A stretch of DNA of 64,000 nucleotides from Candidatus Latescibacterota bacterium (lineage in GTDB: Bacteria; Latescibacterota; UBA2968; UBA8231). The notes under the pieces are model-generated. The model was not told the DNA's origin, did not search any database, and saw only the letters and a program-made list of their open reading frames with translations. Location: assembly GCA_965200315.1 (NCBI GenBank), contig OZ241362.1:640001-704000 (forward strand), given 5' to 3'. Shown here one piece after another: positions 1 to 64,000 of this stretch (positions within the stretch are counted from its first letter, which is position 1; the number at the start of each line of letters is the position of its first letter). The position numbers were made by a program, and so were the translations under genes.

Positions 1-1337
1 GTGGCAAAATCCGCATAGAGGCCGCCGCCAACGCCAGCCAACAACGCCGCTCCTACCGCCGACAGATCATCGGTGGCGATCCGCACCACGTCGCGCCCCA
101 AAATATCGGCCTGAATTTGCCGCCACACCTCCGAGTGCGAGCCGCCCTCGCCGATCCGCAGCTCGTCGATGGGCAAGCCAATTTCGGCAAAGCAGTCAAG
201 CGAGTGCCGCAAGTCGAAGACGACCCCCTCCAGCACCGCCCTCACCAGATGCCCCTTCGTGTGCCCCAACGACAGCCCGACAAAGCCGCCACGGGCGCGG
301 GCGTCGGGACGCGGCGTGGCCCGGCCTTCGAGCCAAGGCATGAAAAACACCCCCTCGGCCCCAGCCGGAACCGCGGCCGCCGCATCTGTCAATTCCTCGT
401 AGCTACCCCCGAACTCCTCCTTGAACCACTTGAGCGAGGCTCCCCCGGTAAACGAGCAACCCAGCCAAGCGTATTTGCCGGGGATGGGGTGGCACATCGG
501 CCAGAGCTTGTCAAAGGCCCGTGGATCCAGCGTCTCGGCAAAAGCCGTGGCGTGCGCGGCCGTGCCGATCCCCAAGCTGATAATGCCCGGCGCAATCACC
601 CCAGCGCCGAGGATCATGCAGGGCATGTCCCCGCCGCCAGCGACGACAGGCGTGCCCGCGACCAGCCCGGTTTGCTCGGCAGCCGCTTGGGTTACGGCCC
701 CGACCACAGACGGCGAATCGGCCAAGTCCGGGAACAGCCCCATATCGACTTCCAACGCCTCTAAAATTTCTCCGCACCACTGGCGCTCGTGCAGATCAAA
801 AGCCGCAGTTGTCGAGGCATCCGACACCTCGGCGGCTATCTGCCCGGTGAGCCGGTAGCGCAGCCAATCCTTGGGCAGCAGCATCCAGCGGCTCTGCTGG
901 TAAACGTCTGCGGCATGGTCTTTTACCCATAATACCTTCGCCAGCGTATTGACCGGCCCTAACCGCATTAACGTCCGCTCCCGCAGCAAGTCTCCCGCAC
1001 GCTGCTCGGCCCAATCGCACGCTGCTTGCGAGCGGTGATCGAGCCAAATCGGCACCCGCTGTAGGGGCTGCCCGGCGCTATCGACGAATACCGAGCCGTT
1101 GATCTGCCCGGACAAGCCGACGCAGGCGACCTGCGCTGGGTCCATATCGGCGAGCACCTGACGCACAGACACACACAGCCCTCGCCACCAATCCGCCGGG
1201 TCCTGCTCGACCCACTTAGGATGCGGCTTGTAGAGCGGATACTCGGCCTGCCCGCGGCCAATGAGGTCGCCCGCCTCGTCGAGGAGGACGGCCTTGGTGC
1301 TGCCCGTGCCCAAGTCAATGCCCAGTGCGTAGCGCAT
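1..1337 (-). CDS. FGGY-family carbohydrate kinase (xylulokinase-like), 3' end runs off the window
   Basis: Manual translation from ATG at 1337: MRYALGIDLGTGSTKAVLLD...WVEQDPADWW...GLSGQING...IWLDHRS...LLPKDWLRYRLTG...SDAS...VVAGGGD; absent from the ORF track because its stop is outside the window. Confidence 0.9.
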   Translation of the reverse strand, partial: MRYALGIDLGTGSTKAVLLDEAGDLIGRGQAEYPLYKPHPKWVEQDPADWWRGLCVSVRQVLADMDPAQVACVGLSGQINGSVFVDSAGQPLQRVPIWLDHRSQAACDWAEQRAGDLLRERTLMRLGPVNTLAKVLWVKDHAADVYQQSRWMLLPKDWLRYRLTGQIAAEVSDASTTAAFDLHERQWCGEILEALEVDMGLFPDLADSPSVVGAVTQAAAEQTGLVAGTPVVAGGGDMPCMILGAGVIAPGIISLGIGTAAHATAFAETLDPRAFDKLWPMCHPIPGKYAWLGCSFTGGASLKWFKEEFGGSYEELTDAAAAVPAGAEGVFFMPWLEGRATPRPDARARGGFVGLSLGHTKGHLVRAVLEGVVFDLRHSLDCFAEIGLPIDELRIGEGGSHSEVWRQIQADILGRDVVRIATDDLSAVGAALLAGVGGGLYADFA

Positions 1338-1346
1338 CTGACCCTC

Positions 1347-2596
1347 CTATCCGAACCGATCTACGTTGCACAAACTCAGATCAAAACCCGGCTCCTCACC
1401 CTGCACCACCCTCGAGGTCACCGCCCCGGTCACCGCCCCCAGCGAAACCCCAATCATGGCATGCCCCGCGGCTACCGTGAGATTGTCGTAGTCCCGCGGC
1501 CGCCCCAAAAAAGGCAAGCCATCCGGCGTACAGGGCCGCAGGCCCCGCCACACTTCGATTAGCTCAAACGCATCCGGCGTCCACGCCGGTACGTAGCGCG
1601 GCACCGCGTTGACAATCGCGGCGACCCGCCGGCGGTTGATCGACGTATCCATACCCGCCAATTCGAGCGTACCGGCAAAGCGCAGCTTGTCCCCATCGGG
1701 GTGGTGCCGACGCGGGCCTCCACCAACATCAGCGGTACCGCCGGACACGCACTGGGCTTGTGGACGGTGACGCTGTAGCCCTTGGCCGGCTGCACCGGCA
1801 GGGACAGGCCCAACTCGCGGCCCACGCCCGGTGACCACGCCCCGCTGCACAGCACGACTTCGGCCGCGGCAAAATCTCCGCGCGTGGTCTCGACCACTTG
1901 GATGCGACGCCCCTTTTTGCCAAACCCCAACACCTCGGTCTTCTCGTTGAGCTGCGCCCCACGCTCAACGCAACGCGCCGCCAAGGTGCGCACCAAACGC
2001 GCCGGGTCCAAGTGGGCATCTTGCGCGTAAAACGCCCCACCCACGCAGTCCAATTCCACGGCCGCGGCGCACTGCTGCGCCTGTTGGGCATCGACCATTT
2101 CCACCTCTATCCCTACCTCCTGCATCAGCTCGGCCTCTTCGCGGACGCTTGCCATCCCCTGCTCGGTCTTGCACAGCAAGAGCCGCCCCTCGTGCCCAAA
2201 GGCAAAATCCAATTCGGCGGCCAAGCCCTGATAAAGCCGCAAGCTCTCCAAGTGCATGTCGCGCAACAGCGGCATGGCCTGCCGCACCCGCCGCATGGTG
2301 CTGGCCTTGCGGAATTGCCACAGCCAAGCCACAAGGTCGCGATCCCAGCGCCATTTAATGTAGAAGGGGCTGTCCGGGTCGAACATCCACCGCAAACCCT
2401 GGGCAATAACCCCGGGCTCGGCCAGCGGTACGCTATGGCTGGGGACAATAAGCCCGGCGTTGCCGTAGGAACTACCCGCGCAGACCACATCCTTTTCGAC
2501 CACCGTAACCTCGCGGCCCTGCTCTTGGAGAAAGTGCGCCGTGCAGATACCGACGACTCCGCCGCCGATGACCAGCACATCTACCTGTCGCGTCAT
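1347..2596 (-). CDS. FAD-dependent D-amino acid dehydrogenase/oxidase (DadA-like), split by a 1-bp frameshift
   Basis: GGGVVG FAD motif, SSYGNAG, PAKGYS, then WRGLRPCTPDGLP/GHAMIG in a second frame; shift at the C4 run 1691-1694. Confidence 0.85.
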
Positions 2597-2710
2597 AGCC
2601 AAGCCTCTCGTTTGTCCGGCATCTTGACGCCGGTTGTGTTTCGCTCTACGTATTCAGGGAGATTATACGCCGAAAACCGGCATTGAGCTACCAAAAGAAA
2701 GGAACCATCC

Positions 2711-3754
2711 ATGCTAGATCGCGCCGTGCGCATCGGAACGATCGGCTGCGGCACCCAAGCCAACGTCCACTTTGCCGGCATCAAAGCACTCGGCCCCGAC
2801 CAAGCGACCGTTGCCGCCGTCTGCGACCTCGACGACGAGCGCCTCGCCGCCGCTTGCCAGCTCTGGCCTGCAGCCCGCGCCGCCAAAGACTACCGGGCCA
2901 TGCTCGCTGACGGCGACCTCGACTTGGTCATCGTCGCCACCATGCCCAACACGCACGAGGCCATGTCGTTGGCCAGCCTCGACGCCGGGGCCTGCGTACT
3001 GTGCGAAAAGCCCTTTATGATGAATGTCGCCCAAGCCGAAGCCGTCCTCGCCAAAGCCGCAGAGGCTGGGCTACAAGTCCAGCTCGGCACCAACATGCGC
3101 TACATGCCAAGTTCGCGGTATTTGCACGATTTAGTCCAAGGCGGCACCATCGGCGCACCCATATTCGCCAAGGCATGGGGCTGCCACCACGACCCGCCGG
3201 TCTGGGGGCCGCACTACCACCTCGCCACCTCTGGCGGCGGCGTCCTCGCCTCGACCTTGGTCCACACGCTCGACTTGGCACTGTGGATCGGCGGCTCGCC
3301 CAATCCGCTCACCGTCAGCGCGGCGACCCGACGTCTCTTCCCCGGCAAGCGCGGGCCCAAAATCGACGACGCCATCCACGCGCGCTACGACGCCGAAGAC
3401 CTCATCAGCGCCTTGGTGCGCTTTGACAACGGCGCGTTTTACTCCTTGGAGGGCAACTGGTGTAGCGAAAAGACCGACTTCCACAGCTTTGAGCTGACCA
3501 CCACCCGCGCCACAGTGACCGGCGCACCTTTTGCGGTTCAGGTCGACGTCGAAGGCGAGATCGTCGATCAGACGCCCCAACTCGACAGCGACGACTGGTT
3601 CCGCAGCGTCCACACCCAAGACGCCACCCTCATCGCCCAACTCCGCGCCGGCCAGCCTTGGGACATGCAGGACGCCCGCCAGCTCCTCAACCTGCAAAAA
3701 GTCGTCGATGCCTGTTACGAGTCGGCACACACGGACCGCGAGGTGGTGCTCTAG
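2711..3754 (+). CDS. Gfo/Idh/MocA family oxidoreductase
   Basis: IGCG Rossmann motif, VLCEKP, GGGVL; RBS AAAGGA upstream. Confidence 0.9.
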   Translation: MLDRAVRIGTIGCGTQANVHFAGIKALGPDQATVAAVCDLDDERLAAACQLWPAARAAKDYRAMLADGDLDLVIVATMPNTHEAMSLASLDAGACVLCEKPFMMNVAQAEAVLAKAAEAGLQVQLGTNMRYMPSSRYLHDLVQGGTIGAPIFAKAWGCHHDPPVWGPHYHLATSGGGVLASTLVHTLDLALWIGGSPNPLTVSAATRRLFPGKRGPKIDDAIHARYDAEDLISALVRFDNGAFYSLEGNWCSEKTDFHSFELTTTRATVTGAPFAVQVDVEGEIVDQTPQLDSDDWFRSVHTQDATLIAQLRAGQPWDMQDARQLLNLQKVVDACYESAHTDREVVL

Positions 3755-3763
3755 GTGCGTATC
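3745..3763 (+). repeat. Left direct repeat of RM cassette (GGTGCTCTAGGTGCGTATC)
   Basis: 16/19 identical to 5520-5538; spans the TAG of the upstream oxidoreductase. Confidence 0.75.
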
Positions 3764-4591
3764 ATGCTGTCAAAACCTGCATTCGAGGCTGGGCTGAAAA
3801 ACCTAGCAGCCGAATTGACAGCTCACATAAGTATTGAGGATGGCCAATGGTCGATCAAAGGCTTTATCGATACCTACAAGAATGTCTATGCGATCTCGTC
3901 AGATACCAAGCTCATTTCCAAAATTCTGGAGATTCATCTTCTTCCAAAGATACTCTCCTTCGCCAAGCAGAGCGGATTTGACATTGTTCTTGCCCAGCAG
4001 CAGAATTACTATCCAGACATTTCGTTTGTGTCCAAAGATGATGAATCAAGCAAATTTGCAGTAGACCTCAAGACAACTTACCGCAACCCCCAAAAGCCTT
4101 GGCTCTGCAACGGCTTTACGCTTGGTTCGCACGGGAAGTACTTTACTGAACGGACCAGTACCAAGAATATCCAGTTTCCTTATGGATCTTATTCCGGGCA
4201 TTTTTGTCTTGGGATCATTTATGACCGCGCAAAGGATGCATCCCTAGACCAAGCGCGACCTCACTCGATTGACAAATTACAATCTATCGCGTCGGCGATC
4301 TCGAACATTCAGTTTTTTGTAGCCGAGAAATGGAAAATCGCTGGCGACAAGGGCGGCTCCGGGAACACGGCGAACATCGGCAGTATACAGCGAATTGACG
4401 ATCTGCTTGCGGAGAACGGAATGTTTGCCAAGCTCGGTGAAGAATGGTTCGATGACTACTGGATGAACTTTGGAAAAATCACCGTTAAGACACAGGCTGG
4501 CGATACAAAGACAATTACTTCCCTTTTAGATTTTGTCAACTATCGCGGTGGCGACCCTTCCCTAATCGTCGCAAGGAACAACTTAGAATGA
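3764..4591 (+). CDS. Type II restriction endonuclease, EcoRV family
   Basis: [18 protein letters not shown]...VDLKTTY (PD...DxK), [22 protein letters not shown] resemble EcoRV; lower GC; alternative GTG start at 3755. Confidence 0.9.
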
Positions 4592-5529
4592 GCCTTTACC
4601 CAACACTCGTCCCCCCCATAAAGTGCCAAGGCATAAAGACCAAGCTGGTGCCGTGGATTCGATCCGTAATTCCAGGGGACTTTGACGGGAAGTGGATTGA
4701 GCCGTTCATGGGATCTGGCGTAGTCGCCTTTAACATGCGCCCGAGACGAGCACTTTTGTCCGACTCCAATCCGCATTTGATCGACTTCTATCAAGCGATT
4801 GCCGACGGACAGATCACCTCTACTAAGACTCGGCATTTTTTACAAAGAGAAGGAGCCGAACTACTGAGATCCGAAGGCAAGCATTACTACGCAGTCCGGG
4901 ATCGCTTTAATCGACGCCAGAATCCGCTGGACTTTCTGTTTTTGAATCGGGCCGGTTTTAATGGGATGATTCGCTTTAACCGCAAGGGACAGTTCAATGT
5001 TCCGTTTTGCCGTAAGCCCAAGCGGTTTGCCCAAGCATATATCACTAAAATATCCAATCAGGTCCAAGCGGTCGCGGATGCAATTCGCGTTGGAAACTAC
5101 GAGTTCCTATGCCGGGATTTCTCTGCTGTCATTGGCATGGCTCAAGGCGGCGACTTACTGTACTGCGATCCCCCATATATCGGCCGCCACGCGGACTACT
5201 TTAACGGGTGGAACGAAGAGCACGAGCACACATTAGCACATCTGCTATCCTCTGCGCCCTGTCGATTTGTACTTTCGACTTGGCACGGCAATGATTTTCG
5301 GCATAATGCCTTCGTGCACAGTCTTTGGTCGGAATTCCACATTCTGACCCGGGAGCACTTCTATCACATCGGCGCTAAACAGGATAATCGTAACCCCATG
5401 CTCGAAGCCCTAATTACCAATTTTGAGGCCGAATTTTGCGAAGTGCCTAAGTACGCGGTGGAGCAGCTACACTTACTCGAAAGCTCCGCAAAATACAAAG
5501 CAGCCAATCCACAATCGTCGGTGCTTTAG
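4588..5529 (+). CDS. Dam/D12-class N6-adenine DNA methyltransferase (M.EcoRV-like)
   Basis: EPFMGSGVV motif [21 protein letters not shown] motif IV; ATGA overlap with the endonuclease. Confidence 0.93.
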
Positions 5530-5538
5530 GCACGTATC
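5520..5538 (+). repeat. Right direct repeat of RM cassette (GGTGCTTTAGGCACGTATC)
   Basis: Matches 3745-3763 with three transitions; supplies the methylase stop codon. Confidence 0.75.
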
Positions 5539-5658
5539 CCCTCGGCGACGCGGACCGGAGCTAATTCCTCAACGGCAATTTTTGGCTCGGCCGGCTTGCT
5601 CGCCGGGCGATAGCTGCGCTTGGCAATGCGCGACGGGAAGGGGAACTATACGTGCCTA
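5527..5658. mobile_element. MITE-like element with 11-bp terminal inverted repeats
   Basis: TAGGCACGTAT (5527-5537) and ATACGTGCCTA (5648-5658); inner TCCCCT/AGGGGA also pair. Confidence 0.5.
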
Positions 5659-5695
5659 TAGGTGCCTGTATAACATCGTGCAAGGAGAGCTAACC

Positions 5696-6550
5696 ATGGT
5701 AGGAAAGCAGCCCAACGCTTGGACGCCCGCCGAGGCCCACAGCACAGCCGCCCTGCTGCACAGCCTGCCCCGCCCGCTCACCGCCTTGGCCGCCGGCGAC
5801 GTCCCCGCCGTAGTTCTGCGCGGAGCCTACCCGCCCGATCATTGCCGCGGCTTGATGCGCCGCTTTGCCGAGCGGGGCTATTTCGATCCGGCCACCGTAG
5901 GCCAAGCTGCCCAACTCAGCGGCGGCCCCTATCTCGACTTGGGCACCAGCCTCGGCCGGCTTGGAGCCGATCCAGATGCTTTCTTCGCCCACGCCGCCCA
6001 CACCCACGAGTTGTTCGCTACGCTCTTTGCGGGATTTGCCGACCCGGTGCGCACGCTGTACGCCGCCCTGTCCGACTTAGCCGAGGGCAAGGTCGTGCAA
6101 ACGGCGCACGAACCAGATGGGCGGCAGTACGGACCGGCCATCTTCCGCATGTATCACGCCGCCGAAGGGCACCGGCCCCACTACGACTCGGTCGCCAAGC
6201 GTTCCCGCCCCGGCCACGAATACGCAGTCGCCGACTTCCAGCACCAATTCGCCGGGGTGTTGTGCTTGCAGACCGGCAGCGAAACAAGCACCGACGAACC
6301 CTTTATCTACCGCTGCTGGGGCCCCCAGCCCCACGTCGAGGAAGTCCTGCGCCAAGACCGCTTCGCCGAGTACGTGGCCGAGCACCACATCCCCCGCGTC
6401 CAAGTGCGGCTAACGCCGGGCGATCTCTACTTCTTCTGCACCGAAAACATCCACGAAGTCGAGCGCCGCGTACGCCAACGCCGCCGCGTCGTGCTGGCCT
6501 TTTTCTTCGCCATGTCGGCGGACAAACCAGCGATTTTCGTCTGGTCCTAG
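5696..6550 (+). CDS. Putative Fe(II)/2OG-dependent oxygenase
   Basis: RBS AAGGAG; HYD...H facial-triad pattern (PHYDS...PGDLYFF..ENIHEV...RRVV). Confidence 0.65.
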   Translation: MVGKQPNAWTPAEAHSTAALLHSLPRPLTALAAGDVPAVVLRGAYPPDHCRGLMRRFAERGYFDPATVGQAAQLSGGPYLDLGTSLGRLGADPDAFFAHAAHTHELFATLFAGFADPVRTLYAALSDLAEGKVVQTAHEPDGRQYGPAIFRMYHAAEGHRPHYDSVAKRSRPGHEYAVADFQHQFAGVLCLQTGSETSTDEPFIYRCWGPQPHVEEVLRQDRFAEYVAEHHIPRVQVRLTPGDLYFFCTENIHEVERRVRQRRRVVLAFFFAMSADKPAIFVWS

Positions 6551-6663
6551 GGGAACTTGGCGTCGGCCCGATGTTTTGCGGCCTCCCCGCCAATTGACAA
6601 GCTACCCTCAGCCCACAGATGCAAACAGGACACGGCCTAATCCCAGCCTCAAGACAATGCCGA

Positions 6664-6742
6664 TGTCTGACTTTGATACCATTTCAAATACTTGATTCAA
6701 CACTACCCCGACGATTTCGTCCGCTTCACCCTCGGTCGCGCA
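6664..6742 (+). pseudogene. N-terminal remnant of an Rpn/DUF4351-like protein
   Basis: MSDFDTIS[fs]KYLIQHYPDDFVRFTLGR parallels MAEFDSVSKSLVSTYPQGVLEFLLGQ of the intact paralogue starting at 43141. Confidence 0.7.
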
Positions 6743-6829
6743 TACCTCGGGCGTACTCGTATCAGCAGGACCCATCTGTTAGGGACTCTTAGCTTGCGCT
6801 TCCCAACGTATCTAAGCATTGTAAGCATT

Positions 6830-6848
6830 ATACTCAGTTATTGAGTAT
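6830..6848. promoter_or_regulatory. Palindromic operator candidate upstream of Panacea gene
   Basis: ATACTCA-gttat-TGAGTAT perfect 7-bp inverted repeat about 45 bp before the start. Confidence 0.45.
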
Positions 6849-6891
6849 TCATTTGTTCAGTATATAGCCCCCGGCATAGGAGAGAAAGGAC

Positions 6892-7395
6892 ATGGGATAC
6901 TCAGCCAAGGCGATAGCGAATTATTTTTTTTCAAAGGGCCAAAAAGAAAAAAAGCCGATTACGCCTTTGAAGATGCAAAAACTCGTCTATGTTGCCCATG
7001 GATGGCATCTTGGAATAGAGAGCCAACCGCTTATTGATGATGAGTATGTTGAGGCTTGGGATTTTGGTCCTGTTTTTCCTTCTCTCTACCACGAGTTCAA
7101 GCACTTCAAGAATAATCCGGTTGCGGAACCCGCTGAAGAGTTGATAATCGACGAGCATCCATTGGATTTGAAAATTTACACCCCTAAAGTTCAGGAGGAA
7201 GATAAGGAGCTAATGAAGTTCCTCGATCAAATATGGGAAGTTTATAGTAAGTACTCTGGCTCACGACTATCCACTATGAGTCACGGAAAAGGAACGCCTT
7301 GGAGTAATACGCGCCAGAAGGTCGGGAAGATTAGAAATGCCCCCATTGATAATAAAGAGATAGAAGAATTCTATAAAAAAAAACTTAAAAGATAG
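6892..7395 (+). CDS. Panacea-domain (DUF4065/SocA-like) antitoxin
   Basis: AIANYF, TPLKMQKLVY, EAWDFGPV.PSLY, LSTMSH..GTPW; AT-rich. Confidence 0.92.
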   Translation: MGYSAKAIANYFFSKGQKEKKPITPLKMQKLVYVAHGWHLGIESQPLIDDEYVEAWDFGPVFPSLYHEFKHFKNNPVAEPAEELIIDEHPLDLKIYTPKVQEEDKELMKFLDQIWEVYSKYSGSRLSTMSHGKGTPWSNTRQKVGKIRNAPIDNKEIEEFYKKKLKR

Positions 7396-7440
7396 TCAAA
7401 CAGCCTTCGCATTAAGCATTTTTCATAGGGTGAGATGTCA

Positions 7441-7457
7441 TTCAGACAGCCTCTAAG
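7441..7457. mobile_element. Isolated IS5-family terminal repeat (scar)
   Basis: TTCAGACAGCCTC-TAA resembles the ends of the MITE at 34860-34985. Confidence 0.45.
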
Positions 7458-7459
7458 AA

Positions 7460-7859
7460 ATGAATGTACCTACTGATTTAGAGAAACTTCTTGACTCCGA
7501 AGAAAAGGAAGAAGGAGACGATACGGTTGACGATCTTCTTTATGAGAGAATTTTATACCCTACTAATAAGAGAGATCGAGCGGATATACTACTAGGGGGC
7601 TTATCTGATTATATAAAAATGAGACGCCGGTACGGGTACTGGATTGTCTTTCTCAACTTCACTATGGATTATTGCTGTTTTGGCTGTTGTTTTTCTTCAA
7701 GGATTCTCAGTAAAAGGATTTGTTCTTACTGACTCTGTACTTATGCTGCTGCTCGGCACAACAACGGCAAATATAATTGGACTCTTTATTATTGTTGCCA
7801 ACTACCTGTTTCCCAAAAATGCGCGAGACTTGCTTGATTCTTCCGAAAGTGGCGACTGA
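7460..7859 (+). pseudogene. Two-TM membrane protein, candidate Panacea-paired toxin, frameshifted
   Basis: ORFs 7460-7732 and 7644-7859 join near 7648-7652 into an acidic N-terminus, MRRRYGYWI, TM1, then LTDSVLMLLLGTTTANIIGLFIIVANYLFP. Confidence 0.7.
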
Positions 7860-7989
7860 TAATCCTACCTAATCCTATCCGTACCACGGCCCGTCACTCC
7901 TACGCATCACTCTGATGAAGCGTCCTTGCGTCTTTGCGTTAAAGCCCTCCCCAATAACGGTGTACCTAGCCAAGGCCCCTGCTTCTGCG

Positions 7990-8350
7990 CTAGTGCCGCG
8001 TCGTCAGTAGCGGTTCACATGTTCGCCAACTGCTCAACCGCATTTGCAGCGTCGGGAAGCCCTAGCAGGTCGGCCATTAGGCGTCGATCTATCTCGCGGC
8101 GAACCGGGTCGGTAGTTAGGTTGGCGAAACCGGCTAGGGGTTTGTCGGCCAAATCAGCGAAAACTTGCTTGCCGACCCCTAGCTGGTCGTCCGTTAGATG
8201 GGTTGGGTCTAGAATCCGCAAGGTGCATGCCAGTTCGTGCGGCAGACTGCTGCGGCCAAGATAGGGCCGATTCGCGTGAACGATTCGCAGCAACAAACCA
8301 AGGGTGCTGTTGAGCCATAAGCACAGCACCTCTTTGCCGCCGACCGGCCC
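7990..8350 (-). pseudogene. C-terminal remnant of a fused (type IIG-like) restriction-modification protein
   Basis: LCLWLNSTLGLLL...LRILD...L.DDQL...DPVRREIDRRL..LLGLP is typical of N6-MTase/REase fusion C-termini; no N-terminus. Confidence 0.55.
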
Positions 8351-8353
8351 TGC

Positions 8354-8742
8354 GCCCAGTGCCACGCCTCAACCTTGGCGCCGCTCAAAAACGGCGCGTT
8401 TCTCGCCGCGTGGTTTGCTGGCACCCGCGAGGGCCACGCGGATGTCGGGGTCTGGGGAGCCGAGCGCCGACACGGGCGTTGGTAGGCCCCGCGCTGCTTG
8501 GCCAAGGTGCGGGACTGCGCCCACTGGAATCCAGTGCTTCACGCCAGCGGCGACGGCGGCGTCTATCTGTTCTTCAAGGTGGGCGAGCGGATCGCCGCTT
8601 GGACTTAGAAACCGCCGGCGGCGAGTACTCCTATCCGGCGATTATCCCTACCCAAGTCGGCATGGCCATAACCTATACTTGGCAGCGCGAGCGGATCGCG
8701 TTCTGGCACGGGTCGGTAGAACAAGTGCCTAATACCGGCTAG
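8354..8742 (+). pseudogene. Sialidase/BNR-repeat protein remnant with internal deletion
   Basis: QCHASTL...AAWFAGTREGHADV...(TAG)...HWNPVL...LFFKVG joined directly to GEYSYPAII...TYTWQRERI. Confidence 0.85.
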
Positions 8743-9803
8743 CCCGCCGGCTGCATGTCCTCCCCGCGCAGCAGGAAGGCGCGGATGTCGTAGCGGCCCG
8801 GGCGCTCTACCGGCAGCTCCCCGGCCTCGATCATCACCTCCAGCGGCGAAGCCATCGTCCGCAAGGGCAGTGCGGTCACCTCGTGCCGCCGCGCCGACTC
8901 GTATGTGGCCATGATGATCTCCACTGCCGCCCGGCCGTTTTCCGCTTGGCCGCGATGCTCGACCTTGCCTTCGATCCACTCCACGATCTCGCGCTGCTGC
9001 CCAACGCTGGGGTCCTCACCTGCGCCCGGCCGCTCTTCCCAAGTGCCGGTCTGGCTGTTGAGCAGCCGCACCTTGCTCTCGTCGAGTTCCATTATGCCCT
9101 CCGAGCCGTAGAAAACCCCGCCCTGGTAGTTCGGACCGGCCAGCTCCTGCAAAAGCTGGCCGATGGCCCCGTTGTCGAACTGCACGATACACAGGCTGCG
9201 ATCCTCAATGGGGATGTCGCGCTCAAAGCGCTCGGTCTTGCGCTCGATATTGCCCATCACCCACACGGCCTGCGGATCGCCCATCACGTAGCGCATCATG
9301 TCCAACAGGTGCGAGCAATCGTTGAGCAAACCCTGTCCGCCGCGCGCGTTGACCTGCCGCACCTCGCCGATGGCCCCTGCTGCCACCAGTTCCTTGGCCA
9401 AAGTCCACGCCGGATTGAAGCGACGCTGATGGGCAATGGCCAGCTTGACGCGGTTGCGCTGGGCCGCGATGAGCATGTCGTCGCAATCGCCCAGACTAGT
9501 CGCCATAGGCTTTTCGCACAGCACGGCTTTGGGCTTGCGCGCACAAGCGGCAATCGTCATCGGCGCGTGCAACTTGTGCCAAGTGCAAATCGAGACGATG
9601 TCGAGCGCCTCCGCGTCGAGCATCTGGCGGAAATCCTCGTAGCGTTGAGCGATCCCATGCCGCTGGCCGAACTCCTCGCGGACCTCAGCTACCGGGTCGG
9701 CCAGCGCCACCACCTCGACTTGGTCCACCTCGTTCCAGCCTTGTATATGGTAGCCGGCGATGCTGCCACAGCCGATAATGCCCACTCGATACTTTTCTGC
9801 CAT
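8739..9803 (-). CDS. Gfo/Idh/MocA family oxidoreductase
   Basis: GIIGCGSIA, VLCEKPMA, HQRRF. Confidence 0.92.
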   Translation of the reverse strand: MAEKYRVGIIGCGSIAGYHIQGWNEVDQVEVVALADPVAEVREEFGQRHGIAQRYEDFRQMLDAEALDIVSICTWHKLHAPMTIAACARKPKAVLCEKPMATSLGDCDDMLIAAQRNRVKLAIAHQRRFNPAWTLAKELVAAGAIGEVRQVNARGGQGLLNDCSHLLDMMRYVMGDPQAVWVMGNIERKTERFERDIPIEDRSLCIVQFDNGAIGQLLQELAGPNYQGGVFYGSEGIMELDESKVRLLNSQTGTWEERPGAGEDPSVGQQREIVEWIEGKVEHRGQAENGRAAVEIIMATYESARRHEVTALPLRTMASPLEVMIEAGELPVERPGRYDIRAFLLRGEDMQPAG

Positions 9804-9824
9804 GTCGTCTTCCTTTGTTGATGG

Positions 9825-11729
9825 TTAGTTAATCCACTCGACAATCGCGTCCTCGCTCAGCCCCTCGGCCTCAACCACAAGCTGCGTTCCCTTACCCGCA
9901 CGATAGCATCGCCTAGCGACGCGCTGCGGAAAATGATCCCCGGCCCCATACACCAACAGCCGCCCCGGCGCACACAACGCCAGTGCCATCCGCACATCGC
10001 CCAACGCGCGAATCCCCGGCGCAAAAAGCACCCCGGTCCACGCTTCGTCACCGCCCAAATCGCGGCCACCCCAGTCCACCGCGGTGCTGCCGACGCCACT
10101 AGTCAGCGCCCGGGCAAACAGACACCAGATGCCGGCCTCGCCTTGGCCGACGAGGTGGCGCTGGCCCACGCGCAGGTGCTGGGCCAGATAGGCCAAGCCC
10201 GTGAGGATGTCCTGCACCCGGCAAGCCATCGTCGCCTGATTATAAGTGTGGTACAGGGGATCCGCCTCGTCGTGCCCTTCCCGCTCCGTCCCATCGGTCA
10301 GGAAAGGAGCGACAACCAGCACGGCCCCACCCGCCTGTAACAAGCCCTGCGCCAGCGCACCAGGATCGTCGCCTCCCCAAGGCGCATCGGCAATCAGGGT
10401 CGCCGCCAGCGTGCCTTGGGGACCACGCGGCAGGAAAAACGCCGCACGAACCCGTTCCCCGCAGCCCACGCGCCCCAAGACCAACTCCTCGGCCACATAG
10501 CCCTCCTCCCTCCGAAAGCCCAAGCTCTCGACCGCTACTTGGGGCGCGGCCTCCACCCCGAGCAGACTCGCCAGCGCCGGGCGCGTCTCGCGCTGGAAGC
10601 GCCGGATGGGGGCGGCCAACCGCACGGCCAACCGCTTCTCGCTGCGGGCACTCACCGCCGCGAAAACCCCCTGCGAGTCGAGCGCACGGGCCGGTTTTTT
10701 GCGCCCGCTGAACACCAGCAAATCCTCGTCCTGCTCCACGGCAAATGGCACCTCGGCGACTCGCCCTCGCCCGCCGAGCAAATGGCGTTTGAAAAACGCG
10801 TACACCGCTTCGCGGCTCGGCTGGTTGTAGTTGTGAGGGGCGTCTATCTGCACCTCGCGCACCTTGTTTTGCGCCCCGTAGAGGCCGTAGATCGCCCGCA
10901 CCGCCGGGAACTCAACCTCCGGCGTGTTCGCCGTCCAGTCGCCGCTACACGACACCAGCAACAAGGGCCGCGGCGCCATGCAGCTTGCGATTTCCACATT
11001 GTTGATGTCCAGCCGCAAGTGGCCCTGATTTTCGCAGCGACAGCCGCCCTGCATAAAGGCCGAGACCATGTTGACGGGAGCCGCCGCCTTGATCCGCTCG
11101 TCAACGGCCATCAGCAAAAAGGTCTGCGTCCCCCCACCGGACGCGCCTGTGCAGCCTATGCGCTCGGCATCCACATCCGCCAGCGAGGCGAGGAAATCAA
11201 CCACTCGTATGCTGTTCCACAGTTGCAAGCTCAGTGCGCCGATCCCCCACAGCACCTCGCGCCGCCCCCCAATCTCCCGATGCACGAATTGGTCGCTGTC
11301 GTTGTACCCAACCATGTCGTACGAAAAGGCCACCATGCCCTGCCGCGCAAAGCTGATGCAGCGGCCAGCAATTGACCCCAGCTCGGTGTTTTCGAGCCGC
11401 CCCCGCTGCCAGTGGCCGTGCGGACAGGCAATCCCCGGAAAAGGCCCCTCCCCCAGCGGCCGGTACAGATTGCCGCAGACGAAGAAGCCGGGCAGGCTCT
11501 CGAAAAAGACCTTTTCCACCGCATAGCCCTCCCGCTCAATCCGCCCAAAAATCTGCGCCTTGAGCGGCGTTTTCGCCGGCAGCGGCCACAAGCCCGCGCA
11601 GACGAGGATGTGCCGACGAATCGCCGCCTTGCGCTCTTCCCACTCGGCCAGCGTCCGATAGCGGCGCAAGGCCCACGGCGTACTAACGCCTTTGGCCGCG
11701 CCCAGCCGCTCATCACTTGTAACGGTCAT
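9825..11729 (-). CDS. Acetylxylan-esterase-like alpha/beta hydrolase with second degenerate hydrolase domain
   Basis: PHGH, YDMVG, GASGGGTQT nucleophile elbow, APRPLL, PHNY. Confidence 0.82.
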   Translation of the reverse strand: MTVTSDERLGAAKGVSTPWALRRYRTLAEWEERKAAIRRHILVCAGLWPLPAKTPLKAQIFGRIEREGYAVEKVFFESLPGFFVCGNLYRPLGEGPFPGIACPHGHWQRGRLENTELGSIAGRCISFARQGMVAFSYDMVGYNDSDQFVHREIGGRREVLWGIGALSLQLWNSIRVVDFLASLADVDAERIGCTGASGGGTQTFLLMAVDERIKAAAPVNMVSAFMQGGCRCENQGHLRLDINNVEIASCMAPRPLLLVSCSGDWTANTPEVEFPAVRAIYGLYGAQNKVREVQIDAPHNYNQPSREAVYAFFKRHLLGGRGRVAEVPFAVEQDEDLLVFSGRKKPARALDSQGVFAAVSARSEKRLAVRLAAPIRRFQRETRPALASLLGVEAAPQVAVESLGFRREEGYVAEELVLGRVGCGERVRAAFFLPRGPQGTLAATLIADAPWGGDDPGALAQGLLQAGGAVLVVAPFLTDGTEREGHDEADPLYHTYNQATMACRVQDILTGLAYLAQHLRVGQRHLVGQGEAGIWCLFARALTSGVGSTAVDWGGRDLGGDEAWTGVLFAPGIRALGDVRMALALCAPGRLLVYGAGDHFPQRVARRCYRAGKGTQLVVEAEGLSEDAIVEWIN

Positions 11730-11799
11730 ACTAAGTTCTCCTTCTTTAATAGAGCTTCCCAATTACCGCCCCCGCTCGCCTGCCAGAGGCGACCGCGTC

Positions 11800-12624
11800 T
11801 CACGCCTTAACCGCACCCGCCATCAAACCGGCCGTCAACCGCTTTCTCACCAGCAGGAACAGCAAGATCGTCGGGACCGTCGCCACCACGGCGGTGGCCA
11901 TCAAATAATTCCACTCCACCACGTTGTTTTTTTCCCAAGCGTAGAGCGCCATAGTAATCGGCTGCATCTTCCGTTTGGAAACCAGCACCAGCGCAAAGAT
12001 GAATTCGTTCCAAGTGCTGACAAAGGTAAAAATGGCCGTAGTCGTCAGCCCGGGGGCCGTCAGCGGCAGGGCAATTCTGAAGATCATCCCCGTCCGCGAG
12101 AGGCCGTCGATCATAGCGGCATCCTCCAATTCCTCTGGGATACTCTTGAAAAACCCGCGCAACATCCAGATGGAAAACGGCAGGGTTATGGCCGTATTCA
12201 CCAAGATCAAGGCCGTGTACGTATCCAGGAGCTGTAGGGCTTTCATCATCTCGAACAAGGGAATGAGGACAATCACCGGCGAAAACATCTGCACCACGAG
12301 GATGCTCATGCCGAATAGACCGCGCCCGCGAAAATTGATACGCGCCATCGCATAGGCCGCCGGGGCCGCCACCACGATGTTAAAAAATACCGCGGCCAAG
12401 GCGATGAACAGGCTGTTCAACAGGTGCCGCGCCATGGGAATCCGCACAAAAATATCCACGTAGTTGTGCCACACAAACGCGCGGGGAATCAGCGTCGCCG
12501 GTGCTTGAAAGACTTCCCCCATGGTCTTTAACGAGGTGCCAGCGACGACCAACAGCGGAAAGAGGGTAAAAGCCGCAACCCCTGCCATAAGAGTGGTGCG
12601 CAACAAGGCGCCGGCCGGTATCAC
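11800..12624 (-). CDS. Carbohydrate ABC transporter permease
   Basis: IPEELEDAAMIDG EAA loop; ends GLMAGAVKA. Confidence 0.93.
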   Translation of the reverse strand: MIPAGALLRTTLMAGVAAFTLFPLLVVAGTSLKTMGEVFQAPATLIPRAFVWHNYVDIFVRIPMARHLLNSLFIALAAVFFNIVVAAPAAYAMARINFRGRGLFGMSILVVQMFSPVIVLIPLFEMMKALQLLDTYTALILVNTAITLPFSIWMLRGFFKSIPEELEDAAMIDGLSRTGMIFRIALPLTAPGLTTTAIFTFVSTWNEFIFALVLVSKRKMQPITMALYAWEKNNVVEWNYLMATAVVATVPTILLFLLVRKRLTAGLMAGAVKA

Positions 12625-13493
12625 GACTCAATCTCTTTTTTGTAGAACAGACGCCACTGGAGCAAGCTGATGGCGACCAGCAGCAAGAAGGCCAAAAAGG
12701 CCATGCTGCTGGCCTGGCCAAAGTTGAAGTAGCCAAAGGCGCGGCGAAAAATTTCTGTGACCATGATCTGGGTCTGGTTGGCCGGCCCGCCCCCGGTGAT
12801 TACGTAGATGAAGACAAAACTGTTGAAGGACCAGATGAAACTGATCAACAAAACCGCCAGCGCAACGGGGCGGAGCAAGGGTACGGTGATATACCAGAAC
12901 TTCTGCCATGTTGTGGTCCCGTCTATAATGGCGGCCTCGTACAGATGGAGCGGAATGGACTGCAAGGCCGCGAGGAATGCAAAGGTGGTAAACGGCAGGG
13001 CCGTCCACAGCCGGGCGAACAAGGCCCCGCCAAACGCCGTAGAAGCACTCGTCAACCACTGCACGGGATGATCGACGATATGCAGAGACAGCAACAACGC
13101 GTTGAGGTGTCCGTACTCGCCGTTATACATCCACTTCCAAGCGATAGCCGCTACTACCAGCGGCGTGGCCCAAGCCAAGATCAACGAACTGCGGATCAAC
13201 TCGCAGAGGATCGTACTGCGGCTCAACAAGAGAGCGGCAGCCAAGCCCGCTCCCACATTCATCAAGACGGCAAGCACCGTCCACACGGCCGTGTTTTTGA
13301 GCACTAACCAAAAGACATCGTCCCTGACGAGGCCCGTATAGTTCTGAGCTCCCACAAAGGACTCCCCTTTGTAGGAAGTGTGGTAGAGACTAGTCTTGAG
13401 GATTTCGACCATGGGAAACCCCAAAAACAGCAGCAGCCAAAGGGCTGCTGGCGCAATGTAAAAATAGGCCAGCCGGCGTTTTTCTCTTTCCAC
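12621..13493 (-). CDS. Carbohydrate ABC transporter permease
   Basis: LYEAAIIDG, ITGGGPAN. Confidence 0.93.
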   Translation of the reverse strand: MEREKRRLAYFYIAPAALWLLLFLGFPMVEILKTSLYHTSYKGESFVGAQNYTGLVRDDVFWLVLKNTAVWTVLAVLMNVGAGLAAALLLSRSTILCELIRSSLILAWATPLVVAAIAWKWMYNGEYGHLNALLLSLHIVDHPVQWLTSASTAFGGALFARLWTALPFTTFAFLAALQSIPLHLYEAAIIDGTTTWQKFWYITVPLLRPVALAVLLISFIWSFNSFVFIYVITGGGPANQTQIMVTEIFRRAFGYFNFGQASSMAFLAFLLLVAISLLQWRLFYKKEIES

Positions 13494-13517
13494 GATAACT
13501 CCCTGCCAAATGCGGCT

Positions 13518-14759
13518 TCAAGGCGTGGGCAGCGCCGGGTTTTCCAATTCCTTCAGCAAGCGACCGTACAGGGTGTTGAGTGCCTCGGCCGGTGTTGCCG
13601 TACCCGCTAAGACCATCTGGATCGCCTCGCCCCATCCATCTTGGATTTTGGTCCATTCTGGATGTTGGGGCGTCAACTGTAGCAATTCTCTTTGCGCCTG
13701 ATAATTCTGTATCGGGATCGACTGGTAATATGGATCGTCGGCTGCGTTTTTCGTCATGGGCACGCCCCCTACTTCCACATCGATCAAGCGGCGATTTTCC
13801 AAGCGTTGGATAAAACGCATGAATTCATACCCGAGGTCTTTGTGCTGCGAAGTGGAAAACATGCCAAAGACATCGACGATGAGCAGCATCTTCTGAGCTT
13901 CGCCGGGCGGGATCAGCAAAGGCTCGCATTCAACGCCCGCATCCCGGCACATCTGGTCCTGCCAGGGGCCGCTGAACAACATCCCCACCTTGCCCGCAGC
14001 CATTTCAGCATAGCATTCGTTGGCATTCAAATTCAGAATGCCCGGCGGCATGACCCGGTCCAAAAGGTGCATGGCGGTCAGGAACTCGACATAGGCAATG
14101 GCTTGCGGGCTGTTGATCGCCAGCTTGCCCTCCCGGTCGAAGAAGCGGCCCCCCAACCCCCACATCATTGCGATCTGATCCTGCATTAGGTGTTTCGGCC
14201 GGCCGGCACCAATACAGAACCCATAGCGTTCGGGCGGCTGGTTGAGCTTATTGGCCAGAACGCGGACCCCTTCCCACGTCGTCGGCGCCTCTGTCATTCC
14301 CACCTCTTGCATCCAGTCCCGGCGCACGTAGAGCGTCCGGTTGGCCCCCACCAGCGGCACCCCGTAGGTTTTTCCCTTGTACTCGCCCGCGCTCAGGGCG
14401 ACATCGAGCCACTCTTCGCGTTCGGCAGCACTCATAAAAGCATCGAGCGGCTCCAGCACGCCCCGCTCGGCATATTCGGGGATCATTCCCATGAAGAGAA
14501 AACCCAGATCGGGCAGGTTATCGCCCTGAATCATGGTATTGTAAAACGTCGGCCCTTGGTCGTAGGAGACGTATTGCTGTTCGATGGTCACGCCGGGATG
14601 TTCCGCCTCAAACTCCTCTTTCCATATTCCGTAGGTCTCAAGTTCGGGGCCCATCCAGACGATCTTCAAGATCGCGTCCCCGTCATCGGGGCTGTTGGCG
14701 CAGCCGGACCAGACCGCACCGAGGACCAGCAATATCCACGCGGAGCGGGATCGACTCAT
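13518..14759 (-). CDS. Sugar ABC transporter substrate-binding lipoprotein
   Basis: Lipobox-like VWSGC; FEAEHPGV, YGVP, PTTWE, GKVGM..SGPW. Confidence 0.9.
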   Translation of the reverse strand: MSRSRSAWILLVLGAVWSGCANSPDDGDAILKIVWMGPELETYGIWKEEFEAEHPGVTIEQQYVSYDQGPTFYNTMIQGDNLPDLGFLFMGMIPEYAERGVLEPLDAFMSAAEREEWLDVALSAGEYKGKTYGVPLVGANRTLYVRRDWMQEVGMTEAPTTWEGVRVLANKLNQPPERYGFCIGAGRPKHLMQDQIAMMWGLGGRFFDREGKLAINSPQAIAYVEFLTAMHLLDRVMPPGILNLNANECYAEMAAGKVGMLFSGPWQDQMCRDAGVECEPLLIPPGEAQKMLLIVDVFGMFSTSQHKDLGYEFMRFIQRLENRRLIDVEVGGVPMTKNAADDPYYQSIPIQNYQAQRELLQLTPQHPEWTKIQDGWGEAIQMVLAGTATPAEALNTLYGRLLKELENPALPTP

Positions 14760-14879
14760 AAACGCCCTTTCTCGCTTGAGTGGGTTGTCGTAGGATGTAG
14801 GGCGATTTTTCGCCAGCAATCAAAATAGGTAGCATACGAAGCACGCGACAGCCAATTGAACAGGCCCCCTACTCTGCGT

Positions 14880-15060
14880 GGATTTGTTGGCGTAAATGTC
14901 AGCGACGACCGGCGGGTGTCCACTGCACTAACCGGGGTTTGCCAGATCGTCACCGACACCGTGCTCGTCGGCTCTTTGGCTAAGGCCACCGTGTAGCGGG
15001 CGGATGAACCCTCGGCGATGGATAGGGTCGCGGGGTTGAGCACCAAGGCCACGTCGGCGC
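14880..15060 (-). pseudogene. Fragment of a Calx-beta/cadherin-like Ig-fold repeat
   Basis: LSIAEGSSARYTVALAKEPTSTVSVT...SLTFTPTN; no convincing start or continuation. Confidence 0.6.
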
Positions 15061-15278
15061 TGTTGGAGCCCGACTGGGCGCTCCAAAACGCGAGTTCGGG
15101 TTACGCGGCCTTTCCTTTAGTTGGATTTGTGCATCGCTTTTTAGGGCCGGTTTTTAGGTGAATCGCCATCGGCACCTAATCCACCTCTAGCCGTCCTAAA
15201 TTACTCGACTGTGGCCAGTGCGCGTTTTCACTTAATTTTCACCGCGAGCCCCAAAAGCCACTTGGAGGATTTTCCAAC

Positions 15279-16343
15279 ATGCGAAATATAGCTGTATTCT
15301 TGGGGCTGGCTCTGTTGGCCCTTTCCCCTGCACGAGCGCTTGAACGCCCCGACAAAGAGTTCGCAATTTTCCAGTTTCCCCCCACGATGATACCCCGCAT
15401 TGATGGGCAGACCGACGACTGGGCAATCGTCCCCGAATCTTATGTAATCGGCACCGAGGAACTGGCAGAAACCGTCAAAGGCAAGGGCACCAACCACGAC
15501 CCAAAAGACCTAGACGTCGCCGTGCGGGTGGGCTGGGTCCATGGTCTGAACCGGCTCTACTTCCTCTACGAAGCGCGCGACGACTACTGGAACATGCACT
15601 ACCGTCGCGGGGACATTTTTGAAGTCGCCGTCGATGCAGACCGCTCGGGAGGCCCCAACATACACAACCCCCAGTTGGACGAGTGGGACAGCCACTTTGC
15701 GTTCAAGGGGGTACACGCTCAGAACTACCACATTTTCACGCCGCCGGGCGCGGGCCGCGACTGGGTTTTTGTCTGGGGCTGCCAGCCGTGGATCAGCCGG
15801 CTGCCCTACGCCAACCACGCGTACGCCTACGACTTTGCCGAGGGCGAGAGCGGCCGGCTGGTGCTCGAATTCTGGATCACCCCTTTTGACTATGCCCCCT
15901 ATGAGGGACCCGAGCGCGCCGTGGTGTCCAAGCTGGTGGAAAATGCCCTCATCGGGCTGTCGTGGGCCGTGCTCGACTACGACGAAAACAACCGCTCGTA
16001 CGAGGGGTTCTGGAACCTCTCCCACAAGACCCGCATGGACTCAGACGCCTCAAATTTGTGCGCCTTTCGGCTCATGCCGCTCGCCAGCCACTTTCGCGAG
16101 CCGCTCGAAGCGCAGTGGGAATTCCAAGTGGTGGATATGCAGCGCAGATTAGTGGCCTTCAAAGACCTTTCCTACGGCACCATCACCTCTTGGTCGTGGG
16201 ATTTTGACGATGGCACCACCGCGTCCGAACAACATCCCATCCACCAGTACCAAGAAGCCGGCGAATACACGGTCGTGCTCACCGTACAGGGGCCAGAGGG
16301 CACGGCACGCCGCGTCAAAGTGCGGCAAGTCGCGGTGCGCTAG
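15279..16343 (+). CDS. Secreted protein with CBM9/DOMON-like region and C-terminal PKD domain
   Basis: Signal peptide; PRIDG..DDW; C-terminal SWSWDFDDGT.....P.H.Y..AGEYTVVLTV. Confidence 0.8.
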   Translation: MRNIAVFLGLALLALSPARALERPDKEFAIFQFPPTMIPRIDGQTDDWAIVPESYVIGTEELAETVKGKGTNHDPKDLDVAVRVGWVHGLNRLYFLYEARDDYWNMHYRRGDIFEVAVDADRSGGPNIHNPQLDEWDSHFAFKGVHAQNYHIFTPPGAGRDWVFVWGCQPWISRLPYANHAYAYDFAEGESGRLVLEFWITPFDYAPYEGPERAVVSKLVENALIGLSWAVLDYDENNRSYEGFWNLSHKTRMDSDASNLCAFRLMPLASHFREPLEAQWEFQVVDMQRRLVAFKDLSYGTITSWSWDFDDGTTASEQHPIHQYQEAGEYTVVLTVQGPEGTARRVKVRQVAVR

Positions 16344-16426
16344 GCAAAACCTGCGGGGCGATCCTCGGAACTCAGGCCCCCCCGCGGACACGCAGGGGCA
16401 AGCCTATCAGAGCCTCTAAGACCGAT

Positions 16427-17569
16427 TCAAATGTATCCCGTCGATCCATCCGCCCGCACCGGGCAGGTGCGCTGCCAGTGGACGTATTGGTCTGCGCTGA
16501 TGGCGTCTTCGTCGACCTCAATGCCGAGGCCCGGACGGTCGCGCAGTGTGAGATAGCCGTCTTGGGGCAGGTACGGCTCGTCCACCCAGTCCTTCCACTC
16601 GTTGCTCAAGGGCGAGATGTACTCCAAAATTTTGAAGTTGGGCGTGGCCGCCGCAAAATGCACGTTGACTGCCGTGGCCACCGGCCCCATGGGGTTGTGC
16701 GGTGCTACGCTGACGTAGTGGGCCTCGGCAATAGCAGCGATTTTACGCATTTCAAGCAGGCCGCCGCACACGCACACATCCGGCTGGATGATGTCCACAG
16801 CTTGAGCGGCCATCAGGTCGAGAAATTCCCAACGGGTGTAGAGGCACTCGCCGGTGGCCAAGGGAATTTGCATCTGCTGGCGCAGCCGCGCCCAAGCGGA
16901 GGTATGCTCGGGCCGCAAAGGCTCTTCGTAGAAGTAGGGGTCGTAGGGCGCCAGTGCATTGGCCAACTGCACGGCGCGGACCGGCTCGAATATTTTGGCG
17001 TGGGGATCAAAGGCGAATTCAAAGTCTGCGGGCGCGTGCTGGCGAATCTCCTCAAAGTATTTGGCCGCCGCCGCGCAAATGCGCCCCCAGCGATCGACCT
17101 CCGGGTTGAGACGAAAAGGACTGAGCTTGAAGGCCGTAAAACCCCACTCTTCGTTGAGGCGCACAGCGCTGTTGGCCGTCTCCTCGCCGTCGCGCCCCCC
17201 CGCCCCTTGGTACACGCGCACCCGGTCGCGGCAAGCACCGCCCAGCAGCATATATACCGGCAGACCGGCGGCCTTGCCGGAGATGTCCCACAGGGCGTGG
17301 TCAACGGCCGAACTCACAGCGAGGCCGACGCCACCGGGGGGAAAGCGGAATTGCTGGGTGAGTTTGAGCATGATGTACTCGATGCGGCGCGGGTCTTCGC
17401 CCTTGATCATTTCAAAGATGTAGTCGGCAATAGGTTCTATCGACTGGTCGGGGCCAATGGAATACGCCTCGCCCCAGCCGTGGAGGCCCTCGTCGGTTTC
17501 GACCTTGAGCAGGCCGCGGTTGCGGCCGCTGAATAGCCCCATGAAGGTTTTGATCGCCGTGATTTTCAT
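16427..17569 (-). CDS. Mandelate racemase/muconate lactonizing enzyme family, galactonate dehydratase-like
   Basis: ALWDISGK, AFK, DPH, YEEP, ATGE, IQPD, APHNP. Confidence 0.9.
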   Translation of the reverse strand: MKITAIKTFMGLFSGRNRGLLKVETDEGLHGWGEAYSIGPDQSIEPIADYIFEMIKGEDPRRIEYIMLKLTQQFRFPPGGVGLAVSSAVDHALWDISGKAAGLPVYMLLGGACRDRVRVYQGAGGRDGEETANSAVRLNEEWGFTAFKLSPFRLNPEVDRWGRICAAAAKYFEEIRQHAPADFEFAFDPHAKIFEPVRAVQLANALAPYDPYFYEEPLRPEHTSAWARLRQQMQIPLATGECLYTRWEFLDLMAAQAVDIIQPDVCVCGGLLEMRKIAAIAEAHYVSVAPHNPMGPVATAVNVHFAAATPNFKILEYISPLSNEWKDWVDEPYLPQDGYLTLRDRPGLGIEVDEDAISADQYVHWQRTCPVRADGSTGYI

Positions 17570-17677
17570 CTTGGTGTCCTCCTTATTGAGGAAAAGTTGG
17601 TTGGGGGATAATTACGCCCTATTTTTTCGGCGAGCAGGATGCCGATGATCTAACCATAGATTCAACTCGGGGGCACC

Positions 17678-18505
17678 ATGCAATTCGTCCAATTGACCCA
17701 CGCCCAGCGCCGCGCTTTTGCCGCCGACGGCTTTCTCATGGTCCCGCAAGCCATTGATGCCGCAACCGTGGCCGGCCTGACCGCATCAAGCGATCGCTTG
17801 ATGCAATCATTCCTCGACGACCGAGCTGAGACCCAGATGCAACTGCGCCGGGGCGTCGTCCAAGAAGAAGCGTTCGACCAACTTGTCTCCAACTCGGCAA
17901 CCGTTCCCCTAGTCGTGCAGTTGCTCTCGCCCAATATCCATCTCCACTCGGCCTCGGTGATCTACAAAAAGCCCCAAGACCCACACACCACAGCACCGCG
18001 GCGCGGCTGGCACCGCGATATTGGCATTGCCGAAGACCTCGGACAAGCCGGCCTGCCGCGCCTCGGCGTAAAGGTGTGCTACTGCCTGACCGATTTTGCC
18101 GAACCCAACTCCGGCATGACCCTGATGGCCCGCGGTACGCACCTCAATGAGACGCCCCTAGCCATTCCCGCAGGCGCAGTCGATCCGCCGACGATGGTCG
18201 ATCCGCCCTTGAGCGCCGGCGACGCCATTCTCTTTGAAAACCGCACGTTCCACACGGCGGCCCCCAATTTGAGCCAGCGCACCTCCAAGGTGATAATCTA
18301 CGGCTACGCGTACCGTTGGATGAAGCCGGATCAACACCTTGATCCACCCGATCAACGGGTATTACAGCGGACGACCAACGGCATCGACTGGCAGCTCTTG
18401 GGCGGCTATTACAACGTCGATGAAATACCCAGTGCCTTGATCAACTGGGCCGAGCAATACGAAGTCAATCCACCCCCCGTGACTTGGACTACGGACGCTC
18501 TGTAA
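17678..18505 (+). CDS. Phytanoyl-CoA dioxygenase (PhyH) family protein
   Basis: WHRD, GTH, AGDAILF..RTFH..PN. Confidence 0.9.
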   Translation: MQFVQLTHAQRRAFAADGFLMVPQAIDAATVAGLTASSDRLMQSFLDDRAETQMQLRRGVVQEEAFDQLVSNSATVPLVVQLLSPNIHLHSASVIYKKPQDPHTTAPRRGWHRDIGIAEDLGQAGLPRLGVKVCYCLTDFAEPNSGMTLMARGTHLNETPLAIPAGAVDPPTMVDPPLSAGDAILFENRTFHTAAPNLSQRTSKVIIYGYAYRWMKPDQHLDPPDQRVLQRTTNGIDWQLLGGYYNVDEIPSALINWAEQYEVNPPPVTWTTDAL

Positions 18506-18614
18506 CCCCAAGTCTGCTAGTTCGGTACTGGGTGCGGAGAAAAGCAGCGGAAAAACCCATGCTAGGACAACCCTTCTACATTATATAGTACTGGCAATGT
18601 TAAGGAGCAATAAC

Positions 18615-20072
18615 ATGACGGACGAAAAATCGGCCTTTTTGTTCATTGACGATGCGGTTGTCGAAAGCCTCGACAACGTCGTGCAAGGGGTCGTATCCGC
18701 CAAGAAGGTTTCGCCAAAACCGCTGATCGAGAAAGATCGAGCTTGGGAAGCGGAGTGGCTGATCGGCAGCTACATCAACGTCATGTACGACGACGACGAA
18801 AACGTCTTCAAAATGTGGTACGGCGTGGGCCGCAAATTGAGCGACGCGCGCGGCGACCAAGCGGACGGACTAGCCTACGCCGTCTCCCAAGACGGGCTCC
18901 ACTGGGAAAAACCCATCCTCAACCTCTTTGAGGACGGCGGCAGCAAAGAGAATAACTTGGTCTTTCCATTTTTCAGGTGGGGCGCTGGGACCGGCGTCAT
19001 GAAAGACCCCATTGAAACCGATCCGGCCAAGCGCTACAAGATGCTCTTTATGTTCCAGAGCGGCGACATGATATTCGCCGGCATTGTTCAGCCGGTCTGC
19101 GTGGCGTATTCTGCCGACGGGATCCATTGGGACGTGCCCCAACACTGGCTCAACCCGGTCATTCCCCAAGGTTCGGATACCCATCTAGCCGCTTATTGGG
19201 ATGCCAAAATCCACCGCTACGTCGTCTATCTGCGGGGCCGGCCCAACGTGCGCATCATTTGCATGGCCGAGAGCAGTGATTTTGAAAACTGGACCCCGCG
19301 CCAGATCATCGTTGCCCCCGACGAACTCGACCCCCCTCAGGACCACGAGTTTTACGGCATGAGTTCGCTGGCATACCGCGACTTGCGCATCGGCTTCCTC
19401 TCGGTGTTTCACACGCTCTACGAGGGGTGGATCGCCCAGAACCAGCTCGAAGACTGGATGCCTTCATGGATGAACCAAATGGACGTTCAGTTGACCTATT
19501 CAAAGGACGGCCGCACTTGGCATCGGGCGGGCAACCGCGAACCCATTCTGCTCTGCGGCCCCCCGGGCAGCTATGATTGTGGAAGTGTCTATCCCCCGCA
19601 TGCCCCTTTTGTCTTGGGCGAGGAGGTCTGGGTCTATCACGGCGGCTCAAACGATCTACACGGCGAGCCTCCGCGTGGCGGCGAGGAAACCCAGCGGGGA
19701 ATCAATCTGGCAAAGATCGAAAAGGACCGACTGGTCTGTCTGAAAACGGACGCTCAAGGGACCGCGACCACGGTTCCACTGAACATTGATCCCCATGCCT
19801 TGTGGATCAACGCCGACGCCAGCGACGGCTCACTGCAAGTGGAATTGGTCGATCCGTTTGACCGGATCGTGCCGGGTTTTGGCCGCGACGACTGCATACC
19901 CTTTTCGGGCAATGAGACAGAATATCAGATACAATGGAAAGGCGATGGGCAAGACGCGGACGGGAGCAAGGCGGGCGGTCTCGAACAGAAGATGGTCTCA
20001 CAGATGCGAGGGGGGCTCAAGGTCAAAGTGTACCTGGACCGCGCCAAACTATTTGCTCTCTATGCTCCTTAG
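18615..20072 (+). CDS. Beta-propeller glycoside hydrolase-like protein (GH32/GH130-like fold)
   Basis: Repeated S.DGLHWEKP / SADGIHW / SKDGRTW Asp-box motifs; C-terminal INADA..GSLQVEL module. Confidence 0.7.
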   Translation: MTDEKSAFLFIDDAVVESLDNVVQGVVSAKKVSPKPLIEKDRAWEAEWLIGSYINVMYDDDENVFKMWYGVGRKLSDARGDQADGLAYAVSQDGLHWEKPILNLFEDGGSKENNLVFPFFRWGAGTGVMKDPIETDPAKRYKMLFMFQSGDMIFAGIVQPVCVAYSADGIHWDVPQHWLNPVIPQGSDTHLAAYWDAKIHRYVVYLRGRPNVRIICMAESSDFENWTPRQIIVAPDELDPPQDHEFYGMSSLAYRDLRIGFLSVFHTLYEGWIAQNQLEDWMPSWMNQMDVQLTYSKDGRTWHRAGNREPILLCGPPGSYDCGSVYPPHAPFVLGEEVWVYHGGSNDLHGEPPRGGEETQRGINLAKIEKDRLVCLKTDAQGTATTVPLNIDPHALWINADASDGSLQVELVDPFDRIVPGFGRDDCIPFSGNETEYQIQWKGDGQDADGSKAGGLEQKMVSQMRGGLKVKVYLDRAKLFALYAP

Positions 20073-20161
20073 AGCACGTTTTAGAACTCCCTTGAAGTGA
20101 TCAATTCTTGTAAAGAGCGCACTCACCGAACACCCTATCGTACACAGCCTAATATGTCTGA

Positions 20162-20230
20162 GAAGCCGGCCGAAAACTCCAAGTTCGGCTCCAAGCCTCT
20201 GGGATCGAGGGCGTCTCGCCCTCGCAAAAC
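20162..20230 (+). repeat. Truncated copy of MITE with REP-like hairpin
   Basis: GAAGCCGGCCGAAAACTCCAAGTTCGGCTCC matches the reverse complement of 34955-34985; hairpin CGAGGGCG-TCT-CGCCCTCG. Confidence 0.7.
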
Positions 20231-20292
20231 GCTTAACGCCAAGGCCGCCACGGCATGGCCTAACCCATAATCAGCACGATGCGTAATATCAG

Positions 20293-23200
20293 TTAGTAAA
20301 CGCCAAACCCCACGCAACTAAGCCGCCCTCCCGCCAAGCTGCACACCACACCACCGCGACACGGCCACAGACCGCGAATTTCCGCTTCCAGCGCCACACA
20401 GCCCACACCCCTGCCGTCTGCATCACAGGCTAGCAGCGCACCTTTTTCCACGGCTGCGACAAGGTGCTCCCCCACCGGGGCAATGGCCCGAATCCACTCG
20501 CCAATTTGGACGTGCCAGCGCAATTCCCCTCGGTAGCTAAAGGCGTAGAGTTCGCCGAATTCGCTGGCCGCGACCAAGCCGCCGGGAAAGGCGACAAGCC
20601 CCACAACTTCGCCGACGATATTGACGTGCCAGACCTCGGCCCCATCCTGCGGTTTGACCGCGTAGAGCCAGCCGTCCTGCGTGCCGTAAACAATTTCGCG
20701 TACGCCGTCTCCATCGACATCGACCAGTTGCAGATGAGTGAGGCCGATGCCGCGGCGCGGCGTGGTCGCATGGCCCTCGGACCCCACTTCTTCAAAGGTA
20801 GTCCAGCGGAAGGACCCGTCGCTATTGTGCACGTTGAGCGGGGTAGAGTATTCGGTCCCCGCAATCACCTCGGCCTGGCCATCGCCGTCCACATCCGCGG
20901 CGGCGAGCGCGGTAATCGCGTGGTAGCGCACCCACTCCGCCCATTCGAGCGTGCCATCCGCAGCAAAGGCGTTTATATACCAGCCCACAGTGGACGCTAG
21001 GACACTCGTGCGGCCCTGCCCTGTCAAGTCGGCCACGGCGAGGCCGGAAATTTTCGACCCCCATCCCGAGTTTTTCAAGGTTTTGCGCCAGCGTTGCTCG
21101 CCGCTGTGGCCTTCGAGTGCGGCCAGTTGACCATCGTCCGTGCCCACTAGCGCTTCCACCACCCCATCCGCGTCGATATCGGCCAAGAGCAGGGCACTGG
21201 CCACCCGGTCCAAGCCCAGTTGGTGCGACCATATCGCCGCACCGTCCGCGCACTTTAATTGGACGACCTCCCCTTCCTCGGTGCCAGCAAGTACCATTTC
21301 ATCGTGGACCGCTACAGCGCTTATCTCGGTTGAACCCAAGTCCCGGCTCCACTGGGCGGTCCAGCCGTTCTGCGGCCGGAGCCAAGGAGATTTCGCCGCA
21401 GCGGAGGGCAGGTCTGGCGCGACGGCGTCCAAGGCGTCGTAGATGCGGTGCGCCGTTGCGCTCTGTCCCACGTTGAGCGTCGCATACGACCCGTCAAACA
21501 CCTGCCAGTCCCAATGCTCGCCCTCGGCAAAGCCCAAGCGTTCAACGCCCTGCAAAGTCAGGCGATTTCCCTTTAGAGAGATCGCGAACATTTCGCCCTC
21601 AATGGCCAGCGTACCCAAGCGGGTGTGGCCGACTCCTAAGATGGTCGTCTCCGCCCCGTCGCGGATCTCGACAGCCCTTTCATTCAGGCGCGTTATGCGG
21701 ATGTCGGGATGCGGCGTCAGCAGATTGATATAGACGAGATTTTCCCCCGGCTGCATGGTGCGGGCGGCTTGCTGGTGCAGGACGTGGAGGATGTCCCCGG
21801 CGTGTGGATAGTTGGACCAGCGGCTTTTCTCGTGCAAGTCGGCGACGATTTCTTGGGCCGACCCATCGGCATTGTCGATATAGAAGTGTTCGCCCTCCCC
21901 CTCCTGATGCAGACACACCCTAGAGCCTCTGAGTTCGGCGTCGCCGACCAAGCGCCACAGACAGTAGCAGCGGTAGTCCCCGGCCTCTGTGCATTGCAGT
22001 TGGTCGATCACCGCAAAATAGCGCCCCTTGCCCCAGAAGATGTTGCGCCGCCAGTCCACTCCGTTGTAGCCGGAAGCCTCGGTCTGCACCAAGCCAAAGG
22101 CCCGGCTTTCGCTACGGGAGTTCAGCGAGGCCAAAAGCGGCAGCAGCAGCCCAGCGCCCGGCGGCTGCAACACGCCCACGCCGTCGCGGATGACGGCGAT
22201 TGAATTGTGGAATTTGGGTGCCGCCCGGATATAGTCGCCGTCCCCCAGCCAAGCTCGGTCGTTCCAAGTCAGCCGGACGATGGTATTGCTGTCTTCGTGC
22301 CCGTGACAGAACGTGCCGCTCCCTTCGAGCAACAAGTACTCACTCATCGGGTCGAAGTCGCGCCGCAGTGAGAGCTTGTCGAAGTAGTCTTTTTGTGGGT
22401 CGGGCTGGTTATCAGCCGGAGCGTACGCACGCACCCAGCCCAGCGCTTTGGCTGGCAACTTCATCGCGTATATACCGAGCAGACCAACGGGCTCTGCGGG
22501 GACGCAATCGGCAAGTGCTAATCCATTTTCCCCCCACTCGACGGCGGCATAAAGCCCCCGCAACACATGCGCCAGCGTCGGCCTCTTGCGCGCACCCAGC
22601 CAGTTGAGGAGCCACAAATGCTCGGGGTTGCGCGTATACCAAGTGGAAACCATCGGCGCCCACAAACGGCCTTCCCACCCCTCGGATGGCGAAAAAGGCG
22701 CGTATCCCGCGGTATCTCCGTGGTTGCTCTCACTGCGCATATTGTCCGTAGTCACCACCGCTAGCGTACACAGATCGGCGATGTGCCCGTCCTCGATGTA
22801 CCCGTAATCGTTCTTTTTGAGCAACGCGTACGAGAGCGTCTCCTGTGGCACGAGCCAAGCGTAGCCCACGCCACCGTCGTCGTTGGATTTGTAGCAATCG
22901 TTCTGGCCGGCAAAAATCCGCTCCACCACTTTTTCGCTCGGCGCAAATTCGCGGATGCCGTAGCGCTTGCTCAGGTAGCTGTGGCCCGCAGCCAAGTCCA
23001 TGGCGATATAGGTGGTGTGATTCTGGCGAATCTGGTCTGGGGGGTTGACGCTTTCCTCCATATAAAACAAGCCCGCCAAGTGGCGCAGCATCTCGCCCAT
23101 CATGGTTGCCACCCCGCGGCGGTCGGCCTCTGTGTAGAGCGGGCTATCCTCGATCAGCTCCCAGAGGTGGATGAGGCTGTGGAAGTGGAAAAAGCAGTGG

Positions 23201-23910
23201 TAGGTCTCCGGGTAGGAGCGCCGCTGGGCCAGCCAAGGTTCTAGGGAACCGGCGAAGATGGCCGGCACGGCGCGGCCCCACACTGGGTGGTCGGTCAGAT
23301 AGTAATACCAAGCGTAGTTCTCCACCTGACCGCCGCGAAAAGGCGTGGACACCCAAGCACCTTCCCAAGTCTTGAGATCGTCCTGCACCATCCTCTCCAG
23401 TTGTGCTTCCTCGGGAAACGGAGGCAGAGGATGCTGGAACTGAGCGGCGTGTACTCGGTGCAGCTCCTCGGGACGGGTATGCACCAAGTCCTCGAACACC
23501 GCAAAGGCCGCCAGCAGCCCTTCCCGGCTGCTCGCCCCGAGGACGATACTGTTTTTGCCATAGCCGAAAGGATCGGAAACCGACTTGACAAAATAGCCGT
23601 CCCCGCCGGGAAAAAAGGTATCGACAAAACAGCAGCGGGCCGTGTAGAGCCGCCGCAGCGCGGCATTGTTCGTCATATTGCCGGCGGCGATCACCTGCGC
23701 ACTGCCAAAGAGCGCGTCGGTGAAATCCCGCTGCGCGACAATGTCGGGTGCCCGCCCCGCCACGGCGGCAATAGCACCTTGGAGTTGCACAACAGGTGAG
23801 GCCCCTTGGAGACCGTGCGGAACCACCAGTACCGTATCCGCGGCGAGGTCGGTGCGGGGAAAGTGCCGAGAGTGCGCAAAGGAGAATTCTGTCATAATAG
23901 ATTGATCCAC
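20293..23910 (-). CDS. Large protein with heparinase II/III-like domain and C-terminal PQQ/FG-GAP beta-propeller
   Basis: HGHEDSN...HNSI...VDWRRNI motifs; C-terminal DIDADG/DVDGDG repeats and G..RW blades. Confidence 0.7.
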   Translation of the reverse strand: MDQSIMTEFSFAHSRHFPRTDLAADTVLVVPHGLQGASPVVQLQGAIAAVAGRAPDIVAQRDFTDALFGSAQVIAAGNMTNNAALRRLYTARCCFVDTFFPGGDGYFVKSVSDPFGYGKNSIVLGASSREGLLAAFAVFEDLVHTRPEELHRVHAAQFQHPLPPFPEEAQLERMVQDDLKTWEGAWVSTPFRGGQVENYAWYYYLTDHPVWGRAVPAIFAGSLEPWLAQRRSYPETYHCFFHFHSLIHLWELIEDSPLYTEADRRGVATMMGEMLRHLAGLFYMEESVNPPDQIRQNHTTYIAMDLAAGHSYLSKRYGIREFAPSEKVVERIFAGQNDCYKSNDDGGVGYAWLVPQETLSYALLKKNDYGYIEDGHIADLCTLAVVTTDNMRSESNHGDTAGYAPFSPSEGWEGRLWAPMVSTWYTRNPEHLWLLNWLGARKRPTLAHVLRGLYAAVEWGENGLALADCVPAEPVGLLGIYAMKLPAKALGWVRAYAPADNQPDPQKDYFDKLSLRRDFDPMSEYLLLEGSGTFCHGHEDSNTIVRLTWNDRAWLGDGDYIRAAPKFHNSIAVIRDGVGVLQPPGAGLLLPLLASLNSRSESRAFGLVQTEASGYNGVDWRRNIFWGKGRYFAVIDQLQCTEAGDYRCYCLWRLVGDAELRGSRVCLHQEGEGEHFYIDNADGSAQEIVADLHEKSRWSNYPHAGDILHVLHQQAARTMQPGENLVYINLLTPHPDIRITRLNERAVEIRDGAETTILGVGHTRLGTLAIEGEMFAISLKGNRLTLQGVERLGFAEGEHWDWQVFDGSYATLNVGQSATAHRIYDALDAVAPDLPSAAAKSPWLRPQNGWTAQWSRDLGSTEISAVAVHDEMVLAGTEEGEVVQLKCADGAAIWSHQLGLDRVASALLLADIDADGVVEALVGTDDGQLAALEGHSGEQRWRKTLKNSGWGSKISGLAVADLTGQGRTSVLASTVGWYINAFAADGTLEWAEWVRYHAITALAAADVDGDGQAEVIAGTEYSTPLNVHNSDGSFRWTTFEEVGSEGHATTPRRGIGLTHLQLVDVDGDGVREIVYGTQDGWLYAVKPQDGAEVWHVNIVGEVVGLVAFPGGLVAASEFGELYAFSYRGELRWHVQIGEWIRAIAPVGEHLVAAVEKGALLACDADGRGVGCVALEAEIRGLWPCRGGVVCSLAGGRLSCVGFGVY

Positions 23911-23915
23911 TCAGT

Positions 23916-25235
23916 TCACTTTTCCTCTAAGGCGACATATTTGCCGAGATCGCGTCGCGCCCTGTCGAGGAATGGATGGTCTCCAGCTTGGTAGCATTTG
24001 ACGCGCGCTTCGAGCAAATCGCGCTTCCAAGGCACGTGCGGCTCCAGTTTGTTGAGCACCTCTATGCAGGTCTGCGGAAAATTGAGTTCATAGCCCAGAT
24101 TCAACAACGCGTTCAGCCGCGTTTCCCGCGCGTAATCCATGACAAACGGAGAACGCAACGCCGCGTACAACCGCTCGGCATGGGCCGCATCCCGGCCGCC
24201 GAGGTCCACTGCTAGCGCCAAGCCGCGCTGCATGAGTGCCGGCCAAGCCCAAGGATCGCGGCCGTACCCCGCAAAAGCAGACTCCAAGGCGGCAACTCCT
24301 TCCGGGATCCGCCCCTCGCGCGTGTGCAAAATGGCCAAGATCACATCCGCTTCCACCGGCTGGAAGTCGCGCAACTGCTCGATGTACTGAGCGGTCTCCT
24401 CGCGCTGGTTAACGGCCATCATGTAGGCCACAGCCGACACTTCGTGCAGCCCGCGCGGCTGGCGCGGCTGACTCTGCCACCAGGCCAGCCCATTGCGCGA
24501 CCTCGCCTCCCACCAAGCCGCTAGCGCTTGCAGGCGATATCGCTGGTGAGGCGTCACCGGGTACCGATTCGGGTTAACTTGTTCCCCTTGGCCAATCAAA
24601 AAGGCGAGGCGCTGGTCTATAACCCATTCCCAGTCCACATCCCCACCCGTCGTGCGGGGGCGATCTTCTCCTCGGTCACGCGCCAATTTTTCCACCGCCT
24701 CGATATTGAAATGCCTCCCGAGCCCGAGATGGCGGGCAAAGGCGTACTCCACTAGGGTGCGATCGTCCGTATTCAATTCCTGCTCGCGCGCCAATTCGCG
24801 CGCCACCGCCGGACCGGCTACGTAGTGGGCTAGGAAGCCTTCGAGGTCCGCGGTGCGCCAGACTGCGGCCAGCGCACTGCGGTAGGGTTCCTCAGCGACT
24901 CGAGCGCGTAGTCTGGGAACATCGTACGACACCGGCCCAGCAGAAGACAGCAGTAGCAAATCCCCGCGCTGGGTCTGCCAAGTTTCCACGTGGGCAAAAA
25001 CCGAACTCAGGGTAGCGTAGATGGTGCGGATGGTTTGCTCATCTACCTCGTACATTTGCACCCACTGTGCGAATAGGCCGCCGTCGCGCAAAAGCGGAGC
25101 GACCCCTTCGTAGAATTCCCGCGTGTACAGGCTGGCAACCCCCGCCCGGTAGGGATTGGAAGGCTCGGAGAAGATGAGGTCGTAGGTTTGCCGGGTGGTC
25201 AGGACGACCTCCCGCCCATCGCCGACCACCAGCCG
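23916..25235 (-). pseudogene. 3' part of a spermidine-synthase-like (fused MFS/SpeE-type) protein
   Basis: RLVVGDGRE...YDLIFSEPSNPYRAGVASLYTREFY...NTDDRTLVEY; N-terminus missing. Confidence 0.8.
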
Positions 25236-25773
25236 TGCGCGAATGGGTCGAAAACTCGCGCGCGACCTCCTCAAAGGGAGTACCGGCTCGCAGGGCCGCC
25301 AGCGCCTCCTCGGCCCGCTCCTGAGTGGGTACGACGATGTGGGCGATTTTGATCCAGCGCGCCCAGTTTTGCTCGGCAAACACGCGCCGCATTTCCTCCT
25401 CGGTAATGGCAACCTGCTCCTCGACAGCGCGCTGCTCGATCTCTCGTATCAGCCGCCGCCGCAGAGCGGTCGCCACCTCGCTGACAAACGCCGGACTCCG
25501 GTCTAATTTGCCGGCGCGCGCTTCGCGGAGAATGAGCGTCCGATCGACAAGCGACTGCAAGTATTCGCGGACCTTGGCGCTGCCTTCCTGTTCGCTTTTG
25601 GCCCACTCGGCCACATTGTCGATCAGGTAGCGTAGCTCCCGATCCGTGATTACCTCTGTGCCTACTTCGGCCAGTGGCAATGCTTCCTTTTGGGTGGTCG
25701 GCTCCTGCTGTCCACAGGCGACGAGCGCCGCAATGCCCAGTGCGATCCACATCGACAACTTTAGCAAGTACAT
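25236..25773 (-). pseudogene. 5' part of a parvulin-type peptidyl-prolyl isomerase lipoprotein
   Basis: Lipobox LVAC; IAHIVV...AL..G.PFEEVAREFS, then loses homology before the expected GGDLG. Confidence 0.8.
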
Positions 25774-25784
25774 ATTCTCTCCTG

Positions 25785-26813
25785 TTAGCGCGGCCAGAGC
25801 AGCGCCCGCTCCGCGTCAATGCGCGGATACACGGTCTCTCCCGGGGCAAAACGCCGTTCCTTAGACGCGATGATGTGGATGGACGCCCCGGCCCAATCCA
25901 CCCATAAAATCCACGCGGCCCCAGCGTCCTCAACGACGCGCACCACGCCCGGCACCTGCCCCCCGGCGGGCGCAATGTCCTCCGGCCGCACCCCGAGCAG
26001 CATCTCGCCTGACCCACTCAGCGCCGGCATTCGCTCGGCTTGGTTCGGACCAATCCACGCACCCCCGCGCCGCTGCACGCTGAGGATGTTGATCGCAGGT
26101 TGACCCAATTGGCGCGCCACTGTGGGCGAGACCGGCTGGCGGTAAATGACCTCCGGGCTACCCTGCTGCAAAATCCGCCCCTCGGCCAGCACGGCGATGG
26201 AGTCGCTCATGGACAGGGCCTCGGCTTGATCGTGGGTCACGTAGATCGCCGGAATGCCCAGCTCCTGCCGCAACAGGGCCAGCTCCAAGCGGAGGGACTC
26301 GCGCAGCTTGGCGTCCAAATTAGTCAGTGGCTCGTCAAAAAGAAACAGCCGCGGCCGCCGCACAATCGCCTGCCCAATGGCCACCCGCTGCATCTCGCCG
26401 CCCGACAGCCTAGCTGCCGGGCGGTCGAGCAGCCGCTCAATTTTCAGCATTTCGGCCGCCCAGCCCACGCGCTGGTCCATCTCGCTGCGCGCCATCTGCC
26501 AACGCGGTGCCTTGAGCGGAAATTCCAAGTTGCGCCGCACGCTCCAGTCGGGATAGAGAGCGAAGTGTTGGAATACAAACGCAATGTCGCGGTCGGCCGG
26601 CGGCCAGTGCGTCACCTCCTCGCCGTCCATTTCGACTAGGCCGGCGTCGGGTGCGTCCAATCCGGCGACGATCCGCAGCAGCGTGGTCTTGCCCGCGCCA
26701 GTCGGCCCCAGCACCACCAGCATCTCGTCGGCCCCCAGCGACAGGTCAATGCCAGACAGAACCTCGGCCTTGCCAAAGCGCCGCGTCACCCCTTTTAGCT
26801 GCAACCAAGACAT
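25785..26813 (-). CDS. Sugar ABC transporter ATP-binding protein
   Basis: GPTGAGKTT, LSGGEMQR, DEP. Confidence 0.93.
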   Translation of the reverse strand: MSWLQLKGVTRRFGKAEVLSGIDLSLGADEMLVVLGPTGAGKTTLLRIVAGLDAPDAGLVEMDGEEVTHWPPADRDIAFVFQHFALYPDWSVRRNLEFPLKAPRWQMARSEMDQRVGWAAEMLKIERLLDRPAARLSGGEMQRVAIGQAIVRRPRLFLFDEPLTNLDAKLRESLRLELALLRQELGIPAIYVTHDQAEALSMSDSIAVLAEGRILQQGSPEVIYRQPVSPTVARQLGQPAINILSVQRRGGAWIGPNQAERMPALSGSGEMLLGVRPEDIAPAGGQVPGVVRVVEDAGAAWILWVDWAGASIHIIASKERRFAPGETVYPRIDAERALLWPR

Positions 26814-26814
26814 T

Positions 26815-27855
26815 TCAGAGCCGCTTGCCGCTCGTCGGGTCGAACAACAGCACCCGGGCAAAGTCCAAGCTCAAAACCGCGCCTACGGCCACTCGCTCCC
26901 GATCGGCCACTCGCATGACCAACCGCCCGCACTCGGCCTGTAGGTGAATGTAGCGGCATACACCTTGGTATTCGTCGCGCACCACCTCGGCCCGCAGTCG
27001 CCCTTTGGCGGTCGGTCGCACAAACTCCGGGCGCACCCCCAGCGTCGCCGGCCCCGGCCGCACCCGCTCAGATAGCGGCCAAACCAGCCCAAGCGCGGCA
27101 AAGCAGTCCTCGCGGATTTCCCCGGTGATGAAATTCATGCTGGGGCTGCCGATAAAATGCGCCACGAACAGGTCGGCCGGCTGGTCGTACACCAAGGCCG
27201 CAGCCCCGCTCTGGCGAATCCGGCCCTCGTCCATGACCACCACTTGATCGGCCAAGCTCATGGCCTCCTCTTGATCGTGGGTCACATACAAGGTGGCGAT
27301 CCCGGCGTCGAGCTGTTGGGCGCGGATCATCTCCCGCATCTCCAGCCGCAAACCCGCGTCGAGCGTGCCCAACGGCTCGTCCATCAGGTATATCTGCGGC
27401 CGCCGCACCATGGCCCGCGCCAAGGCCACCCGCTGCTGATCGCCGCCCGATAGCTGCCGCGGATAGCGCCCGACCAACCCGCCCAGCCCCAACCGCTCGA
27501 CCATGTCGGCCACCCGCTGCCGCCGCTCCCGCCGATTCAACCCCATGCTCTCCAGCGGAAAGCCGATGTTGTCCTCGACCTTCAGGTGCGGATAGAGCGC
27601 GTAAAACTGAAACGCAAACCCCACGTCCCGCTCGGCCGGCGAGCGGGACGTGATGTCTGCGCCGGCCAGCGCGATCTGCCCGGCCGTAGGCTTTTCGAGG
27701 CCGGCGACCATCCGCAGCGTAGTCGTCTTGCCGCACCCCGAAGGCCCCAACAGCACGGCGAACTCGCCCGCGCCGCAGCGCAAGTCAATGCCCTGCACAG
27801 CACACGTGCCGTCCGCATAGGTCTTGACCAACCCCCGGCACTCGAGAAAGCTCAT
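26815..27855 (-). CDS. Sugar ABC transporter ATP-binding protein
   Basis: GPSGCGKTT, LSGGDQQR, MDEP. Confidence 0.93.
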   Translation of the reverse strand: MSFLECRGLVKTYADGTCAVQGIDLRCGAGEFAVLLGPSGCGKTTTLRMVAGLEKPTAGQIALAGADITSRSPAERDVGFAFQFYALYPHLKVEDNIGFPLESMGLNRRERRQRVADMVERLGLGGLVGRYPRQLSGGDQQRVALARAMVRRPQIYLMDEPLGTLDAGLRLEMREMIRAQQLDAGIATLYVTHDQEEAMSLADQVVVMDEGRIRQSGAAALVYDQPADLFVAHFIGSPSMNFITGEIREDCFAALGLVWPLSERVRPGPATLGVRPEFVRPTAKGRLRAEVVRDEYQGVCRYIHLQAECGRLVMRVADRERVAVGAVLSLDFARVLLFDPTSGKRL

Positions 27856-28031
27856 GACTCGTCCATCTGCCGCCGCGACGTCGCAACGTGCAACAGCGTA
27901 CTGAAGGCCGCGACAAAAAACCCATACTTCAGCCCCATCCCCCAAAACGGTTGCAGCATCAACCCCACGCCGGCGACCATACCCACGCGAGCGCCGCGAT
28001 CCAACCAGCCAATCACCGCTTGATCGTCCAT
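27852..28031 (-). CDS. Small two-TM membrane protein of the ABC operon
   Basis: MDDQAVIGWLDRGARVGMVAGVGLMLQPFW...; ATGA overlap with the ATPase. Confidence 0.65.
   Translation of the reverse strand: MDDQAVIGWLDRGARVGMVAGVGLMLQPFWGMGLKYGFFVAAFSTLLHVATSRRQMDES
28013..28029 (-). repeat. Direct repeat bounding TA cassette (GGACGATCAAGCGGTGA on minus strand)
   Basis: 16/17 identical to 29109-29125. Confidence 0.85.
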
Positions 28032-28065
28032 TCTCCGCCTCTTGGCATCGCTCAGGTTGATTTGT

Positions 28066-28461
28066 TCATCGTCTCTCGCCGGAGCAGAGCCAGTCCTCGT
28101 AGAATCTCTTGACTCGCTTTGGCGTACGCGGAGACGATAAGAGGCCATCTTGGACTCTTCGCAGCACGTCAGGGGTACAGGGTTGGCGAAGCTCGGCTAT
28201 ACGCCAACTCACTGCTTCGTTCAAATAGTGAATTTCAGGGATAAGAGCATGGTCGTAGGAGATCACGGATGCGTACCGCACCCATGGGCGATCGCCCGGG
28301 CTCAGTACTACGGTACTATCTTTGTAGAATCGCTTGGTGGATACCGCCCCAATGATAGTCTGCGGCGGCTCACCCACTGGGTCTGTCACCAAGATCCAGA
28401 GATGTGGAGTCTCAAAGTTTGGACTCGGGAGCACCAGAGTCTCGCCAGCGCGACTAAACAT
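28066..28461 (-). CDS. Putative toxin, PemK/MazF-like fold, paired with Panacea
   Basis: GETLVL...HLWILVTD...AVST...DSTVVLSPGD.PWV...SVISY; overlaps the antitoxin stop. Confidence 0.65.
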   Translation of the reverse strand: MFSRAGETLVLPSPNFETPHLWILVTDPVGEPPQTIIGAVSTKRFYKDSTVVLSPGDRPWVRYASVISYDHALIPEIHYLNEAVSWRIAELRQPCTPDVLRRVQDGLLSSPRTPKRVKRFYEDWLCSGERR

Positions 28462-29020
28462 CGCTGTTGGGAATCACCATCTGCTCTGCTAAGGAGAACG
28501 ATTCCAGCTCTTCGGTAATCTCCCTGATTTCAGCCTCCGTCTTACCGACAGCTTCGAGGATATCGCGATAGTGAATCGCGCACGAAGACCCTTCAGGGTT
28601 CTGCCACTCGCTGAAATTGTCGTGGCAGTAGTCTCGCAGTTGCCATTGATCCCAACGGCCATACGCTGAGTAGATCTCGTCAATCAGACCGGTCTCCGCT
28701 TCGGAGAGATCGTCGTCCTGCGGATTCGCAATCAAGGAGACTTCATACGCGCTCGGAGGGCTGATGAACCTGCTCCAGGACCCTAGGCAATTGGGTTCAT
28801 CTCCCTCGTTGATCCGATCGAGGGTAAAGCTGAGCACCGGACCATGGGGCATCGATACGTACCTGTCGTAAGTAATAGGATGGCCCCAGCGGCTGAGAGC
28901 GGTTCGGTCCATGGCGTAGAGCAACTTGATAAGTTTCATATAGTTCATCGCTCCACCTGCATGCTGCAGTAAGCGAGCGGCGGCCTGAACCGTCTTGTCT
29001 TCGCGGTAACGGGGTATCAC
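28454..29020 (-). CDS. Panacea-domain (DUF4065) antitoxin
   Basis: MNYMKLIKLLY..DR, ITYDRYVSMPHGPVLS, LRDYCH...EWQNP.GSS. Confidence 0.9.
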   Translation of the reverse strand: MIPRYREDKTVQAAARLLQHAGGAMNYMKLIKLLYAMDRTALSRWGHPITYDRYVSMPHGPVLSFTLDRINEGDEPNCLGSWSRFISPPSAYEVSLIANPQDDDLSEAETGLIDEIYSAYGRWDQWQLRDYCHDNFSEWQNPEGSSCAIHYRDILEAVGKTEAEIREITEELESFSLAEQMVIPNSDV

Positions 29021-29108
29021 TGTGAGACCTCTGCGGGAAAAAATGGATATGGGCGTAACGGTACTGGGCTGGTTAAACGCTGTCAACGCCAACGGCACCT
29101 TGTGCTGG

Positions 29109-29125
29109 TCATCGCTTGATCGTCC
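29109..29125 (-). repeat. Direct repeat equal to permease 3' end (GGACGATCAAGCGATGA on minus strand)
   Basis: Last 17 nt of the permease including its stop; duplicated at 28013-28029. Confidence 0.85.
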
Positions 29126-29972
29126 CAAAGGTGACGCCGCGCAGCAGATGCTTGCGCACCAACACCGTGAACGCGATGATCGGCGCGGCAAAAATCAGCA
29201 TCCCCGCGCTGATCTGCGCCCACGGCAAACCCGACACATTGCCCTGCAAACCAGCGAAGTAAACCGGCACTGTAACGGCCTTTTGGTTGTTGAGCGTCAT
29301 GGCAAACCCGTACTCGTTCCACGCGGAGATCAGGCAAAACACCGCAGTTACTGCCATCCCGGGCACGGCCCGCGGCAGAACGACCAAGCGAAAGGCTTGG
29401 AAGCGAGTATAGCCAGCCACCAGCGCGGCCTCTTCGTACGCGGTGGGTATTTCGTCGATAAAGCCCTTCATCAGCCACACGGCCAGCGACATATTGAACG
29501 CCGTGTACAGCAGCACCAATCCTAAATGGCTGTTCTGGAGATCGAATTCGCGGTACATCATCAACACCGGCACCACCAAGGCGAGGGGCGGCAAAAAGCG
29601 CGTCGAGAGGATAAAAAACAGCCAGTCGCGCCCCCCGGGGATGGCAAAGCGGCTAAAGCCATAGGCCGCGCCGGTGCCGATCAGCACCGAGCACAAGGTG
29701 CTGAGCAGGCCAATGACCAAGCTGTTGCCCAAGTAGTGGAAAAAGGCGTGCTCCCCGCCGGCGTACACCGCGGCCAATTGGCGATAGCCGTCGAGATTGG
29801 CGCGGAAGTAGCTCCCGTCGGCCGCGACCTCCTCGGCCCAAGTGGGCGCGAACTTGGGATGCACGGCAATGCTGTCGTCCCGCGTCTTAAACGAGGTCAG
29901 CAAGAGCCATACAAGCGGCAGCATGGCCGCGCAAAAGTAGCCCCCGACAAAGGCGATGCGCAGCGCCTTCAC
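29109..29972 (-). CDS. Carbohydrate ABC transporter permease
   Basis: IPTAYEEAALVAG; ends LRGVTFGTIKR. Confidence 0.92.
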   Translation of the reverse strand: MKALRIAFVGGYFCAAMLPLVWLLLTSFKTRDDSIAVHPKFAPTWAEEVAADGSYFRANLDGYRQLAAVYAGGEHAFFHYLGNSLVIGLLSTLCSVLIGTGAAYGFSRFAIPGGRDWLFFILSTRFLPPLALVVPVLMMYREFDLQNSHLGLVLLYTAFNMSLAVWLMKGFIDEIPTAYEEAALVAGYTRFQAFRLVVLPRAVPGMAVTAVFCLISAWNEYGFAMTLNNQKAVTVPVYFAGLQGNVSGLPWAQISAGMLIFAAPIIAFTVLVRKHLLRGVTFGTIKR

Positions 29973-30865
29973 TGCGCCCCGGCCTCCTCGCGCCGCTGCA
30001 CTGAACTTATGTAGCGCACAAACACACTGGCCAGCGCGAGCACCAGCACCAACACTACGTACGAATACGCCGCACCCAACCCTATCTTGCCGTCGCGGAA
30101 CACCACCTGATAGAGCAGCGCACTCACCGTTTGCGTGGCCGGGTCGTTGGGGCCGGTGATGGCCATGACCAAATCGAACTGCTTGAGCGCGTCCGTGGCC
30201 CTCAGCAATACGGCCAGCCCCAAAAGCGGCGCACACAAAGGCAGGGTAATCCGGCGGAAGACCTTCCACCGCGAGGCCCGGTCAATGGCCGCGGCCTCGT
30301 ACAAGTAACCGGGGATGGCGTTGAGTGCGGCCAGTGCGATCAGCATCATAAACGGCGTCCACATCCACACGTCGACCAGCAGAATCGACAGCAGCTTGAG
30401 GTCGGGGTCTGTAATCCACTGGGGTTGGCCCAGCCCCAGTGCGCCGAGGCATTGGTTGAGGATGCCGTAGTGCCCGTTGAGTATCAGCTTCCAAAAGAGC
30501 GCGATCACGGCCGGCGGCAACATCATCGGCACCAACAGTGCCGTCAGTGCAAACGCCCGGCCGCTGAAGCGATCTTTGAGCGCCAGTGCCAAGGCAAAGC
30601 CCAAGACTAACTCCACGGCCACGGCCACGCAGACAAAGAGCGCGGTGGTCCGCAGCGCGGCCCCGTATTTGGCAAACTTAAACGCCACGGCGTAGTTGAA
30701 TCCCCCCACGAACTTCCACGCCCCGCCGACCAAGTCCACATTGGTGAAGCTGAGCGCGATGCTGTACAGCAGTGGGAAGACATTGATGCCGATGAGCAAA
30801 AGGAGGGCCGGCGCCACGAACGCATACTGAGTCCAATCGCGGCACCGGCCCATACTACCCCTCAC
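29969..30865 (-). CDS. Carbohydrate ABC transporter permease
   Basis: DVWMWTPF, LYEAAAIDRAS. Confidence 0.92.
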   Translation of the reverse strand: MRGSMGRCRDWTQYAFVAPALLLLIGINVFPLLYSIALSFTNVDLVGGAWKFVGGFNYAVAFKFAKYGAALRTTALFVCVAVAVELVLGFALALALKDRFSGRAFALTALLVPMMLPPAVIALFWKLILNGHYGILNQCLGALGLGQPQWITDPDLKLLSILLVDVWMWTPFMMLIALAALNAIPGYLYEAAAIDRASRWKVFRRITLPLCAPLLGLAVLLRATDALKQFDLVMAITGPNDPATQTVSALLYQVVFRDGKIGLGAAYSYVVLVLVLALASVFVRYISSVQRREEAGAQ

Positions 30866-30873
30866 GCTGCCTC

Positions 30874-32178
30874 CTATTCCATCTCTAGCAAGCCCGCTTC
30901 CATCAGAATCATCTCGTGCTCAGCGGCCAGCGCGTCGAGGGCGTCGGCGCTCGCGCTCGTGCCGTCGAGGGCTGCGCCCAAGTGGCGCACGGCTGCGGCT
31001 AACAGCTCGTTGTACACTGGCACGTTCCAAAAGTCCTGCAAGTAATCCAGCGACTCAGCGAACACGGCGTTGTACGGCGCGGCTGCGGCAAATTCCGCAC
31101 TCGCTAGCAGCTCGGTATTGGCCGTAAACGAGCCGGGATAGGATATCCACTTCTCCTGTATGGCGGTCTGGGAAAACCACGCGATAAACTGCTTGGCCCA
31201 TTCCTGCTTTTGCGGCGCGGTCTTGGTCGAAATGCTAAAGCCCTGCCCGCCCAGCGAGATAACGCGCGTGTCGCCGTGGCGCGGCACCATGAAGAAGCCG
31301 ACTTGGTCGCCCATGCTGGCGACGATGCCCGGATAGAACGGAAAGTAGTCCAAGACCATGGCCGTAGAGCCGTTGGAGAAAGCCTCTAAGTTGAAAAAGT
31401 AATCGGCATTGGTGCCGCCTTCGGGCACAAATTGCAACAGGGACTTGAAAAACTCCAGCCCGGCCACGGCCCCCTCCGTGTTGAGGTGGCCCTGCACCTT
31501 GTAGCTCTGCGGGTCGCCCCACGCACCGCCCCAAGCCCACAAAAAGGGCTGAAAGCCCATGACGATCGAGTCGTACCCTCGGCCCGTCAGCAGCGAGCAG
31601 CCATAGCGCTTTTGCTCCGGCCGGTGGAAAAACTCGGCCAAGTCGCGGAATTCCTCCCACGTGTCGGGCGCGGCGAGCGGGCGGCCGTAGCGGGCGGCAA
31701 ACGCCTCTTGCTCGGCCGGGTCTGTAAACCAGTCCTTGCGATAGACAAAGCCAATGGCATCCGTCTGGCAGGGCGCGGCAAAAAACCGGCTGCTGCCCGG
31801 CGGGTATTCGCACAAATAGCGCGCAGCGCGCGGATGAATCGCGCCCATGTCAACGGCCTCGGGCAGCCAATCGGTCAGTTCCAAATACAGCCCCTTGGTC
31901 GCGCCGCGGCCGATCCACTGACTGTCGCCCACGACGATGTCGAAATCGGTCTGCTTGTTGCCGAAGTTGAGAAAAACCTGGTCTTGATAAGCCGGCCAAG
32001 GAATCTGGTACACCTCGACGGCAATCCCAGTCTCTTGGGCAAACTCGTGGCCCAGCTCTTGTAGCGCCGCAGCCGGATCCCATTGCGCCCACCAGATGGT
32101 GATCTTTTTGTCTTCGGCGCGGCCCGTTTGTACCGCCAGCAACAAAACCGCGGCTAGCCCGAACATCCGCATTCTCAT
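30874..32178 (-). CDS. Sugar ABC transporter substrate-binding protein
   Basis: Signal peptide; YRKDWF, PDTWEE, LGGQG; RBS GAGGAGG. Confidence 0.9.
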   Translation of the reverse strand: MRMRMFGLAAVLLLAVQTGRAEDKKITIWWAQWDPAAALQELGHEFAQETGIAVEVYQIPWPAYQDQVFLNFGNKQTDFDIVVGDSQWIGRGATKGLYLELTDWLPEAVDMGAIHPRAARYLCEYPPGSSRFFAAPCQTDAIGFVYRKDWFTDPAEQEAFAARYGRPLAAPDTWEEFRDLAEFFHRPEQKRYGCSLLTGRGYDSIVMGFQPFLWAWGGAWGDPQSYKVQGHLNTEGAVAGLEFFKSLLQFVPEGGTNADYFFNLEAFSNGSTAMVLDYFPFYPGIVASMGDQVGFFMVPRHGDTRVISLGGQGFSISTKTAPQKQEWAKQFIAWFSQTAIQEKWISYPGSFTANTELLASAEFAAAAPYNAVFAESLDYLQDFWNVPVYNELLAAAVRHLGAALDGTSASADALDALAAEHEMILMEAGLLEME

Positions 32179-32345
32179 GCGCTTTCCTCCTCTTAGAAGC
32201 GTTTTTTTCGCGTCGGCACAAGCGCACGTACCGCAAGGTCGCCGATGTATGCGCCCGCTCAATATCCGACTGATTGAACCGCCGCGCAATGGCCGCCTTA
32301 GTGCCCTGATACCGAGTCGGTTTTATGCAGTAGAATGGTTTCGTT

Positions 32346-32360
32346 TAACGCTATGCGTTA
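32346..32360. promoter_or_regulatory. Probable HigA operator
   Basis: TAACGC-tat-GCGTTA perfect palindrome 16 bp upstream of higB. Confidence 0.65.
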
Positions 32361-32376
32361 TATATTTTGGTGTAAC

Positions 32377-32658
32377 ATGAGACGGTCTTTTAGAGGTAGA
32401 GAAACCGAACGGATATTCCAACGCACTCGATCCCGAAAGCTACCCAGCGATATCCAACAAATCGCCATTCGCAAGCTCCGCATGCTCAATCGGTCAACTA
32501 CACTAGCTCATCTTCGGGTGCCACCGGCCAATCGCCTCGAAAAACTCCGGGGCGATCGGGCGGGCCAGTACAGTATTCAAATCAATGACCAGTGGCGCAT
32601 CTGTTTTACGTGGCGAAATGGCGATGCTTGCGACGTTGGGATCGTAGATTATCACTAG
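32377..32658 (+). CDS. higB: RelE/ParE-family toxin HigB
   Basis: LRVPPANRLEKLRGDRAGQYSI.INDQWRICF.W...IVDYH. Confidence 0.93.
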   Translation: MRRSFRGRETERIFQRTRSRKLPSDIQQIAIRKLRMLNRSTTLAHLRVPPANRLEKLRGDRAGQYSIQINDQWRICFTWRNGDACDVGIVDYH

Positions 32659-32668
32659 GAAAAGGCTT

Positions 32669-32974
32669 ATGAGTGCTCAGAAATTAGCTCCTGTTCATTT
32701 AGGGGAAGTCTTGTTGGAAGAGTTCCTCAAGCCGATGCAGCTCAGCCAAAACCGCCTCGCACTTGCCATCGGCGTGCCGCCCCGACGCATCAACGAAATC
32801 GTCTTGGGAAAACGCGGCATTACGGCTGATACCGCGCTGCGGCTGGCGCGTTACTTCAGTATGTCGCCCCAATTCTGGATGGGCCGGCAGATGGATTATG
32901 CGCTAGATATAGCCGAAGACGAACTAGCGGACCGCTTGGAGCGAGAAGTGCAACCGCGTCTGGAGACGGGATAA
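32669..32974 (+). CDS. higA: HigA/VapI family antitoxin
   Basis: PVHLGEVLLEEFL, RINEIV.GKR.ITADTALRL, FWM..Q. Confidence 0.93.
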   Translation: MSAQKLAPVHLGEVLLEEFLKPMQLSQNRLALAIGVPPRRINEIVLGKRGITADTALRLARYFSMSPQFWMGRQMDYALDIAEDELADRLEREVQPRLETG

Positions 32975-32995
32975 AAGGCATTGCGAGGCATGGGC

Positions 32996-33823
32996 CTACT
33001 CCGCCCCGGCAAAACTCCACACCTGCAGAGCCGTGCGATGGAAGAGCCACGCCTTGTCGTCGTCGGTGAGAAAATCGACGTGGTCGCGGAACATCTCCAA
33101 AGCCGGTCCGTACCCCACCCCTTTCAGGACGCCGGGGAAATTGGTTCCCCACATCAACCGCTGTGGCCCAAAAGCGTCGTAGATGCGGCGGAAGGTGGGA
33201 AACGTATCCGCGTGCGGAAAGGGCAACGCGGACTTGTGAGCCTGCGGCGTGCATTTCACGTACACCTTGGGAAAACAAGCTAGGTCGAGTACGTGGCTCA
33301 GCAGCGGAAAGGGCGGTTCCTCATTGGTTGGCGCTCCGCCGATGTGGTCCAGCACCACCGGCACCTCGGGAAAGCGACCGATGATCGGCGCCAAGTGGGG
33401 CAGATTGGCCGCCGGGCCGTGGACGATAAAACAAGTGCCTAGTTCCTCCGACCGCCGCCACAGCCGATCCTGATCTGGGGCGGCCCATTCCGCGGGGTGG
33501 TCGAGCCGCGACGAGTGAATGCGCAAACCGCCAAAACCGCCCTCGCGCAACTTTTCCAGCCGGTCGGGCGCGTCCGGGGCCTTGGGATCGACCAAGCCAA
33601 TCGCGGCAAAGCGGCCCGGAAAGCGGCGTAGGCAGTCGGCCACGTACCGGTTGTCGAACAAATAGTGAATCGGCTGCACAATGACCGCTTTATCGACCCC
33701 GACCTCGGCCATGGTCTGATTGAGCAATTCCACGGAGCCACCGCCCACCTGAGTCCGACCCTCGGCAAAGGGATAGCGCTCCGCGTCGTCGCTCCACACG
33801 TGCAGATGCGTGTCAATGATCAT
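32996..33823 (-). CDS. Amidohydrolase_2 family protein (sugar-lactonase-like)
   Basis: DTHLH, VLDHIG, FGPQRLMWGTNFP. Confidence 0.88.
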   Translation of the reverse strand: MIIDTHLHVWSDDAERYPFAEGRTQVGGGSVELLNQTMAEVGVDKAVIVQPIHYLFDNRYVADCLRRFPGRFAAIGLVDPKAPDAPDRLEKLREGGFGGLRIHSSRLDHPAEWAAPDQDRLWRRSEELGTCFIVHGPAANLPHLAPIIGRFPEVPVVLDHIGGAPTNEEPPFPLLSHVLDLACFPKVYVKCTPQAHKSALPFPHADTFPTFRRIYDAFGPQRLMWGTNFPGVLKGVGYGPALEMFRDHVDFLTDDDKAWLFHRTALQVWSFAGAE

Positions 33824-33860
33824 GAGTCCCTCCTATATAGTTAAGTCGCATAGCCCCTCA

Positions 33861-34775
33861 CTAGCTGCTATTGCTCACCACGCACTCAGGAGCCAGCACC
33901 TTCACGGCCAAGCGGGCGACCTCGGCAATGCCCGCGGCCGCGGCCGGCCCGTCGCCGCGGGCCAAGGCAAAGGCCACCACGACCAAGGGCCCTTTTGGCA
34001 AAAACACGAGGCCAGCATCCCCTTTGATGATGCCGCTAGAGCCGTACTTGTGAGCCACCACCACATCCGGCTGCAAATAGCGCCGGATCATGCGGGTATC
34101 CCGCCCGGTTTTGAGCAGCTCGATCATGGCTTTGGAGGCCGCCGCACTGACGACCTGCCCGCGGTACATAGCCGTCAATAAAGAGGCCAACTCGCCGGGG
34201 GCGGCCACATTGTTTTCCAGTGAATCCCCAAAAGATACGCTGTTGTAGTCCATGCCCTGAGTGCTTACCCGCTCCCTGTACACGGCATCGTTGGCTCGAT
34301 TGGTGGGCACCTCGTCCATCCCCACCATGCGGTAGTGATAGCGGCCCATGGTCGCGGCTGCCCGCACATTGGCACAGCCCAGTCGGTCGAGCGTGGCGTT
34401 GATCTGGTCTAGCCCTAGCAGCTCCATGAGGAAATCAGTGGCAATGTTGTCGCTGATGCCCATCATCAGGCGGGCGTAGTCGCGCAAGGTCAACTCGGGC
34501 TCGTCTTGGGCGATTTGCAATACCCCCGAGCCGTGCGTTGAAATATCGCCCCGCAGCCGGTGCCGGTCGTCCAGCGACAGCCGTCCGGCCTCGGCTTGGT
34601 GGAACAACTCGACCAATACGGCAATTTTGATGACCGAGGCCGTGGGAAAGCGCTCGTCGGCTCTGTACTGATGCACTTGGCCTGTAGCCAGCTCTTCTAT
34701 ATGCCAGCCCATGCGGCCGTCAAAGGCTGCGGCTGTCTGGCGCAAGGCCACATCCGGGAAAACCCCCATGTCCAA
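33861..34775 (-). CDS. Class A beta-lactamase-like serine hydrolase
   Basis: SVIK, SDN and HKYG motifs; no signal peptide. Confidence 0.85.
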   Translation of the reverse strand: MDMGVFPDVALRQTAAAFDGRMGWHIEELATGQVHQYRADERFPTASVIKIAVLVELFHQAEAGRLSLDDRHRLRGDISTHGSGVLQIAQDEPELTLRDYARLMMGISDNIATDFLMELLGLDQINATLDRLGCANVRAAATMGRYHYRMVGMDEVPTNRANDAVYRERVSTQGMDYNSVSFGDSLENNVAAPGELASLLTAMYRGQVVSAAASKAMIELLKTGRDTRMIRRYLQPDVVVAHKYGSSGIIKGDAGLVFLPKGPLVVVAFALARGDGPAAAAGIAEVARLAVKVLAPECVVSNSS

Positions 34776-34859
34776 TCTCCTCTTACCTACTCGCTTCTGC
34801 CTCAGGCCCTCGTGCGAGTGTAGCTAGCACTTTTCTCCACACAAAAGCATCAGCTCTGA

Positions 34860-34985
34860 GAGGCGGTCTGAAAAGCCCCGTGCTTGCTTGGTGTGGGCTA
34901 GTCCGTAGCCTTTCCGCGGGCGAGACGCCCCCAAAGGCTCTTTGAGCCATCTGAGGAGCCGAACTTGGAGTTTGCAGACGGCTTC
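34860..34985. mobile_element. IS5-family-type MITE (126 bp) with TGA target duplication
   Basis: tga|GAGGCGGTCTGAAAA ... TTTGCAGACGGCTTC|tga imperfect TIRs; internal GGGCG-AGA-CGCCC hairpin. Confidence 0.75.
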
Positions 34986-35004
34986 TGAGCACTTTTGGGC
35001 GAAT

Positions 35005-35706
35005 TTATCCACAGCACCCCTCATCCTCGTCGGCGTGCAGCTTTTCCAGCACCTGCCACTGTTGGCGCTGGCGGCTTTCGGCCGAGTCGAAGACCTCGCG
35101 GACGAACTCGCCGCGGCTTTTGCCGTCGGCTAGTTCGGTCAAGCGGTTTTGCAAATCGTCGTGCGAGGGGTCGCGACCAAGCGCCGCGCGGTACACCCCG
35201 CGCACGAAATCCGTCGCATCCGCTTCGGCGAGCAAGTCTTGGGCCTCGTAGGCGAAGGCTTTGAGGGTATGGGCTAAAGAGGCGACCAACCAAGCCTTGT
35301 GCTCTGCGAGCGGACCCAAAGTGGCGTACAACTCGGCGCACAATTCCGCATCGCCCACCACCTGCTGAGCTTCTTGCGCAGACTTGCCTTCGGACCACGC
35401 TTGCAGAGTTTGCACATACTTCTTGGCCCGGCCTCGGCGCTGGTCGTCCACTTCCCAAGCCCGGGTGAGCACATCAACGGCTGGGCGGCCTAAGTACGTG
35501 CCTTCGCCAATAGCGCGGACGATCAGGTCGAGGTTGTCAAAGGCGCAGTAGTGGGTCAGCGAGTCGAAGCGCGAGATCAGGGCGCGGATGTGGCGCACTC
35601 GGTCGGGCAGTTCCTCCAGCGGCGCGACCTCGGCGTCAATGCGCTGCATAGCTTGGTCGGGCTCGTCGGGGTGGTGCAGAATATTGCGCCAGTGGGAATC
35701 AGGCAT
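35005..35706 (-). CDS. Hypothetical protein with C-terminal DUF4214-like domain
   Basis: FVRGVYRAALGRDP....L...L..GKSR.E......SAE. Confidence 0.7.
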   Translation of the reverse strand: MPDSHWRNILHHPDEPDQAMQRIDAEVAPLEELPDRVRHIRALISRFDSLTHYCAFDNLDLIVRAIGEGTYLGRPAVDVLTRAWEVDDQRRGRAKKYVQTLQAWSEGKSAQEAQQVVGDAELCAELYATLGPLAEHKAWLVASLAHTLKAFAYEAQDLLAEADATDFVRGVYRAALGRDPSHDDLQNRLTELADGKSRGEFVREVFDSAESRQRQQWQVLEKLHADEDEGCCG

Positions 35707-35732
35707 GACGTCTCCTGTCGAGTTAGATATTG

Positions 35733-36773
35733 TTATGTACGGAACAAATGGCCCTCAATGGGCAGGCTCACTTCAATGCCCGAAGTGGCCGCCTGTAAGC
35801 CAGCTTCCATAACCTCTTGGGCGTGGCGCGATTGGGTGGCGTTAGTCGTGCCCTCGGGCGACTGGCCCGAGCGAATGCAGTGGAAGAAGTGCGTGGCGGC
35901 ATTGCGCTGAGAGGCGGACAATTCGTCGAGTTCCACCGCTGTTCCCTCGCGGTTGTGACGGGTATGCACAGTCACCTGATTCCCGACTACCATAGTCCCC
36001 TCCGTGCCGTAGAGCACCACATCGTGGGACGGCACGTGGGGCACGGCTTCGGTCCAAGTCATCTCCAAGCGGCACAGAGCTTGCGGATAGCGCAGCACCA
36101 TAATGCCGTTGTCGTCAACCGGCAGATGGGTCTTGAGCAAGCGACCGGCCATGGCCACAACGCTGTGCGGCCGGCCCAAAAAGTGGACGCACAGGCTAGC
36201 GCCGTACCCACTGTAGTCATTGAAGGCCCCGGCTCCGTTGAGCTGGGCATCGAAGAGGAAGCCGCAGAATTCATCGGAGCAGCCCAATTCATCGGGGCCG
36301 CAGTGGCCGCCGCGCCAAGTAAGCTGCCACAATGGCCCAATGGCTCCTTCTCGCACCAAGCGGTAAGCCGTGTGCAAGGGCCGCGACCACGCCGTGGGCC
36401 AGTTGACCATCAGGCAGGTCTGGTGGCGCTGGGCCGCAGTCAGCATGCGGTCGGCCTGTTCAAGCGTGGCGGCCATAGGTTTTTCGACCATCGCGTGAAT
36501 GCCCCGAGCCGCACACAACTCGACGATGGGGGCATGGTGCGCGGTCGCCGAAAAAACGAAAACTGCGTCGGGGGTTTGCTCGTCGAGTAGGGCTTCGTAC
36601 TCGCCGTACACTTGGTCACAGCCCGTGCGGTCGCGGAAGCGGTCCTGCAGCACGGGGTTGGAGTCGGCCCCTCCCACGAGGGGAGCTCCTTCTTGGTCGG
36701 CTAGTTCCCTAAGATTGCTCCACAAGTGGTCGTGGGCCATGCCCAGCACGGCGACTTTGATCGGGTCAGTCAT
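35733..36773 (-). CDS. Gfo/Idh/MocA family oxidoreductase
   Basis: MVEKPMA, NGAGAFND. Confidence 0.9.
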   Translation of the reverse strand: MTDPIKVAVLGMAHDHLWSNLRELADQEGAPLVGGADSNPVLQDRFRDRTGCDQVYGEYEALLDEQTPDAVFVFSATAHHAPIVELCAARGIHAMVEKPMAATLEQADRMLTAAQRHQTCLMVNWPTAWSRPLHTAYRLVREGAIGPLWQLTWRGGHCGPDELGCSDEFCGFLFDAQLNGAGAFNDYSGYGASLCVHFLGRPHSVVAMAGRLLKTHLPVDDNGIMVLRYPQALCRLEMTWTEAVPHVPSHDVVLYGTEGTMVVGNQVTVHTRHNREGTAVELDELSASQRNAATHFFHCIRSGQSPEGTTNATQSRHAQEVMEAGLQAATSGIEVSLPIEGHLFRT

Positions 36774-36955
36774 GTAATAGGCTCCTGAGTGTTGTTGAGG
36801 TATGCGGTATGAGACGCCAACGGCTCTGGTCAATCTATACCCTCAAGGATAACAAGGGCAAGCCGCCTTGAAAGAGGAAGGGCCGCCCGCTATAATACCC
36901 TTGATTATAGCGCGGAGAAGTGTCGCCGTTCTTCTCGAAACAGAAAGGATCAGCT

Positions 36956-37936
36956 ATGAAAATCGCTTTGGCACTCGGACCAGACGCCAGCGCCGTATCG
37001 ACCTTCGGCACCCAATGCGGCGTCGAGCATGCGGTCGGCACCTTCGGCCTCGCGCCGATACCGGATGAACCGATCGCTGACGAAGCGCAGCCATTCAGCC
37101 GCCAGTCCTTGGCCCGTTTCAAGGCGCAGTACGAAAAAAACGGCTACCAGCTATCGGTCATTGAAAGCCGTCCACCCATGGAAAAAATCAAGCTGGCCCA
37201 GCCGGGGCGCGACGAAGAAATCGCCGTCGTCTGCGAGTTCATCCGCAACATGGGGGCGGTCGGCATCCCAGTGTGGTGCCCCGCTTGGATGCCGATCCTC
37301 TTTGTGATTCGCACGTCGTCCGAGCTCCCGACGCGCGGCGGCGCTAAGGTGACCGGCTTCGACCTCGAGGAATTCAACAAGACCCACCCCGCCGGCGAGC
37401 ATGGCGAAGTCACCGAAGAGGACCAGTGGGACAACCTGAAATACTTTCTCGAGCGCGTGGTCCCAGTCGCCGAAGAGGCCAACGTCAAGCTCGCCATGCA
37501 TCCCGATGACCCGCCCCTATCGCCGATCCAAGGCATCGCCCGCATCATCAGCAGCGTTGAGAATTACCAGAAGATGCTCGATCTCGTTCCCAGCCCGGCA
37601 AACGGCATCGGCCTCTGTCAGGGAAACTTCGGCCTGATGACCGACGACCTGCCGAGCGTCATTCGCCATTTCGGCGAGCAGCAGAAGATTCACTTCGTCC
37701 ATTTCCGCGACATCAAGGGCACACCAGAGAAGTTCGACGAGGCTTTCCACGACGATGGCAAGCACGACATGGCTGCCTGCGTCAGAGCCTATCGCGACAC
37801 CGGGTTCGAAGGGGTCGCACGCCCCGACCACTTCCCGCAGCTAACCTACGAGGATTTCGTCGATGTGCATTCAATGGAGCGCCTCTACGCCATTGGCTAC
37901 ATGAGGGGCCTGATCGAGGCCGTGTACAGCGAATGA
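36956..37936 (+). CDS. uxuA: Mannonate dehydratase
   Basis: WDNLKYFLERVVPVAEE, AMHPDDPP, LCQG, HFRD, RPDH, YAIGYMRGL. Confidence 0.9.
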   Translation: MKIALALGPDASAVSTFGTQCGVEHAVGTFGLAPIPDEPIADEAQPFSRQSLARFKAQYEKNGYQLSVIESRPPMEKIKLAQPGRDEEIAVVCEFIRNMGAVGIPVWCPAWMPILFVIRTSSELPTRGGAKVTGFDLEEFNKTHPAGEHGEVTEEDQWDNLKYFLERVVPVAEEANVKLAMHPDDPPLSPIQGIARIISSVENYQKMLDLVPSPANGIGLCQGNFGLMTDDLPSVIRHFGEQQKIHFVHFRDIKGTPEKFDEAFHDDGKHDMAACVRAYRDTGFEGVARPDHFPQLTYEDFVDVHSMERLYAIGYMRGLIEAVYSE

Positions 37937-37979
37937 CTGCGACTCGCTGGTCACAGACCGTTTCTCAGGAGGATTGCGC

Positions 37980-38723
37980 GTGAAAGTAGCCATCATGGGT
38001 GCCGCCGGGTGGGTCGGCCGGGCCGTGCTGGAAAACTTCGCCGGTCGCCACCAAATGCGCGCCTTTGATTACAGTCCCGAAGCTTGGACGACGTACCAGC
38101 GCTTCGACGGAGACTGGGAGGGAGAAAAACGCTACGGGGACATCGCCGATTTCCACGCCGTCCACAAGACCTTGGAAGGCATGGATGGCGTCGTCCATCT
38201 AGCCGCCTACTTCGGATACGAGAATCCGCCCGAGGGCGATGTGAATCCCTTTCTGATCAACCTCAAGGGGATGTGGAATGTTTTGGAGTCGGCCCGGCGG
38301 CACCAGCTCAAACGCGTGGTGCATATGGGCTCCTGCGTCGTGCAACATCCAGACGGCGTTTTCCTATCGTCCGAAGTCCGCAGCAAGGAAGGAAGCCCGT
38401 ACGGCATATCCAAGCGCCTGCAAGAGGAAATGTGCCGCCAGTTCCACGACGCCTACGGCCTGCGGATCATCGTCTTCCGGCCCTGTAGCATCGGCGACAG
38501 CAGGCTCGGCATCAGTCGAGATGGCCACCCCGCCCGCGGCGGCGTTAGCTGGGTCTGCCGACACGATCTGGCCGAAGCCTGCCACCTAGCGCTCACATCC
38601 GAGACCATTGACTTCGACATCATGCACACGGCCAGCCACCCGGACGCGGATAAGTACTGCAACGTCGCCCGGTCCCGGGAATTGCTCGGTCTGGAATACA
38701 AAGGATACTTCCCCAGCGACTAA
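37980..38723 (+). CDS. NAD-dependent epimerase/dehydratase (uronate-dehydrogenase-like)
   Basis: GAAGWVG, VVHLAA, YGISK. Confidence 0.85.
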   Translation: MKVAIMGAAGWVGRAVLENFAGRHQMRAFDYSPEAWTTYQRFDGDWEGEKRYGDIADFHAVHKTLEGMDGVVHLAAYFGYENPPEGDVNPFLINLKGMWNVLESARRHQLKRVVHMGSCVVQHPDGVFLSSEVRSKEGSPYGISKRLQEEMCRQFHDAYGLRIIVFRPCSIGDSRLGISRDGHPARGGVSWVCRHDLAEACHLALTSETIDFDIMHTASHPDADKYCNVARSRELLGLEYKGYFPSD

Positions 38724-39016
38724 GCCCTCGGATAAGAATTAGGAATTAACAATTGGGAATCATATAGCTAAGTGCTGGCTGCGAGATAAAGCGCAAACCA
38801 CTGCTTGCGGGCGTACCAAGCCACCTACACAGTCCTTTTATCTTTATTTCAGATAGCAAGAAGTCTGTTTGGTTTCCTGTCGTGTTCGGCTTGGCCCAAG
38901 TTGATCGAAATCAGAAGCGCGGGCACCGCGAGAATCATTGCGGCTAGTATTGATTTTTCATTTGTGGCATCACTCTACCTCTTTGCTTTTTAATCCCTAA
39001 TCCCAAAAGGAGCACC

Positions 39017-40161
39017 ATGCCCCCCCACTACGACGTCCTGCTCAAAAACGGCCACCTCATTGACCCCAAAACAACATCGACGCCCCGGCCGACCTCGCCG
39101 TCAAAGACGGCAAAATCGCCGCTGTGGGGGCTGAGTTGCCCGGCACTGCAGAGCGGCAAGCCAACGTCGCTGGCCTCTACGTCACCCCCGGCCTCATCGA
39201 CATCCACCTACACGTGTACGGCGGCTTTAATGCTTGGCTCTTCCCCGACCCCCACAACCTGCCGCACGGCGTCACCACCTGCGTCGATACGGGCGGCGCT
39301 GGGTACAAGGATATTGCGGATTTCAAAGAGACCATCATGGACCAGTCCATCACCCGCGTCCTCGCCTTTGTCAACATCGTCGGCGCAGGCATGACCGGCC
39401 CGCCGGAGCAAGACACCACCGATATGGACCCCATCCCCTGCGCCGCCGCAGTCGAGCGCTACCGAGAGCACATCGTCGGGGTCAAATCGGCCCATTTTGG
39501 CGGGCCGGGGTGGGAATCAACCGGCGGAGCCATTGAGGCGGCGCGGCGGGCCGGCAGCATCGTCATGGTCGATTTCTCGCCCAAACCCACCCGCACGTAC
39601 CCCGAATTGCTCGCCCGCTACAGCCCCGGCGATATCCACACACACTGCTACTCCATGCGGACGCCCATGCTCGACGACAACGACCGCATCTTCGACTTTG
39701 TCTGGCAGGCTCGCGAGCGCGGCGTGATTTTCGATTTGGGCCACGGCAACGCCTCCTTCCGCTTCCACATTGCCGTACCGGCCATGGCCCAAGGCTTTCC
39801 GCCCGATACCATCAGCACCGATCTGCACCGCCGCAGCCGCTTGCTGCCCAACGCCACCATGAACATCACTATGTCGAAGATGCTGGCCTTGGGGATGCCG
39901 CTGCAAGAGGTCATCTACCGCTCGACGCAGCGCCCCGCCGAAGTCATCCGCCGGCCCGAATTGGGCCACCTGAGCGTAGGCGCTGAAGCCGATGTCGCGG
40001 TGCTGGCCGTGCACGAAGGCCGCTTTGGCTTTGTCGATGCCACGCGCAGCACCCTGCAAGGCCGCCAAAAAATAGAGGGCCGCATGACCCTGCGAGCCGG
40101 TGAAATTGTCTGGGATCAGGACGGTTTGAGCTTGCCGTCTTGGGAGGAAGGGGCGCGCTAA
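39017..40161 (+). CDS. Amidohydrolase/deacetylase metallohydrolase (dihydroorotase-like), 1-bp frameshift near start
   Basis: KNGHLIDP[fs at A4 39068-39071]...TPGLIDIHLH...DLGHG...ISTDLH. Confidence 0.85.
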
Positions 40162-40192
40162 AAACGGGATTCAGGGCGCCGTCCGCATTCGG

Positions 40193-41555
40193 CTACTGCA
40201 ACCCGGCGTAGAGCGCGACAAAGCTCTGGGTGGCCGTAAAAGCCTCGGCCTGTGCAAAGTTTTTGCGCTCCACCACCAAGCCGGCTAGGGCTTGAATCCG
40301 ATACCCTAGATAGGCCGACTCGGTCGCCAACTGGAAAGCCCAATTCAGCGAGCTAAAATCCTCGCTATCTCGGTCTAAATCGTTGAAAAAGGCGTACTCC
40401 ACCCCGGCCTGCGCCCTAGTCGCGGACAAAAGCTGAGTTTCCAACAACAGCGAAACCAACTCCAGCAGCGTCGTTTGCTTCGCTTGGTCAAACAGCGACC
40501 GGCTCTGTTGCACCCACTCGCTCTTCCAGCGCGGCTCCACAGTAACGCTCCGCCAAGCGTAGCGGTAACTCGCCTTGTTGATCAAGCCAAAGAAAAAGTC
40601 CGCTGGAGCCAAGCCGTGCTGGCGGCGACGCTCTGCATTCATCAACTGCCGGAAAAGCACCCAGTTGAGCTTGCTCATCACCTGAAGATTTTCGCCGGTC
40701 AGACTGTGGCCGACAAAGAGCTGATTGACCCACGTATCCCGCGCCAACAGCGGATCGGGCAAATGCACCAACTGCCCGCCCCGCAAGGTGTTGTCTGGCC
40801 GCCACTGCAACAGCGGATTGGAAATGTCGTCCGCGACCAACTCGCTCATCTCAAACAGCCGCACCCGGCCCCAGCGCGGCCACACCCGCTGGTAGCCCAC
40901 CTGCACGTAGGTGCTGTGATTTTTGCGGTCGGCTGAGATCTGCGCCTCGCGCAAGGCCCCGGCCTTGAGCTGCCAGTGCCGCCCTAGCTCCACGCCACCA
41001 TAGACATTGAAGCCGGCCTGATCGCGGCGGTAGGGGTAGTCCGGCTCGGTGTCGTTTTCATACAAGTCAACCCAGAAGTTGTGGTTCATGTCCACGCCAA
41101 ACAGGAACTCGGGCCGGTCCACTTGGAAGCGCCGGAAAGGCTCTTGGTAGTCGGGAATGTTATTGGCCTTGACGCGATTGTCGTTCTGGTTGAAGTCGGG
41201 CACCAAGTCGTTGTTCAGATCCCAACCGGGAAAAACCTGCCGGTCGTCGACGAGGAAATCGGCGCGAAAGGCATCGGGGCCGAGGCCGTGTGAGTTTCCG
41301 CGGCGACATTGGGGTATTGACGCCAACTCCAACTCAAGTCGTATTCGCCATACACGTCGAACCCGAGCAGGTCCTGCACCCGGAGGGTGCCACCGGCCAC
41401 GGTGGTAGCGGTAGGCAGGCCGTAGGCAAAGCTGACCACGCCTAAATTGGAGATGTCCTGCACATTGCCCGCCGCCTGCGACACCGGCGTAAAAAAGGGA
41501 TTTTCCGTCGGCGCTACGTCGAGCCGGGCAAATCCCTCTTCGCCCAAGCCGTAGG
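40193..41555 (-). pseudogene. C-terminal part of a large probable outer-membrane/surface protein, internally deleted and 5'-truncated
   Basis: Two frames join near 41290; D.NN.. repeats, beta-strand-rich, ends ALYAGLQ. Confidence 0.6.
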
Positions 41556-41556
41556 C

Positions 41557-42153
41557 ATGGACGCGGTCAAAGTCCAAGTCCATCCCTATCTGGGCAATAC
41601 CACGCCGGTTCTGGTCAATTACTTCGACTCCTTGGAGGGAGCTGCTGATATCCCTCTATTGCTGTGGGCCGGCGGCCAGCCCCCCTTCCCCTTGGAAGCC
41701 GCCGCAGAATTGGCCCAGCGCCCCCACATCATCGGCATGAAAAACGACGGAGACCAATTCTACACGTATTACGACCTGATCCGCCAGACGCGCAATCTGG
41801 GTTTCGGGGTGATCAGCGGCGGGCAGATGCGCAATTTCGCCTTTGGCTATCCGCTCGGCTCCCCCGCCTATTTATGCACGGTCGCACCCTTCCGCCCCGA
41901 CATTGCCAATGCCTTCTACAAGGCACTGGTCAACGGCGATGCGGCCGGGGCCTGGGATTGGGTGTATCGCTATGAAGAGCCGTGGTTGCAGTGGGCCATC
42001 AAGCACAACTGGCTGGCTTCCATAAAAGCGGCCATCCAATTGAAGGGGCTCTACCCCAACCACCGCTTAGGGCCGCCCAATCCAGCGCCGGAGCCGGAGC
42101 TCGTCGAAGGGCTCAAAGTCCTATTCGACGAGATATACGAAGGAAAATTTTAG
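41557..42153 (+). pseudogene. C-terminal part of a DHDPS/N-acetylneuraminate lyase family protein
   Basis: DAVKV...DIPLLL...IIGMKND; N-terminal third of the barrel missing. Confidence 0.7.
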
Positions 42154-42256
42154 GAGGCACCCTACAAGCGCGTCAACGCCCCATGTCATTCGCGCGCAAG
42201 CTGTGCCTAAAGGCGGCAGGGTGATGCTGGCACGACATCTAGCCAGCGCAAGTCCT

Positions 42257-43141
42257 TCACGTTGCGGTCATCTGGTCCAACAGGCGCACAAAATCCGCCA
42301 AGTCCGACACCTGTACCGCCGCGTCAAGCAAGGCTTCGAGCTTATCCACATCGTCAAGGCCCTCCAGCCGATTCGCCAACACCTGCGCCATATCTTCCCC
42401 AAACCGCCCCGCCAACACTCTTTGAATACTTCGCTCAATGCCTTGCTCAATGCCTTGCTCAATGCCCCGCTTGAGAAAAGACTCAATAAGTGGAAAACGG
42501 TTCATAATTTCCTCCGAAATGAGAGAATAGATGGTTGATTCTTCGCACACCAAAGAACTCAATACCCCCATGTGCGCCAACACTTTATCCCTCGCGGAAC
42601 GAGATACCGACAACCCTTCGGTCGCGTCCACGCACCAACCCAACCAAGCATCCACATCCACCCCCGCAGGACGCCCCATCAACGGCGTAAACGGCAACAC
42701 GCCCGGATTGCCCGACGACAAATGTGCTACCCCGTCCAATTCGATCAAACGAATCACCTTATACCGCATAACGACTTCATACCCGGCGTCTTCTTGGACG
42801 TAGTGCCCCGGATCGCGGCGACCCGCTTCAGGACGCAAGTAAATCACATGCGCCAACAGCGGCAAACCGTACTCGGCAATGCAGCGGCCCATATACCGGA
42901 CCATTCGACGAGGCATGGGCAGGTGAGTGCTGTCGTCGGTCTGAAACTCGCAGTGAACTAACGCCTCTTTTCCATCCTTCTGCACGCGCAGTAGGCTATC
43001 CATAATCTGCGTATCGAAGGTGGCCTGCTCGGTATTGAGCAGGTCCAGCACCTGTACGTCCGCTTGCCCTAGTAGAAACTCCAAAACGCCTTGGGGATAG
43101 GTGCTAACCAGGGATTTGGAAACACTATCGAACTCAGCCAT
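42257..43141 (-). CDS. Rpn-family PD-(D/E)XK nuclease / putative transposase (DUF4351-like)
   Basis: MDSLL...HCEFQT...MPRRM..Y...VIYL; GIEQGIEQGIE repeat; LAGRFG. Confidence 0.82.
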   Translation of the reverse strand: MAEFDSVSKSLVSTYPQGVLEFLLGQADVQVLDLLNTEQATFDTQIMDSLLRVQKDGKEALVHCEFQTDDSTHLPMPRRMVRYMGRCIAEYGLPLLAHVIYLRPEAGRRDPGHYVQEDAGYEVVMRYKVIRLIELDGVAHLSSGNPGVLPFTPLMGRPAGVDVDAWLGWCVDATEGLSVSRSARDKVLAHMGVLSSLVCEESTIYSLISEEIMNRFPLIESFLKRGIEQGIEQGIERSIQRVLAGRFGEDMAQVLANRLEGLDDVDKLEALLDAAVQVSDLADFVRLLDQMTAT

Positions 43142-43308
43142 CCGATCCTCTCGGCTAGGGAAGGACGCAATGGAAAAAGAATATATCCGATTTAGATACC
43201 TAAACAAAGGCAGCCGCCGGTGCTTCACCTTGCGGCAGCAAGACAAGCCGGGTAGCCAATCTGCGTGGCTTCATCGCCCCCTAGTGTGTAGCCCGGCTGG
43301 CCCGCTGC

Positions 43309-43926
43309 TCAGGACAGCTTAACGGCAATGAGGTGCGACTTTTCCAGCGACAGGATGTAGGTCAGCCAATCGTCAGTCTCGTCTAAGCGGCTTCTAAAAG
43401 CAGCCCAAGCCGGATTCTGGTCCCATTGTTCGACTTTGGACCAGCCATCGACAAAGAGGAATGCCCCTGCCGCCAGACGACTTTCCAGCCTGGTGAACAG
43501 GGGCGCAAACGCGGGCAGGCCAAAATCCACAAAGACAAAGTCCACGCCCTCGGGGAGAGCCGCGATAAAATCGGTTCCTTCCCCGGTGTAGCATTCCACC
43601 AAGTGATCTAGGCCAGCTTGACGCAAATTGGCTTGGGCCACCGCCGTTTTCTCCGGCACCCGATCCAAGCTGAAGACGTGGCCCCCGGTGCGCTGGGCCG
43701 CAGCGGCTAGGTGCAGAGTAGAATAGCCGTGCGACGTGCCAAATTCGACCAAGGTCTGCGCCCGTTGGTGGATCGCGGTGAGACAGAGATAATGGGCCAC
43801 TTGGGGGCTGACGGCCCTGAGGCGCAACGGGTCTGTAGAGCCGGCTTGACGCTCCTGCTGATCGCGTCTGTGCAGGCTGGCGACAAGGGCTTGTTGCGCC
43901 GGCGTGAAGAGCGCTTCGCTACGCAC
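43309..43926 (-). CDS. Class I SAM-dependent O-methyltransferase
   Basis: VEFGTSHGYSTL, DFVFVD. Confidence 0.85.
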   Translation of the reverse strand: MRSEALFTPAQQALVASLHRRDQQERQAGSTDPLRLRAVSPQVAHYLCLTAIHQRAQTLVEFGTSHGYSTLHLAAAAQRTGGHVFSLDRVPEKTAVAQANLRQAGLDHLVECYTGEGTDFIAALPEGVDFVFVDFGLPAFAPLFTRLESRLAAGAFLFVDGWSKVEQWDQNPAWAAFRSRLDETDDWLTYILSLEKSHLIAVKLS

Positions 43927-45402
43927 TCAGCCGGCCTCTGCAAAAGGCGGCACTACCCCCTCATCCAGCGGAAAAATGGGACGCACACAGTGCTGGTAGG
44001 GCAAGGTTTTGAGATTGGCGCTGGTGGCCCCGGGCACATCGACAGCGACAATGCGGGCGGCGATGGCCTCGTAGTGAGTGCGGAAACCGTTGGGCGATTT
44101 GCACACGACCAAGTCGTAGTCAGCCGGATCGTGGCCCTGACTCTGGTACACCTTGCGGCCGACGATGGGGGCGGCTTCTTGGGTCACCAGCAGCGTGAGA
44201 TTGCCACTGGTCAAAATGGCGGTGCGGCTAGGCGGCACTACATAGCCGTCTTCGGTGGTGAAGGCCCCGTCGGACAGGCTTTTGACATACAAAGGCAACT
44301 CCACCGGCGCAAAGCGCTCCGAGTCGAGGGTGCCGCCCAGAGGCCAAGTAAACCGCCCCCCTACTCCCGTTCGATAGGCGGCTTCCACCGCCGGAGCATC
44401 CACTATGGGAATGAGGGCGCGCTTGCTGTAATTGTATTGGAGCAGCCCATTGAGAATGGCGTTGCTGTCGCCGCTGGCACCCGAGGCCGTGGAATCCGCA
44501 GCGTCCGAGAACACCGTGAGGCCCTCGGTTTCTTCGGCCAGACGCACGGCTTGTTCGAGCGCGGTGAGTTTGGGAATCCAGTGAGGGCGGTTTTCCCACA
44601 TAAAGCGGGCCAATTCCAGCGCCAATTCCTCGGCTTGAGCTGGATCGTCGTCGGTGGTGACGATTGCATTAGACTGCAAATCGGGCACATCGGTAAAGGG
44701 GTTGCCAATGACGACGCCAGCGGCCAAGCCACCTAAAGACGCCTCAATTTCACGGCAGCGGCCGATGGCTGCGCCAAAGCGGCCGCTGGCGGTGATGAGT
44801 TCGTCGCCGCGGGCCAATAATGGGATGGGTACGCGGGCCGTGGTGGGCTTGACTTCCCCGTCTAATTGGCGCAACAACAGACGGGCTGCGCGCTGGCCAG
44901 TGTCGCGCATATCCGCGTGCGGATAGGTGTGGAGAAAAACCAAGGCGTCGGCGGCATCGACCAGCCGTTGCGAAATAACTGCGTGCAGGTCCAGGGCTGC
45001 GACAATGGGCACGTCCCCGACGATTTGCCGGATGCCGGACGCAACGCGGCCCTCGGGATCGATTTCGGTTTCGCCGGCCATGGCCCCGTGTAGCGACAGA
45101 CAGACCGCATCCACGGGGGCTTGGCCCTCGACGGCAGCCAACAATTCGCCGATGAGACGCTCCATAGCGGGACCAGCGACCAAACCGCCGGTCGTATTGC
45201 ACCAAGCCCCGTACGTGGGAACGAGTTCGATGTCGGGACGGGCCTCGAGGACGTCGATATTGCCCGCCAGCGTGGAATTGGACCAACGGGCAGCTTCTAG
45301 CAGGGCTAGCCCCCGGTGGATCGTGAAGTCGTCGTAATAGGTAAGCTGGGGGTTAAAGCTGCCAACCTCGTGGTTGAACTTGGCCAAAAGAACGCGTTTC
45401 AT
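43927..45402 (-). CDS. M81 family metallopeptidase (MlrC-like)
   Basis: HEVGSF, LHGAM, DLHA, YPHAD. Confidence 0.92.
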   Translation of the reverse strand: MKRVLLAKFNHEVGSFNPQLTYYDDFTIHRGLALLEAARWSNSTLAGNIDVLEARPDIELVPTYGAWCNTTGGLVAGPAMERLIGELLAAVEGQAPVDAVCLSLHGAMAGETEIDPEGRVASGIRQIVGDVPIVAALDLHAVISQRLVDAADALVFLHTYPHADMRDTGQRAARLLLRQLDGEVKPTTARVPIPLLARGDELITASGRFGAAIGRCREIEASLGGLAAGVVIGNPFTDVPDLQSNAIVTTDDDPAQAEELALELARFMWENRPHWIPKLTALEQAVRLAEETEGLTVFSDAADSTASGASGDSNAILNGLLQYNYSKRALIPIVDAPAVEAAYRTGVGGRFTWPLGGTLDSERFAPVELPLYVKSLSDGAFTTEDGYVVPPSRTAILTSGNLTLLVTQEAAPIVGRKVYQSQGHDPADYDLVVCKSPNGFRTHYEAIAARIVAVDVPGATSANLKTLPYQHCVRPIFPLDEGVVPPFAEAG

Positions 45403-45462
45403 AAGAAACCTTCCGCAGAGGCGATTGGGATGGGTTGCAAGGACGCAAAGCTGAAGTGAAAC

Positions 45463-45487
45463 TTAGTGAGACAAAGAGTCTCGCTAA
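45463..45487. promoter_or_regulatory. Inverted repeat in divergent promoter region
   Basis: TTAGTGAGAC-aaaga-GTCTCGCTAA (9/10 arms). Confidence 0.4.
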
Positions 45488-45588
45488 TAATGTATAAACA
45501 CTACATTGCTCGGGGAGATAGTGTCAATCCGGCAATGTTCTGCGCCTTCCTGTTGTACGAGGAGATTCATTGCGAGAGGAACACACGT

Positions 45589-46566
45589 ATGAACGCCCCC
45601 CCTACCGACGGCATCCGCGTCGCCGTCACCGACCTTGAGCAACTGGTCGTCGATATTTTCGCGGCCGTGCCGCTACCGGCAGATCACGCTCAGCTCATCG
45701 CCAGCAAACTGGTCGAATGCGACCTGCGTGGCGTCGTCAGCCACGGCGTCCTGCAAGTCAATCGCTACGTCCGTTCATTCCAAGACGGCACTGTCAACCC
45801 GAACCCGCAAATCCGCGTACTCAAGGAAGGACCAATCACGGCCGCGCTCTCCGGCGACGGCGGCTTGGGCTACCTCGTCGCCACCAAGGGCATGGAAATA
45901 GCCATCGCCAAGGCCCAAGAATTTGGGATCGGCGCAGCCACCTCCACCTACCACGCTCATCTTGGCAGCACCGGCAACTACGCGCGCATGGCCATGCGCG
46001 CTGACCTGATCGGCATTTCAACCTCCGGTCGCAATGCCTCCGACCACTACAATCGCGATTCGACGATCCGGGGATCCATCCAAGGCAGCCCGCCCTTGGC
46101 CTTCGGCATGCCAGCCGGAGAGGGCAAACCGACCTTCCTCCTCGACTTTGCCAGCCACTACGCAATCGACGACGAGACCTTCCTGAAGTACCCGCCGGTT
46201 TTCATCAAGGCCATCGGCATTTCGCACGTGGGCAATATTCTCTCGGGTACACTAGGAGGGCAGATGCTGACGGAGTTTTCGCGGGGCAATATCGAGTTCA
46301 CAGGCGCCGATCAATCGGGCTTCTTCCTCGCCCTAGACGTGAACTGCTTTTCCGATCTCGACGCTTTCAAGGCCGACATGGATCACCTGATGGACGAGGC
46401 CAGTCGCATGAAGCCACTGCCCAACTTCAGCGAGTCCTTCCTGCCCGGCGGCAAGGAGCTAGAGAGGGAAACTCAGTACCGCCGGGATGGTGTACCGATT
46501 TCAGCGCAAGCCGTCGAGGGGCTTGAGGGAGTAGCAAAGGAATTTTCCATCGCCACTCCTTGGTAG
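45589..46566 (+). CDS. Ldh_2 family (AllD/ComC-like) oxidoreductase
   Basis: DLRGVVSHG, GDGGLG, HLG, LPGG.E. Confidence 0.9.
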   Translation: MNAPPTDGIRVAVTDLEQLVVDIFAAVPLPADHAQLIASKLVECDLRGVVSHGVLQVNRYVRSFQDGTVNPNPQIRVLKEGPITAALSGDGGLGYLVATKGMEIAIAKAQEFGIGAATSTYHAHLGSTGNYARMAMRADLIGISTSGRNASDHYNRDSTIRGSIQGSPPLAFGMPAGEGKPTFLLDFASHYAIDDETFLKYPPVFIKAIGISHVGNILSGTLGGQMLTEFSRGNIEFTGADQSGFFLALDVNCFSDLDAFKADMDHLMDEASRMKPLPNFSESFLPGGKELERETQYRRDGVPISAQAVEGLEGVAKEFSIATPW

Positions 46567-46625
46567 CCCTCGCGCATACCGTTCCATGCCTTCCGCAGCA
46601 CGCGACCGAGAAACGGAGCTAAAAA

Positions 46626-47559
46626 ATGAATATCGCGCTCGTCGTGATTGACACCCTCCGCTACGATTATATCGGCGCAAACGGCAATACTTGGATCGAA
46701 ACGCCGAATATCGACCGCTTTGCAGCGAAAGCATGGGCACTGGCCGGACAACTGGTGCCATCAACCCATGTTTGCATGCCTCGGCGAAAACGCCGCGAGA
46801 AGCGGGCTCCTCCAGACCTACGCCCGGGCGAACCGCAACCGCAAAAAACCGGAGGATTGGAACTGCGCAAAGTTGTTCAGGAGCGCGGCCCAATTCCTCA
46901 AAGACAATGCAAAGCGCGAGAATTTCTTCCTCTGGGTGGATTGTTTCGACCCCCACGAACCGTGGGATGCACCGATCGAGTTTATGAAAAGGTACGACGT
47001 GCGACCGGACTACGATGGGCGCGTTGACCCGCGCAGCCTCTTCGGCGGGCGGAACCACAAAGACCTCCCCGACGAGGCCAAGGAACACATCAAAGCGCAA
47101 TACCCGGCGAAATTGACTTGGATGGACCACTGTTTTGGGCAATTCTTGGACACACTCGAATCCACCGGGCTCGACCAGAACACGGCCGTCATCTTAACCG
47201 GCGACCACGGCACCAACGTCGGTGAGCGCGGCACTTTTGGCAAAGGGCAACCAGTGCGCGAGGCCGAAGCGCATGTTCCGCTCTTCATCCGAATGCCGGA
47301 TGGCGATACCGGACGGAGCGATGTTATGGTGCAACCGCAAGACTTCTTCTCCACGATCCTCGCAATCCTCGGCGAAACAGAACCGGGAGGCATTGAGGGC
47401 TGTGACATTTTAACTCCCGCCCGGCGCGGTGAAGCCGGCCAACGGCAACTCGCATTGGCAGGCGGGAGCCTCGAACGCTGGAACCAAGCCGGGCAGCATC
47501 CAAACTTCGTCCTCTTTACCGCGTGTGCTAGCCGGGGTTTACTGGTGGCAAGGACATAG
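46626..47559 (+). pseudogene. Sulfatase remnant with internal deletion and 3' truncation
   Basis: IDTLRYD...TPNIDRFA joins out of frame at ~46737 to ...FDPHEPW...TGDHG; catalytic CxPxR region absent. Confidence 0.85.
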
Positions 47560-47596
47560 TTTCAGGGATTCGAGAGGAAAGTTATAAGGCAAAATT

Positions 47597-48625
47597 TCAC
47601 TCCCACACCCGTTCCTCCAGCACCCCTTCGCACTCCCGTCCGTCCTCAAAGAGCACCCGTATCTTCACCTGCTGCCGGTCAAAGTCGGCTGGCAATTCCC
47701 ACAGGTGCGTCGCCAGATCGCGCGACGATTCAGCGAGTGGATCGATCGGTGCTAATGGCCCCAAGTCCCTCACCTCGACCTGCGTGCGCGGCGAACCATC
47801 AAACACATTGACAAAGCGGCGACCCGAAGCCTGATGCCGACACAATTCCACCGCCTCGTCTTGGTGCGACTGGAAAGCGTAGTACTGGCTCCTGAAATTC
47901 CCTTCCTCATCAACTTCGACCACCCGATACCCCTGGGGTTCGCGTCCTTGCGGGCCGCGGCTTTCCAGCCCCGTCTTCCACCAATTGCCCGACACCGCCG
48001 CCGTGGTCATAACCTCCATAGCGCCGACGAAGTGGCGGCCGTTTTCATGGTGGTGGCCGTGCAAGGTGATCGCCCGTTCAAAGGGCTGCAATAGCGTCAG
48101 CAAGCGCCGCGCCCCGGCAATCTCGTTGGTGGGGAAAGCCATGTCCGGCACCTGACCCGAGCGCTGTGGAAAGGTCGTCGATAGAGGCACGTGGCTGACC
48201 ACCACCAGCGGCGCGGCCCGGTCCACCTCCGCCAGATCCGCGGCCAGCCACTCCAATAGCCCCTCGTCGGCTAGGACGTGCCAGTTGGACGGGTGATCCT
48301 CGGTCGGCTCGAAGTAGCGCACCACGTCCAACAGCACAAAATGGACGCCGCCAATATCGGCGCTGGCGTGCATCGTCCCCCCTTGTTCCCGAGGCAGATA
48401 GCCGCTGCACATCTCGTGGTTGCCGTGGCTCATCAGCACCGGCACAGATACCCTCTCCATGGTCTGGGCGTATTGCGCTAGTGCCTCGGGCGTGAGGCCC
48501 ACGTCGCCGCCGTTGATCAGGACTTCAGGCTGATGCTCCAGCATGGATTCCACACACAGCTCAAATCCCTCGCGGGTGTCTATCCCGGAGTCGAGGTGAA
48601 TGTCGGTAAAGTAGATGAATTTCAT
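47597..48625 (-). CDS. Metallophosphoesterase
   Basis: TDIH, GGD, GNHE, HVP, GHHH. Confidence 0.9.
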   Translation of the reverse strand: MKFIYFTDIHLDSGIDTREGFELCVESMLEHQPEVLINGGDVGLTPEALAQYAQTMERVSVPVLMSHGNHEMCSGYLPREQGGTMHASADIGGVHFVLLDVVRYFEPTEDHPSNWHVLADEGLLEWLAADLAEVDRAAPLVVVSHVPLSTTFPQRSGQVPDMAFPTNEIAGARRLLTLLQPFERAITLHGHHHENGRHFVGAMEVMTTAAVSGNWWKTGLESRGPQGREPQGYRVVEVDEEGNFRSQYYAFQSHQDEAVELCRHQASGRRFVNVFDGSPRTQVEVRDLGPLAPIDPLAESSRDLATHLWELPADFDRQQVKIRVLFEDGRECEGVLEERVWE

Positions 48626-48699
48626 CGGATTATTCCTCAAGAAGCCTTCCTAAAATTGTTTTCGTTTTGCGATTTGCTATGGCAATGTGTATAAACGCT

Positions 48700-49010
48700 T
48701 CACTCTTCAACCGACGTAGAAGCGGTTGCCGGATGAAAGCCAGCACCTAAGACAAAATCTCCGCCGCCGCCGAGAGCAGAATAGGGAATAGCATAGCTCA
48801 CTTTAGGCGAGCTGGTGTCCCCTTCTATCTCTGGATTGGGCCAAAGGTACTCGACAAAACCGCCGCCTTGAGCTGCCGCGGCGATGAGTTCTTGGACCAT
48901 CTTGACGCCGTTGGCGTCTTCAAGATCGTAGATGTTTTGGCCTTCAAGGTCTGTATGGACTCCGTTAAAGGTTAGGACCCCATCGGTCCAACAAAGAGGT
49001 AGATACCTCT
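48700..49010 (-). pseudogene. Single Cache domain fragment
   Basis: GIYLFV..DGVLTFNG...LEGQN...DANGVKMVQELI.AA..GGGFVEYLWPNP...PKVSYA. Confidence 0.75.
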
Positions 49011-49151
49011 TTCTTGCTCACTTCAGTAATCAAAATAAACTTACCCTACAAACGCAATTGCTTCCGGCCGGTGAACAAGCGGGTCGCATGACGGCTTCGG
49101 CTGGAACAAGCTCTCTGAACGGCCGCTTTTACCTGTGAAAGTGAGGGTTAT

Positions 49152-49565
49152 ATGGCCTTCGCCCGCGTCTCCCGTCCTGCTCTTTTCCAAGCCCCCCTAA
49201 GTCGAGGCATCGCCACCGTCCTCGGCCCCCAAGGCTTGCGTCTGACGGGTCTGACTAGCTTTCACCTCGACGAGGGGCCCGATTTTGCTTGGCTCAATAT
49301 CTACCGCACCCTAGCCGACGGCCGCCAACTCGAAATCACGCGCGAGCGCACCCCAGACCAAGTGGTTCAAGAAGGCGATAGCGTTGCGGTGCATTGGGCG
49401 GCCTGCCCTGCGGTGCAAGCCGAATTGCAGGCGCACTACCGCATCGCTGGGCCCGAGAGCCTCGACGCCACCTTCGTCGATGCCCAAGACGCCTATCACT
49501 TCATGCAAATACTCGACGCCTTGTACGACAGCGCCCAACGCCGCGAAAAAGTCATGATCGACTAA
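49152..49565 (+). pseudogene. Chimeric ORF: hypothetical N-terminus fused to a Gfo/Idh/MocA-like C-terminal tail
   Basis: ...SLDATF|VDAQDAYHFMQILDALYDSAQRREKV. Confidence 0.55.
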
Positions 49566-49614
49566 AGAAGCCCGCGGCCAGGACTTCAATTGCAGAAGCG
49601 ATGCTAAGGGAAGT

Positions 49615-49765
49615 TCACGGACGCCGAGCCGCTTTCAGGTCGCCCCAGGTAGTTTGGACGACAGCGGTAGCATCACCGATGCGGTGGAGTTCCAAGGTTT
49701 CGACCCCGCCCTCTTCCTTGGTATTGATGAACAAAGTATCCCCTTCAATGGCATAGGTGCTATTT
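49615..49765 (-). pseudogene. C-terminal fragment of a secreted protein with TWGxxK tail
   Basis: YAIEGDTL...ATAVVQTTWGDLK. Confidence 0.55.
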
Positions 49766-49965
49766 ATCTTCTCGAAGCGAGAAGGCAAAGGAACGTGACA
49801 GACGACAGAAGGTGGTGCATGACGACCTCCTTTGAAGGATATAAAGATCAGGATAAAGGGGCTCCGGGACAGTATCCGCAGCAACATCCCGCCCTCAGTT
49901 GACGAGTTAAAACTCAGATGCTACTATCCGTCTTTCGTCTCACTTCCCTCAAAAGAAAGCACACT

Positions 49966-51636
49966 ATGACCGACTCCACCCCCATCAGCAAGCACATCAC
50001 CCAAGGCCCATCCCGGGCCGGAGCCCGCGCCATGTACCGGGCCGCCGGCTTCGACGCCGAGGCCCTGCGCCAACCCCTCATCGGCATTGCCAACACCTGG
50101 ACCGAGCTAGGCCCTTGCAATTTTGGCCTGCGCGGCCTAGCCGAGCACGTCAAGGCCGGCATCCGCCGTGCCGGCGGCACCCCCCTCGAATTCAATACAG
50201 TGGTGATCTCCGACGGCATCACCATGGGCACCGAAGGCATGAAGACCTCGCTCATTTCGCGCGAAGTCATCGCCGACTCCATGGAACTGGTGGTGCGCGG
50301 CCATATGCTCGACGGCTTTGTCGCCCTCACCGGCTGCGACAAGACCACCCCAGGGGCCATTATGGCCATGTGCCGCTTGGACATCCCTTCGGTGCTGCTC
50401 TACGGCGGCTCGATTATGCCCGGTCGCCACGACCAAGCCGATATCACCATCCAAGACGTGTATGAAGCCATCGGTGCCCACGCCACCGGCCGCATCGACG
50501 ACGATCAATTGCGCCTCATCGAAGAAAACGCCTGCCCCGGGGCTGGGTCCTGCGGCGGTCAATTCACCGCCAATACCATGGCCACCGCGGCCGAGATTCT
50601 CGGCGTGGCCCTCATGGGCTCGGGCTCGGTGCCGGCCACCGACCCGCGCAAGGAAGCCGTCGGCACCCAAGTCGGGAGCCTAGCCGTCGAATTGGTGCGC
50701 CAAAATCGCAAACCCTCGCAGATCATCACCCGTCCCGCCCTCGACAACGCCATCCGCTCCATTGCCACCACCGGCGGCTCGACCAACGGCGTGCTGCATT
50801 TTCTGGCCATCGCCCGGGAGGCTGGATTGGAACTGGACATTGAGGACTTCCAGACCTTGAGCAGTTCTACCCCACTCATGGTCGACCTCAAGCCCGGCGG
50901 CCGCTTTGTCGCCCCCGACTTGGACAAAGCCGGCGGCATCTCCTTAGTCGCCCGCCGCCTCAAAGAAGCCGGCCTGCTGCACGAGGACGCCCTCACGGTA
51001 TCGGGCCGCACCATCGGCCAAGAGGCCGACCGCGCCGTGGAAACCCCCGGCCAACAGGTCGTGGTGCCGGTCGATAAACCGCTAAAAAAATCGGGAGGTC
51101 TAGTCGTGCTCAAGGGCAATCTCGCCCCCGAAGGCGCGGTGGTGAAATTGGCCGGCCACGAACGCGCCCAGCATCAAGGCCCGGCCCGCGTCTTCGACAG
51201 CGAGGACGAAGTCATGCCGGCCATTGAGCAGGGCCACATCCAGCCCGGCGATGTGGTGGTCATCCGCTACGAAGGCCCCAAGGGCGGACCGGGCATGCGC
51301 GAGATGCTAGCCGTCACCGGTGCCATTGTGGGGGCCGGTCTGGGCGACTTTGTGGCCCTAGTAACCGATGGCCGCTTTTCGGGTGCTACTCGCGGCCTGA
51401 TGATCGGCCACGCCGCGCCCGAAGCCGCAGTGGGCGGCCCCTTGGCCGTCCTGCGCGACGGCGATACCATCACCATCGACACCGCGGCCGGCCGGTTGGA
51501 CGTAGCCCTAGACGCAGCCGAGCTGCAGGCCCGCCTAGCCGTCTGGGAGGCCCCACCGCCGCGCTACACCTCCGGCGTGATGGCCAAATACGCCCGCTCG
51601 GTGTCGTCGGCAGCCCAAGGAGCAGTGACTGGCTAA
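49966..51636 (+). CDS. ilvD: Dihydroxy-acid dehydratase
   Basis: PCN, SDGITMG, CDKT.PG, GGSTN, RYEGPKGGPGMREM, TDGRFSG. Confidence 0.96.
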   Translation: MTDSTPISKHITQGPSRAGARAMYRAAGFDAEALRQPLIGIANTWTELGPCNFGLRGLAEHVKAGIRRAGGTPLEFNTVVISDGITMGTEGMKTSLISREVIADSMELVVRGHMLDGFVALTGCDKTTPGAIMAMCRLDIPSVLLYGGSIMPGRHDQADITIQDVYEAIGAHATGRIDDDQLRLIEENACPGAGSCGGQFTANTMATAAEILGVALMGSGSVPATDPRKEAVGTQVGSLAVELVRQNRKPSQIITRPALDNAIRSIATTGGSTNGVLHFLAIAREAGLELDIEDFQTLSSSTPLMVDLKPGGRFVAPDLDKAGGISLVARRLKEAGLLHEDALTVSGRTIGQEADRAVETPGQQVVVPVDKPLKKSGGLVVLKGNLAPEGAVVKLAGHERAQHQGPARVFDSEDEVMPAIEQGHIQPGDVVVIRYEGPKGGPGMREMLAVTGAIVGAGLGDFVALVTDGRFSGATRGLMIGHAAPEAAVGGPLAVLRDGDTITIDTAAGRLDVALDAAELQARLAVWEAPPPRYTSGVMAKYARSVSSAAQGAVTG

Positions 51637-51682
51637 TGTTCAGAGTAATGTCGGGAAAGCCGGGCGATAAGAGAGGTGCGCC

Positions 51683-53254
51683 GTGAATAAACGCAAACTC
51701 CCCATCGGCCTTCAGACGTTCCGCAAAGTGCGCGAGGGGGGCTGCTACTATGTCGATAAGACCGCCTACATCCGCCGCCTGCTCGACGAGGGGGCACACT
51801 ACTTCCTGTCGCGTCCTCGTCGGTTTGGCAAGAGCCTGTTCTTGGACACGCTCAAGGAGTTGTTCGAGGGCAACGAGCCGTTGTTCGAGGGCTTGCACAT
51901 CCACAACCGCTGGGACTGGTCGGTGCGCCATCCGGTAGTGCGACTGGACTTTGGCGGCGGCAACTTCAAAGAGCCGGACGTTCTCCACACAGAGGTGATG
52001 GCACAATTGGACGAGATTGAGGAAGAAACAGGCGTTGAAAGCCGGTATGACATGGCATCGACCCGCTTCCGTGGTCTGCTCCGACGCCTGCATCGCCAAA
52101 CTGGCCAGCCGGTGACCGTGCTGATCGACGAATACGACAAGCCGATCTTGGACGCGCTGGAACGGCCCGACATCGCCCGCGCCAACCGCGACTTCCTGCA
52201 CGGGCTGTATTCCGTCATCAAAGCCAGCGACGCGCACGTGCGCTTCACGTTCATCACCGGCGTGAGTACGTTTTCCAAGGTCAGCCTGTTTTCCGGGCTG
52301 AACAGCCTCAAAGACATCACGCTCGACCCGCGCTATTCGGCGATCTGCGGCTATACCGAGTCAGACTTGGACGCGGTGTTCGCGCCGGAGTTGCCCGGCT
52401 TAGATCGCGCCCAGATCCGCGACTGGTACAACGGCTATAGCTGGGCTTCGACAGGCTCAGCCGCAACGCTGGGCGCCGAGCAAGTGTACAACCCCTTCGA
52501 CATCCTGCTGCTGTTCGACAGCGGCCTGTTCAAAGCCTACTGGTTTGAGACCGGTACGCCGACATTTCTGGTCGAGACGCTGTGCCAACGCCACGTGCGC
52601 TCCTTGGACTTGGACGGCATGGTCGCCAGCGACGAGTTGCTCTCGACGTTTGATGTCGATGACATCGCCACCGAAGCCCTGCTGTTCCAGACCGGCTACC
52701 TGACCATCATCGACGCCAAGGATCGCGGCGGGAGGTGGTTCTATCAGTTGAGCTATCCCAACCGCGAGGTGCGCCAGAGCCTCAACGAGAGCCTACTGAG
52801 CTACTTAGTGCAAGACAGGTCGCGGCAGACGGCCAACAGTGGACGGCTCTACGACCTGCTGGAAGCCAATGACTTCGACGGGTTGCAGACGCTGTTCCAC
52901 GCTTTTTTCGCCAGCATTCCCTACGAGTGGTACACCAACAACGACATCGCGCAGTACGAGGGCTATTACGCCAGCGTGTTCTACTCGTATTTCGCGTCGT
53001 TGGGCTTGGATGTTCGGGTGGAAGACAGCAGCAGCCACGGCCGCACGGACATGGCGGTGTTGTTCAACAGCAACGTCTATTTGTTCGAGTTCAAGGTGGT
53101 GGAACAGGCGTCGGCCGGGTCGGCGCTGGCGCAGTTGCAGGCGCGGGGATATGCGGCTAAGTATCGGGCGTTGGAGCAGCCGATCTATCTGATCGGCGTG
53201 GAGTTTAGCAAGGGCGAGCGCAACCTAGCGGCGTTTGACGTGGAAAAGGCGTGA
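51683..53254 (+). CDS. AAA-ATPase-like protein with C-terminal PD-(D/E)XK nuclease (DUF1703 type)
   Basis: YYVDKT, RPRRFGKS, IDEYDKP, YNGY, GRTD...FEFK, Q...RGY. Confidence 0.92.
   Translation: MNKRKLPIGLQTFRKVREGGCYYVDKTAYIRRLLDEGAHYFLSRPRRFGKSLFLDTLKELFEGNEPLFEGLHIHNRWDWSVRHPVVRLDFGGGNFKEPDVLHTEVMAQLDEIEEETGVESRYDMASTRFRGLLRRLHRQTGQPVTVLIDEYDKPILDALERPDIARANRDFLHGLYSVIKASDAHVRFTFITGVSTFSKVSLFSGLNSLKDITLDPRYSAICGYTESDLDAVFAPELPGLDRAQIRDWYNGYSWASTGSAATLGAEQVYNPFDILLLFDSGLFKAYWFETGTPTFLVETLCQRHVRSLDLDGMVASDELLSTFDVDDIATEALLFQTGYLTIIDAKDRGGRWFYQLSYPNREVRQSLNESLLSYLVQDRSRQTANSGRLYDLLEANDFDGLQTLFHAFFASIPYEWYTNNDIAQYEGYYASVFYSYFASLGLDVRVEDSSSHGRTDMAVLFNSNVYLFEFKVVEQASAGSALAQLQARGYAAKYRALEQPIYLIGVEFSKGERNLAAFDVEKA
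52444..52467 (+). repeat. 24-bp REP-like insertion inside CDS
   Basis: GGCTTCGACAGGCTCAGCCGCAAC adds ASTGSAAT between YNGYSW and LG. Confidence 0.7.
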
Positions 53255-53289
53255 GCAACATTGAAAATCAAATTCCCCCTTTCCTCGTA

Positions 53290-53430
53290 GATCATGTGAT
53301 CCTCTCATTTGGTCGTCACCCCGTATAATAGCCTCCATCGCCACCTCCCGTACCGCAGCCTCAATGTCGGCCCCAGAAAAGCCATCGGACAGATGCACTA
53401 GTTCCTTATATCGCCGAATTTGATTCCGCC
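53290..53430 (-). pseudogene. AAA+ ATPase lid-domain remnant
   Basis: ELVHLSDGFSGADIEAAVRE. Confidence 0.65.
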
Positions 53431-53521
53431 CAATATTGTGCGTATGGCTCAATATGTTCGAGATAATGAGTCGTCTCCACCGGGAGCACGGGCCGCTCGC
53501 CCGCCAACCGCATCGGGCAAA

Positions 53522-54787
53522 CTACGGCCCCTCCCACCGGCTAACCACCTGCTTCTCCTTTTGTACGCGCTCGTACAGGCTCTGCCATTCTTGCGAGCCA
53601 TCGTCCGCCAAAATTTCGGTGCGCACGCCCTCCACATAGGTTCCCGGTACATGGGGGTGCTCCATGTGTATGCAGGTACCGTCGGGATAGACAATGGTGC
53701 TGATCTGCCGCGGTTTCGGGTGGATGTAGAGCGGTCCCCGACGCGCGTGTTCGTCGAGCACCTCCTGAGGAACGCGGAATTGCTCAACCGCCGCTTCATT
53801 AACCTCGACGCCGAGGCCCGGCCCGTCGGGGACCTGCTGGTGCCCGTTGATTACCTGCACAGGCTCAGTCAGCAGATGGTGGCTGTACATATTGATACAA
53901 CTGATGGCCGGCCACCGGGCGTGCGTTAGCACCGAGCCGATATGGGCGTCCCACGTGGTCGTCAACCCATTGCCGACGATCTGCAACCAGAACGGCATGG
54001 AAACTTCCGCAGCGCATTGCCCTTGGCGCATGGTCATTGATTTCCCGCCCCCAATCACAAAGCCGTCGCACACTTCTTCGCGCACCGCCGTGACAAACGG
54101 CGGCGAACCAAAGTGCATGGCCACCGGCCTGTTCACGGCCTGACGAATCTGGCGATTGCCGAGAATATCCTCCTGCGGGATCGGCGTCTCAAACATGGCT
54201 ACGTTTTCATAGCGTTCGAGCTTCTTGATGAGCGGAATGGCATTGCCCGCGTTTTCCCAAGAGCCGTTGGGATCGAGATCGAGATGGAAATGGGGGGGCA
54301 CTACCTTGGATACAGCGTCAACCTGAGCGACGATGTCGTGCCAAGGCCGCGGTTTGTTCTTGAGATTCGTGTACCCCTGCGCCACGGCCTCGGCTGCTTC
54401 CGCGGCCCAGTTTTCCGGCGAGGCGTGACTACACCACCAAGAGATTGGCGTCCAGTCGCGCACTTTGGTGCCTAGCAGCCGATGCACCGGGACTTCAAGT
54501 ATCTTGCCGACCACGTCGAACAGCGCCATCTGCAAACCAGCACCTAGGCTGTCGTCGTTCATCAGTTCGGCCGGGCTTTGACCGATTGTGCGCGCAACCG
54601 CATCATCGGTCACCCGGCCGTAAGTGTAGTGAATGACGGTCTCTCCCCAGCCTAGGTGGCCCGTGTCGGTAGTTACCTTACACAGCTCGAGGATGGACCA
54701 GTTATAGACCGACTGGCGAGTTATCTCCTGCTGTCGGGGCGTGAACGGGACATCGACGATAATGCGTTCGACACTGGTGACTTTCAT
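53522..54787 (-). CDS. Mandelate racemase/enolase superfamily protein
   Basis: GWGE, MALFDVVGK, KNK, DPN, FETP. Confidence 0.87.
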   Translation of the reverse strand: MKVTSVERIIVDVPFTPRQQEITRQSVYNWSILELCKVTTDTGHLGWGETVIHYTYGRVTDDAVARTIGQSPAELMNDDSLGAGLQMALFDVVGKILEVPVHRLLGTKVRDWTPISWWCSHASPENWAAEAAEAVAQGYTNLKNKPRPWHDIVAQVDAVSKVVPPHFHLDLDPNGSWENAGNAIPLIKKLERYENVAMFETPIPQEDILGNRQIRQAVNRPVAMHFGSPPFVTAVREEVCDGFVIGGGKSMTMRQGQCAAEVSMPFWLQIVGNGLTTTWDAHIGSVLTHARWPAISCINMYSHHLLTEPVQVINGHQQVPDGPGLGVEVNEAAVEQFRVPQEVLDEHARRGPLYIHPKPRQISTIVYPDGTCIHMEHPHVPGTYVEGVRTEILADDGSQEWQSLYERVQKEKQVVSRWEGP

Positions 54788-55050
54788 GGGATTTTCCTTT
54801 CAGTAGAGAGAAGTGGGTAGGGTGGTTGAAAGGCAAATGGATCGCTATATCTTTACGGACATGGAAGTGGCCCCAGACTGCACAGGCAAGATAATTTCAC
54901 CTTAACCAGCAATCCAGTTTTCGGTATCCACTAAATAACCACCACCGAGAGGCTACCTCAATGACTGACTGTAGCAACAAAAGAAAAGCGCCCAGACGCC
55001 GCCCGCCCCGCATTCGCCTAAACGCGGGCGCTTGGAGTCCCTTAGTTGAC

Positions 55051-56538
55051 ATGATCGACGTCTTTCCAGGGCACCGTGGCTCCAGTCGGCACGGAGAGCT
55101 GGAGCTCTACGACGCCCCGCTTGGCATTCGCTTTGAGATCGAAGAGGCCGCCAAGTCCGAGCCGATCCTACAGGCAACCATGGAGTGGGAAGGCACCCAC
55201 GTCTCGCCGCTCTACATCTGGCAGCGGGACGGGCGCTATCACCTGCTCTACGACAGTGAAGGCGGCCAGTGTTACGCGGTCAGCGACGATGCTTACAACT
55301 GGACGCGACCCGTCCTCAACGAGGTCGAATGCAACGGATCGTCCAACAACAACCTGCTCGCCAATTCGTGCAAAGGGGCTACCGGCATCTTCCAAGACCC
55401 CAACTCACCCGCTGAGGAGCGCTTCAAGGCGATGGGCGGCCGCATGTACTGGTGGGATCCAGACACCGGCGAAGAGCTGTCTGGAACGGAGCCGTCCCGG
55501 CGCATCAAGGCCGAGCAGGAGCAAGAAAACTACACAGGTCCCCGGGCCGAAATCACCGGCCAGATGTTCGCTTGGACATCACCCGACTGCCTCCACTGGA
55601 CGCCCTTTGCAGAGCCGCTGGCGTACCGGCCGGTCAACGGCGGCATATCGGCCCGCTACGACGAACACCGCGGCAACTACTTCGCCTACATCCAGCTAAT
55701 GGGCTATCCCGCCGAACTCCTCGAAGGCATCGGCGTCAACAGGCTCGAACAGGGCATGCAAATCCGCACGATAGGCTTCTCGCGCACCTCCGACTTTGCC
55801 AGTTGGCCCGCTCCCAAGCTGATCCATCACCCCGATACCGAAGACCCTCCCGACATCAGCTTCTACGGCGCCAACTACTTCCCGTACCCAGGCCGCGACG
55901 ACCTGCACGGCATGCTCATCCCCGTGTACCATCAAATTGCCAGCACCATCGACGGGCAGATCGCCTTCAGCCGCGACGGCCTCTACTGGTCCCGGCCCGA
56001 GCGCCGGCCAATCCTGCCGCTGGGCGCCGAGGGAGACGGCGACGAATGTATGGCCCACTTCTGGCGCAGCGGCCTCGTCGAATTGCCCGACGGCTACTGG
56101 GCCTGTCCCTACGCGGCCTTCTCGGTCATTCACGATTGCCCAGCCGACAAGGTAGATGCGCTCTTTCCGGCGCGGCAGCCACAGCAAATTCGCTGGGCGC
56201 GCTGGCGTCCGCACCGATTCTGCGGAGTACGCGCCAAAGCCGAGGGCTGCTTCTCCCTGCCTTCTCTCTTCCGCATCCACGATGAGCTGCGCCTCAACTA
56301 TCGCTGCGAGCCGGGCGGCTGGATTCAGGTTGAGCTGCTGGAAAAGCTGCCGTCGCTGATGCTTCCCGACGCCGATCCGCGGCCGGGATTTACCTTTGAC
56401 GAGTGCGACCGGCTAACGGGTGATTGCGAAGATCAGGTGGTAACCTGGCAGGGCCGCTCCAACATCTCCGCGGCCGGCGAGGCGGTCGGTATCCGGGTGC
56501 GCATGCTCGGCGCCAAGCTGTTTGCCTATCGAGTCTAA
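55051..56538 (+). CDS. Beta-propeller glycoside hydrolase-like protein
   Basis: Asp-box-like SDDAYNW/SPDCLHW/SRDGLYW; C-terminal LRLNY...GGWIQVEL...AKLFAY module shared with 18615-20072. Confidence 0.7.
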   Translation: MIDVFPGHRGSSRHGELELYDAPLGIRFEIEEAAKSEPILQATMEWEGTHVSPLYIWQRDGRYHLLYDSEGGQCYAVSDDAYNWTRPVLNEVECNGSSNNNLLANSCKGATGIFQDPNSPAEERFKAMGGRMYWWDPDTGEELSGTEPSRRIKAEQEQENYTGPRAEITGQMFAWTSPDCLHWTPFAEPLAYRPVNGGISARYDEHRGNYFAYIQLMGYPAELLEGIGVNRLEQGMQIRTIGFSRTSDFASWPAPKLIHHPDTEDPPDISFYGANYFPYPGRDDLHGMLIPVYHQIASTIDGQIAFSRDGLYWSRPERRPILPLGAEGDGDECMAHFWRSGLVELPDGYWACPYAAFSVIHDCPADKVDALFPARQPQQIRWARWRPHRFCGVRAKAEGCFSLPSLFRIHDELRLNYRCEPGGWIQVELLEKLPSLMLPDADPRPGFTFDECDRLTGDCEDQVVTWQGRSNISAAGEAVGIRVRMLGAKLFAYRV

Positions 56539-56547
56539 CGCATTCCC

Positions 56548-57693
56548 ATGGCCCTCACCTTCCACTGCTCGGTCTGCCAAGTCCCCTATCCCCAAGCCCC
56601 GGCCCCCTACCGCTGCCTCGCTTGCGACGCACCCCTCGAATGCCGGTCCTCCACCCCGACCTTCCCCCGCGACCGGCTCGCCGCCCGCCCCGCCGATATG
56701 TGGCGCTTCCGCCAAGCCCTACCCCCGGTGGGCACCCCGGTCTCTCTCGGCGAGGCCCGCACCCCCCTAATCCCCTTTGATCTGGAGGGCCTGACGGTGC
56801 TAGCCAAATGCGACCACACCCTGCCCACCGGCTCGTACAAAGACCGCGGGGCCGCCCTGCTGATGAGCTATTTACGCACTTTGGGCATAGAGGAAGCAGT
56901 AGAGGACTCCTCGGGCAACGCCGGGGCCTCCCTAGCCGCGTACGCGGCCCGCGCCAAGGTGCGCCTCAAAGTCTTTTGTCCAGCTTCGGCCTCGGTGGGC
57001 AAGCTGGTGCAGATCCGCCTGTACGGTGCCGAACTGGTTGCGGTGGAAGGACCGCGCCCCCGGGCCACCGAGGCTCTACTCGAGTACATGGACCGCACTA
57101 AGGCCGTGTACGCCTCGCACCTGTGGCACCCCCTCTTTATAGAGGGCCTCAAAACCTTGGCCTTTGAACTAGCCGAGCAACTCGACTGGACCGCGCCCGA
57201 CGCCGTGGTCTGTCCGGTGGGAGCCGGCAGCATCTTACTCGGCCTGTACCGCGGCTTTGTCGATTTGCAGCAGGCCGGGCTAGTCAACCGCCTGCCGCGC
57301 CTCATTGCCGTCCAAGCCGAACACGTCTCGCCGTTGTACCAAGCCTTTCACGCCGGCTTGGACGTGGTTCCACCCGCCGTTTCTCCGCGCCCCACCCGGG
57401 CCGAGGGCATTGCCCTACCCCGCCCGGTTAGAGACCGCGAAGTCATCAACGCCTTGCGCCAGTCAGCAGGTACTGTAATCGCCGTCTCCGAAGAGTCCAT
57501 AGTCCGGGGCCTGCGCCAGTTGGGCCGAGCCGGTTTTTGCGTGGAGCCCACTTCAGCCGTGATATGGGACGGCCTGTGCCAAGCCCGGGCCGCCGGTCTG
57601 GTGGAGCCGGGTCAGCGAATCGCGGCCGTGCTTTCGGGGCACGGCCTGAAGGCGGCCCAATCCATCGGCGAGTTGTTAGCAAACGGCGAGTGA
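56548..57693 (+). CDS. Threonine synthase-like PLP enzyme
   Basis: PTGSYKDRG, DSSGNAG, PVGAG, VEPTSA, GHGLK. Confidence 0.88.
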   Translation: MALTFHCSVCQVPYPQAPAPYRCLACDAPLECRSSTPTFPRDRLAARPADMWRFRQALPPVGTPVSLGEARTPLIPFDLEGLTVLAKCDHTLPTGSYKDRGAALLMSYLRTLGIEEAVEDSSGNAGASLAAYAARAKVRLKVFCPASASVGKLVQIRLYGAELVAVEGPRPRATEALLEYMDRTKAVYASHLWHPLFIEGLKTLAFELAEQLDWTAPDAVVCPVGAGSILLGLYRGFVDLQQAGLVNRLPRLIAVQAEHVSPLYQAFHAGLDVVPPAVSPRPTRAEGIALPRPVRDREVINALRQSAGTVIAVSEESIVRGLRQLGRAGFCVEPTSAVIWDGLCQARAAGLVEPGQRIAAVLSGHGLKAAQSIGELLANGE

Positions 57694-57802
57694 TAAGCTT
57701 TTCACTCGCAGAGATCCGCGACTTGGCACTCTCACAGGAACAAATCGACGACCTACTGAGTGAAAAGCGCGAGAAGTTGACTAAAAATAGGTGCTGACCG
57801 GG

Positions 57803-58124
57803 TCACGAACCGCGGCACTGATACGCAATGGCGTAAAAAGCCTGCGGCTGGCCACTGCGATTTGGCTCGCTGCGGTGCCAAGTGTAATTGCTGAAGAACA
57901 GCCCGTCTCCCGGCCTAGTGGCGATTAGCTTCTCTTGGGCAAAGTCCACCTGCTCCAGAGGCACCCGATGGCGTTTGAAAGGCTGAAAGCCGTCGTCGCC
58001 TAAGTGGCCCATGGGCGGATCGTCGTAGTACGATTCGTACTCGATCGGCTGGGATCAATTCTTTGACTAGGCAATAACCTTCTTCGCGGTATTGCCGCCG
58101 GTGCGTCTGTGTCGCTAAAACCAT
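57803..58124 (-). pseudogene. PhyH family remnant with internal deletion
   Basis: YREEGYCLVKELIP joined out of frame to ...PGDGLFF...WHRSEPNRS. Confidence 0.8.
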
Positions 58125-58149
58125 GATTTTCTCCTCTCGTGCGCCCTAC

Positions 58150-58281
58150 CCCGCCTCGACATTTGCCAGAACGCTTCCGAACGCACCGACTGCCCATTGC
58201 GCAATTGCGCCCCCTCGGTGTGCAACCGCTGCACGGCATGCGCGTCCTCCGCGGTCGCCCGCCGCACCGTCCCAGCCTCCT
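58150..58281 (-). pseudogene. Internal fragment, possibly of a GNAT acetyltransferase
   Basis: TVRRATAEDAHAVQRL...VRSEAFWQ. Confidence 0.4.
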
Positions 58282-58402
58282 CTCTTCCAAGTGCTCGGCA
58301 AGAATTCGCGCTTGCCGCTTGGTAGGCCGCAACCGATATTTGAAAGCCTTAAACATATTATATACAACCCTGTCAAGGGACTTCCCGGGGCTATGGTTGC
58401 CG
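58282..58402 (-). mobile_element. tnpB: IS200/IS605-family remnant: left end and tnpB 5' fragment
   Basis: MFKAFKYRLRPTKRQARILAEHLEE from ATG at 58356 is a typical TnpB N-terminus. Confidence 0.8.
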
Positions 58403-58466
58403 CAAAAATTCGCTCCGCTCTGGTCATTCAACCGTAGTCCCGGCTGACAGATAAACGGGTATTGAG

Positions 58467-59591
58467 ATGAAAATCAGCAATCGCGGCATCATCAACCGCG
58501 GCGAGCCCAATACGCCGCGCGCCTTTTCGACCTTTCCCGCACTCACTCCGCTGGCCGACGGCTCGCTGCTAGCGACTTACCGCGTCGGCAGCAGCAAGGA
58601 TTCTGCGGACGGCACGCTCGAACTGAAGCGTTCGGACGATGGCGGGCAGTCTTGGAGCACTGCCGCAACCCCTTTTGCCACGGCCTTAAACGGGCTAAAC
58701 GGCTCGCTCCGGGTCGGCTATATAACCGACCTAGGCAACGGCCACTTGCTGCTCGCCGCCCTGTGGGTGGACCGCCAGACCTATCCGGGCCAACCCCTCT
58801 TCAACGAAGAGACCGAGGGCTGCCTGCCCATGGAGATCGTCATAGCCGACTCCCACGACCTAGGGCGCACTTGGTCCGACTGGCGAGTCGTGTCCGTCCC
58901 CCCGGACGTCGGCCCGCCCAGCCTGACCAACCCCGTCCTCGTCCTGCCCAGCGGGCGGCTGGCCTTGAGCATCGAGACTAATAAAACCTATTTGGACCGG
59001 GACCAGTGGCTGCAACGGGTGGTGTATTTGTACTCGGAAGATCAAGGCCAGACTTGGAGCGAGCCCGTCACCACCTGCCAAGACCCCACCGGCCGCATCT
59101 TTAACTGGGACCAACGCGCCGGGGTCTGCCCCGACGGCCGCGTGATCACCTTTACTTGGACCTACGACCGGCAGACGACCCAATACCTCAATATCCAGCG
59201 CCACCTCAGCGCCGACGAAGGCGCGACTTGGTCTGCCCCCGATGATCTCGGCTTTCCCGACCAAGCCGCGCATCCGGCCATTTTGCCCGACGGCCGCGTG
59301 GTCTTGGCCTATGTAGATCGCTTTCAATCGCACTCGATCCGCGCCCGCCTAGCCCCGGCGGCAGACGCCCCTTTTGACGCGGCCAGCGAAGTAGAGCTAT
59401 ACCGCCAAACCATCAACTCCCCGCAGACCGCGGCCGGCCAAGGCGACACCGGCGACCTACTGGCCGAAATGGGCCTGTGGAGTTTTGGCCTGCCCTTTTC
59501 AGCGGCCCTGCCCGATGGCACCGTCATGGTCGTCTATTACGCCGGCGACGACGACGGCATGGAAGTGCGCTGGGCTCGTTTATCTCTCTAG
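58467..59591 (+). CDS. Sialidase/BNR Asp-box family protein
   Basis: Four Asp boxes (SDDGGQSW, SHDLGRTW, SEDQGQTW, SADEGATW). Confidence 0.87.
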   Translation: MKISNRGIINRGEPNTPRAFSTFPALTPLADGSLLATYRVGSSKDSADGTLELKRSDDGGQSWSTAATPFATALNGLNGSLRVGYITDLGNGHLLLAALWVDRQTYPGQPLFNEETEGCLPMEIVIADSHDLGRTWSDWRVVSVPPDVGPPSLTNPVLVLPSGRLALSIETNKTYLDRDQWLQRVVYLYSEDQGQTWSEPVTTCQDPTGRIFNWDQRAGVCPDGRVITFTWTYDRQTTQYLNIQRHLSADEGATWSAPDDLGFPDQAAHPAILPDGRVVLAYVDRFQSHSIRARLAPAADAPFDAASEVELYRQTINSPQTAAGQGDTGDLLAEMGLWSFGLPFSAALPDGTVMVVYYAGDDDGMEVRWARLSL

Positions 59592-59601
59592 GAGGACGCC
59601 C

Positions 59602-61044
59602 ATGCAGCCGCGCCCCAATCTACTCTACATCCACTCCGACCAGCACAATCCCTACGTCATGGGCTGCGCTGGCGATCCGGTGGTGGAGACGCCGCATCTG
59701 GATCGCCTCGCCGCCGGAGGCGTACAATGCACCGAGGTGTACTGCCCGTCGCCGGTATGCGTGGCCTCGCGCATGGCCATGCTCGCAGGGCGCTACCCCA
59801 GTGCCATCGAGGTGTGGACCAACAATCAGATCCTCGATTCGGGGGTGCCGACCATGGCCCACGCCATGGGATCGGCCGGGTATCGGCCCGTGCTGATCGG
59901 CCGCATGCACTCCATAGGCCCCGACCAATTGCACGGCTATGTCGCTAGGCTGGTGGGCGACCACTCCTCCAATTGGCCCGGCTCGGGGCTGGCCCCGGCC
60001 ATTGGTCGGGCTAGTCTGGAGCAGGCCGGGCCGGGCCAGAGCGCGTACCAAGTACACGACGAGGACGTGACGAGGGAGGCCGTGTACTTTCTAAATCGGC
60101 TGGGGGTGCAAAAGCGCGCCGGTCAAGCCGAAGGTCCCTTCAGCCTCAGCATCGGCTTTATGCTGCCGCATTCTCCCTATTTGGCGCGGCGGCCCCTGTA
60201 CGACTACTACCGAGCGAGAATTCGCCCACCCACAGTGCGCGAGCCTTTTGGCGACCACCTCCATCCGGCAATTCGCTGGTGGCGGGCCCACGGCACTGTG
60301 CAGGACGTGCCCGAGGACTGGGTGCTCAACGCCCGGGCGGCCTATTGGGCCTTGGTCGCCGAGATGGATGGCATGATCGGCCGCATTTTAACGGCCCTGC
60401 GGGAAAACGACTTGGCCGACAATACCCTAGTGGTGTACAGCTCGGATCACGGCGAGTTGGTCGGCGAGCACGGCTTGTGGATGAAGCGGACTTTTTACGA
60501 AGAGTCGGTCAAAGTGCCAGCCATTGTCTCTTGGCCCGGCGTTCTGCCGGCTGGGACGCAATGCGACCGAGTAATGAGCGCCTTGGACCTCAACGCCACC
60601 ATGCTCCAAGCACTGGGGACCCCACCCCTGCCCAATTCGCCGGGGCGGTCGGCTCTGGAGTTGCTGCGTACGGGCCGTGGCGATTGGGAGGATGTAGCCT
60701 TTTCGGAATACGCCCTGCGCGAGGGCCCAGTGCAGCGCATGGTGCGGCGCGGGCCGTGGAAGCTTTGCTACCACTGGCGGGAGCGCCCTCAGTTGTTCAA
60801 TCTAGCAGAAGATCCCCACGAGCGAGTGGACCGGGCCGCCGAGCCAGAGTGCCAAGAGTCGGTGGCCGAGTTGACCGGCTTGGTCTTGGACGGGTGGGAT
60901 CCAGCCCATGTCGCGGCGCGGCTGGAAGCGCGGCAGGCGGATATCGATTTGATCCGCGACTGGGCCGAACAGACCAACACACCCGACCAGTTCCGCTGGG
61001 AGCAGCGTCCAGCAATGACCTATCAGGAGCCTCCATCTGGTTGA
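59602..61044 (+). CDS. Sulfatase (choline-sulfatase-like)
   Basis: HSDQH, CVASR, GRMH, PH, SDHG; RBS AGGAGG. Confidence 0.92.
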   Translation: MQPRPNLLYIHSDQHNPYVMGCAGDPVVETPHLDRLAAGGVQCTEVYCPSPVCVASRMAMLAGRYPSAIEVWTNNQILDSGVPTMAHAMGSAGYRPVLIGRMHSIGPDQLHGYVARLVGDHSSNWPGSGLAPAIGRASLEQAGPGQSAYQVHDEDVTREAVYFLNRLGVQKRAGQAEGPFSLSIGFMLPHSPYLARRPLYDYYRARIRPPTVREPFGDHLHPAIRWWRAHGTVQDVPEDWVLNARAAYWALVAEMDGMIGRILTALRENDLADNTLVVYSSDHGELVGEHGLWMKRTFYEESVKVPAIVSWPGVLPAGTQCDRVMSALDLNATMLQALGTPPLPNSPGRSALELLRTGRGDWEDVAFSEYALREGPVQRMVRRGPWKLCYHWRERPQLFNLAEDPHERVDRAAEPECQESVAELTGLVLDGWDPAHVAARLEARQADIDLIRDWAEQTNTPDQFRWEQRPAMTYQEPPSG

Positions 61045-61091
61045 TCCTCCACCTTTAGACGCCTATATTGCCCCGCGCCCGGAGCATCCCC

Positions 61092-61889
61092 ATGAGCACA
61101 GAACTTTTCGACCTGACCGGCCAAGTTGCCGTAGTGATCGGCGGGGCCCGCGATTTGGGCCGCGACATGGCCGAGAGCCTGGCCGACGCCGGTTGCCATT
61201 TGGCCATTACTTCGCGCCAAGAAGCCAGTGCCCAAGCCACCGCCGAGCATCTCAAAGAGACCTACGGCTGTGCGGTGTACAGCACCGCTCTCGACATCTG
61301 CGACCACGCCGCCCTCAGCCAATTCGCCCAAGACGTGCGCCAGTGGCAAGGTCGCGTCGACGTGGTGGTCAACAACGCCGGTGGCGGCTTGGAGCTGACC
61401 ACCACTGACTTTTTTGCGCGCCAGCCCGCAGACGCCCGCCTGCTCATCGACACCAATTTGACCGGCCCCCTCTTCTCCTGCCAGATCTTCGGCCGCATCA
61501 TGGCCGAACAAGGCTCGGGCTCCATTATCAACATCGCCTCCATCGCCGGTCTAGTCGGCCGCGACCGCCGCATGTACCAGCGCAGCGGCTTGCTCCCGCA
61601 ACCGGTTGACTACGCCTCAGCCAAAGCCGGCGTCATCGGTCTGACCATGGACGCGGCCGCCTACTTGGCACCTATGGGCGTGCGGGCCAACGCCATTTCG
61701 CCCGGCGGCTTTGAGCGCGGCCAACCCCAAGCCTTTATCGACGCGTACCGCGACGCCACCGCCTTGGGCCGCATGGGCCGCGACGGCCTCGATCTGAAGG
61801 GAGCGGTGCGCTTTTTGGCCTCGCCCGCCGCCGATTATATCACCGGACACAACTTGGTGGTGGACGGTGGCTTTTGCCTGTGGAAATGA
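61092..61889 (+). CDS. SDR family oxidoreductase
   Basis: NNAG, YASAK, SPGG, VDGG. Confidence 0.92.
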   Translation: MSTELFDLTGQVAVVIGGARDLGRDMAESLADAGCHLAITSRQEASAQATAEHLKETYGCAVYSTALDICDHAALSQFAQDVRQWQGRVDVVVNNAGGGLELTTTDFFARQPADARLLIDTNLTGPLFSCQIFGRIMAEQGSGSIINIASIAGLVGRDRRMYQRSGLLPQPVDYASAKAGVIGLTMDAAAYLAPMGVRANAISPGGFERGQPQAFIDAYRDATALGRMGRDGLDLKGAVRFLASPAADYITGHNLVVDGGFCLWK

Positions 61890-61892
61890 GCA

Positions 61893-62774
61893 ATGAGCGA
61901 AACCCCCTTAAAAATCACCCCCGAACAGCAGCGGCAGTTCGACGAAGACGGCTTCTTCCTCGTCGAAGACGCCCTGCCGCCCGACCTCATCCGTGCGCTG
62001 TTGCAACGGCTCGACGCGTTGTACGACCGCTACCGCCAAGAGCGCAACCTCGATCCCCGCCAAGCCTTTCAGATGCGCAATATCGCCACCGATTCCCTCT
62101 TTAAGGAATTGATCGACTACCCCGCCATTTTGCCGCTAATTGTGGACCTGATGGGCTACAATATCCAGCTCCGCACCTCGCACCTCGATGTGCGCCCGCC
62201 TCAGGAGCCAGCCGACGGGGAGCACGAATTGGGTGCCGCGGACAGTTTTTTCCCCTGGCACACCGACGGCCCCAATTACGGCTGGCCCGCGGTTGATGGG
62301 GTGCTGCCGTTTATGGAGATGAAGGTCGGCTATTATTTAACCGACCTGACCCAACCTTTAAGCGGTGCCATTTGCGTCGTGCGCGGCAGCCATCGCCAAT
62401 CGCCGTGGATTGACGAGGAGGCGCGCCGCGTCGATCCCGAGCGCATCGTCGAAGTCAACGTCGACCCCGGCACGGCGCTGGTCTGGCGCACAGCCTTGTA
62501 CCACTGCTTGACCCCCAATCTGTCCGACCATCCGCGCAAATGCCTGTATTACGGCTATCAGCACCGCTGGATTCGCCCCTCGGATTACGATCACCAAACC
62601 CCGGACGTCTTGGCCGGGTGCGATCCGGTGCGGCGTCAGCTTTTGGGCGAGTTGGGCACCGGCAGCACGGCCTATGCGGGCGACGACCCCTTGGTGCTGC
62701 CGGTGTCGCGTTACTGGCGGCCCAAAGACGAGGATATCCCGCTCAAGGCTTGGGCGGAGCATTATCGGTCTTAG
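61893..62774 (+). CDS. PhyH family dioxygenase
   Basis: WHTD, GSH, LYH..PN. Confidence 0.9.
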   Translation: MSETPLKITPEQQRQFDEDGFFLVEDALPPDLIRALLQRLDALYDRYRQERNLDPRQAFQMRNIATDSLFKELIDYPAILPLIVDLMGYNIQLRTSHLDVRPPQEPADGEHELGAADSFFPWHTDGPNYGWPAVDGVLPFMEMKVGYYLTDLTQPLSGAICVVRGSHRQSPWIDEEARRVDPERIVEVNVDPGTALVWRTALYHCLTPNLSDHPRKCLYYGYQHRWIRPSDYDHQTPDVLAGCDPVRRQLLGELGTGSTAYAGDDPLVLPVSRYWRPKDEDIPLKAWAEHYRS

Positions 62775-62891
62775 GGCCACGTACCCCTTCTGCTGGCGAG
62801 ACGCCCGCGCCCCGTTGCCCCCACCCCGGCAGGAATGTTAAGATAGCTTCTTAGACCTGCTAGCCTTACCACCAAAAGAGGAGACTGTTCC

Positions 62892-63686
62892 GTGACCCGA
62901 CCAAAACCGCGCCACCTTACCCCCGAGCAAGTCGAACGCTTCTACCTCGACGGCTGCCTGACCGTCGAAGACGTGCTGACCCCGGACGAGGTCGCCGTTT
63001 TGGCAGCCCATACCGACCGCATCGCCACCGGCGAGCTAGAGCACATCCCCGACACCAGCATCCAACTCGAACCCGTCTTCCGTCGCGGCGAAAAAGACGT
63101 CACCGACCCAGTGCTATCCGTGCGCAAACTGTACAACATAGCGGTGTACGACTGCGTAATGTGGGCCCATGTCACCCACCCCAAAATCGCCGCCATCATC
63201 GCCGACTTGCTCGGCACCGACGACATCAAGATGTACGGCGACCAGCTCTTTATGAAAGCTCCGCGCACGGGCTCGGCGCAGGGCTGGCACCAAGACTCGG
63301 CCTCTTGGCGCGACATTTTCCCCATGGACTTGGTCTCCGCTTGGACCGCCATTGACGCGGCCACCCTCGACAACGGCTGCCTCAACTTTGCCTTGGGTAC
63401 TCACCGCTGGGGCATGTTGCGGGGCGATCGTTTAGCCCCTTTTGTCGCCGATCTAGAAGGCGGCGGCTGGCCCATCCGGCCCGCTCCCCTCCGCCCCGGC
63501 AGTATCAGTTTCCACCACAGCCTAACGCTGCACCAGAGCAACGCCAATCGGACCGGCACGCGGCGCAGAGGCTATGCCGTACACTACATGCGTGCGACTT
63601 CTTGGCGCGACGAGGCAGTCACCGACGCGCCCAAGATGCCGCCCTTTAAGCAGGTGCGGGGCCGGTCTTTTCCGGGGAGGGTTTGA
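62892..63686 (+). CDS. PhyH family dioxygenase
   Basis: WHQD, NGCL, GTH, TLHQS..N. Confidence 0.92.
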   Translation: MTRPKPRHLTPEQVERFYLDGCLTVEDVLTPDEVAVLAAHTDRIATGELEHIPDTSIQLEPVFRRGEKDVTDPVLSVRKLYNIAVYDCVMWAHVTHPKIAAIIADLLGTDDIKMYGDQLFMKAPRTGSAQGWHQDSASWRDIFPMDLVSAWTAIDAATLDNGCLNFALGTHRWGMLRGDRLAPFVADLEGGGWPIRPAPLRPGSISFHHSLTLHQSNANRTGTRRRGYAVHYMRATSWRDEAVTDAPKMPPFKQVRGRSFPGRV

Positions 63687-63762
63687 GCACTCAACTCGCA
63701 ACATTGCCTGCGAACTGCACTATGGTACTTTGGTAGTGTAGAGATAGCTAATAGAGGTCTCG

Positions 63763-63855
63763 ATGGCGAAAGCAAATATCCTGAACACCCGCACGATCAA
63801 CTACATGGAGTTGATCGGCAACGGCAAGCTGTACCGTGTGCCTCCATACCAGCGC
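63763..63855 (+). pseudogene. DUF262 (GmrS/ParB-like) N-terminal remnant
   Basis: MAKANILNT..NYMELIGNGKLYRVPPYQR, then loses homology and stops. Confidence 0.75.
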
Positions 63856-64000
63856 AGCGTCGGCGCAGGACTGGTATGAATCGCTTGATGATGCTGACCA
63901 TATAACGATGCCCTTTCGCCGCCTGCGCCTTGTTGACGAAGGCGAGTTCGAGGAGTATATCCATCGGCAACTCAGCGGCAGAGAGCTTCCTAGGATGTCC

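Follow-up and report, generated by a model that had tools for sequence, protein, structure and literature searches.

Integrase-free defence hot spots in the islands of E. coli and Pseudomonas hold variable defence genes between conserved flanks, with exchange by flank homology. For restriction systems, an "insertion with long target duplication" has been described (Furuta 2010), and the Discussion of that paper attributes the long duplication to a property common to restriction-modification (RM) systems, such as DNA breakage. Orphaned gene ends generated by homology-facilitated illegitimate recombination are described by Kirchberger et al. (2017, PMC5361080), who cite Jackson et al. (2009) on rhs, and IS1630 of Mycoplasma produces target duplications of 19-26 bp (Figure 1 legend, PMC2853133).

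Here, we analyse a 64,000-nt stretch (the window) of the 5.36-Mb genome of a sponge-associated Candidatus Latescibacterota bacterium (GCA_965200315.1, contig OZ241362.1, positions 640,001-704,000, forward strand), in which small foreign cassettes of defence genes are inserted between undamaged host genes, part of them within target duplications. This genome is denoted G000 and its congeners by further G numbers, with a congener set of 19 or 24 depending on the comparison.

Defence cassettes lie between intact host genes

A preliminary description of the window reported modules bounded by direct repeats: an EcoRV-like RM system, a Panacea toxin-antitoxin (TA) pair, and, as a probable third, an AAA/PD-(D/E)XK gene. 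All three are present by Pfam, and each is missing at the corresponding site in congeners. The reported lack of integrases and transposases was borne out, with none found by Pfam among 59 window ORFs (18 + 41). Furthermore, none of the genome's four tyrosine recombinases lies inside the window, which also contains no tRNA or tmRNA. These data support insertion of cassettes that lack their own recombinase and do not disrupt the genes on either side. Their boundaries vary, from no repeat (a first Panacea cassette, a HigBA cassette, and the AAA insert) up to repeats of 17 and 19 bp. Among the repeats originally reported, that of the TA pair is confirmed and that of the RM system is weak; neither the repeat around the AAA gene nor a "PemK-like" label for the putative toxin was upheld.

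A Panacea cassette is flanked by a 17-bp target duplication

The TA cassette separates an ABC permease gene (29109-30269, minus strand) from the next ORF of its operon. The proximal 17-bp copy (29109-29125, minus strand, TCATCGCTTGATCGTCC) starts with the TGA stop codon of the permease, and the distal copy (28013-28029, minus strand, TCACCGCTTGATCGTCC) retains the GTG start of the next ORF. The two copies match at 16 of 17 positions and are the sole such pair genome-wide at ≤1 mismatch. Between them lie the second Panacea-domain antitoxin gene of the window (28454-29020, minus strand; PF13274, E = 2.9e-21) and a 131-aa ORF (28066-28461, minus strand), its presumed toxin partner, for which we found no match in Pfam (E ≤ 0.5), NCBIfam, or PDB sequences (E ≤ 1).

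With the matches to the two flanks placed and the junctions read, 15 of 24 congeners showed an overlap of exactly 17 bp and three an overlap of 10 bp; two others carry the cassette and four gave no match. The precise single-copy empty site that the preliminary description expected in relatives is thus found, and the 17-bp repeat is a true target duplication.

In G002 and G013, too, a homologous cassette lies at this inter-cistronic position. On a one-locus tree this occupancy requires at least two changes (none of 200 bootstrap trees had just one), and the junctions differ, with 17 bp duplicated in G000 and no second copy in G002 or G013. Such reuse of one site is not predicted by random illegitimate insertion; it fits a site preference, transfer by homology of the flanks, or a single ancient gain that was later lost precisely many times.

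The repeat around the EcoRV-like cassette

The RM cassette follows a GFO/IDH/MocA oxidoreductase gene (2711-3754, plus strand; PF01408/PF22725), whose orthologues are ~90% identical in 18 of 19 congeners. Its left 19-bp repeat copy (3745-3763, plus strand, GGTGCTCTAGGTGCGTATC) spans the TAG stop of the oxidoreductase. The cassette encodes an EcoRV-like restriction endonuclease (3764-4591, plus strand; PF09233, E = 1.2e-113; PADLOC REase_II), in a region with a GC content of 0.40-0.55 compared with 0.64 in the flanks, and a D12-class N6-adenine DNA methyltransferase (4588-5529, plus strand; PF02086, E = 1.5e-48). The final codons and stop of the methyltransferase fall inside the right copy (5520-5538, plus strand, GGTGCTTTAGGCACGTATC), and in most of 79 matching loci the similarity to M proteins ends before residue 307 of 313.

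The copies match at 16 of 19 positions. Their placement at the two boundaries, with the TAG stops of both genes in register, speaks for a duplication, but the similarity is only moderately above chance and the empty sites of relatives do not show the repeat clearly. Those of 13 congeners read ...GTCGTTCTATAACTAACACGG... and lack the 9 bases after the stop that are common to both copies, and the insert substitutes for ~45 bp of spacer rather than being a plain addition. The spacer before the next gene contains a ~130-nt inverted repeat (5528-5657, plus strand, AGGCACGTATCCCC ... GGGGAACTATACGTGCCT; predicted DNA fold -38.1 kcal/mol, z = -2.27, equalled by 3 of 200 shuffles), which recurs neither elsewhere in the genome nor at the relatives' loci.

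An insertion hot spot and inserts without a repeat

This next gene encodes a WelO5-like Fe/2OG enzyme (5696-6550, plus strand; PF22814) and has an insertion hot spot at its 3′ end in congeners. Additional copies of the 3′ end are found in 8 of 19 congeners as serial orphaned gene ends, among them a 13.6-kb BREX island. In G019 this island is flanked by 284-bp repeats (99.3% identical) that cover a contiguous target consisting of two convergent gene ends. No recombinase was found among 93 ORFs in the relatives' variable segments. In G000, the hot spot is followed by a low-GC segment absent from the relatives' loci (6741-8324, plus strand), at whose position relatives hold different genes. It contains the first Panacea (SocA-like) antitoxin gene (6892-7395; Pfam/NCBIfam) and a small membrane ORF read in two frames (7460-7859). 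The antitoxin cassette has no flanking repeat, as 296 of 300 shuffles scored as well.

An additional insertion (32308-33002, plus strand; GC 0.527) contains a cassette encoding a HigB-like toxin and an HTH antitoxin (32335-32974; Pfam). It has no long flanking repeat, with a duplication of ~0-5 bp. HigBA is missing at this site in G011, G014, G020, G001, and G023, and copies of 82-85% identity occur at other loci in G012, G021, G009, and G020.

The third module lies in a 1.88-kb insert (51638-53521, plus strand) between the dihydroxy-acid dehydratase gene ilvD (49918-51636, plus strand; PF00920/PF24877) and a convergent enolase-superfamily (MR_MLE) gene (53522-54787, minus strand; Pfam). The gap between these genes is ≤245 bp in 17 congeners, among which G019 shows a 6-bp overlap of the two matches. 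Besides the AAA-ATPase_like/PDDEXK_9 gene (51683-53254, plus strand; Pfam), the insert holds, on the opposite strand, 75 aa of a foreign AAA+ gene (53225-53452; AAA_lid_3), a fragment single in the genome; the nearest copies of the insert have only the ORF in common. Seven full copies of the AAA-ATPase_like/PDDEXK_9 gene occur in this genome, and each of 19 close congeners has 9-18 DNA matches, flank matches included. The candidate repeat (51631-51652 and 53446-53473) aligns only with gaps, and it was not confirmed because 93 of 300 shuffles scored equally.

Could the RM and AAA repeats both be chance likenesses, with the cassettes having entered variable spacers by ordinary replacement, via homologous recombination between conserved flanks, and left no duplication? 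The shuffle result at the AAA insert fits this reading, as does the lack of significant similarity between its right flank and the relatives' spacer (equalled by 74 of 200 and 126 of 200 shuffles in the 2 of 7 relatives scored). At the RM cassette, the score was equalled at 36 of 1500 random gene ends (search space 100 × 350), and both the missing 9 bases and the replaced spacer point the same way. Between G000 and G008, moreover, cassette identity (93.7%) exceeds flank identity (88-89%). Against it, the RM copies sit exactly at both boundaries, neither has any further match at ≤3 mismatches across the 5.36-Mb genome, and 3 of 300 shuffles equalled their score. The methyltransferase frame extends into the right copy and terminates at the stop there, as happens in three other cassettes (at 3239561, 3885360, and 1878723), and the spacer evolves too fast for survival of the 9 bases to be expected at 90% overall identity. 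We consider this joint reading of the two cassettes unlikely.

Local repeats across the genome are mostly direct

Counting local repeats of 30-350 bp with ≥92% identity and 0.4-15 kb apart, we found 55 direct and 5 inverted repeats genome-wide, or 23 and 1 with a stricter cut (≥40 bp, ≥95% identity). The direct repeats flank low-GC RM, TA, DISARM/Druantia-like, dynamin, Fic, and ATPase cassettes, and at 16 loci in the 5.4-Mb genome a repeat copy lies across the stop codon of a flanking gene. Duplication lengths span ~0-321 bp. By eye, no motif or core is shared by 23 junction pairs. GC content is lower inside than in the flanks by ≥0.04 at 17 of 23 hand-picked loci. The cargo is unrelated and mostly defence, including RM, TA, DrmMI/DrmD/DruE-like, LeoBC-like, AbiLi/PDC-M38A, HEC-01A, PDC-S01, PDC-S27, and Fic genes. 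The 27 repeat-bearing regions (197 ORFs) contain no integrase and a single IS1595 transposase, located in one repeat-bounded RM cassette.

Single-copy empty sites were also found for three longer duplications elsewhere: one of 320 bp around a two-ORF cassette (446 and 153 aa; overlap of 316-320 bp in 5 of 5 relatives), a perfect one of 50 bp around another AAA/PDDEXK_9 gene (3 of 5 relatives), and one of 66 bp around a 10.5-kb dynamin island (2 of 5 relatives). Two of six cassettes tested, BrnTA and HEC-01A, gave no clean empty site. At a second locus, in G001, the two-ORF cassette keeps 22 bp of the G000-type target (18 of 22 positions) amid a mosaic of fragments, and the passenger fragments found in inserts are arbitrary. 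Several repeats are 99-100% identical although the cassette is common to other species (BrnTA), which calls for either gene conversion or a recent re-insertion. In some repeats, mismatches bunch at one end.

Discussion

Reading back from these end products, we infer that the cassettes are pieces of foreign DNA integrated without a dedicated recombinase by illegitimate recombination, possibly aided by one-sided homology, an explanation to which we give somewhat better than even chances. The two joints with the chromosome would arise at positions independent of each other. Where they overlap, the insert would come to be bracketed by two copies of the intervening stretch, a target duplication that here measures 17 to 321 bp; where they do not, a clean insertion, small deletion, or substitution would result. 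Selection would then retain events after which both neighbours still function, and surviving duplications may so frequently include the final codons and stop of a gene, or the stop/start overlap of an operon, because selection keeps working neighbours. The repeats would later be passive scars, subject to decay, partial deletion, possible homogenisation by gene conversion, and perhaps precise loss. Against this account, we found no Ku homologue in the genome, and classical end joining is therefore not available.

The preliminary description instead proposed that small circular cassettes integrate in Campbell fashion, through (micro)homology or a trans-acting host recombinase, leaving attL/attR-like repeats. 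A repeat on both sides and one copy in the empty site are the exact outcome of a single crossover, which would also produce the 284-bp BREX repeat of G019 more simply than one-sided homology. The occupation of an identical operon junction in two separate lineages by the Panacea cassette, and the four tyrosine recombinases elsewhere in the genome, further favour this model. We saw nothing, however, that points to small circles themselves or to a trans-acting site-specific enzyme: from ~0-5 bp at HigBA to 321 bp, the repeats differ in sequence at every site and share no core, and the same window has cassettes with no repeat. The inserts also hold partial genes and remnants of earlier flanks, and their ends are therefore not defined. 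Finally, to integrate for the first time a circle would already have to contain a target copy, which merely shifts the question back. We regard this model as unlikely; the data better fit recombinase-free illegitimate integration of arbitrary fragments followed by selection than a site-specific capture system.

Movement by the cargo itself, either through restriction-enzyme double-strand breaks (a virus-like life cycle has been proposed for RM systems) or with the PD-(D/E)XK/AAA protein as transposase, appears very unlikely. The breakage suggested by Furuta et al. and the multicopy AAA-ATPase_like/PDDEXK_9 family, one member of which has the perfect 50-bp duplication, would be in keeping with it, but the same architecture surrounds cargo with no Pfam nuclease domain (the Panacea TA, the dynamin island, Fic, and the 446- and 153-aa ORFs); BrnT, going by the Pfam name, is a ribonuclease toxin. 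Copies of the AAA/PDDEXK_9 family, at 69-80% protein identity, are diverged and alike only in the ORF, and thus give no sign of recent transposition or of defined ends. That the cassettes are integrase-borne islands or IS composites stripped of mobility genes is highly improbable: the IS1595 transposase and, in G022 and G013, a MITE of roughly 200 bp that has inverted ends and lies at the stop of ilvD are compatible with it, but Pfam found no integrase fragment among 349 ORFs, the window has no tRNA or tmRNA target, inserts go down to 0.7-1.1 kb with no space for a lost integrase, and empty sites are precise.

The proposed recombinase-free illegitimate integration can be set beside several known systems. 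Like the defence hot spots of E. coli and Pseudomonas, these loci have variable defence content between conserved neighbours and may be exchanged through homology of the flanks; to our knowledge, descriptions of those islands do not stress flanking target duplications, unlike here. Integron gene cassettes are likewise small, promoter-poor, captured side by side, and without their own recombinase, but here there is no nearby integron integrase or attC-like common site, orientations are mixed, and the many sites are scattered. The 17-19 bp duplications fall in the range of long-duplication transposons such as IS1630 (as given in the PMC2853133 legend), from which our cassettes differ in having no transposase, no terminal inverted repeats at the junctions read, and lengths of up to 321 bp elsewhere.

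The 3′-end (C-terminal) or sequential displacement treated in PMC5361080 resembles what is seen at the WelO5-like gene (8 of 19 congeners) in its series of orphaned ends after a conserved gene, in the older cassette following each, and in having no integrase. There, toxin/immunity modules are fused to the conserved gene, whereas the genes here are unrelated and metabolic, and some duplications, such as 17 bp at an operon junction or 284 bp over two convergent ends, are more simply read as duplicated target than as a gene end brought in from a donor. The account of Furuta (2010) matches in its small units without a mobility gene, its direct repeats that align to one copy in a related genome, and its RM cargo, which recurs here. 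With these two sources in print, the pattern cannot be called undescribed, as the preliminary description had proposed. Our two window repeats, at 17 and 19 bp, lie below the >30 bp criterion given by Furuta. The cargo here is mostly non-RM (TA, BREX, DISARM/Druantia-like, dynamin, Fic, ATPases, and unknown ORFs), which counts against restriction-type DNA breakage as the driver suggested in that Discussion. What is new relative to these descriptions is this non-RM cargo and its density, with 16 stop-codon-spanning loci in one genome.

Defence cassettes of the window and their mobility genes

The window comes from a single 5.36-Mb contig of 59% G+C, and the public runs that contain its sequence are labelled as sponge metagenome. 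A preliminary description had placed two defence modules, and probably a third, between 3745 (where the left RM repeat begins) and 53473 (the last base of the right repeat assigned to the AAA gene), each bounded by a direct repeat over a stop codon. All three modules are recovered by Pfam: an EcoRV-like endonuclease (3764-4591; PF09233, E 1.2e-113, 244/244 profile positions) overlapping a D12 N6-adenine methyltransferase (4588-5529; PF02086), a Panacea-domain antitoxin (28454-29020, minus strand) adjoining a 131-aa ORF (28066-28461), and an AAA-ATPase_like/PDDEXK_9 gene (51683-53254). Two further cassettes were absent from that list, namely a first Panacea/SocA antitoxin (6892-7395; Pfam, NCBIfam) with a small membrane ORF, and a HigB-like/HTH pair (32335-32974; Pfam). 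Dips in G+C match all five.

Both Panacea cassettes encode an unmistakable Panacea domain (Pfam, NCBIfam), and neither partner ORF has a family match or was found to belong to PemK/MazF. Because the 131-aa ORF has zero matches in Pfam (E ≤ 0.5), NCBIfam and PDB sequences, the name "PemK-like" that this module had received is unsupported. The membrane ORF beside the first antitoxin (7460-7859) is split between two frames, 7460-7732 and 7644-7859. One public run (X2) has contigs with a single base missing at 7654, a change that would merge both frames into one ORF of ~133 aa; two other runs (X3, X6) share the frame state of the window.

As had been claimed, the cassettes lack integrases and transposases: none was detected by Pfam among 59 window ORFs scanned, and all four tyrosine recombinases of the genome lie outside the window and far from it. 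The window also contains no tRNA or tmRNA and no Rfam family.

A 17-bp target duplication surrounds the TA cassette

The second Panacea (TA) cassette is flanked by TCACCGCTTGATCGTCC (28013-28029) and TCATCGCTTGATCGTCC (29109-29125), which genome-wide are the only pair at ≤1 mismatch. Read along the minus strand, which is the coding one, an ABC permease gene ends in the proximal copy (...AAG CGA TGA), and the distal copy provides the GTG start of the next ORF. Using window positions 26900-30300 as a query, we searched 24 congeners for the precise single-copy empty site that had been named as the test of this arrangement. Such a site is present in 15 of them (G001, G003, G007, G008, G009, G010, G011, G012, G014, G016, G019, G020, G021, G022 and G023), in which the matches to the two flanks have exactly 17 bp in common. 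The overlap is 10 bp in three others (G017, G018, G024), two carry a Panacea cassette at the site (G002, G013), and four had no match to this query. Empty sites read GGACGATCAAGCGATGA, followed immediately by the next ORF, with a stop/start overlap of ATGA. These sites establish the 17-bp repeat as a genuine duplication of the target.

The Panacea cassette of G002 and G013 is 88% identical to that of the genome studied (G000), and a second 17-bp copy was found in neither. In a tree of one neighbouring 2.6-kb locus, these two genomes are sisters within a well-supported nine-genome clade whose remaining seven members have an empty site, and G000 falls outside this clade. The distribution of the cassette at this site requires at least two changes, with a single change allowed in 0/200 bootstrap trees of the same locus. 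The shared site may reflect two gains, a transfer through homology of the flanks, or a single old gain followed by precise loss in many genomes.

Two neighbouring ABC ATPase genes of the window (25785-26861 and 26815-27945) show 71-78% identity between stretches that lie 1045 bp from each other (26172-27454); these are ordinary tandem paralogues.

The RM cassette is a real insertion with a plausible duplication

The RM cassette lies between an oxidoreductase gene (2711-3754) and a WelO5-like gene (5696-6550). These genes are separated by 49-96 bp in 13 of 19 congeners and by ~1.55 kb in five, and in G009 the oxidoreductase is absent. Because RM genes are absent from the site in all 19 and the spacer is short in 13, the RM insertion is real. 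Some 45 bp of the spacer, among them a promoter-like TTGACA...TACAAC, are replaced in the window. The proposed 19-bp repeat is, as a duplication, plausible from its sequence but not proven. Its copies are identical at 16/19 positions with both TAG stops in register, and genome-wide at ≤3 mismatches each matches only its partner; the empty sites, however, read ...GTCGTTCTATAACTAACACGG..., with likeness to the repeat limited to the last codons, and equal scores arose at 36/1500 random gene ends (search space 100x350) and in 3/300 shuffles.

The longer spacers hold an EPSP-synthase-like gene of 447 aa (split in G013), annotated in four genomes (L015, L016, L018 and L019 in G002, G010, G013 and G014) and presumed from size alone in G020. 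It may be an ancestral gene that other congeners have lost, or it may itself have been inserted.

The cassette itself has the features of a Type II RM system of the EcoRV family, with a predicted EcoRV-fold endonuclease and N6-adenine methyltransferase. Related EcoRV-like R-M operons, with proteins 64-75% identical, come from many phyla and have the R-then-M order at 79/80 loci. No near-identical donor was found; the best of the 80 loci reaches 75% protein identity, and the cassette ends are therefore not comparable. The methyltransferase ORF stops within the right repeat copy, and its C-terminal residues are not conserved among 79 homologues. Its 3′ end looks like a fusion to a duplicated host gene end, and three more G000 cassettes show the same arrangement.

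A long-range inverted repeat (5528-5657), a hairpin of ~130 nt that is unique in the genome, lies between the methyltransferase stop and the WelO5-like gene. We rejected it and the TAGGYRCGTAT words as an attC/Xer-like site, as these words recur no more than by chance in the genome and the spacer has no relatives.

Window positions 2600-9000 are present in seven public runs from two studies. We compared Logan contigs from four of these runs over 1500-10500. The RM and first Panacea cassettes are present in all four at 98-100% identity, and neither an empty allele nor a back-joint was seen in these contigs, which are blind to rare forms, circles and excision. The sole skip joint (3741->4547) occurs in one contig with 30 letters on one side.

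The AAA/PDDEXK_9 gene was inserted without a detectable repeat

The end of ilvD and the convergent MR_MLE gene are at most 245 bp apart in 17 congeners, with matches overlapping by 6 bp in G019, and none of the 17 has an AAA/PDDEXK_9 gene between them. This insertion (51638-53521) is real. The direct repeat once ascribed to it is not supported: it requires gaps, 93/300 shuffles are as good, and the empty sites did not show it as a single copy. The right flank was also considered, and rejected, as an orphaned ilvD tail, following a MAFFT hint; local alignments, scored for two of seven relatives, were no better than shuffles (74/200 and 126/200).

On its opposite strand, the 1.88-kb insert holds a 75-aa fragment of a foreign AAA+ gene, which is unique in the genome and absent beside the closest copies of the ATPase gene. 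The AAA-ATPase_like/PDDEXK_9 family has seven full copies and one fragment in G000, at 69-80% protein identity. The copies have no similarity outside the ORF, and a search for conserved ends found none in the seven. Neither the window gene nor those at the six other loci had a PADLOC match. The genus has this family in many copies: 19 close congeners each give 9-18 DNA matches, counting those to the flanks.

In G022 (L145) and G013 (L149), the ilvD stop is directly followed by a ~200-bp element that is absent from the window. It has inverted ends, GTTACGCAC ... GTGCGTAAC, with AGCTAAT on either side, and resembles a MITE flanked by a short duplication of its target.

Direct repeats bound varied cargo across the genome

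We compared the genome with itself in 60-kb windows, filtering for repeats of 30-350 bp, ≥92% identity and 0.4-15 kb separation. There were 565 local direct matches before filtering; 55 direct versus five inverted pairs passed, and 23 direct versus one inverted at ≥40 bp and ≥95% identity. Eight of the 55 direct pairs lie within one ORF. Seven fall in two arrays of periodic 37-bp repeats (genome 592775-601239 and 129075-147681, period ~73-77 bp), which are probably CRISPR arrays and inflate the local direct-repeat count. At 16 loci, one repeat copy includes the stop codon of a flanking gene.

We scanned the cargo of 27 hand-picked regions (197 ORFs), with PADLOC run on 34 proteins, seven of them window ORFs. 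Repeat-bounded cargo includes a BrnT/BrnA cassette (194-bp repeats, 99% identical), a 12.9-kb DrmMI/DrmD/DruE-like island (223-bp repeats), a 10.5-kb three-dynamin LeoBC-like island (66-bp repeats, 100% identical), a further AAA/PDDEXK_9 gene (50-bp repeats, 100% identical), four methyltransferase or RM units, two Fic genes, AbiLi/PDC-M38A, HEC-01A, PDC-S01 and PDC-S27 ATPases, a DndH/mad7/SspF-like trio, and several ORF sets without a family. No integrase was found among the 197 ORFs, and the transposases amounted to one IS1595. Inside G+C is at least 0.04 below that of the flanks in 17/23 hand-picked loci, and no shared motif was seen by eye at the 23 junction pairs. No Ku homologue was found in the genome.

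Target duplications elsewhere in the genome measure 30-321 bp, and those in congeners 35-284 bp. Some repeats common to several species are still 99-100% identical. Cassettes whose repeats reach this identity include those at genome 2498187-2500664, 1182415-1183349, 3050803-3061422 and 5085272-5087213. In four pairs (genome 895955-897994, 2066628-2068242, 3885360-3886107 and 5157724-5162294), mismatches bunch at one repeat end and the rest is identical, a pattern that is not predicted by random decay.

Six of the G000 cassettes outside the window were compared with five complete congeners (G001, G005, G007, G010, G012). At the 320-bp duplication, the flanks overlap by 316-320 bp in all five. 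The 50-bp duplication is single-copy in three, with other DNA within the same 50 bp in the remaining two, and the 66-bp duplication is single-copy in two, with a 78-80% identical island in one relative. The PDC-S01 site is a 64-bp gap in G001 and holds remnants in G012. Clean empty sites were not found for BrnTA, a cassette also in G010 and partly in G005, or for HEC-01A, where relatives have a 70%-identical gene.

The 320-bp duplication surrounds a two-ORF cassette (446 and 153 aa; genome 2498507-2500343, L123 1821-3657). Its ORFs have no match in Pfam, PADLOC or NCBIfam; the two may form a defence or selfish pair that has not been described. G001 and G008 have related copies, and G019 distant ones. 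The G008 cassette shares the locus and right joint of G000, with the left copy shrunk to 28+22 bp; the cassettes are 93.7% identical and their flanks 88-89%. In G001 the cassette is at a different locus, among pieces of other loci, and retains 22 bp (18/22 identical) native to the G000-type target. Together with the AAA+ fragment in the window, this remnant shows that insert ends are not defined.

Gene ends around the WelO5-like gene are repeatedly duplicated in congeners

The spacer from the WelO5-like gene to the convergent oxidoreductase (6552 to 8749) is a direct join in G007 and holds 2-14 kb of variable content in other congeners. Extra copies (35-166 bp) of the WelO5-like 3′ end occur in 8/19 genomes, and several more have extra copies of the 3′ end of the convergent oxidoreductase. 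G022 has three WelO5-like 3′ ends in series at 78-93% identity; such serial ends were not found in the window itself. In G019, a 13.6-kb BREX island lies between 284-bp repeats, 99.3% identical, that cover both gene ends. The divergent spacer at 2593-2727 is single-copy in the window and is duplicated (100-158 bp) around a chorismate-mutase/thioredoxin/HTH insert in eight congeners. No recombinase was found among 93 ORFs of the congeners' variable segments.

The first Panacea cassette (6892-7859) sits in this spacer, at a hot spot of the substitution type: relatives have PQQ-dehydrogenase, FAD/BNR and other genes in its place. It was considered as the TA module of the preliminary description and set aside, as a flanking repeat is absent. 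Beside it, 8325-8743 is a remnant of an FAD-oxidoreductase/BNR gene that is 740 aa long in relatives; their gene has ~520 bp more between window positions 8602 and 8593, the two matches overlapping by 10 bp.

How the cassettes may have been inserted

How defence genes reach chromosomal sites without a mobile element is an open question. Long target duplication has been described for restriction systems and has been without a mechanism since. In G000 and its congeners, clean cases that have a single-copy empty site are numerous, and their cargo is mostly not RM; our reading of them is based on the end products of insertion in an uncultured organism.

Several features argue against site-specific capture: duplication lengths vary (about 0-5, 17 and 19 bp within one window, and up to 321 bp in the rest of the genome), cassettes differ in their cargo without any relation, fragments travel as passengers, and neither a recombinase nor a shared site was found. 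Breakage of DNA by restriction enzymes was proposed as the driver of long target duplication by Furuta et al. (2010). The mostly non-RM cargo speaks against this driver and, with the many clean cases, argues for a process that belongs to the host or to DNA uptake rather than to restriction enzymes.

The data fit recombinase-free illegitimate integration, possibly with a one-sided homology anchor. In such integration, the overlap of the two joints would remain as a duplication. We infer that duplications lie over stop codons and the operon stop/start overlap because selection for intact neighbours would keep those that do. The duplication explains how a cassette lands without damage in an operon junction or in the last codons of a gene.

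A broader proposal, to which we give little credence, is that this lineage incorporates foreign DNA, whatever the cargo, where genes end and where cistrons of an operon meet, through widely staggered breaks or template switching at replication forks, with a duplication that spares the neighbours and later permits precise removal. Its footprints would be the inter-cistronic ATGA, reused in two lineages by Panacea cassettes that are homologous, and the pristine empty sites in 15 congeners. If this proposal is true, defence cassettes are reversible plug-ins.

Comparison with known systems

The insertions differ from known vehicles of gene capture. Integrase-borne islands carry little resemblance, with no integrase and no tRNA or tmRNA in the window. 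IS elements and transposons differ in the lack of a transposase and in duplication lengths of 0-321 bp; a search by eye saw no terminal inverted repeats at the junctions read. Integron cassettes differ in that tyrosine recombinases are far from the window, no shared junction motif was seen and the hairpin is unique. Beyond pipolins, nothing on the architecture turned up among the listed papers on defence islands and target site duplication.

The mechanism had been put forward as a candidate undescribed one, yet its architecture is already in print in two sources, Furuta et al. (2010) and PMC5361080. In the latter, orphaned gene ends are attributed to displacement by homology-facilitated illegitimate recombination. 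Orphaned 3′ ends in series, as in such displacement, were seen at the WelO5-like gene of congeners and not in the window itself. Compared with the long target duplications of Furuta et al., the window inserts are 1.1-1.9 kb, within the 20-kb limit, and have no mobility genes. The RM cassette has R and M homologues, unlike the TA and AAA cargo. Repeats in the window (17 and 19 bp) fall short of the >30 bp of that class, whereas duplications elsewhere in the genome and in congeners reach it, and the 17-bp TA repeat shares its single-copy empty sites.

Follow-up and report, generated by a model that had tools for sequence, protein, structure and literature searches.

A toxin-antitoxin (TA) cassette interrupts a sugar-type ABC transporter operon on the minus strand of the window, by which we mean the whole stretch of 64,000 nucleotides analyzed. 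It is probably an acquired module that entered a gene overlap with duplication of its target, and whose filled and empty alleles were later exchanged by recombination. According to this reading, panA and the gene for a MazF/PemK-fold toxin would have been acquired horizontally, as a type II module, into the chromosome of an ancestor of the Latescibacterota clade. In this CUT1-type ABC operon they would have landed where the second permease gene and the gene for a small membrane protein shared four bases, ATGA. The target DNA would have been duplicated on entry, with 17 nt of the duplication kept in the window, the left copy retaining the permease C-terminus and stop codon and the right copy the start region of the small gene. 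An AAGAGG motif of the insert would then replace the lost translational coupling, and use of a new ATG would give the small protein of the window five extra N-terminal residues. Homologous recombination in the neighboring genes of the operon would later have swapped filled and empty alleles between sister species, and precise repeat-mediated loss of the cassette may have contributed too.

The edges of the insert are set by two copies of a direct repeat, read on the minus strand as GGACGATCAAGCGATGA at 29125-29109 and GGACGATCAAGCGGTGA at 28029-28013, which are identical at 16 of 17 positions and were found in a repeat search of the window with a start-to-start spacing of 1096. The left copy (29109..29125, minus strand) comprises the last five codons of the second permease and its TGA, and in relatives forms the native junction between the permease and the small gene. 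The right copy (28013..28029, minus strand) carries the single mismatch, by which the ancestral start codon, ATG, has become GTG (28016-28014). The bases bordering the two copies differ (G vs T upstream, CC vs TT downstream), so the repeat is exactly 17 nt long. Between the copies lie 1,079 bp of unique DNA (28030..29108, minus strand), made up of a leader, panA, the toxin gene and a 3' tail, and absent from all 26 cassette-free loci displayed. The GC content of this insert is 0.549, against 0.613 in the permease genes and 0.666 in the first ATPase gene; in the four cassette alleles it ranges from 0.52 to 0.55, compared with about 0.61 in the adjacent permease genes. The two TA genes are its only content, with no mobility gene among them. 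No recombinase gene was found in or beside the insert, and a search for terminal inverted repeats returned none, the best pair (16 nt, 81% complementarity) not being terminal. A transposon or insertion sequence was rejected on the lack of a transposase gene and of terminal inverted repeats, and on a duplication of 17 nt. A search of 25500-33200 against Rfam at E<=0.1 gave no match.

Relatives provide an independent view of the site. Thirty loci were displayed, comprising three carriers, one locus left out (L025) and 26 that are cassette-free. The predicted empty site is present in all 26 of the latter: a single copy of the repeat is followed directly by the small-protein gene, whose start is overlapped by the permease stop as NTGA. 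In the window, the 17-mer has only two sites in 64 kb when up to three mismatches are allowed (chance expectation 0.11). That the repeat arose by chance, or is an ancestral feature of the operon with no insertion involved, draws on nothing more than its short length, and we give the idea virtually no credence: it is already refuted by the shuffle control, in which two or more matches to the 17-mer occurred in 0 of 100 shuffles, by the coincidence of the copies with insert edges set independently by the 26 empty sites, and by the 16 loci, among 86 searched, that hold the exact 17-mer once each and never twice. The aligned operons thus bear out what the preliminary description had proposed, namely that 17-bp direct repeats bracket a TA insert in an ABC operon and that the ancestral site was an ATGA overlap with a duplicated target. 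Its proposal that the small protein would start at that overlap with MIGW stood for the overlap and failed for the residues, the orthologues beginning MSRW or MIRW. A separate copy of the MDDQAV start in cassette-free orthologues, which would have made the repeat ancestral, was looked for and occurs in none. At one Planctomycetota locus (L068) the same junction holds a 3.8-kb gap, and the genes there are unrelated to the cassette.

The second permease gene (29109..29972, minus strand) encodes a MalG/UgpE-like component of a CUT1-type ABC transporter (PF00528, E 1.6e-13), with NCBIfam matches of GlcU/MalG-like type that fall under the equivalog cut-offs; its orthologues are 91-98% identical in 20 loci, and its GTG start agrees with the start of the open reading frame in one of the other carriers, L006. 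Downstream of the insert lie the small membrane-protein gene (27852..28031, minus strand), which would encode 59 residues from the ATG at 28031 (MDDQAV...) or 54 from the GTG at 28016, and the first ATPase gene of the operon (26815..27855, minus strand), which is UgpC/MalK-like (PF00005, E 1.7e-33; NF008653, E 5.4e-100) and whose ATG overlaps the stop codon of the small gene (ATGA). Orthologues of the small protein are 54-55 residues long, with their starts at the ATGA overlap. No Pfam family matches the small protein, even when E<=10 is allowed, and a likeness to small membrane proteins known from ABC operons of glycerol type found no confirmation.

The insert appears to accommodate expression of the genes that follow it. 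The motif AAGAGG (28038..28043, minus strand), 6 nt before the ATG at 28031, is likely to be an insert-supplied ribosome-binding site for the small-protein gene, and GCCAAGAGG is kept 6-8 nt ahead of the ATG in all four cassette alleles. The earlier suggestion of a replacement GGAG-ATG is therefore upheld as regards an insert-supplied ribosome site and start codon, though GGAG itself, lying 1 nt from the ATG, is a poorer candidate than AAGAGG. A terminator scan of 27700-29300 gave one site, on the plus strand only; with none on the minus strand of the insert, transcription would continue through the small gene into the ATPase genes. The cassette leader contains TTGACA (29081..29086, minus strand), which together with about 30 nt downstream is invariant in the four alleles; it is a candidate only for the -35 element of a promoter of the cassette's own, and a sigma-70 consensus scan found no full site.

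The first gene of the cassette, panA (28454..29020, minus strand), encodes a Panacea-domain antitoxin of 188 residues and starts with GTG, 7 nt downstream of AGAGG; the start codon is ATG in L006 and GTG in the two remaining carriers, L003 and L007. The assignment is firm, with PF13274 matched at E 2.9e-21 over profile positions 1-113 of 113 and 76.9 bits against a gathering cut-off of 25.7, and 437 homologues are found at E<=1e-5. The SocA equivalog (NCBIfam NF047745) was tried and rejected, PanA scoring 12.8 bits against a cut-off of 190.

The second gene (28066..28461, minus strand), whose ATG overlaps the panA stop codon (ATGTTTAG), encodes a PanT-type toxin of 131 residues with a predicted MazF/PemK fold, belonging to an unnamed, widespread family. 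The protein has no match in Pfam at E<=0.01, in NCBIfam or in PADLOC, while the family numbers 1,658 clusters (50% identity) at E<=1e-3 and has no Pfam model. An AF2 model reached a pLDDT of 93.1 and a pTM of 0.87; a fold computed from eight near-identical sequences gave a pLDDT of 48.9 and was discarded. The PDB matches listed by Foldseek are all MazF/Kid/PemK structures (MazF, Kid, MoxT and YdcE), with TMq 0.47-0.57, TMt 0.52-0.64 and probability 0.99-1.00, and since their E-values are 6e-3 or worse the match to the MazF fold is consistent but not strong. At the level of sequence, the Pfam PemK model (PF02452) matches 2 of 140 relatives (best E 0.0019), the window protein not among them, and a search of PDB sequences with the family profile gave no match at E<=1. 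A non-significant hhalign alignment with E. coli MazF (probability 0.8, E 0.07) places H20-L21 of the family against a His-Arg of MazF and the TT motif of the family against a TT of MazF, with a near-invariant Leu of the family at the position of MazF Arg-29. In MazF, this Arg and a Thr/Ser are the catalytic residues. The invariant residues of the toxin family are H20 and H58. The model thus points to a MazF/PemK fold, and membership of PF02452 is not shown; where the preliminary description had named a Panacea/PemK-like pair, the Panacea half holds in full and the PemK-like half as a matter of fold.

The pairing of the two genes extends well beyond this operon. The partner family lies 3' of the Panacea gene in each of the four Latescibacterota alleles, and of the six distant matches that tblastn returned for the toxin, all in plasmids and phages, the five inspected all directly follow a Panacea gene. 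A model of the PanA-toxin complex scored 0.88, compared with 0.01 for the best control, on a measure for which 116 of 157 solved complexes and 2 of 215 mismatched pairs attained the mark; contact agreement across runs was at least 95% and partner pLDDT at least 86. Part of this score may come from likeness to solved toxin-antitoxin complexes, and the model supports, but does not show, binding. The modeled interface on PanA involves residues 102-109 and the C-terminal residues 164-184. PanA would neutralize the toxin directly, and toxicity may be RNase-like.

In the window itself the toxin looks partly disabled. Codon 58 (28288..28290, minus strand) reads CGC (Arg), where L003, L006 and L007 have CAC or CAT (His), and H58 is found in 135 of 135 distant family members and in all seven close relatives. 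The window toxin also carries V38G and H63Y, and the toxin gene of L007 has a stop at codon 60. Arg at position 58 may have cost the toxin its activity. These lesions bear on the proposal of the preliminary description that the operon may be addicted to the TA pair. Toxin-antitoxin modules on plasmids and phages stabilize replicons. Post-segregational killing would block loss of the cassette and so stabilize the transporter genes, and it accords with this that both cassette genes are under purifying selection overall and that their pairing is conserved on plasmids and phages. We nonetheless think such addiction quite improbable and find the proposal unsupported, given that the toxins of the window and of L007 carry these lesions, that the operon is intact and cassette-free in 17 of the 20 closest loci, and that of the sister genomes L006 and L010 only the former has the cassette. 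Furthermore, the operon would survive a precise loss undamaged, and protection would thus extend to the cassette alone.

PanA and the toxin together find matches in 3 of 80 loci, those of the sister species L003, L006 and L007, at the same site as in the window, and the outgroups (L019-L030) are all empty. Synonymous divergence (dS) is roughly equal in cassette (0.29-0.39) and flank (0.19-0.34), a comparison that fits one old insertion or early spread by recombination alike and cannot separate them; a single old insertion would be our reading. Omega is about 0.2 in the cassette (0.16-0.28 overall, with 0.19-0.21 for panA and 0.16-0.28 for the toxin), compared with 0.04-0.12 in the large flanking genes, which shows purifying selection on the cassette genes overall. 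On a tree of the flanks the carriers require at least three changes, and their grouping as one clade is rejected (p-AU 4.1e-5). Comparison of L006 with the cassette-free L010 gives 97-99% identity in 6 of the first 7 300-nt segments (SBP to mid-perm1), with 95.0% in the 900-1200 segment, and only about 95% from the 3' part of perm1 onward. Between L003 and L007, dS is 0.016 in panA, 0.064 in perm2 and 0.22-0.24 in SBP and atp1. Recombination tracts surround the insertion site.

The other alleles also raise the question of how the repeat itself arose. The right-hand copy is missing from L003, L006 and L007, and no direct repeat of at least 13 nt surrounds the L003 and L007 cassettes; with the right copy present only in the window, the duplication could be secondary. 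The original insertion would then have resembled those of L003, L006 and L007, whose right side has no bases derived from the permease, and the window lineage would later have gained 15 nt (GACGATCAAGCGGTG) just after the ATG, either by slippage or by gene conversion with the end of the permease gene as donor. Besides the lack of the right copy in three of four alleles, it speaks for this that, alignment on the ATGs leaves exactly one difference between the window and L003, an in-frame block of 15 nt. We regard such a history as distinctly unlikely, however, as 13 permease-derived bases precede the old start codon in exact native register, just as target duplication predicts, and loss of 15 nt between the two ATGs takes only a simple deletion by slippage. 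A deletion of 45 nt, by which the toxin end has become fused to ...AKR, is common to L003, L006 and L007, whereas the window and five of the seven close toxin clusters keep a toxin end of the DWL(S/C/A)xG type, so that the junction of these three alleles is the derived one.

The same distribution weighs on the possibility that the 17-mer represents an attachment-site core and the cassette a tiny integrative element, served by an integrase or transposase in trans as an integron or mobilizable element would be. A direct repeat of 17 nt is within the range of att cores and the insert is compositionally foreign, yet this origin seems to us highly improbable: neither a recombinase gene in or beside the insert nor terminal inverted repeats accompany it, the repeat is missing from the other alleles, the 17-mer has no third site in the window, close toxin clusters number only eight, and the cassette occupies one and the same site in all four carriers.

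Entry at a gene overlap with target duplication, followed by allele exchange, remains the reading we prefer, and the L006 allele invites an extension of it. Parts of the small gene survive there as a left-hand copy, nt 1-14 exactly and nt 41-66 at 22/25 identity, a match reached in 0 of 2000 shuffles. The left spacers of the other alleles, tried as decayed 5' ends of the small gene, gave no such signal, as 1566 of 2000 shuffles scored as high for the window, 1099 of 2000 for L003 and 1228 of 2000 for L007. L006 additionally carries an FGE-sulfatase/PvdO-like lipoprotein gene that starts with the first 14 nt of the small gene and is flanked by an exact repeat of 15 nt. The 17-nt repeat might be what is left of a much longer target duplication, one of about 80 bp that began 13 nt ahead of the permease stop and reached to around nt 66 in the small gene. 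Small TA modules would, in this view, enter operons by the integrase-free "insertion with long target duplication" known from restriction-modification genes. The junction would then have been used twice, by the PanA-toxin cassette and, in L006, by the lipoprotein gene. We put this forward as a tentative proposal and consider it unlikely; if true, it would suggest a mechanism or a selective filter that favors translationally coupled gene overlaps as landing sites.

Taken as a whole, the event is well documented, if rather ordinary, and fits known PanA-type TA systems, and current views of toxin-antitoxin biology are not overturned. Its value is that natural alleles appear to capture one chromosomal TA cassette at several stages of its life: entry with a target duplication that spares both neighboring genes, mending of the broken translational coupling by a built-in ribosome site, long persistence under purifying selection, trading of filled and empty alleles between species by recombination, and decay of the toxin (Arg at the invariant His in the window, a stop in L007) while the antitoxin is intact. 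It also brings to notice a large unnamed MazF-fold family that partners Panacea antitoxins.

Among known systems, the closest parallel is with the PanA-PanT type II TA systems, some of whose PanT toxins are described as MazF/PemK-like (Kurata et al. 2022, PMC8832971) and whose neutralization is attributed to C-terminal helices of PanA (Ernits et al. 2023, PMC10440598). These systems agree with the cassette in having a Panacea gene first and a toxin gene directly next to it with overlapping codons, a toxin without a database domain match that is predicted to adopt a MazF/PemK-type fold, predicted direct contact through the C-terminal helices of PanA, and an occurrence on phages, plasmids and chromosomes. 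The two invariant histidines of the window toxin family, H20 and H58, may set it apart. With the MazF/PemK/Kid endoribonuclease toxins (PF02452) the window toxin is predicted to have its fold in common, and it differs from them in its lack of a significant sequence match, in being partnered by a Panacea protein where they have a MazE/PemI-type antitoxin, and in the extra C-terminal helices (97-109 and 115-126) of its model. SocAB of Caulobacter has a Panacea domain in common with PanA, and its toxin is unrelated in fold assignment to that of the window.

For the mode of entry, a literature search for TA cassettes inserted with target duplication found no case among the papers listed (printed cases may exist), and comparison is best made with the "insertion with long target duplication" of restriction-modification complexes (Furuta, Abe and Kobayashi 2010, PMC2853133, which cites an earlier Helicobacter study as its reference 37). 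This class is defined by a duplication of >30 bp, the tabulated examples running from 46 to 423 bp, and by a whole module within an insert of <20 kb that has no mobility gene. The present insert, with both genes in 1,079 bp, agrees with the latter, while the duplication in the window, at 17 nt, is shorter than the former, and only L006 keeps more fragments of a left copy. The likeness extends to a small addiction-type module of foreign GC without a mobility gene, to a target of unique DNA, overlapping a gene at its 3' end, that is directly duplicated, and to detection against the empty site of a relative. A duplication of 17 nt is longer than the usual transposon ones and shorter than the >30-bp class, and the cargo is a toxin-antitoxin pair where that of the published insertions consists of restriction-modification genes.

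The CUT1-type ABC operon lies on the minus strand of the window and runs from a binding protein gene (30874-32178) through permease 1 (29969-30865), permease 2 (29109-29972) and a small membrane protein gene (27852-28031) to two UgpC/MalK-like ATPase genes (26815-27855 and 25785-26819). Overlaps of 4 nt (ATGA) chain the operon, between permease 2 and the small gene in relatives (equivalent to 29109-29112) and between the small gene and the first ATPase gene in the window (27852-27855), and one link of this translationally coupled chain is broken by a two-gene cassette. The 3′ end of permease 2 forms the 17-mer GGACGATCAAGCGATGA (29125-29109), and a second copy, GGACGATCAAGCGGTGA, stands beyond the cassette at 28029-28013. 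These are the only sites with at most three mismatches in the 64-kb window, against a chance expectation of 0.11, and two matches were obtained in none of 100 shuffles. The copies enclose 1,079 bp with a GC content of 0.549 (flanking genes 0.613 and 0.666) and with neither a mobility gene nor terminal inverted repeats.

Scanning species-representative genomes with permease 2 yielded 80 loci, mostly from Latescibacterota MAGs, of which 20 encode a permease 2 protein 91-98% identical to that of the window, while tblastn located the insert proteins in three only (L003, L006 and L007). Once these carriers and L025, with its wrong coordinates, are set aside from the 30 junctions displayed, all 26 cassette-free loci read ...AAGCGATGA(G/T)CCGCTGG... 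or a variant, with the permease stop overlapping the ATG or TTG of the small gene, exactly the ATGA-type empty site that the preliminary description had predicted. The exact 17-mer occurs in 16 of the 86 loci searched, once in each and twice in none; the alternative that the repeat is ancestral in cassette-free orthologues therefore fails, and the interpretation of the cassette as an insertion is supported. Other variation was seen among the relatives. In L068, from Planctomycetota, about 3.8 kb of unrelated genes (6865-10658), among them a long ORF in opposite orientation, separate the permease from the small gene. L001 and L002, though long enough, show no high-identity second ATPase gene downstream of the first, only a match of about 75% over less than 100 nt, and for L005 and L011, where the match is equally low, contig ends may be the reason. 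L004 and L005 are two contigs of one MAG with identical copies of the operon region, reflecting either a genuine duplication or an assembly duplicate.

The four cassette alleles all retain a leader bearing TTGACA and place GCCAAGAGG 6-8 nt upstream of the small-gene ATG in use, and they differ at their borders. In L003 and L007, permease 2 ends with TAA, followed by a 27-nt filler and the conserved leader, 45 nt are missing close to the end of the toxin gene, whose stop overlaps the native small-gene ATG, and no direct repeat of at least 13 nt surrounds the cassette; the same type of right junction is found in L006. The ATG of the window's small gene precedes the former start codon, now a GTG, by 15 nt, and this lengthens the predicted small protein by five residues (MDDQA). 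Because the C-terminus of the window toxin resembles five of the seven close clusters, the window junction is read as probably closer to the original state than those of L003, L006 and L007, whose ...AKR toxin end looks derived. The reverse order of events, with the junction of the other alleles original and that of the window later, we consider unlikely. With the window junction as the older one, the right repeat copy would have been lost elsewhere through a 15-nt slippage deletion between the two ATGs.

In L006 the same permease/small-gene junction holds a further insert, a PvdO/FGE-sulfatase-like lipoprotein gene (6861-7700, 279 aa, GC 0.549) that opens with the first 14 nt (first five codons) of the small gene, lies between exact 15-nt repeats, and occurs neither in the window nor in any other locus. 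Just upstream of the L006 cassette is a 25-nt copy of small-gene nucleotides 41-66 (22/25 identity), whose score was equalled in 0 of 2000 shuffles; equivalent tests on the spacers of the window, L003 and L007 were not significant. These small-gene fragments suggest that about 80 bp of target may have been duplicated originally.

The first cassette gene, panA (ORF1, 28454-29020, minus strand), starts with GTG in the window and with ATG at the equivalent position in L006. Its product matches the Panacea domain (PF13274, E 2.9e-21), confirming that half of the proposed toxin-antitoxin pair. Homologues of this protein come from several phyla, typically at 50-58% identity, and number 437 at E ≤ 1e-5. 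The toxin gene (ORF2, 28066-28461, minus strand) overlaps the panA stop and has no match in Pfam, NCBIfam or PADLOC. A word-based search returned only eight clusters, all at least 80% identical, and a full HMMER scan 1,658 (E ≤ 1e-3), of which 362 passed E ≤ 1e-10. With 140 family sequences in the alignment the AlphaFold pLDDT reached 93.1, compared with 48.9 from a shallow alignment, and the PDB matches listed by Foldseek are all MazF, Kid, MoxT or YdcE (TMq 0.47-0.57, E from 6e-3). Sequence links to PemK/MazF were not significant, so "PemK-like" holds for the modelled fold and family membership is not demonstrated. The toxin gene also carries an 18-nt direct repeat (28094-28111 and 28319-28336, 225 nt apart), shared with L006 and L007, that encodes KRFY(K/E)D at residues 43-48 and 118-123.

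Six distant toxin homologues (27-32% identity) were found by tblastn on plasmids and phages, and a Panacea gene directly precedes the toxin in all five inspected (Endozoicomonas and Phaeobacter plasmids, a Helicobacter prophage, and Klebsiella and Vibrio phages). Modelled as a complex, the two window proteins obtained a score of 0.88, and the highest of three control scores was 0.01. Among solved complexes 116 of 157 attain the mark of the window pair, among mismatched pairs 2 of 215; contact agreement between runs was at least 95% and partner pLDDT at least 86. The model supports PanA-toxin binding, and the score may derive partly from likeness to solved toxin-antitoxin complexes.

Activity of the window toxin has probably been lost. 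Two histidines, H20 and H58, are found without exception in the 135 distant family members, and H58 is kept by all seven close relatives, whereas the window encodes Arg-58 (CGC, for CAC or CAT in other alleles), together with V38G and H63Y at conserved positions. In L007, TAG replaces TGG at toxin codon 60 (about 7714-7716), a premature stop that may reflect either genuine decay or a mistake in the assembly; a near-identical intact counterpart exists elsewhere (cluster P0005), and the PanA proteins of L007 and L003 are identical. The suggestion that the operon is addicted to the cassette is not supported, as 17 of the 20 closest loci are cassette-free and the toxin is apparently inactive; precise loss would in any case leave the operon intact.

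Between cassettes dS is 0.29-0.39, similar to 0.19-0.34 in flanking genes, and omega is 0.16-0.28 in cassette genes and 0.04-0.12 in large flanking genes; the similar dS and low omega point to an old cassette maintained by selection. With the carrier group set by cassette presence before tree building, at least three changes are needed on the flank tree (24 rows), and a single carrier clade was rejected (p-AU 4.1e-5). L006 and the cassette-free L010 are 97-99% identical in six of the first seven 300-nt segments, from the binding protein gene to mid-permease 1 (95.0% in segment 900-1200), but only about 95% in the stretch that begins in the 3′ region of permease 1 and crosses the junction. Between L003 and L007, dS is 0.016 in panA, 0.064 in permease 2 and 0.22-0.24 further out. 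These contrasts indicate that filled and empty alleles are exchanged through homologous recombination within the operon genes. On the minus strand from 29300 to 27700 no terminator-like site was found, making read-through from the cassette into the small gene and ATPases likely; a scan for a sigma-70 consensus was negative, and Rfam gave no family matches (25500-33200, E ≤ 0.1).

Just upstream of the operon, on the plus strand (32335-32974, GC 0.50-0.53), lies a second toxin-antitoxin pair, a 107-aa HigB/YoeB-like ORF (weak match, E 0.021) with a HigA antitoxin (TIGR02607, E 1.7e-28). Among relatives both genes occur only in L009 and L015, with higA fragments in L007 and L014, so the pair is a second case of presence/absence polymorphism next to this operon.

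Among the papers listed in our literature search there was no toxin-antitoxin case with target duplication, which is no proof of absence. An original duplication of about 80 bp would be similar to what has been described for restriction-modification genes as "insertion with long target duplication" (PMC2853133). Translation-inhibiting MazF-like PanT toxins, the partners of PanA, have already been described (PMC8832971), and PanA is reported to neutralise its toxin through C-terminal helices (PMC10440598), which the predicted window interface, comprising PanA residues 102-109 and the C-terminal 164-184, matches.
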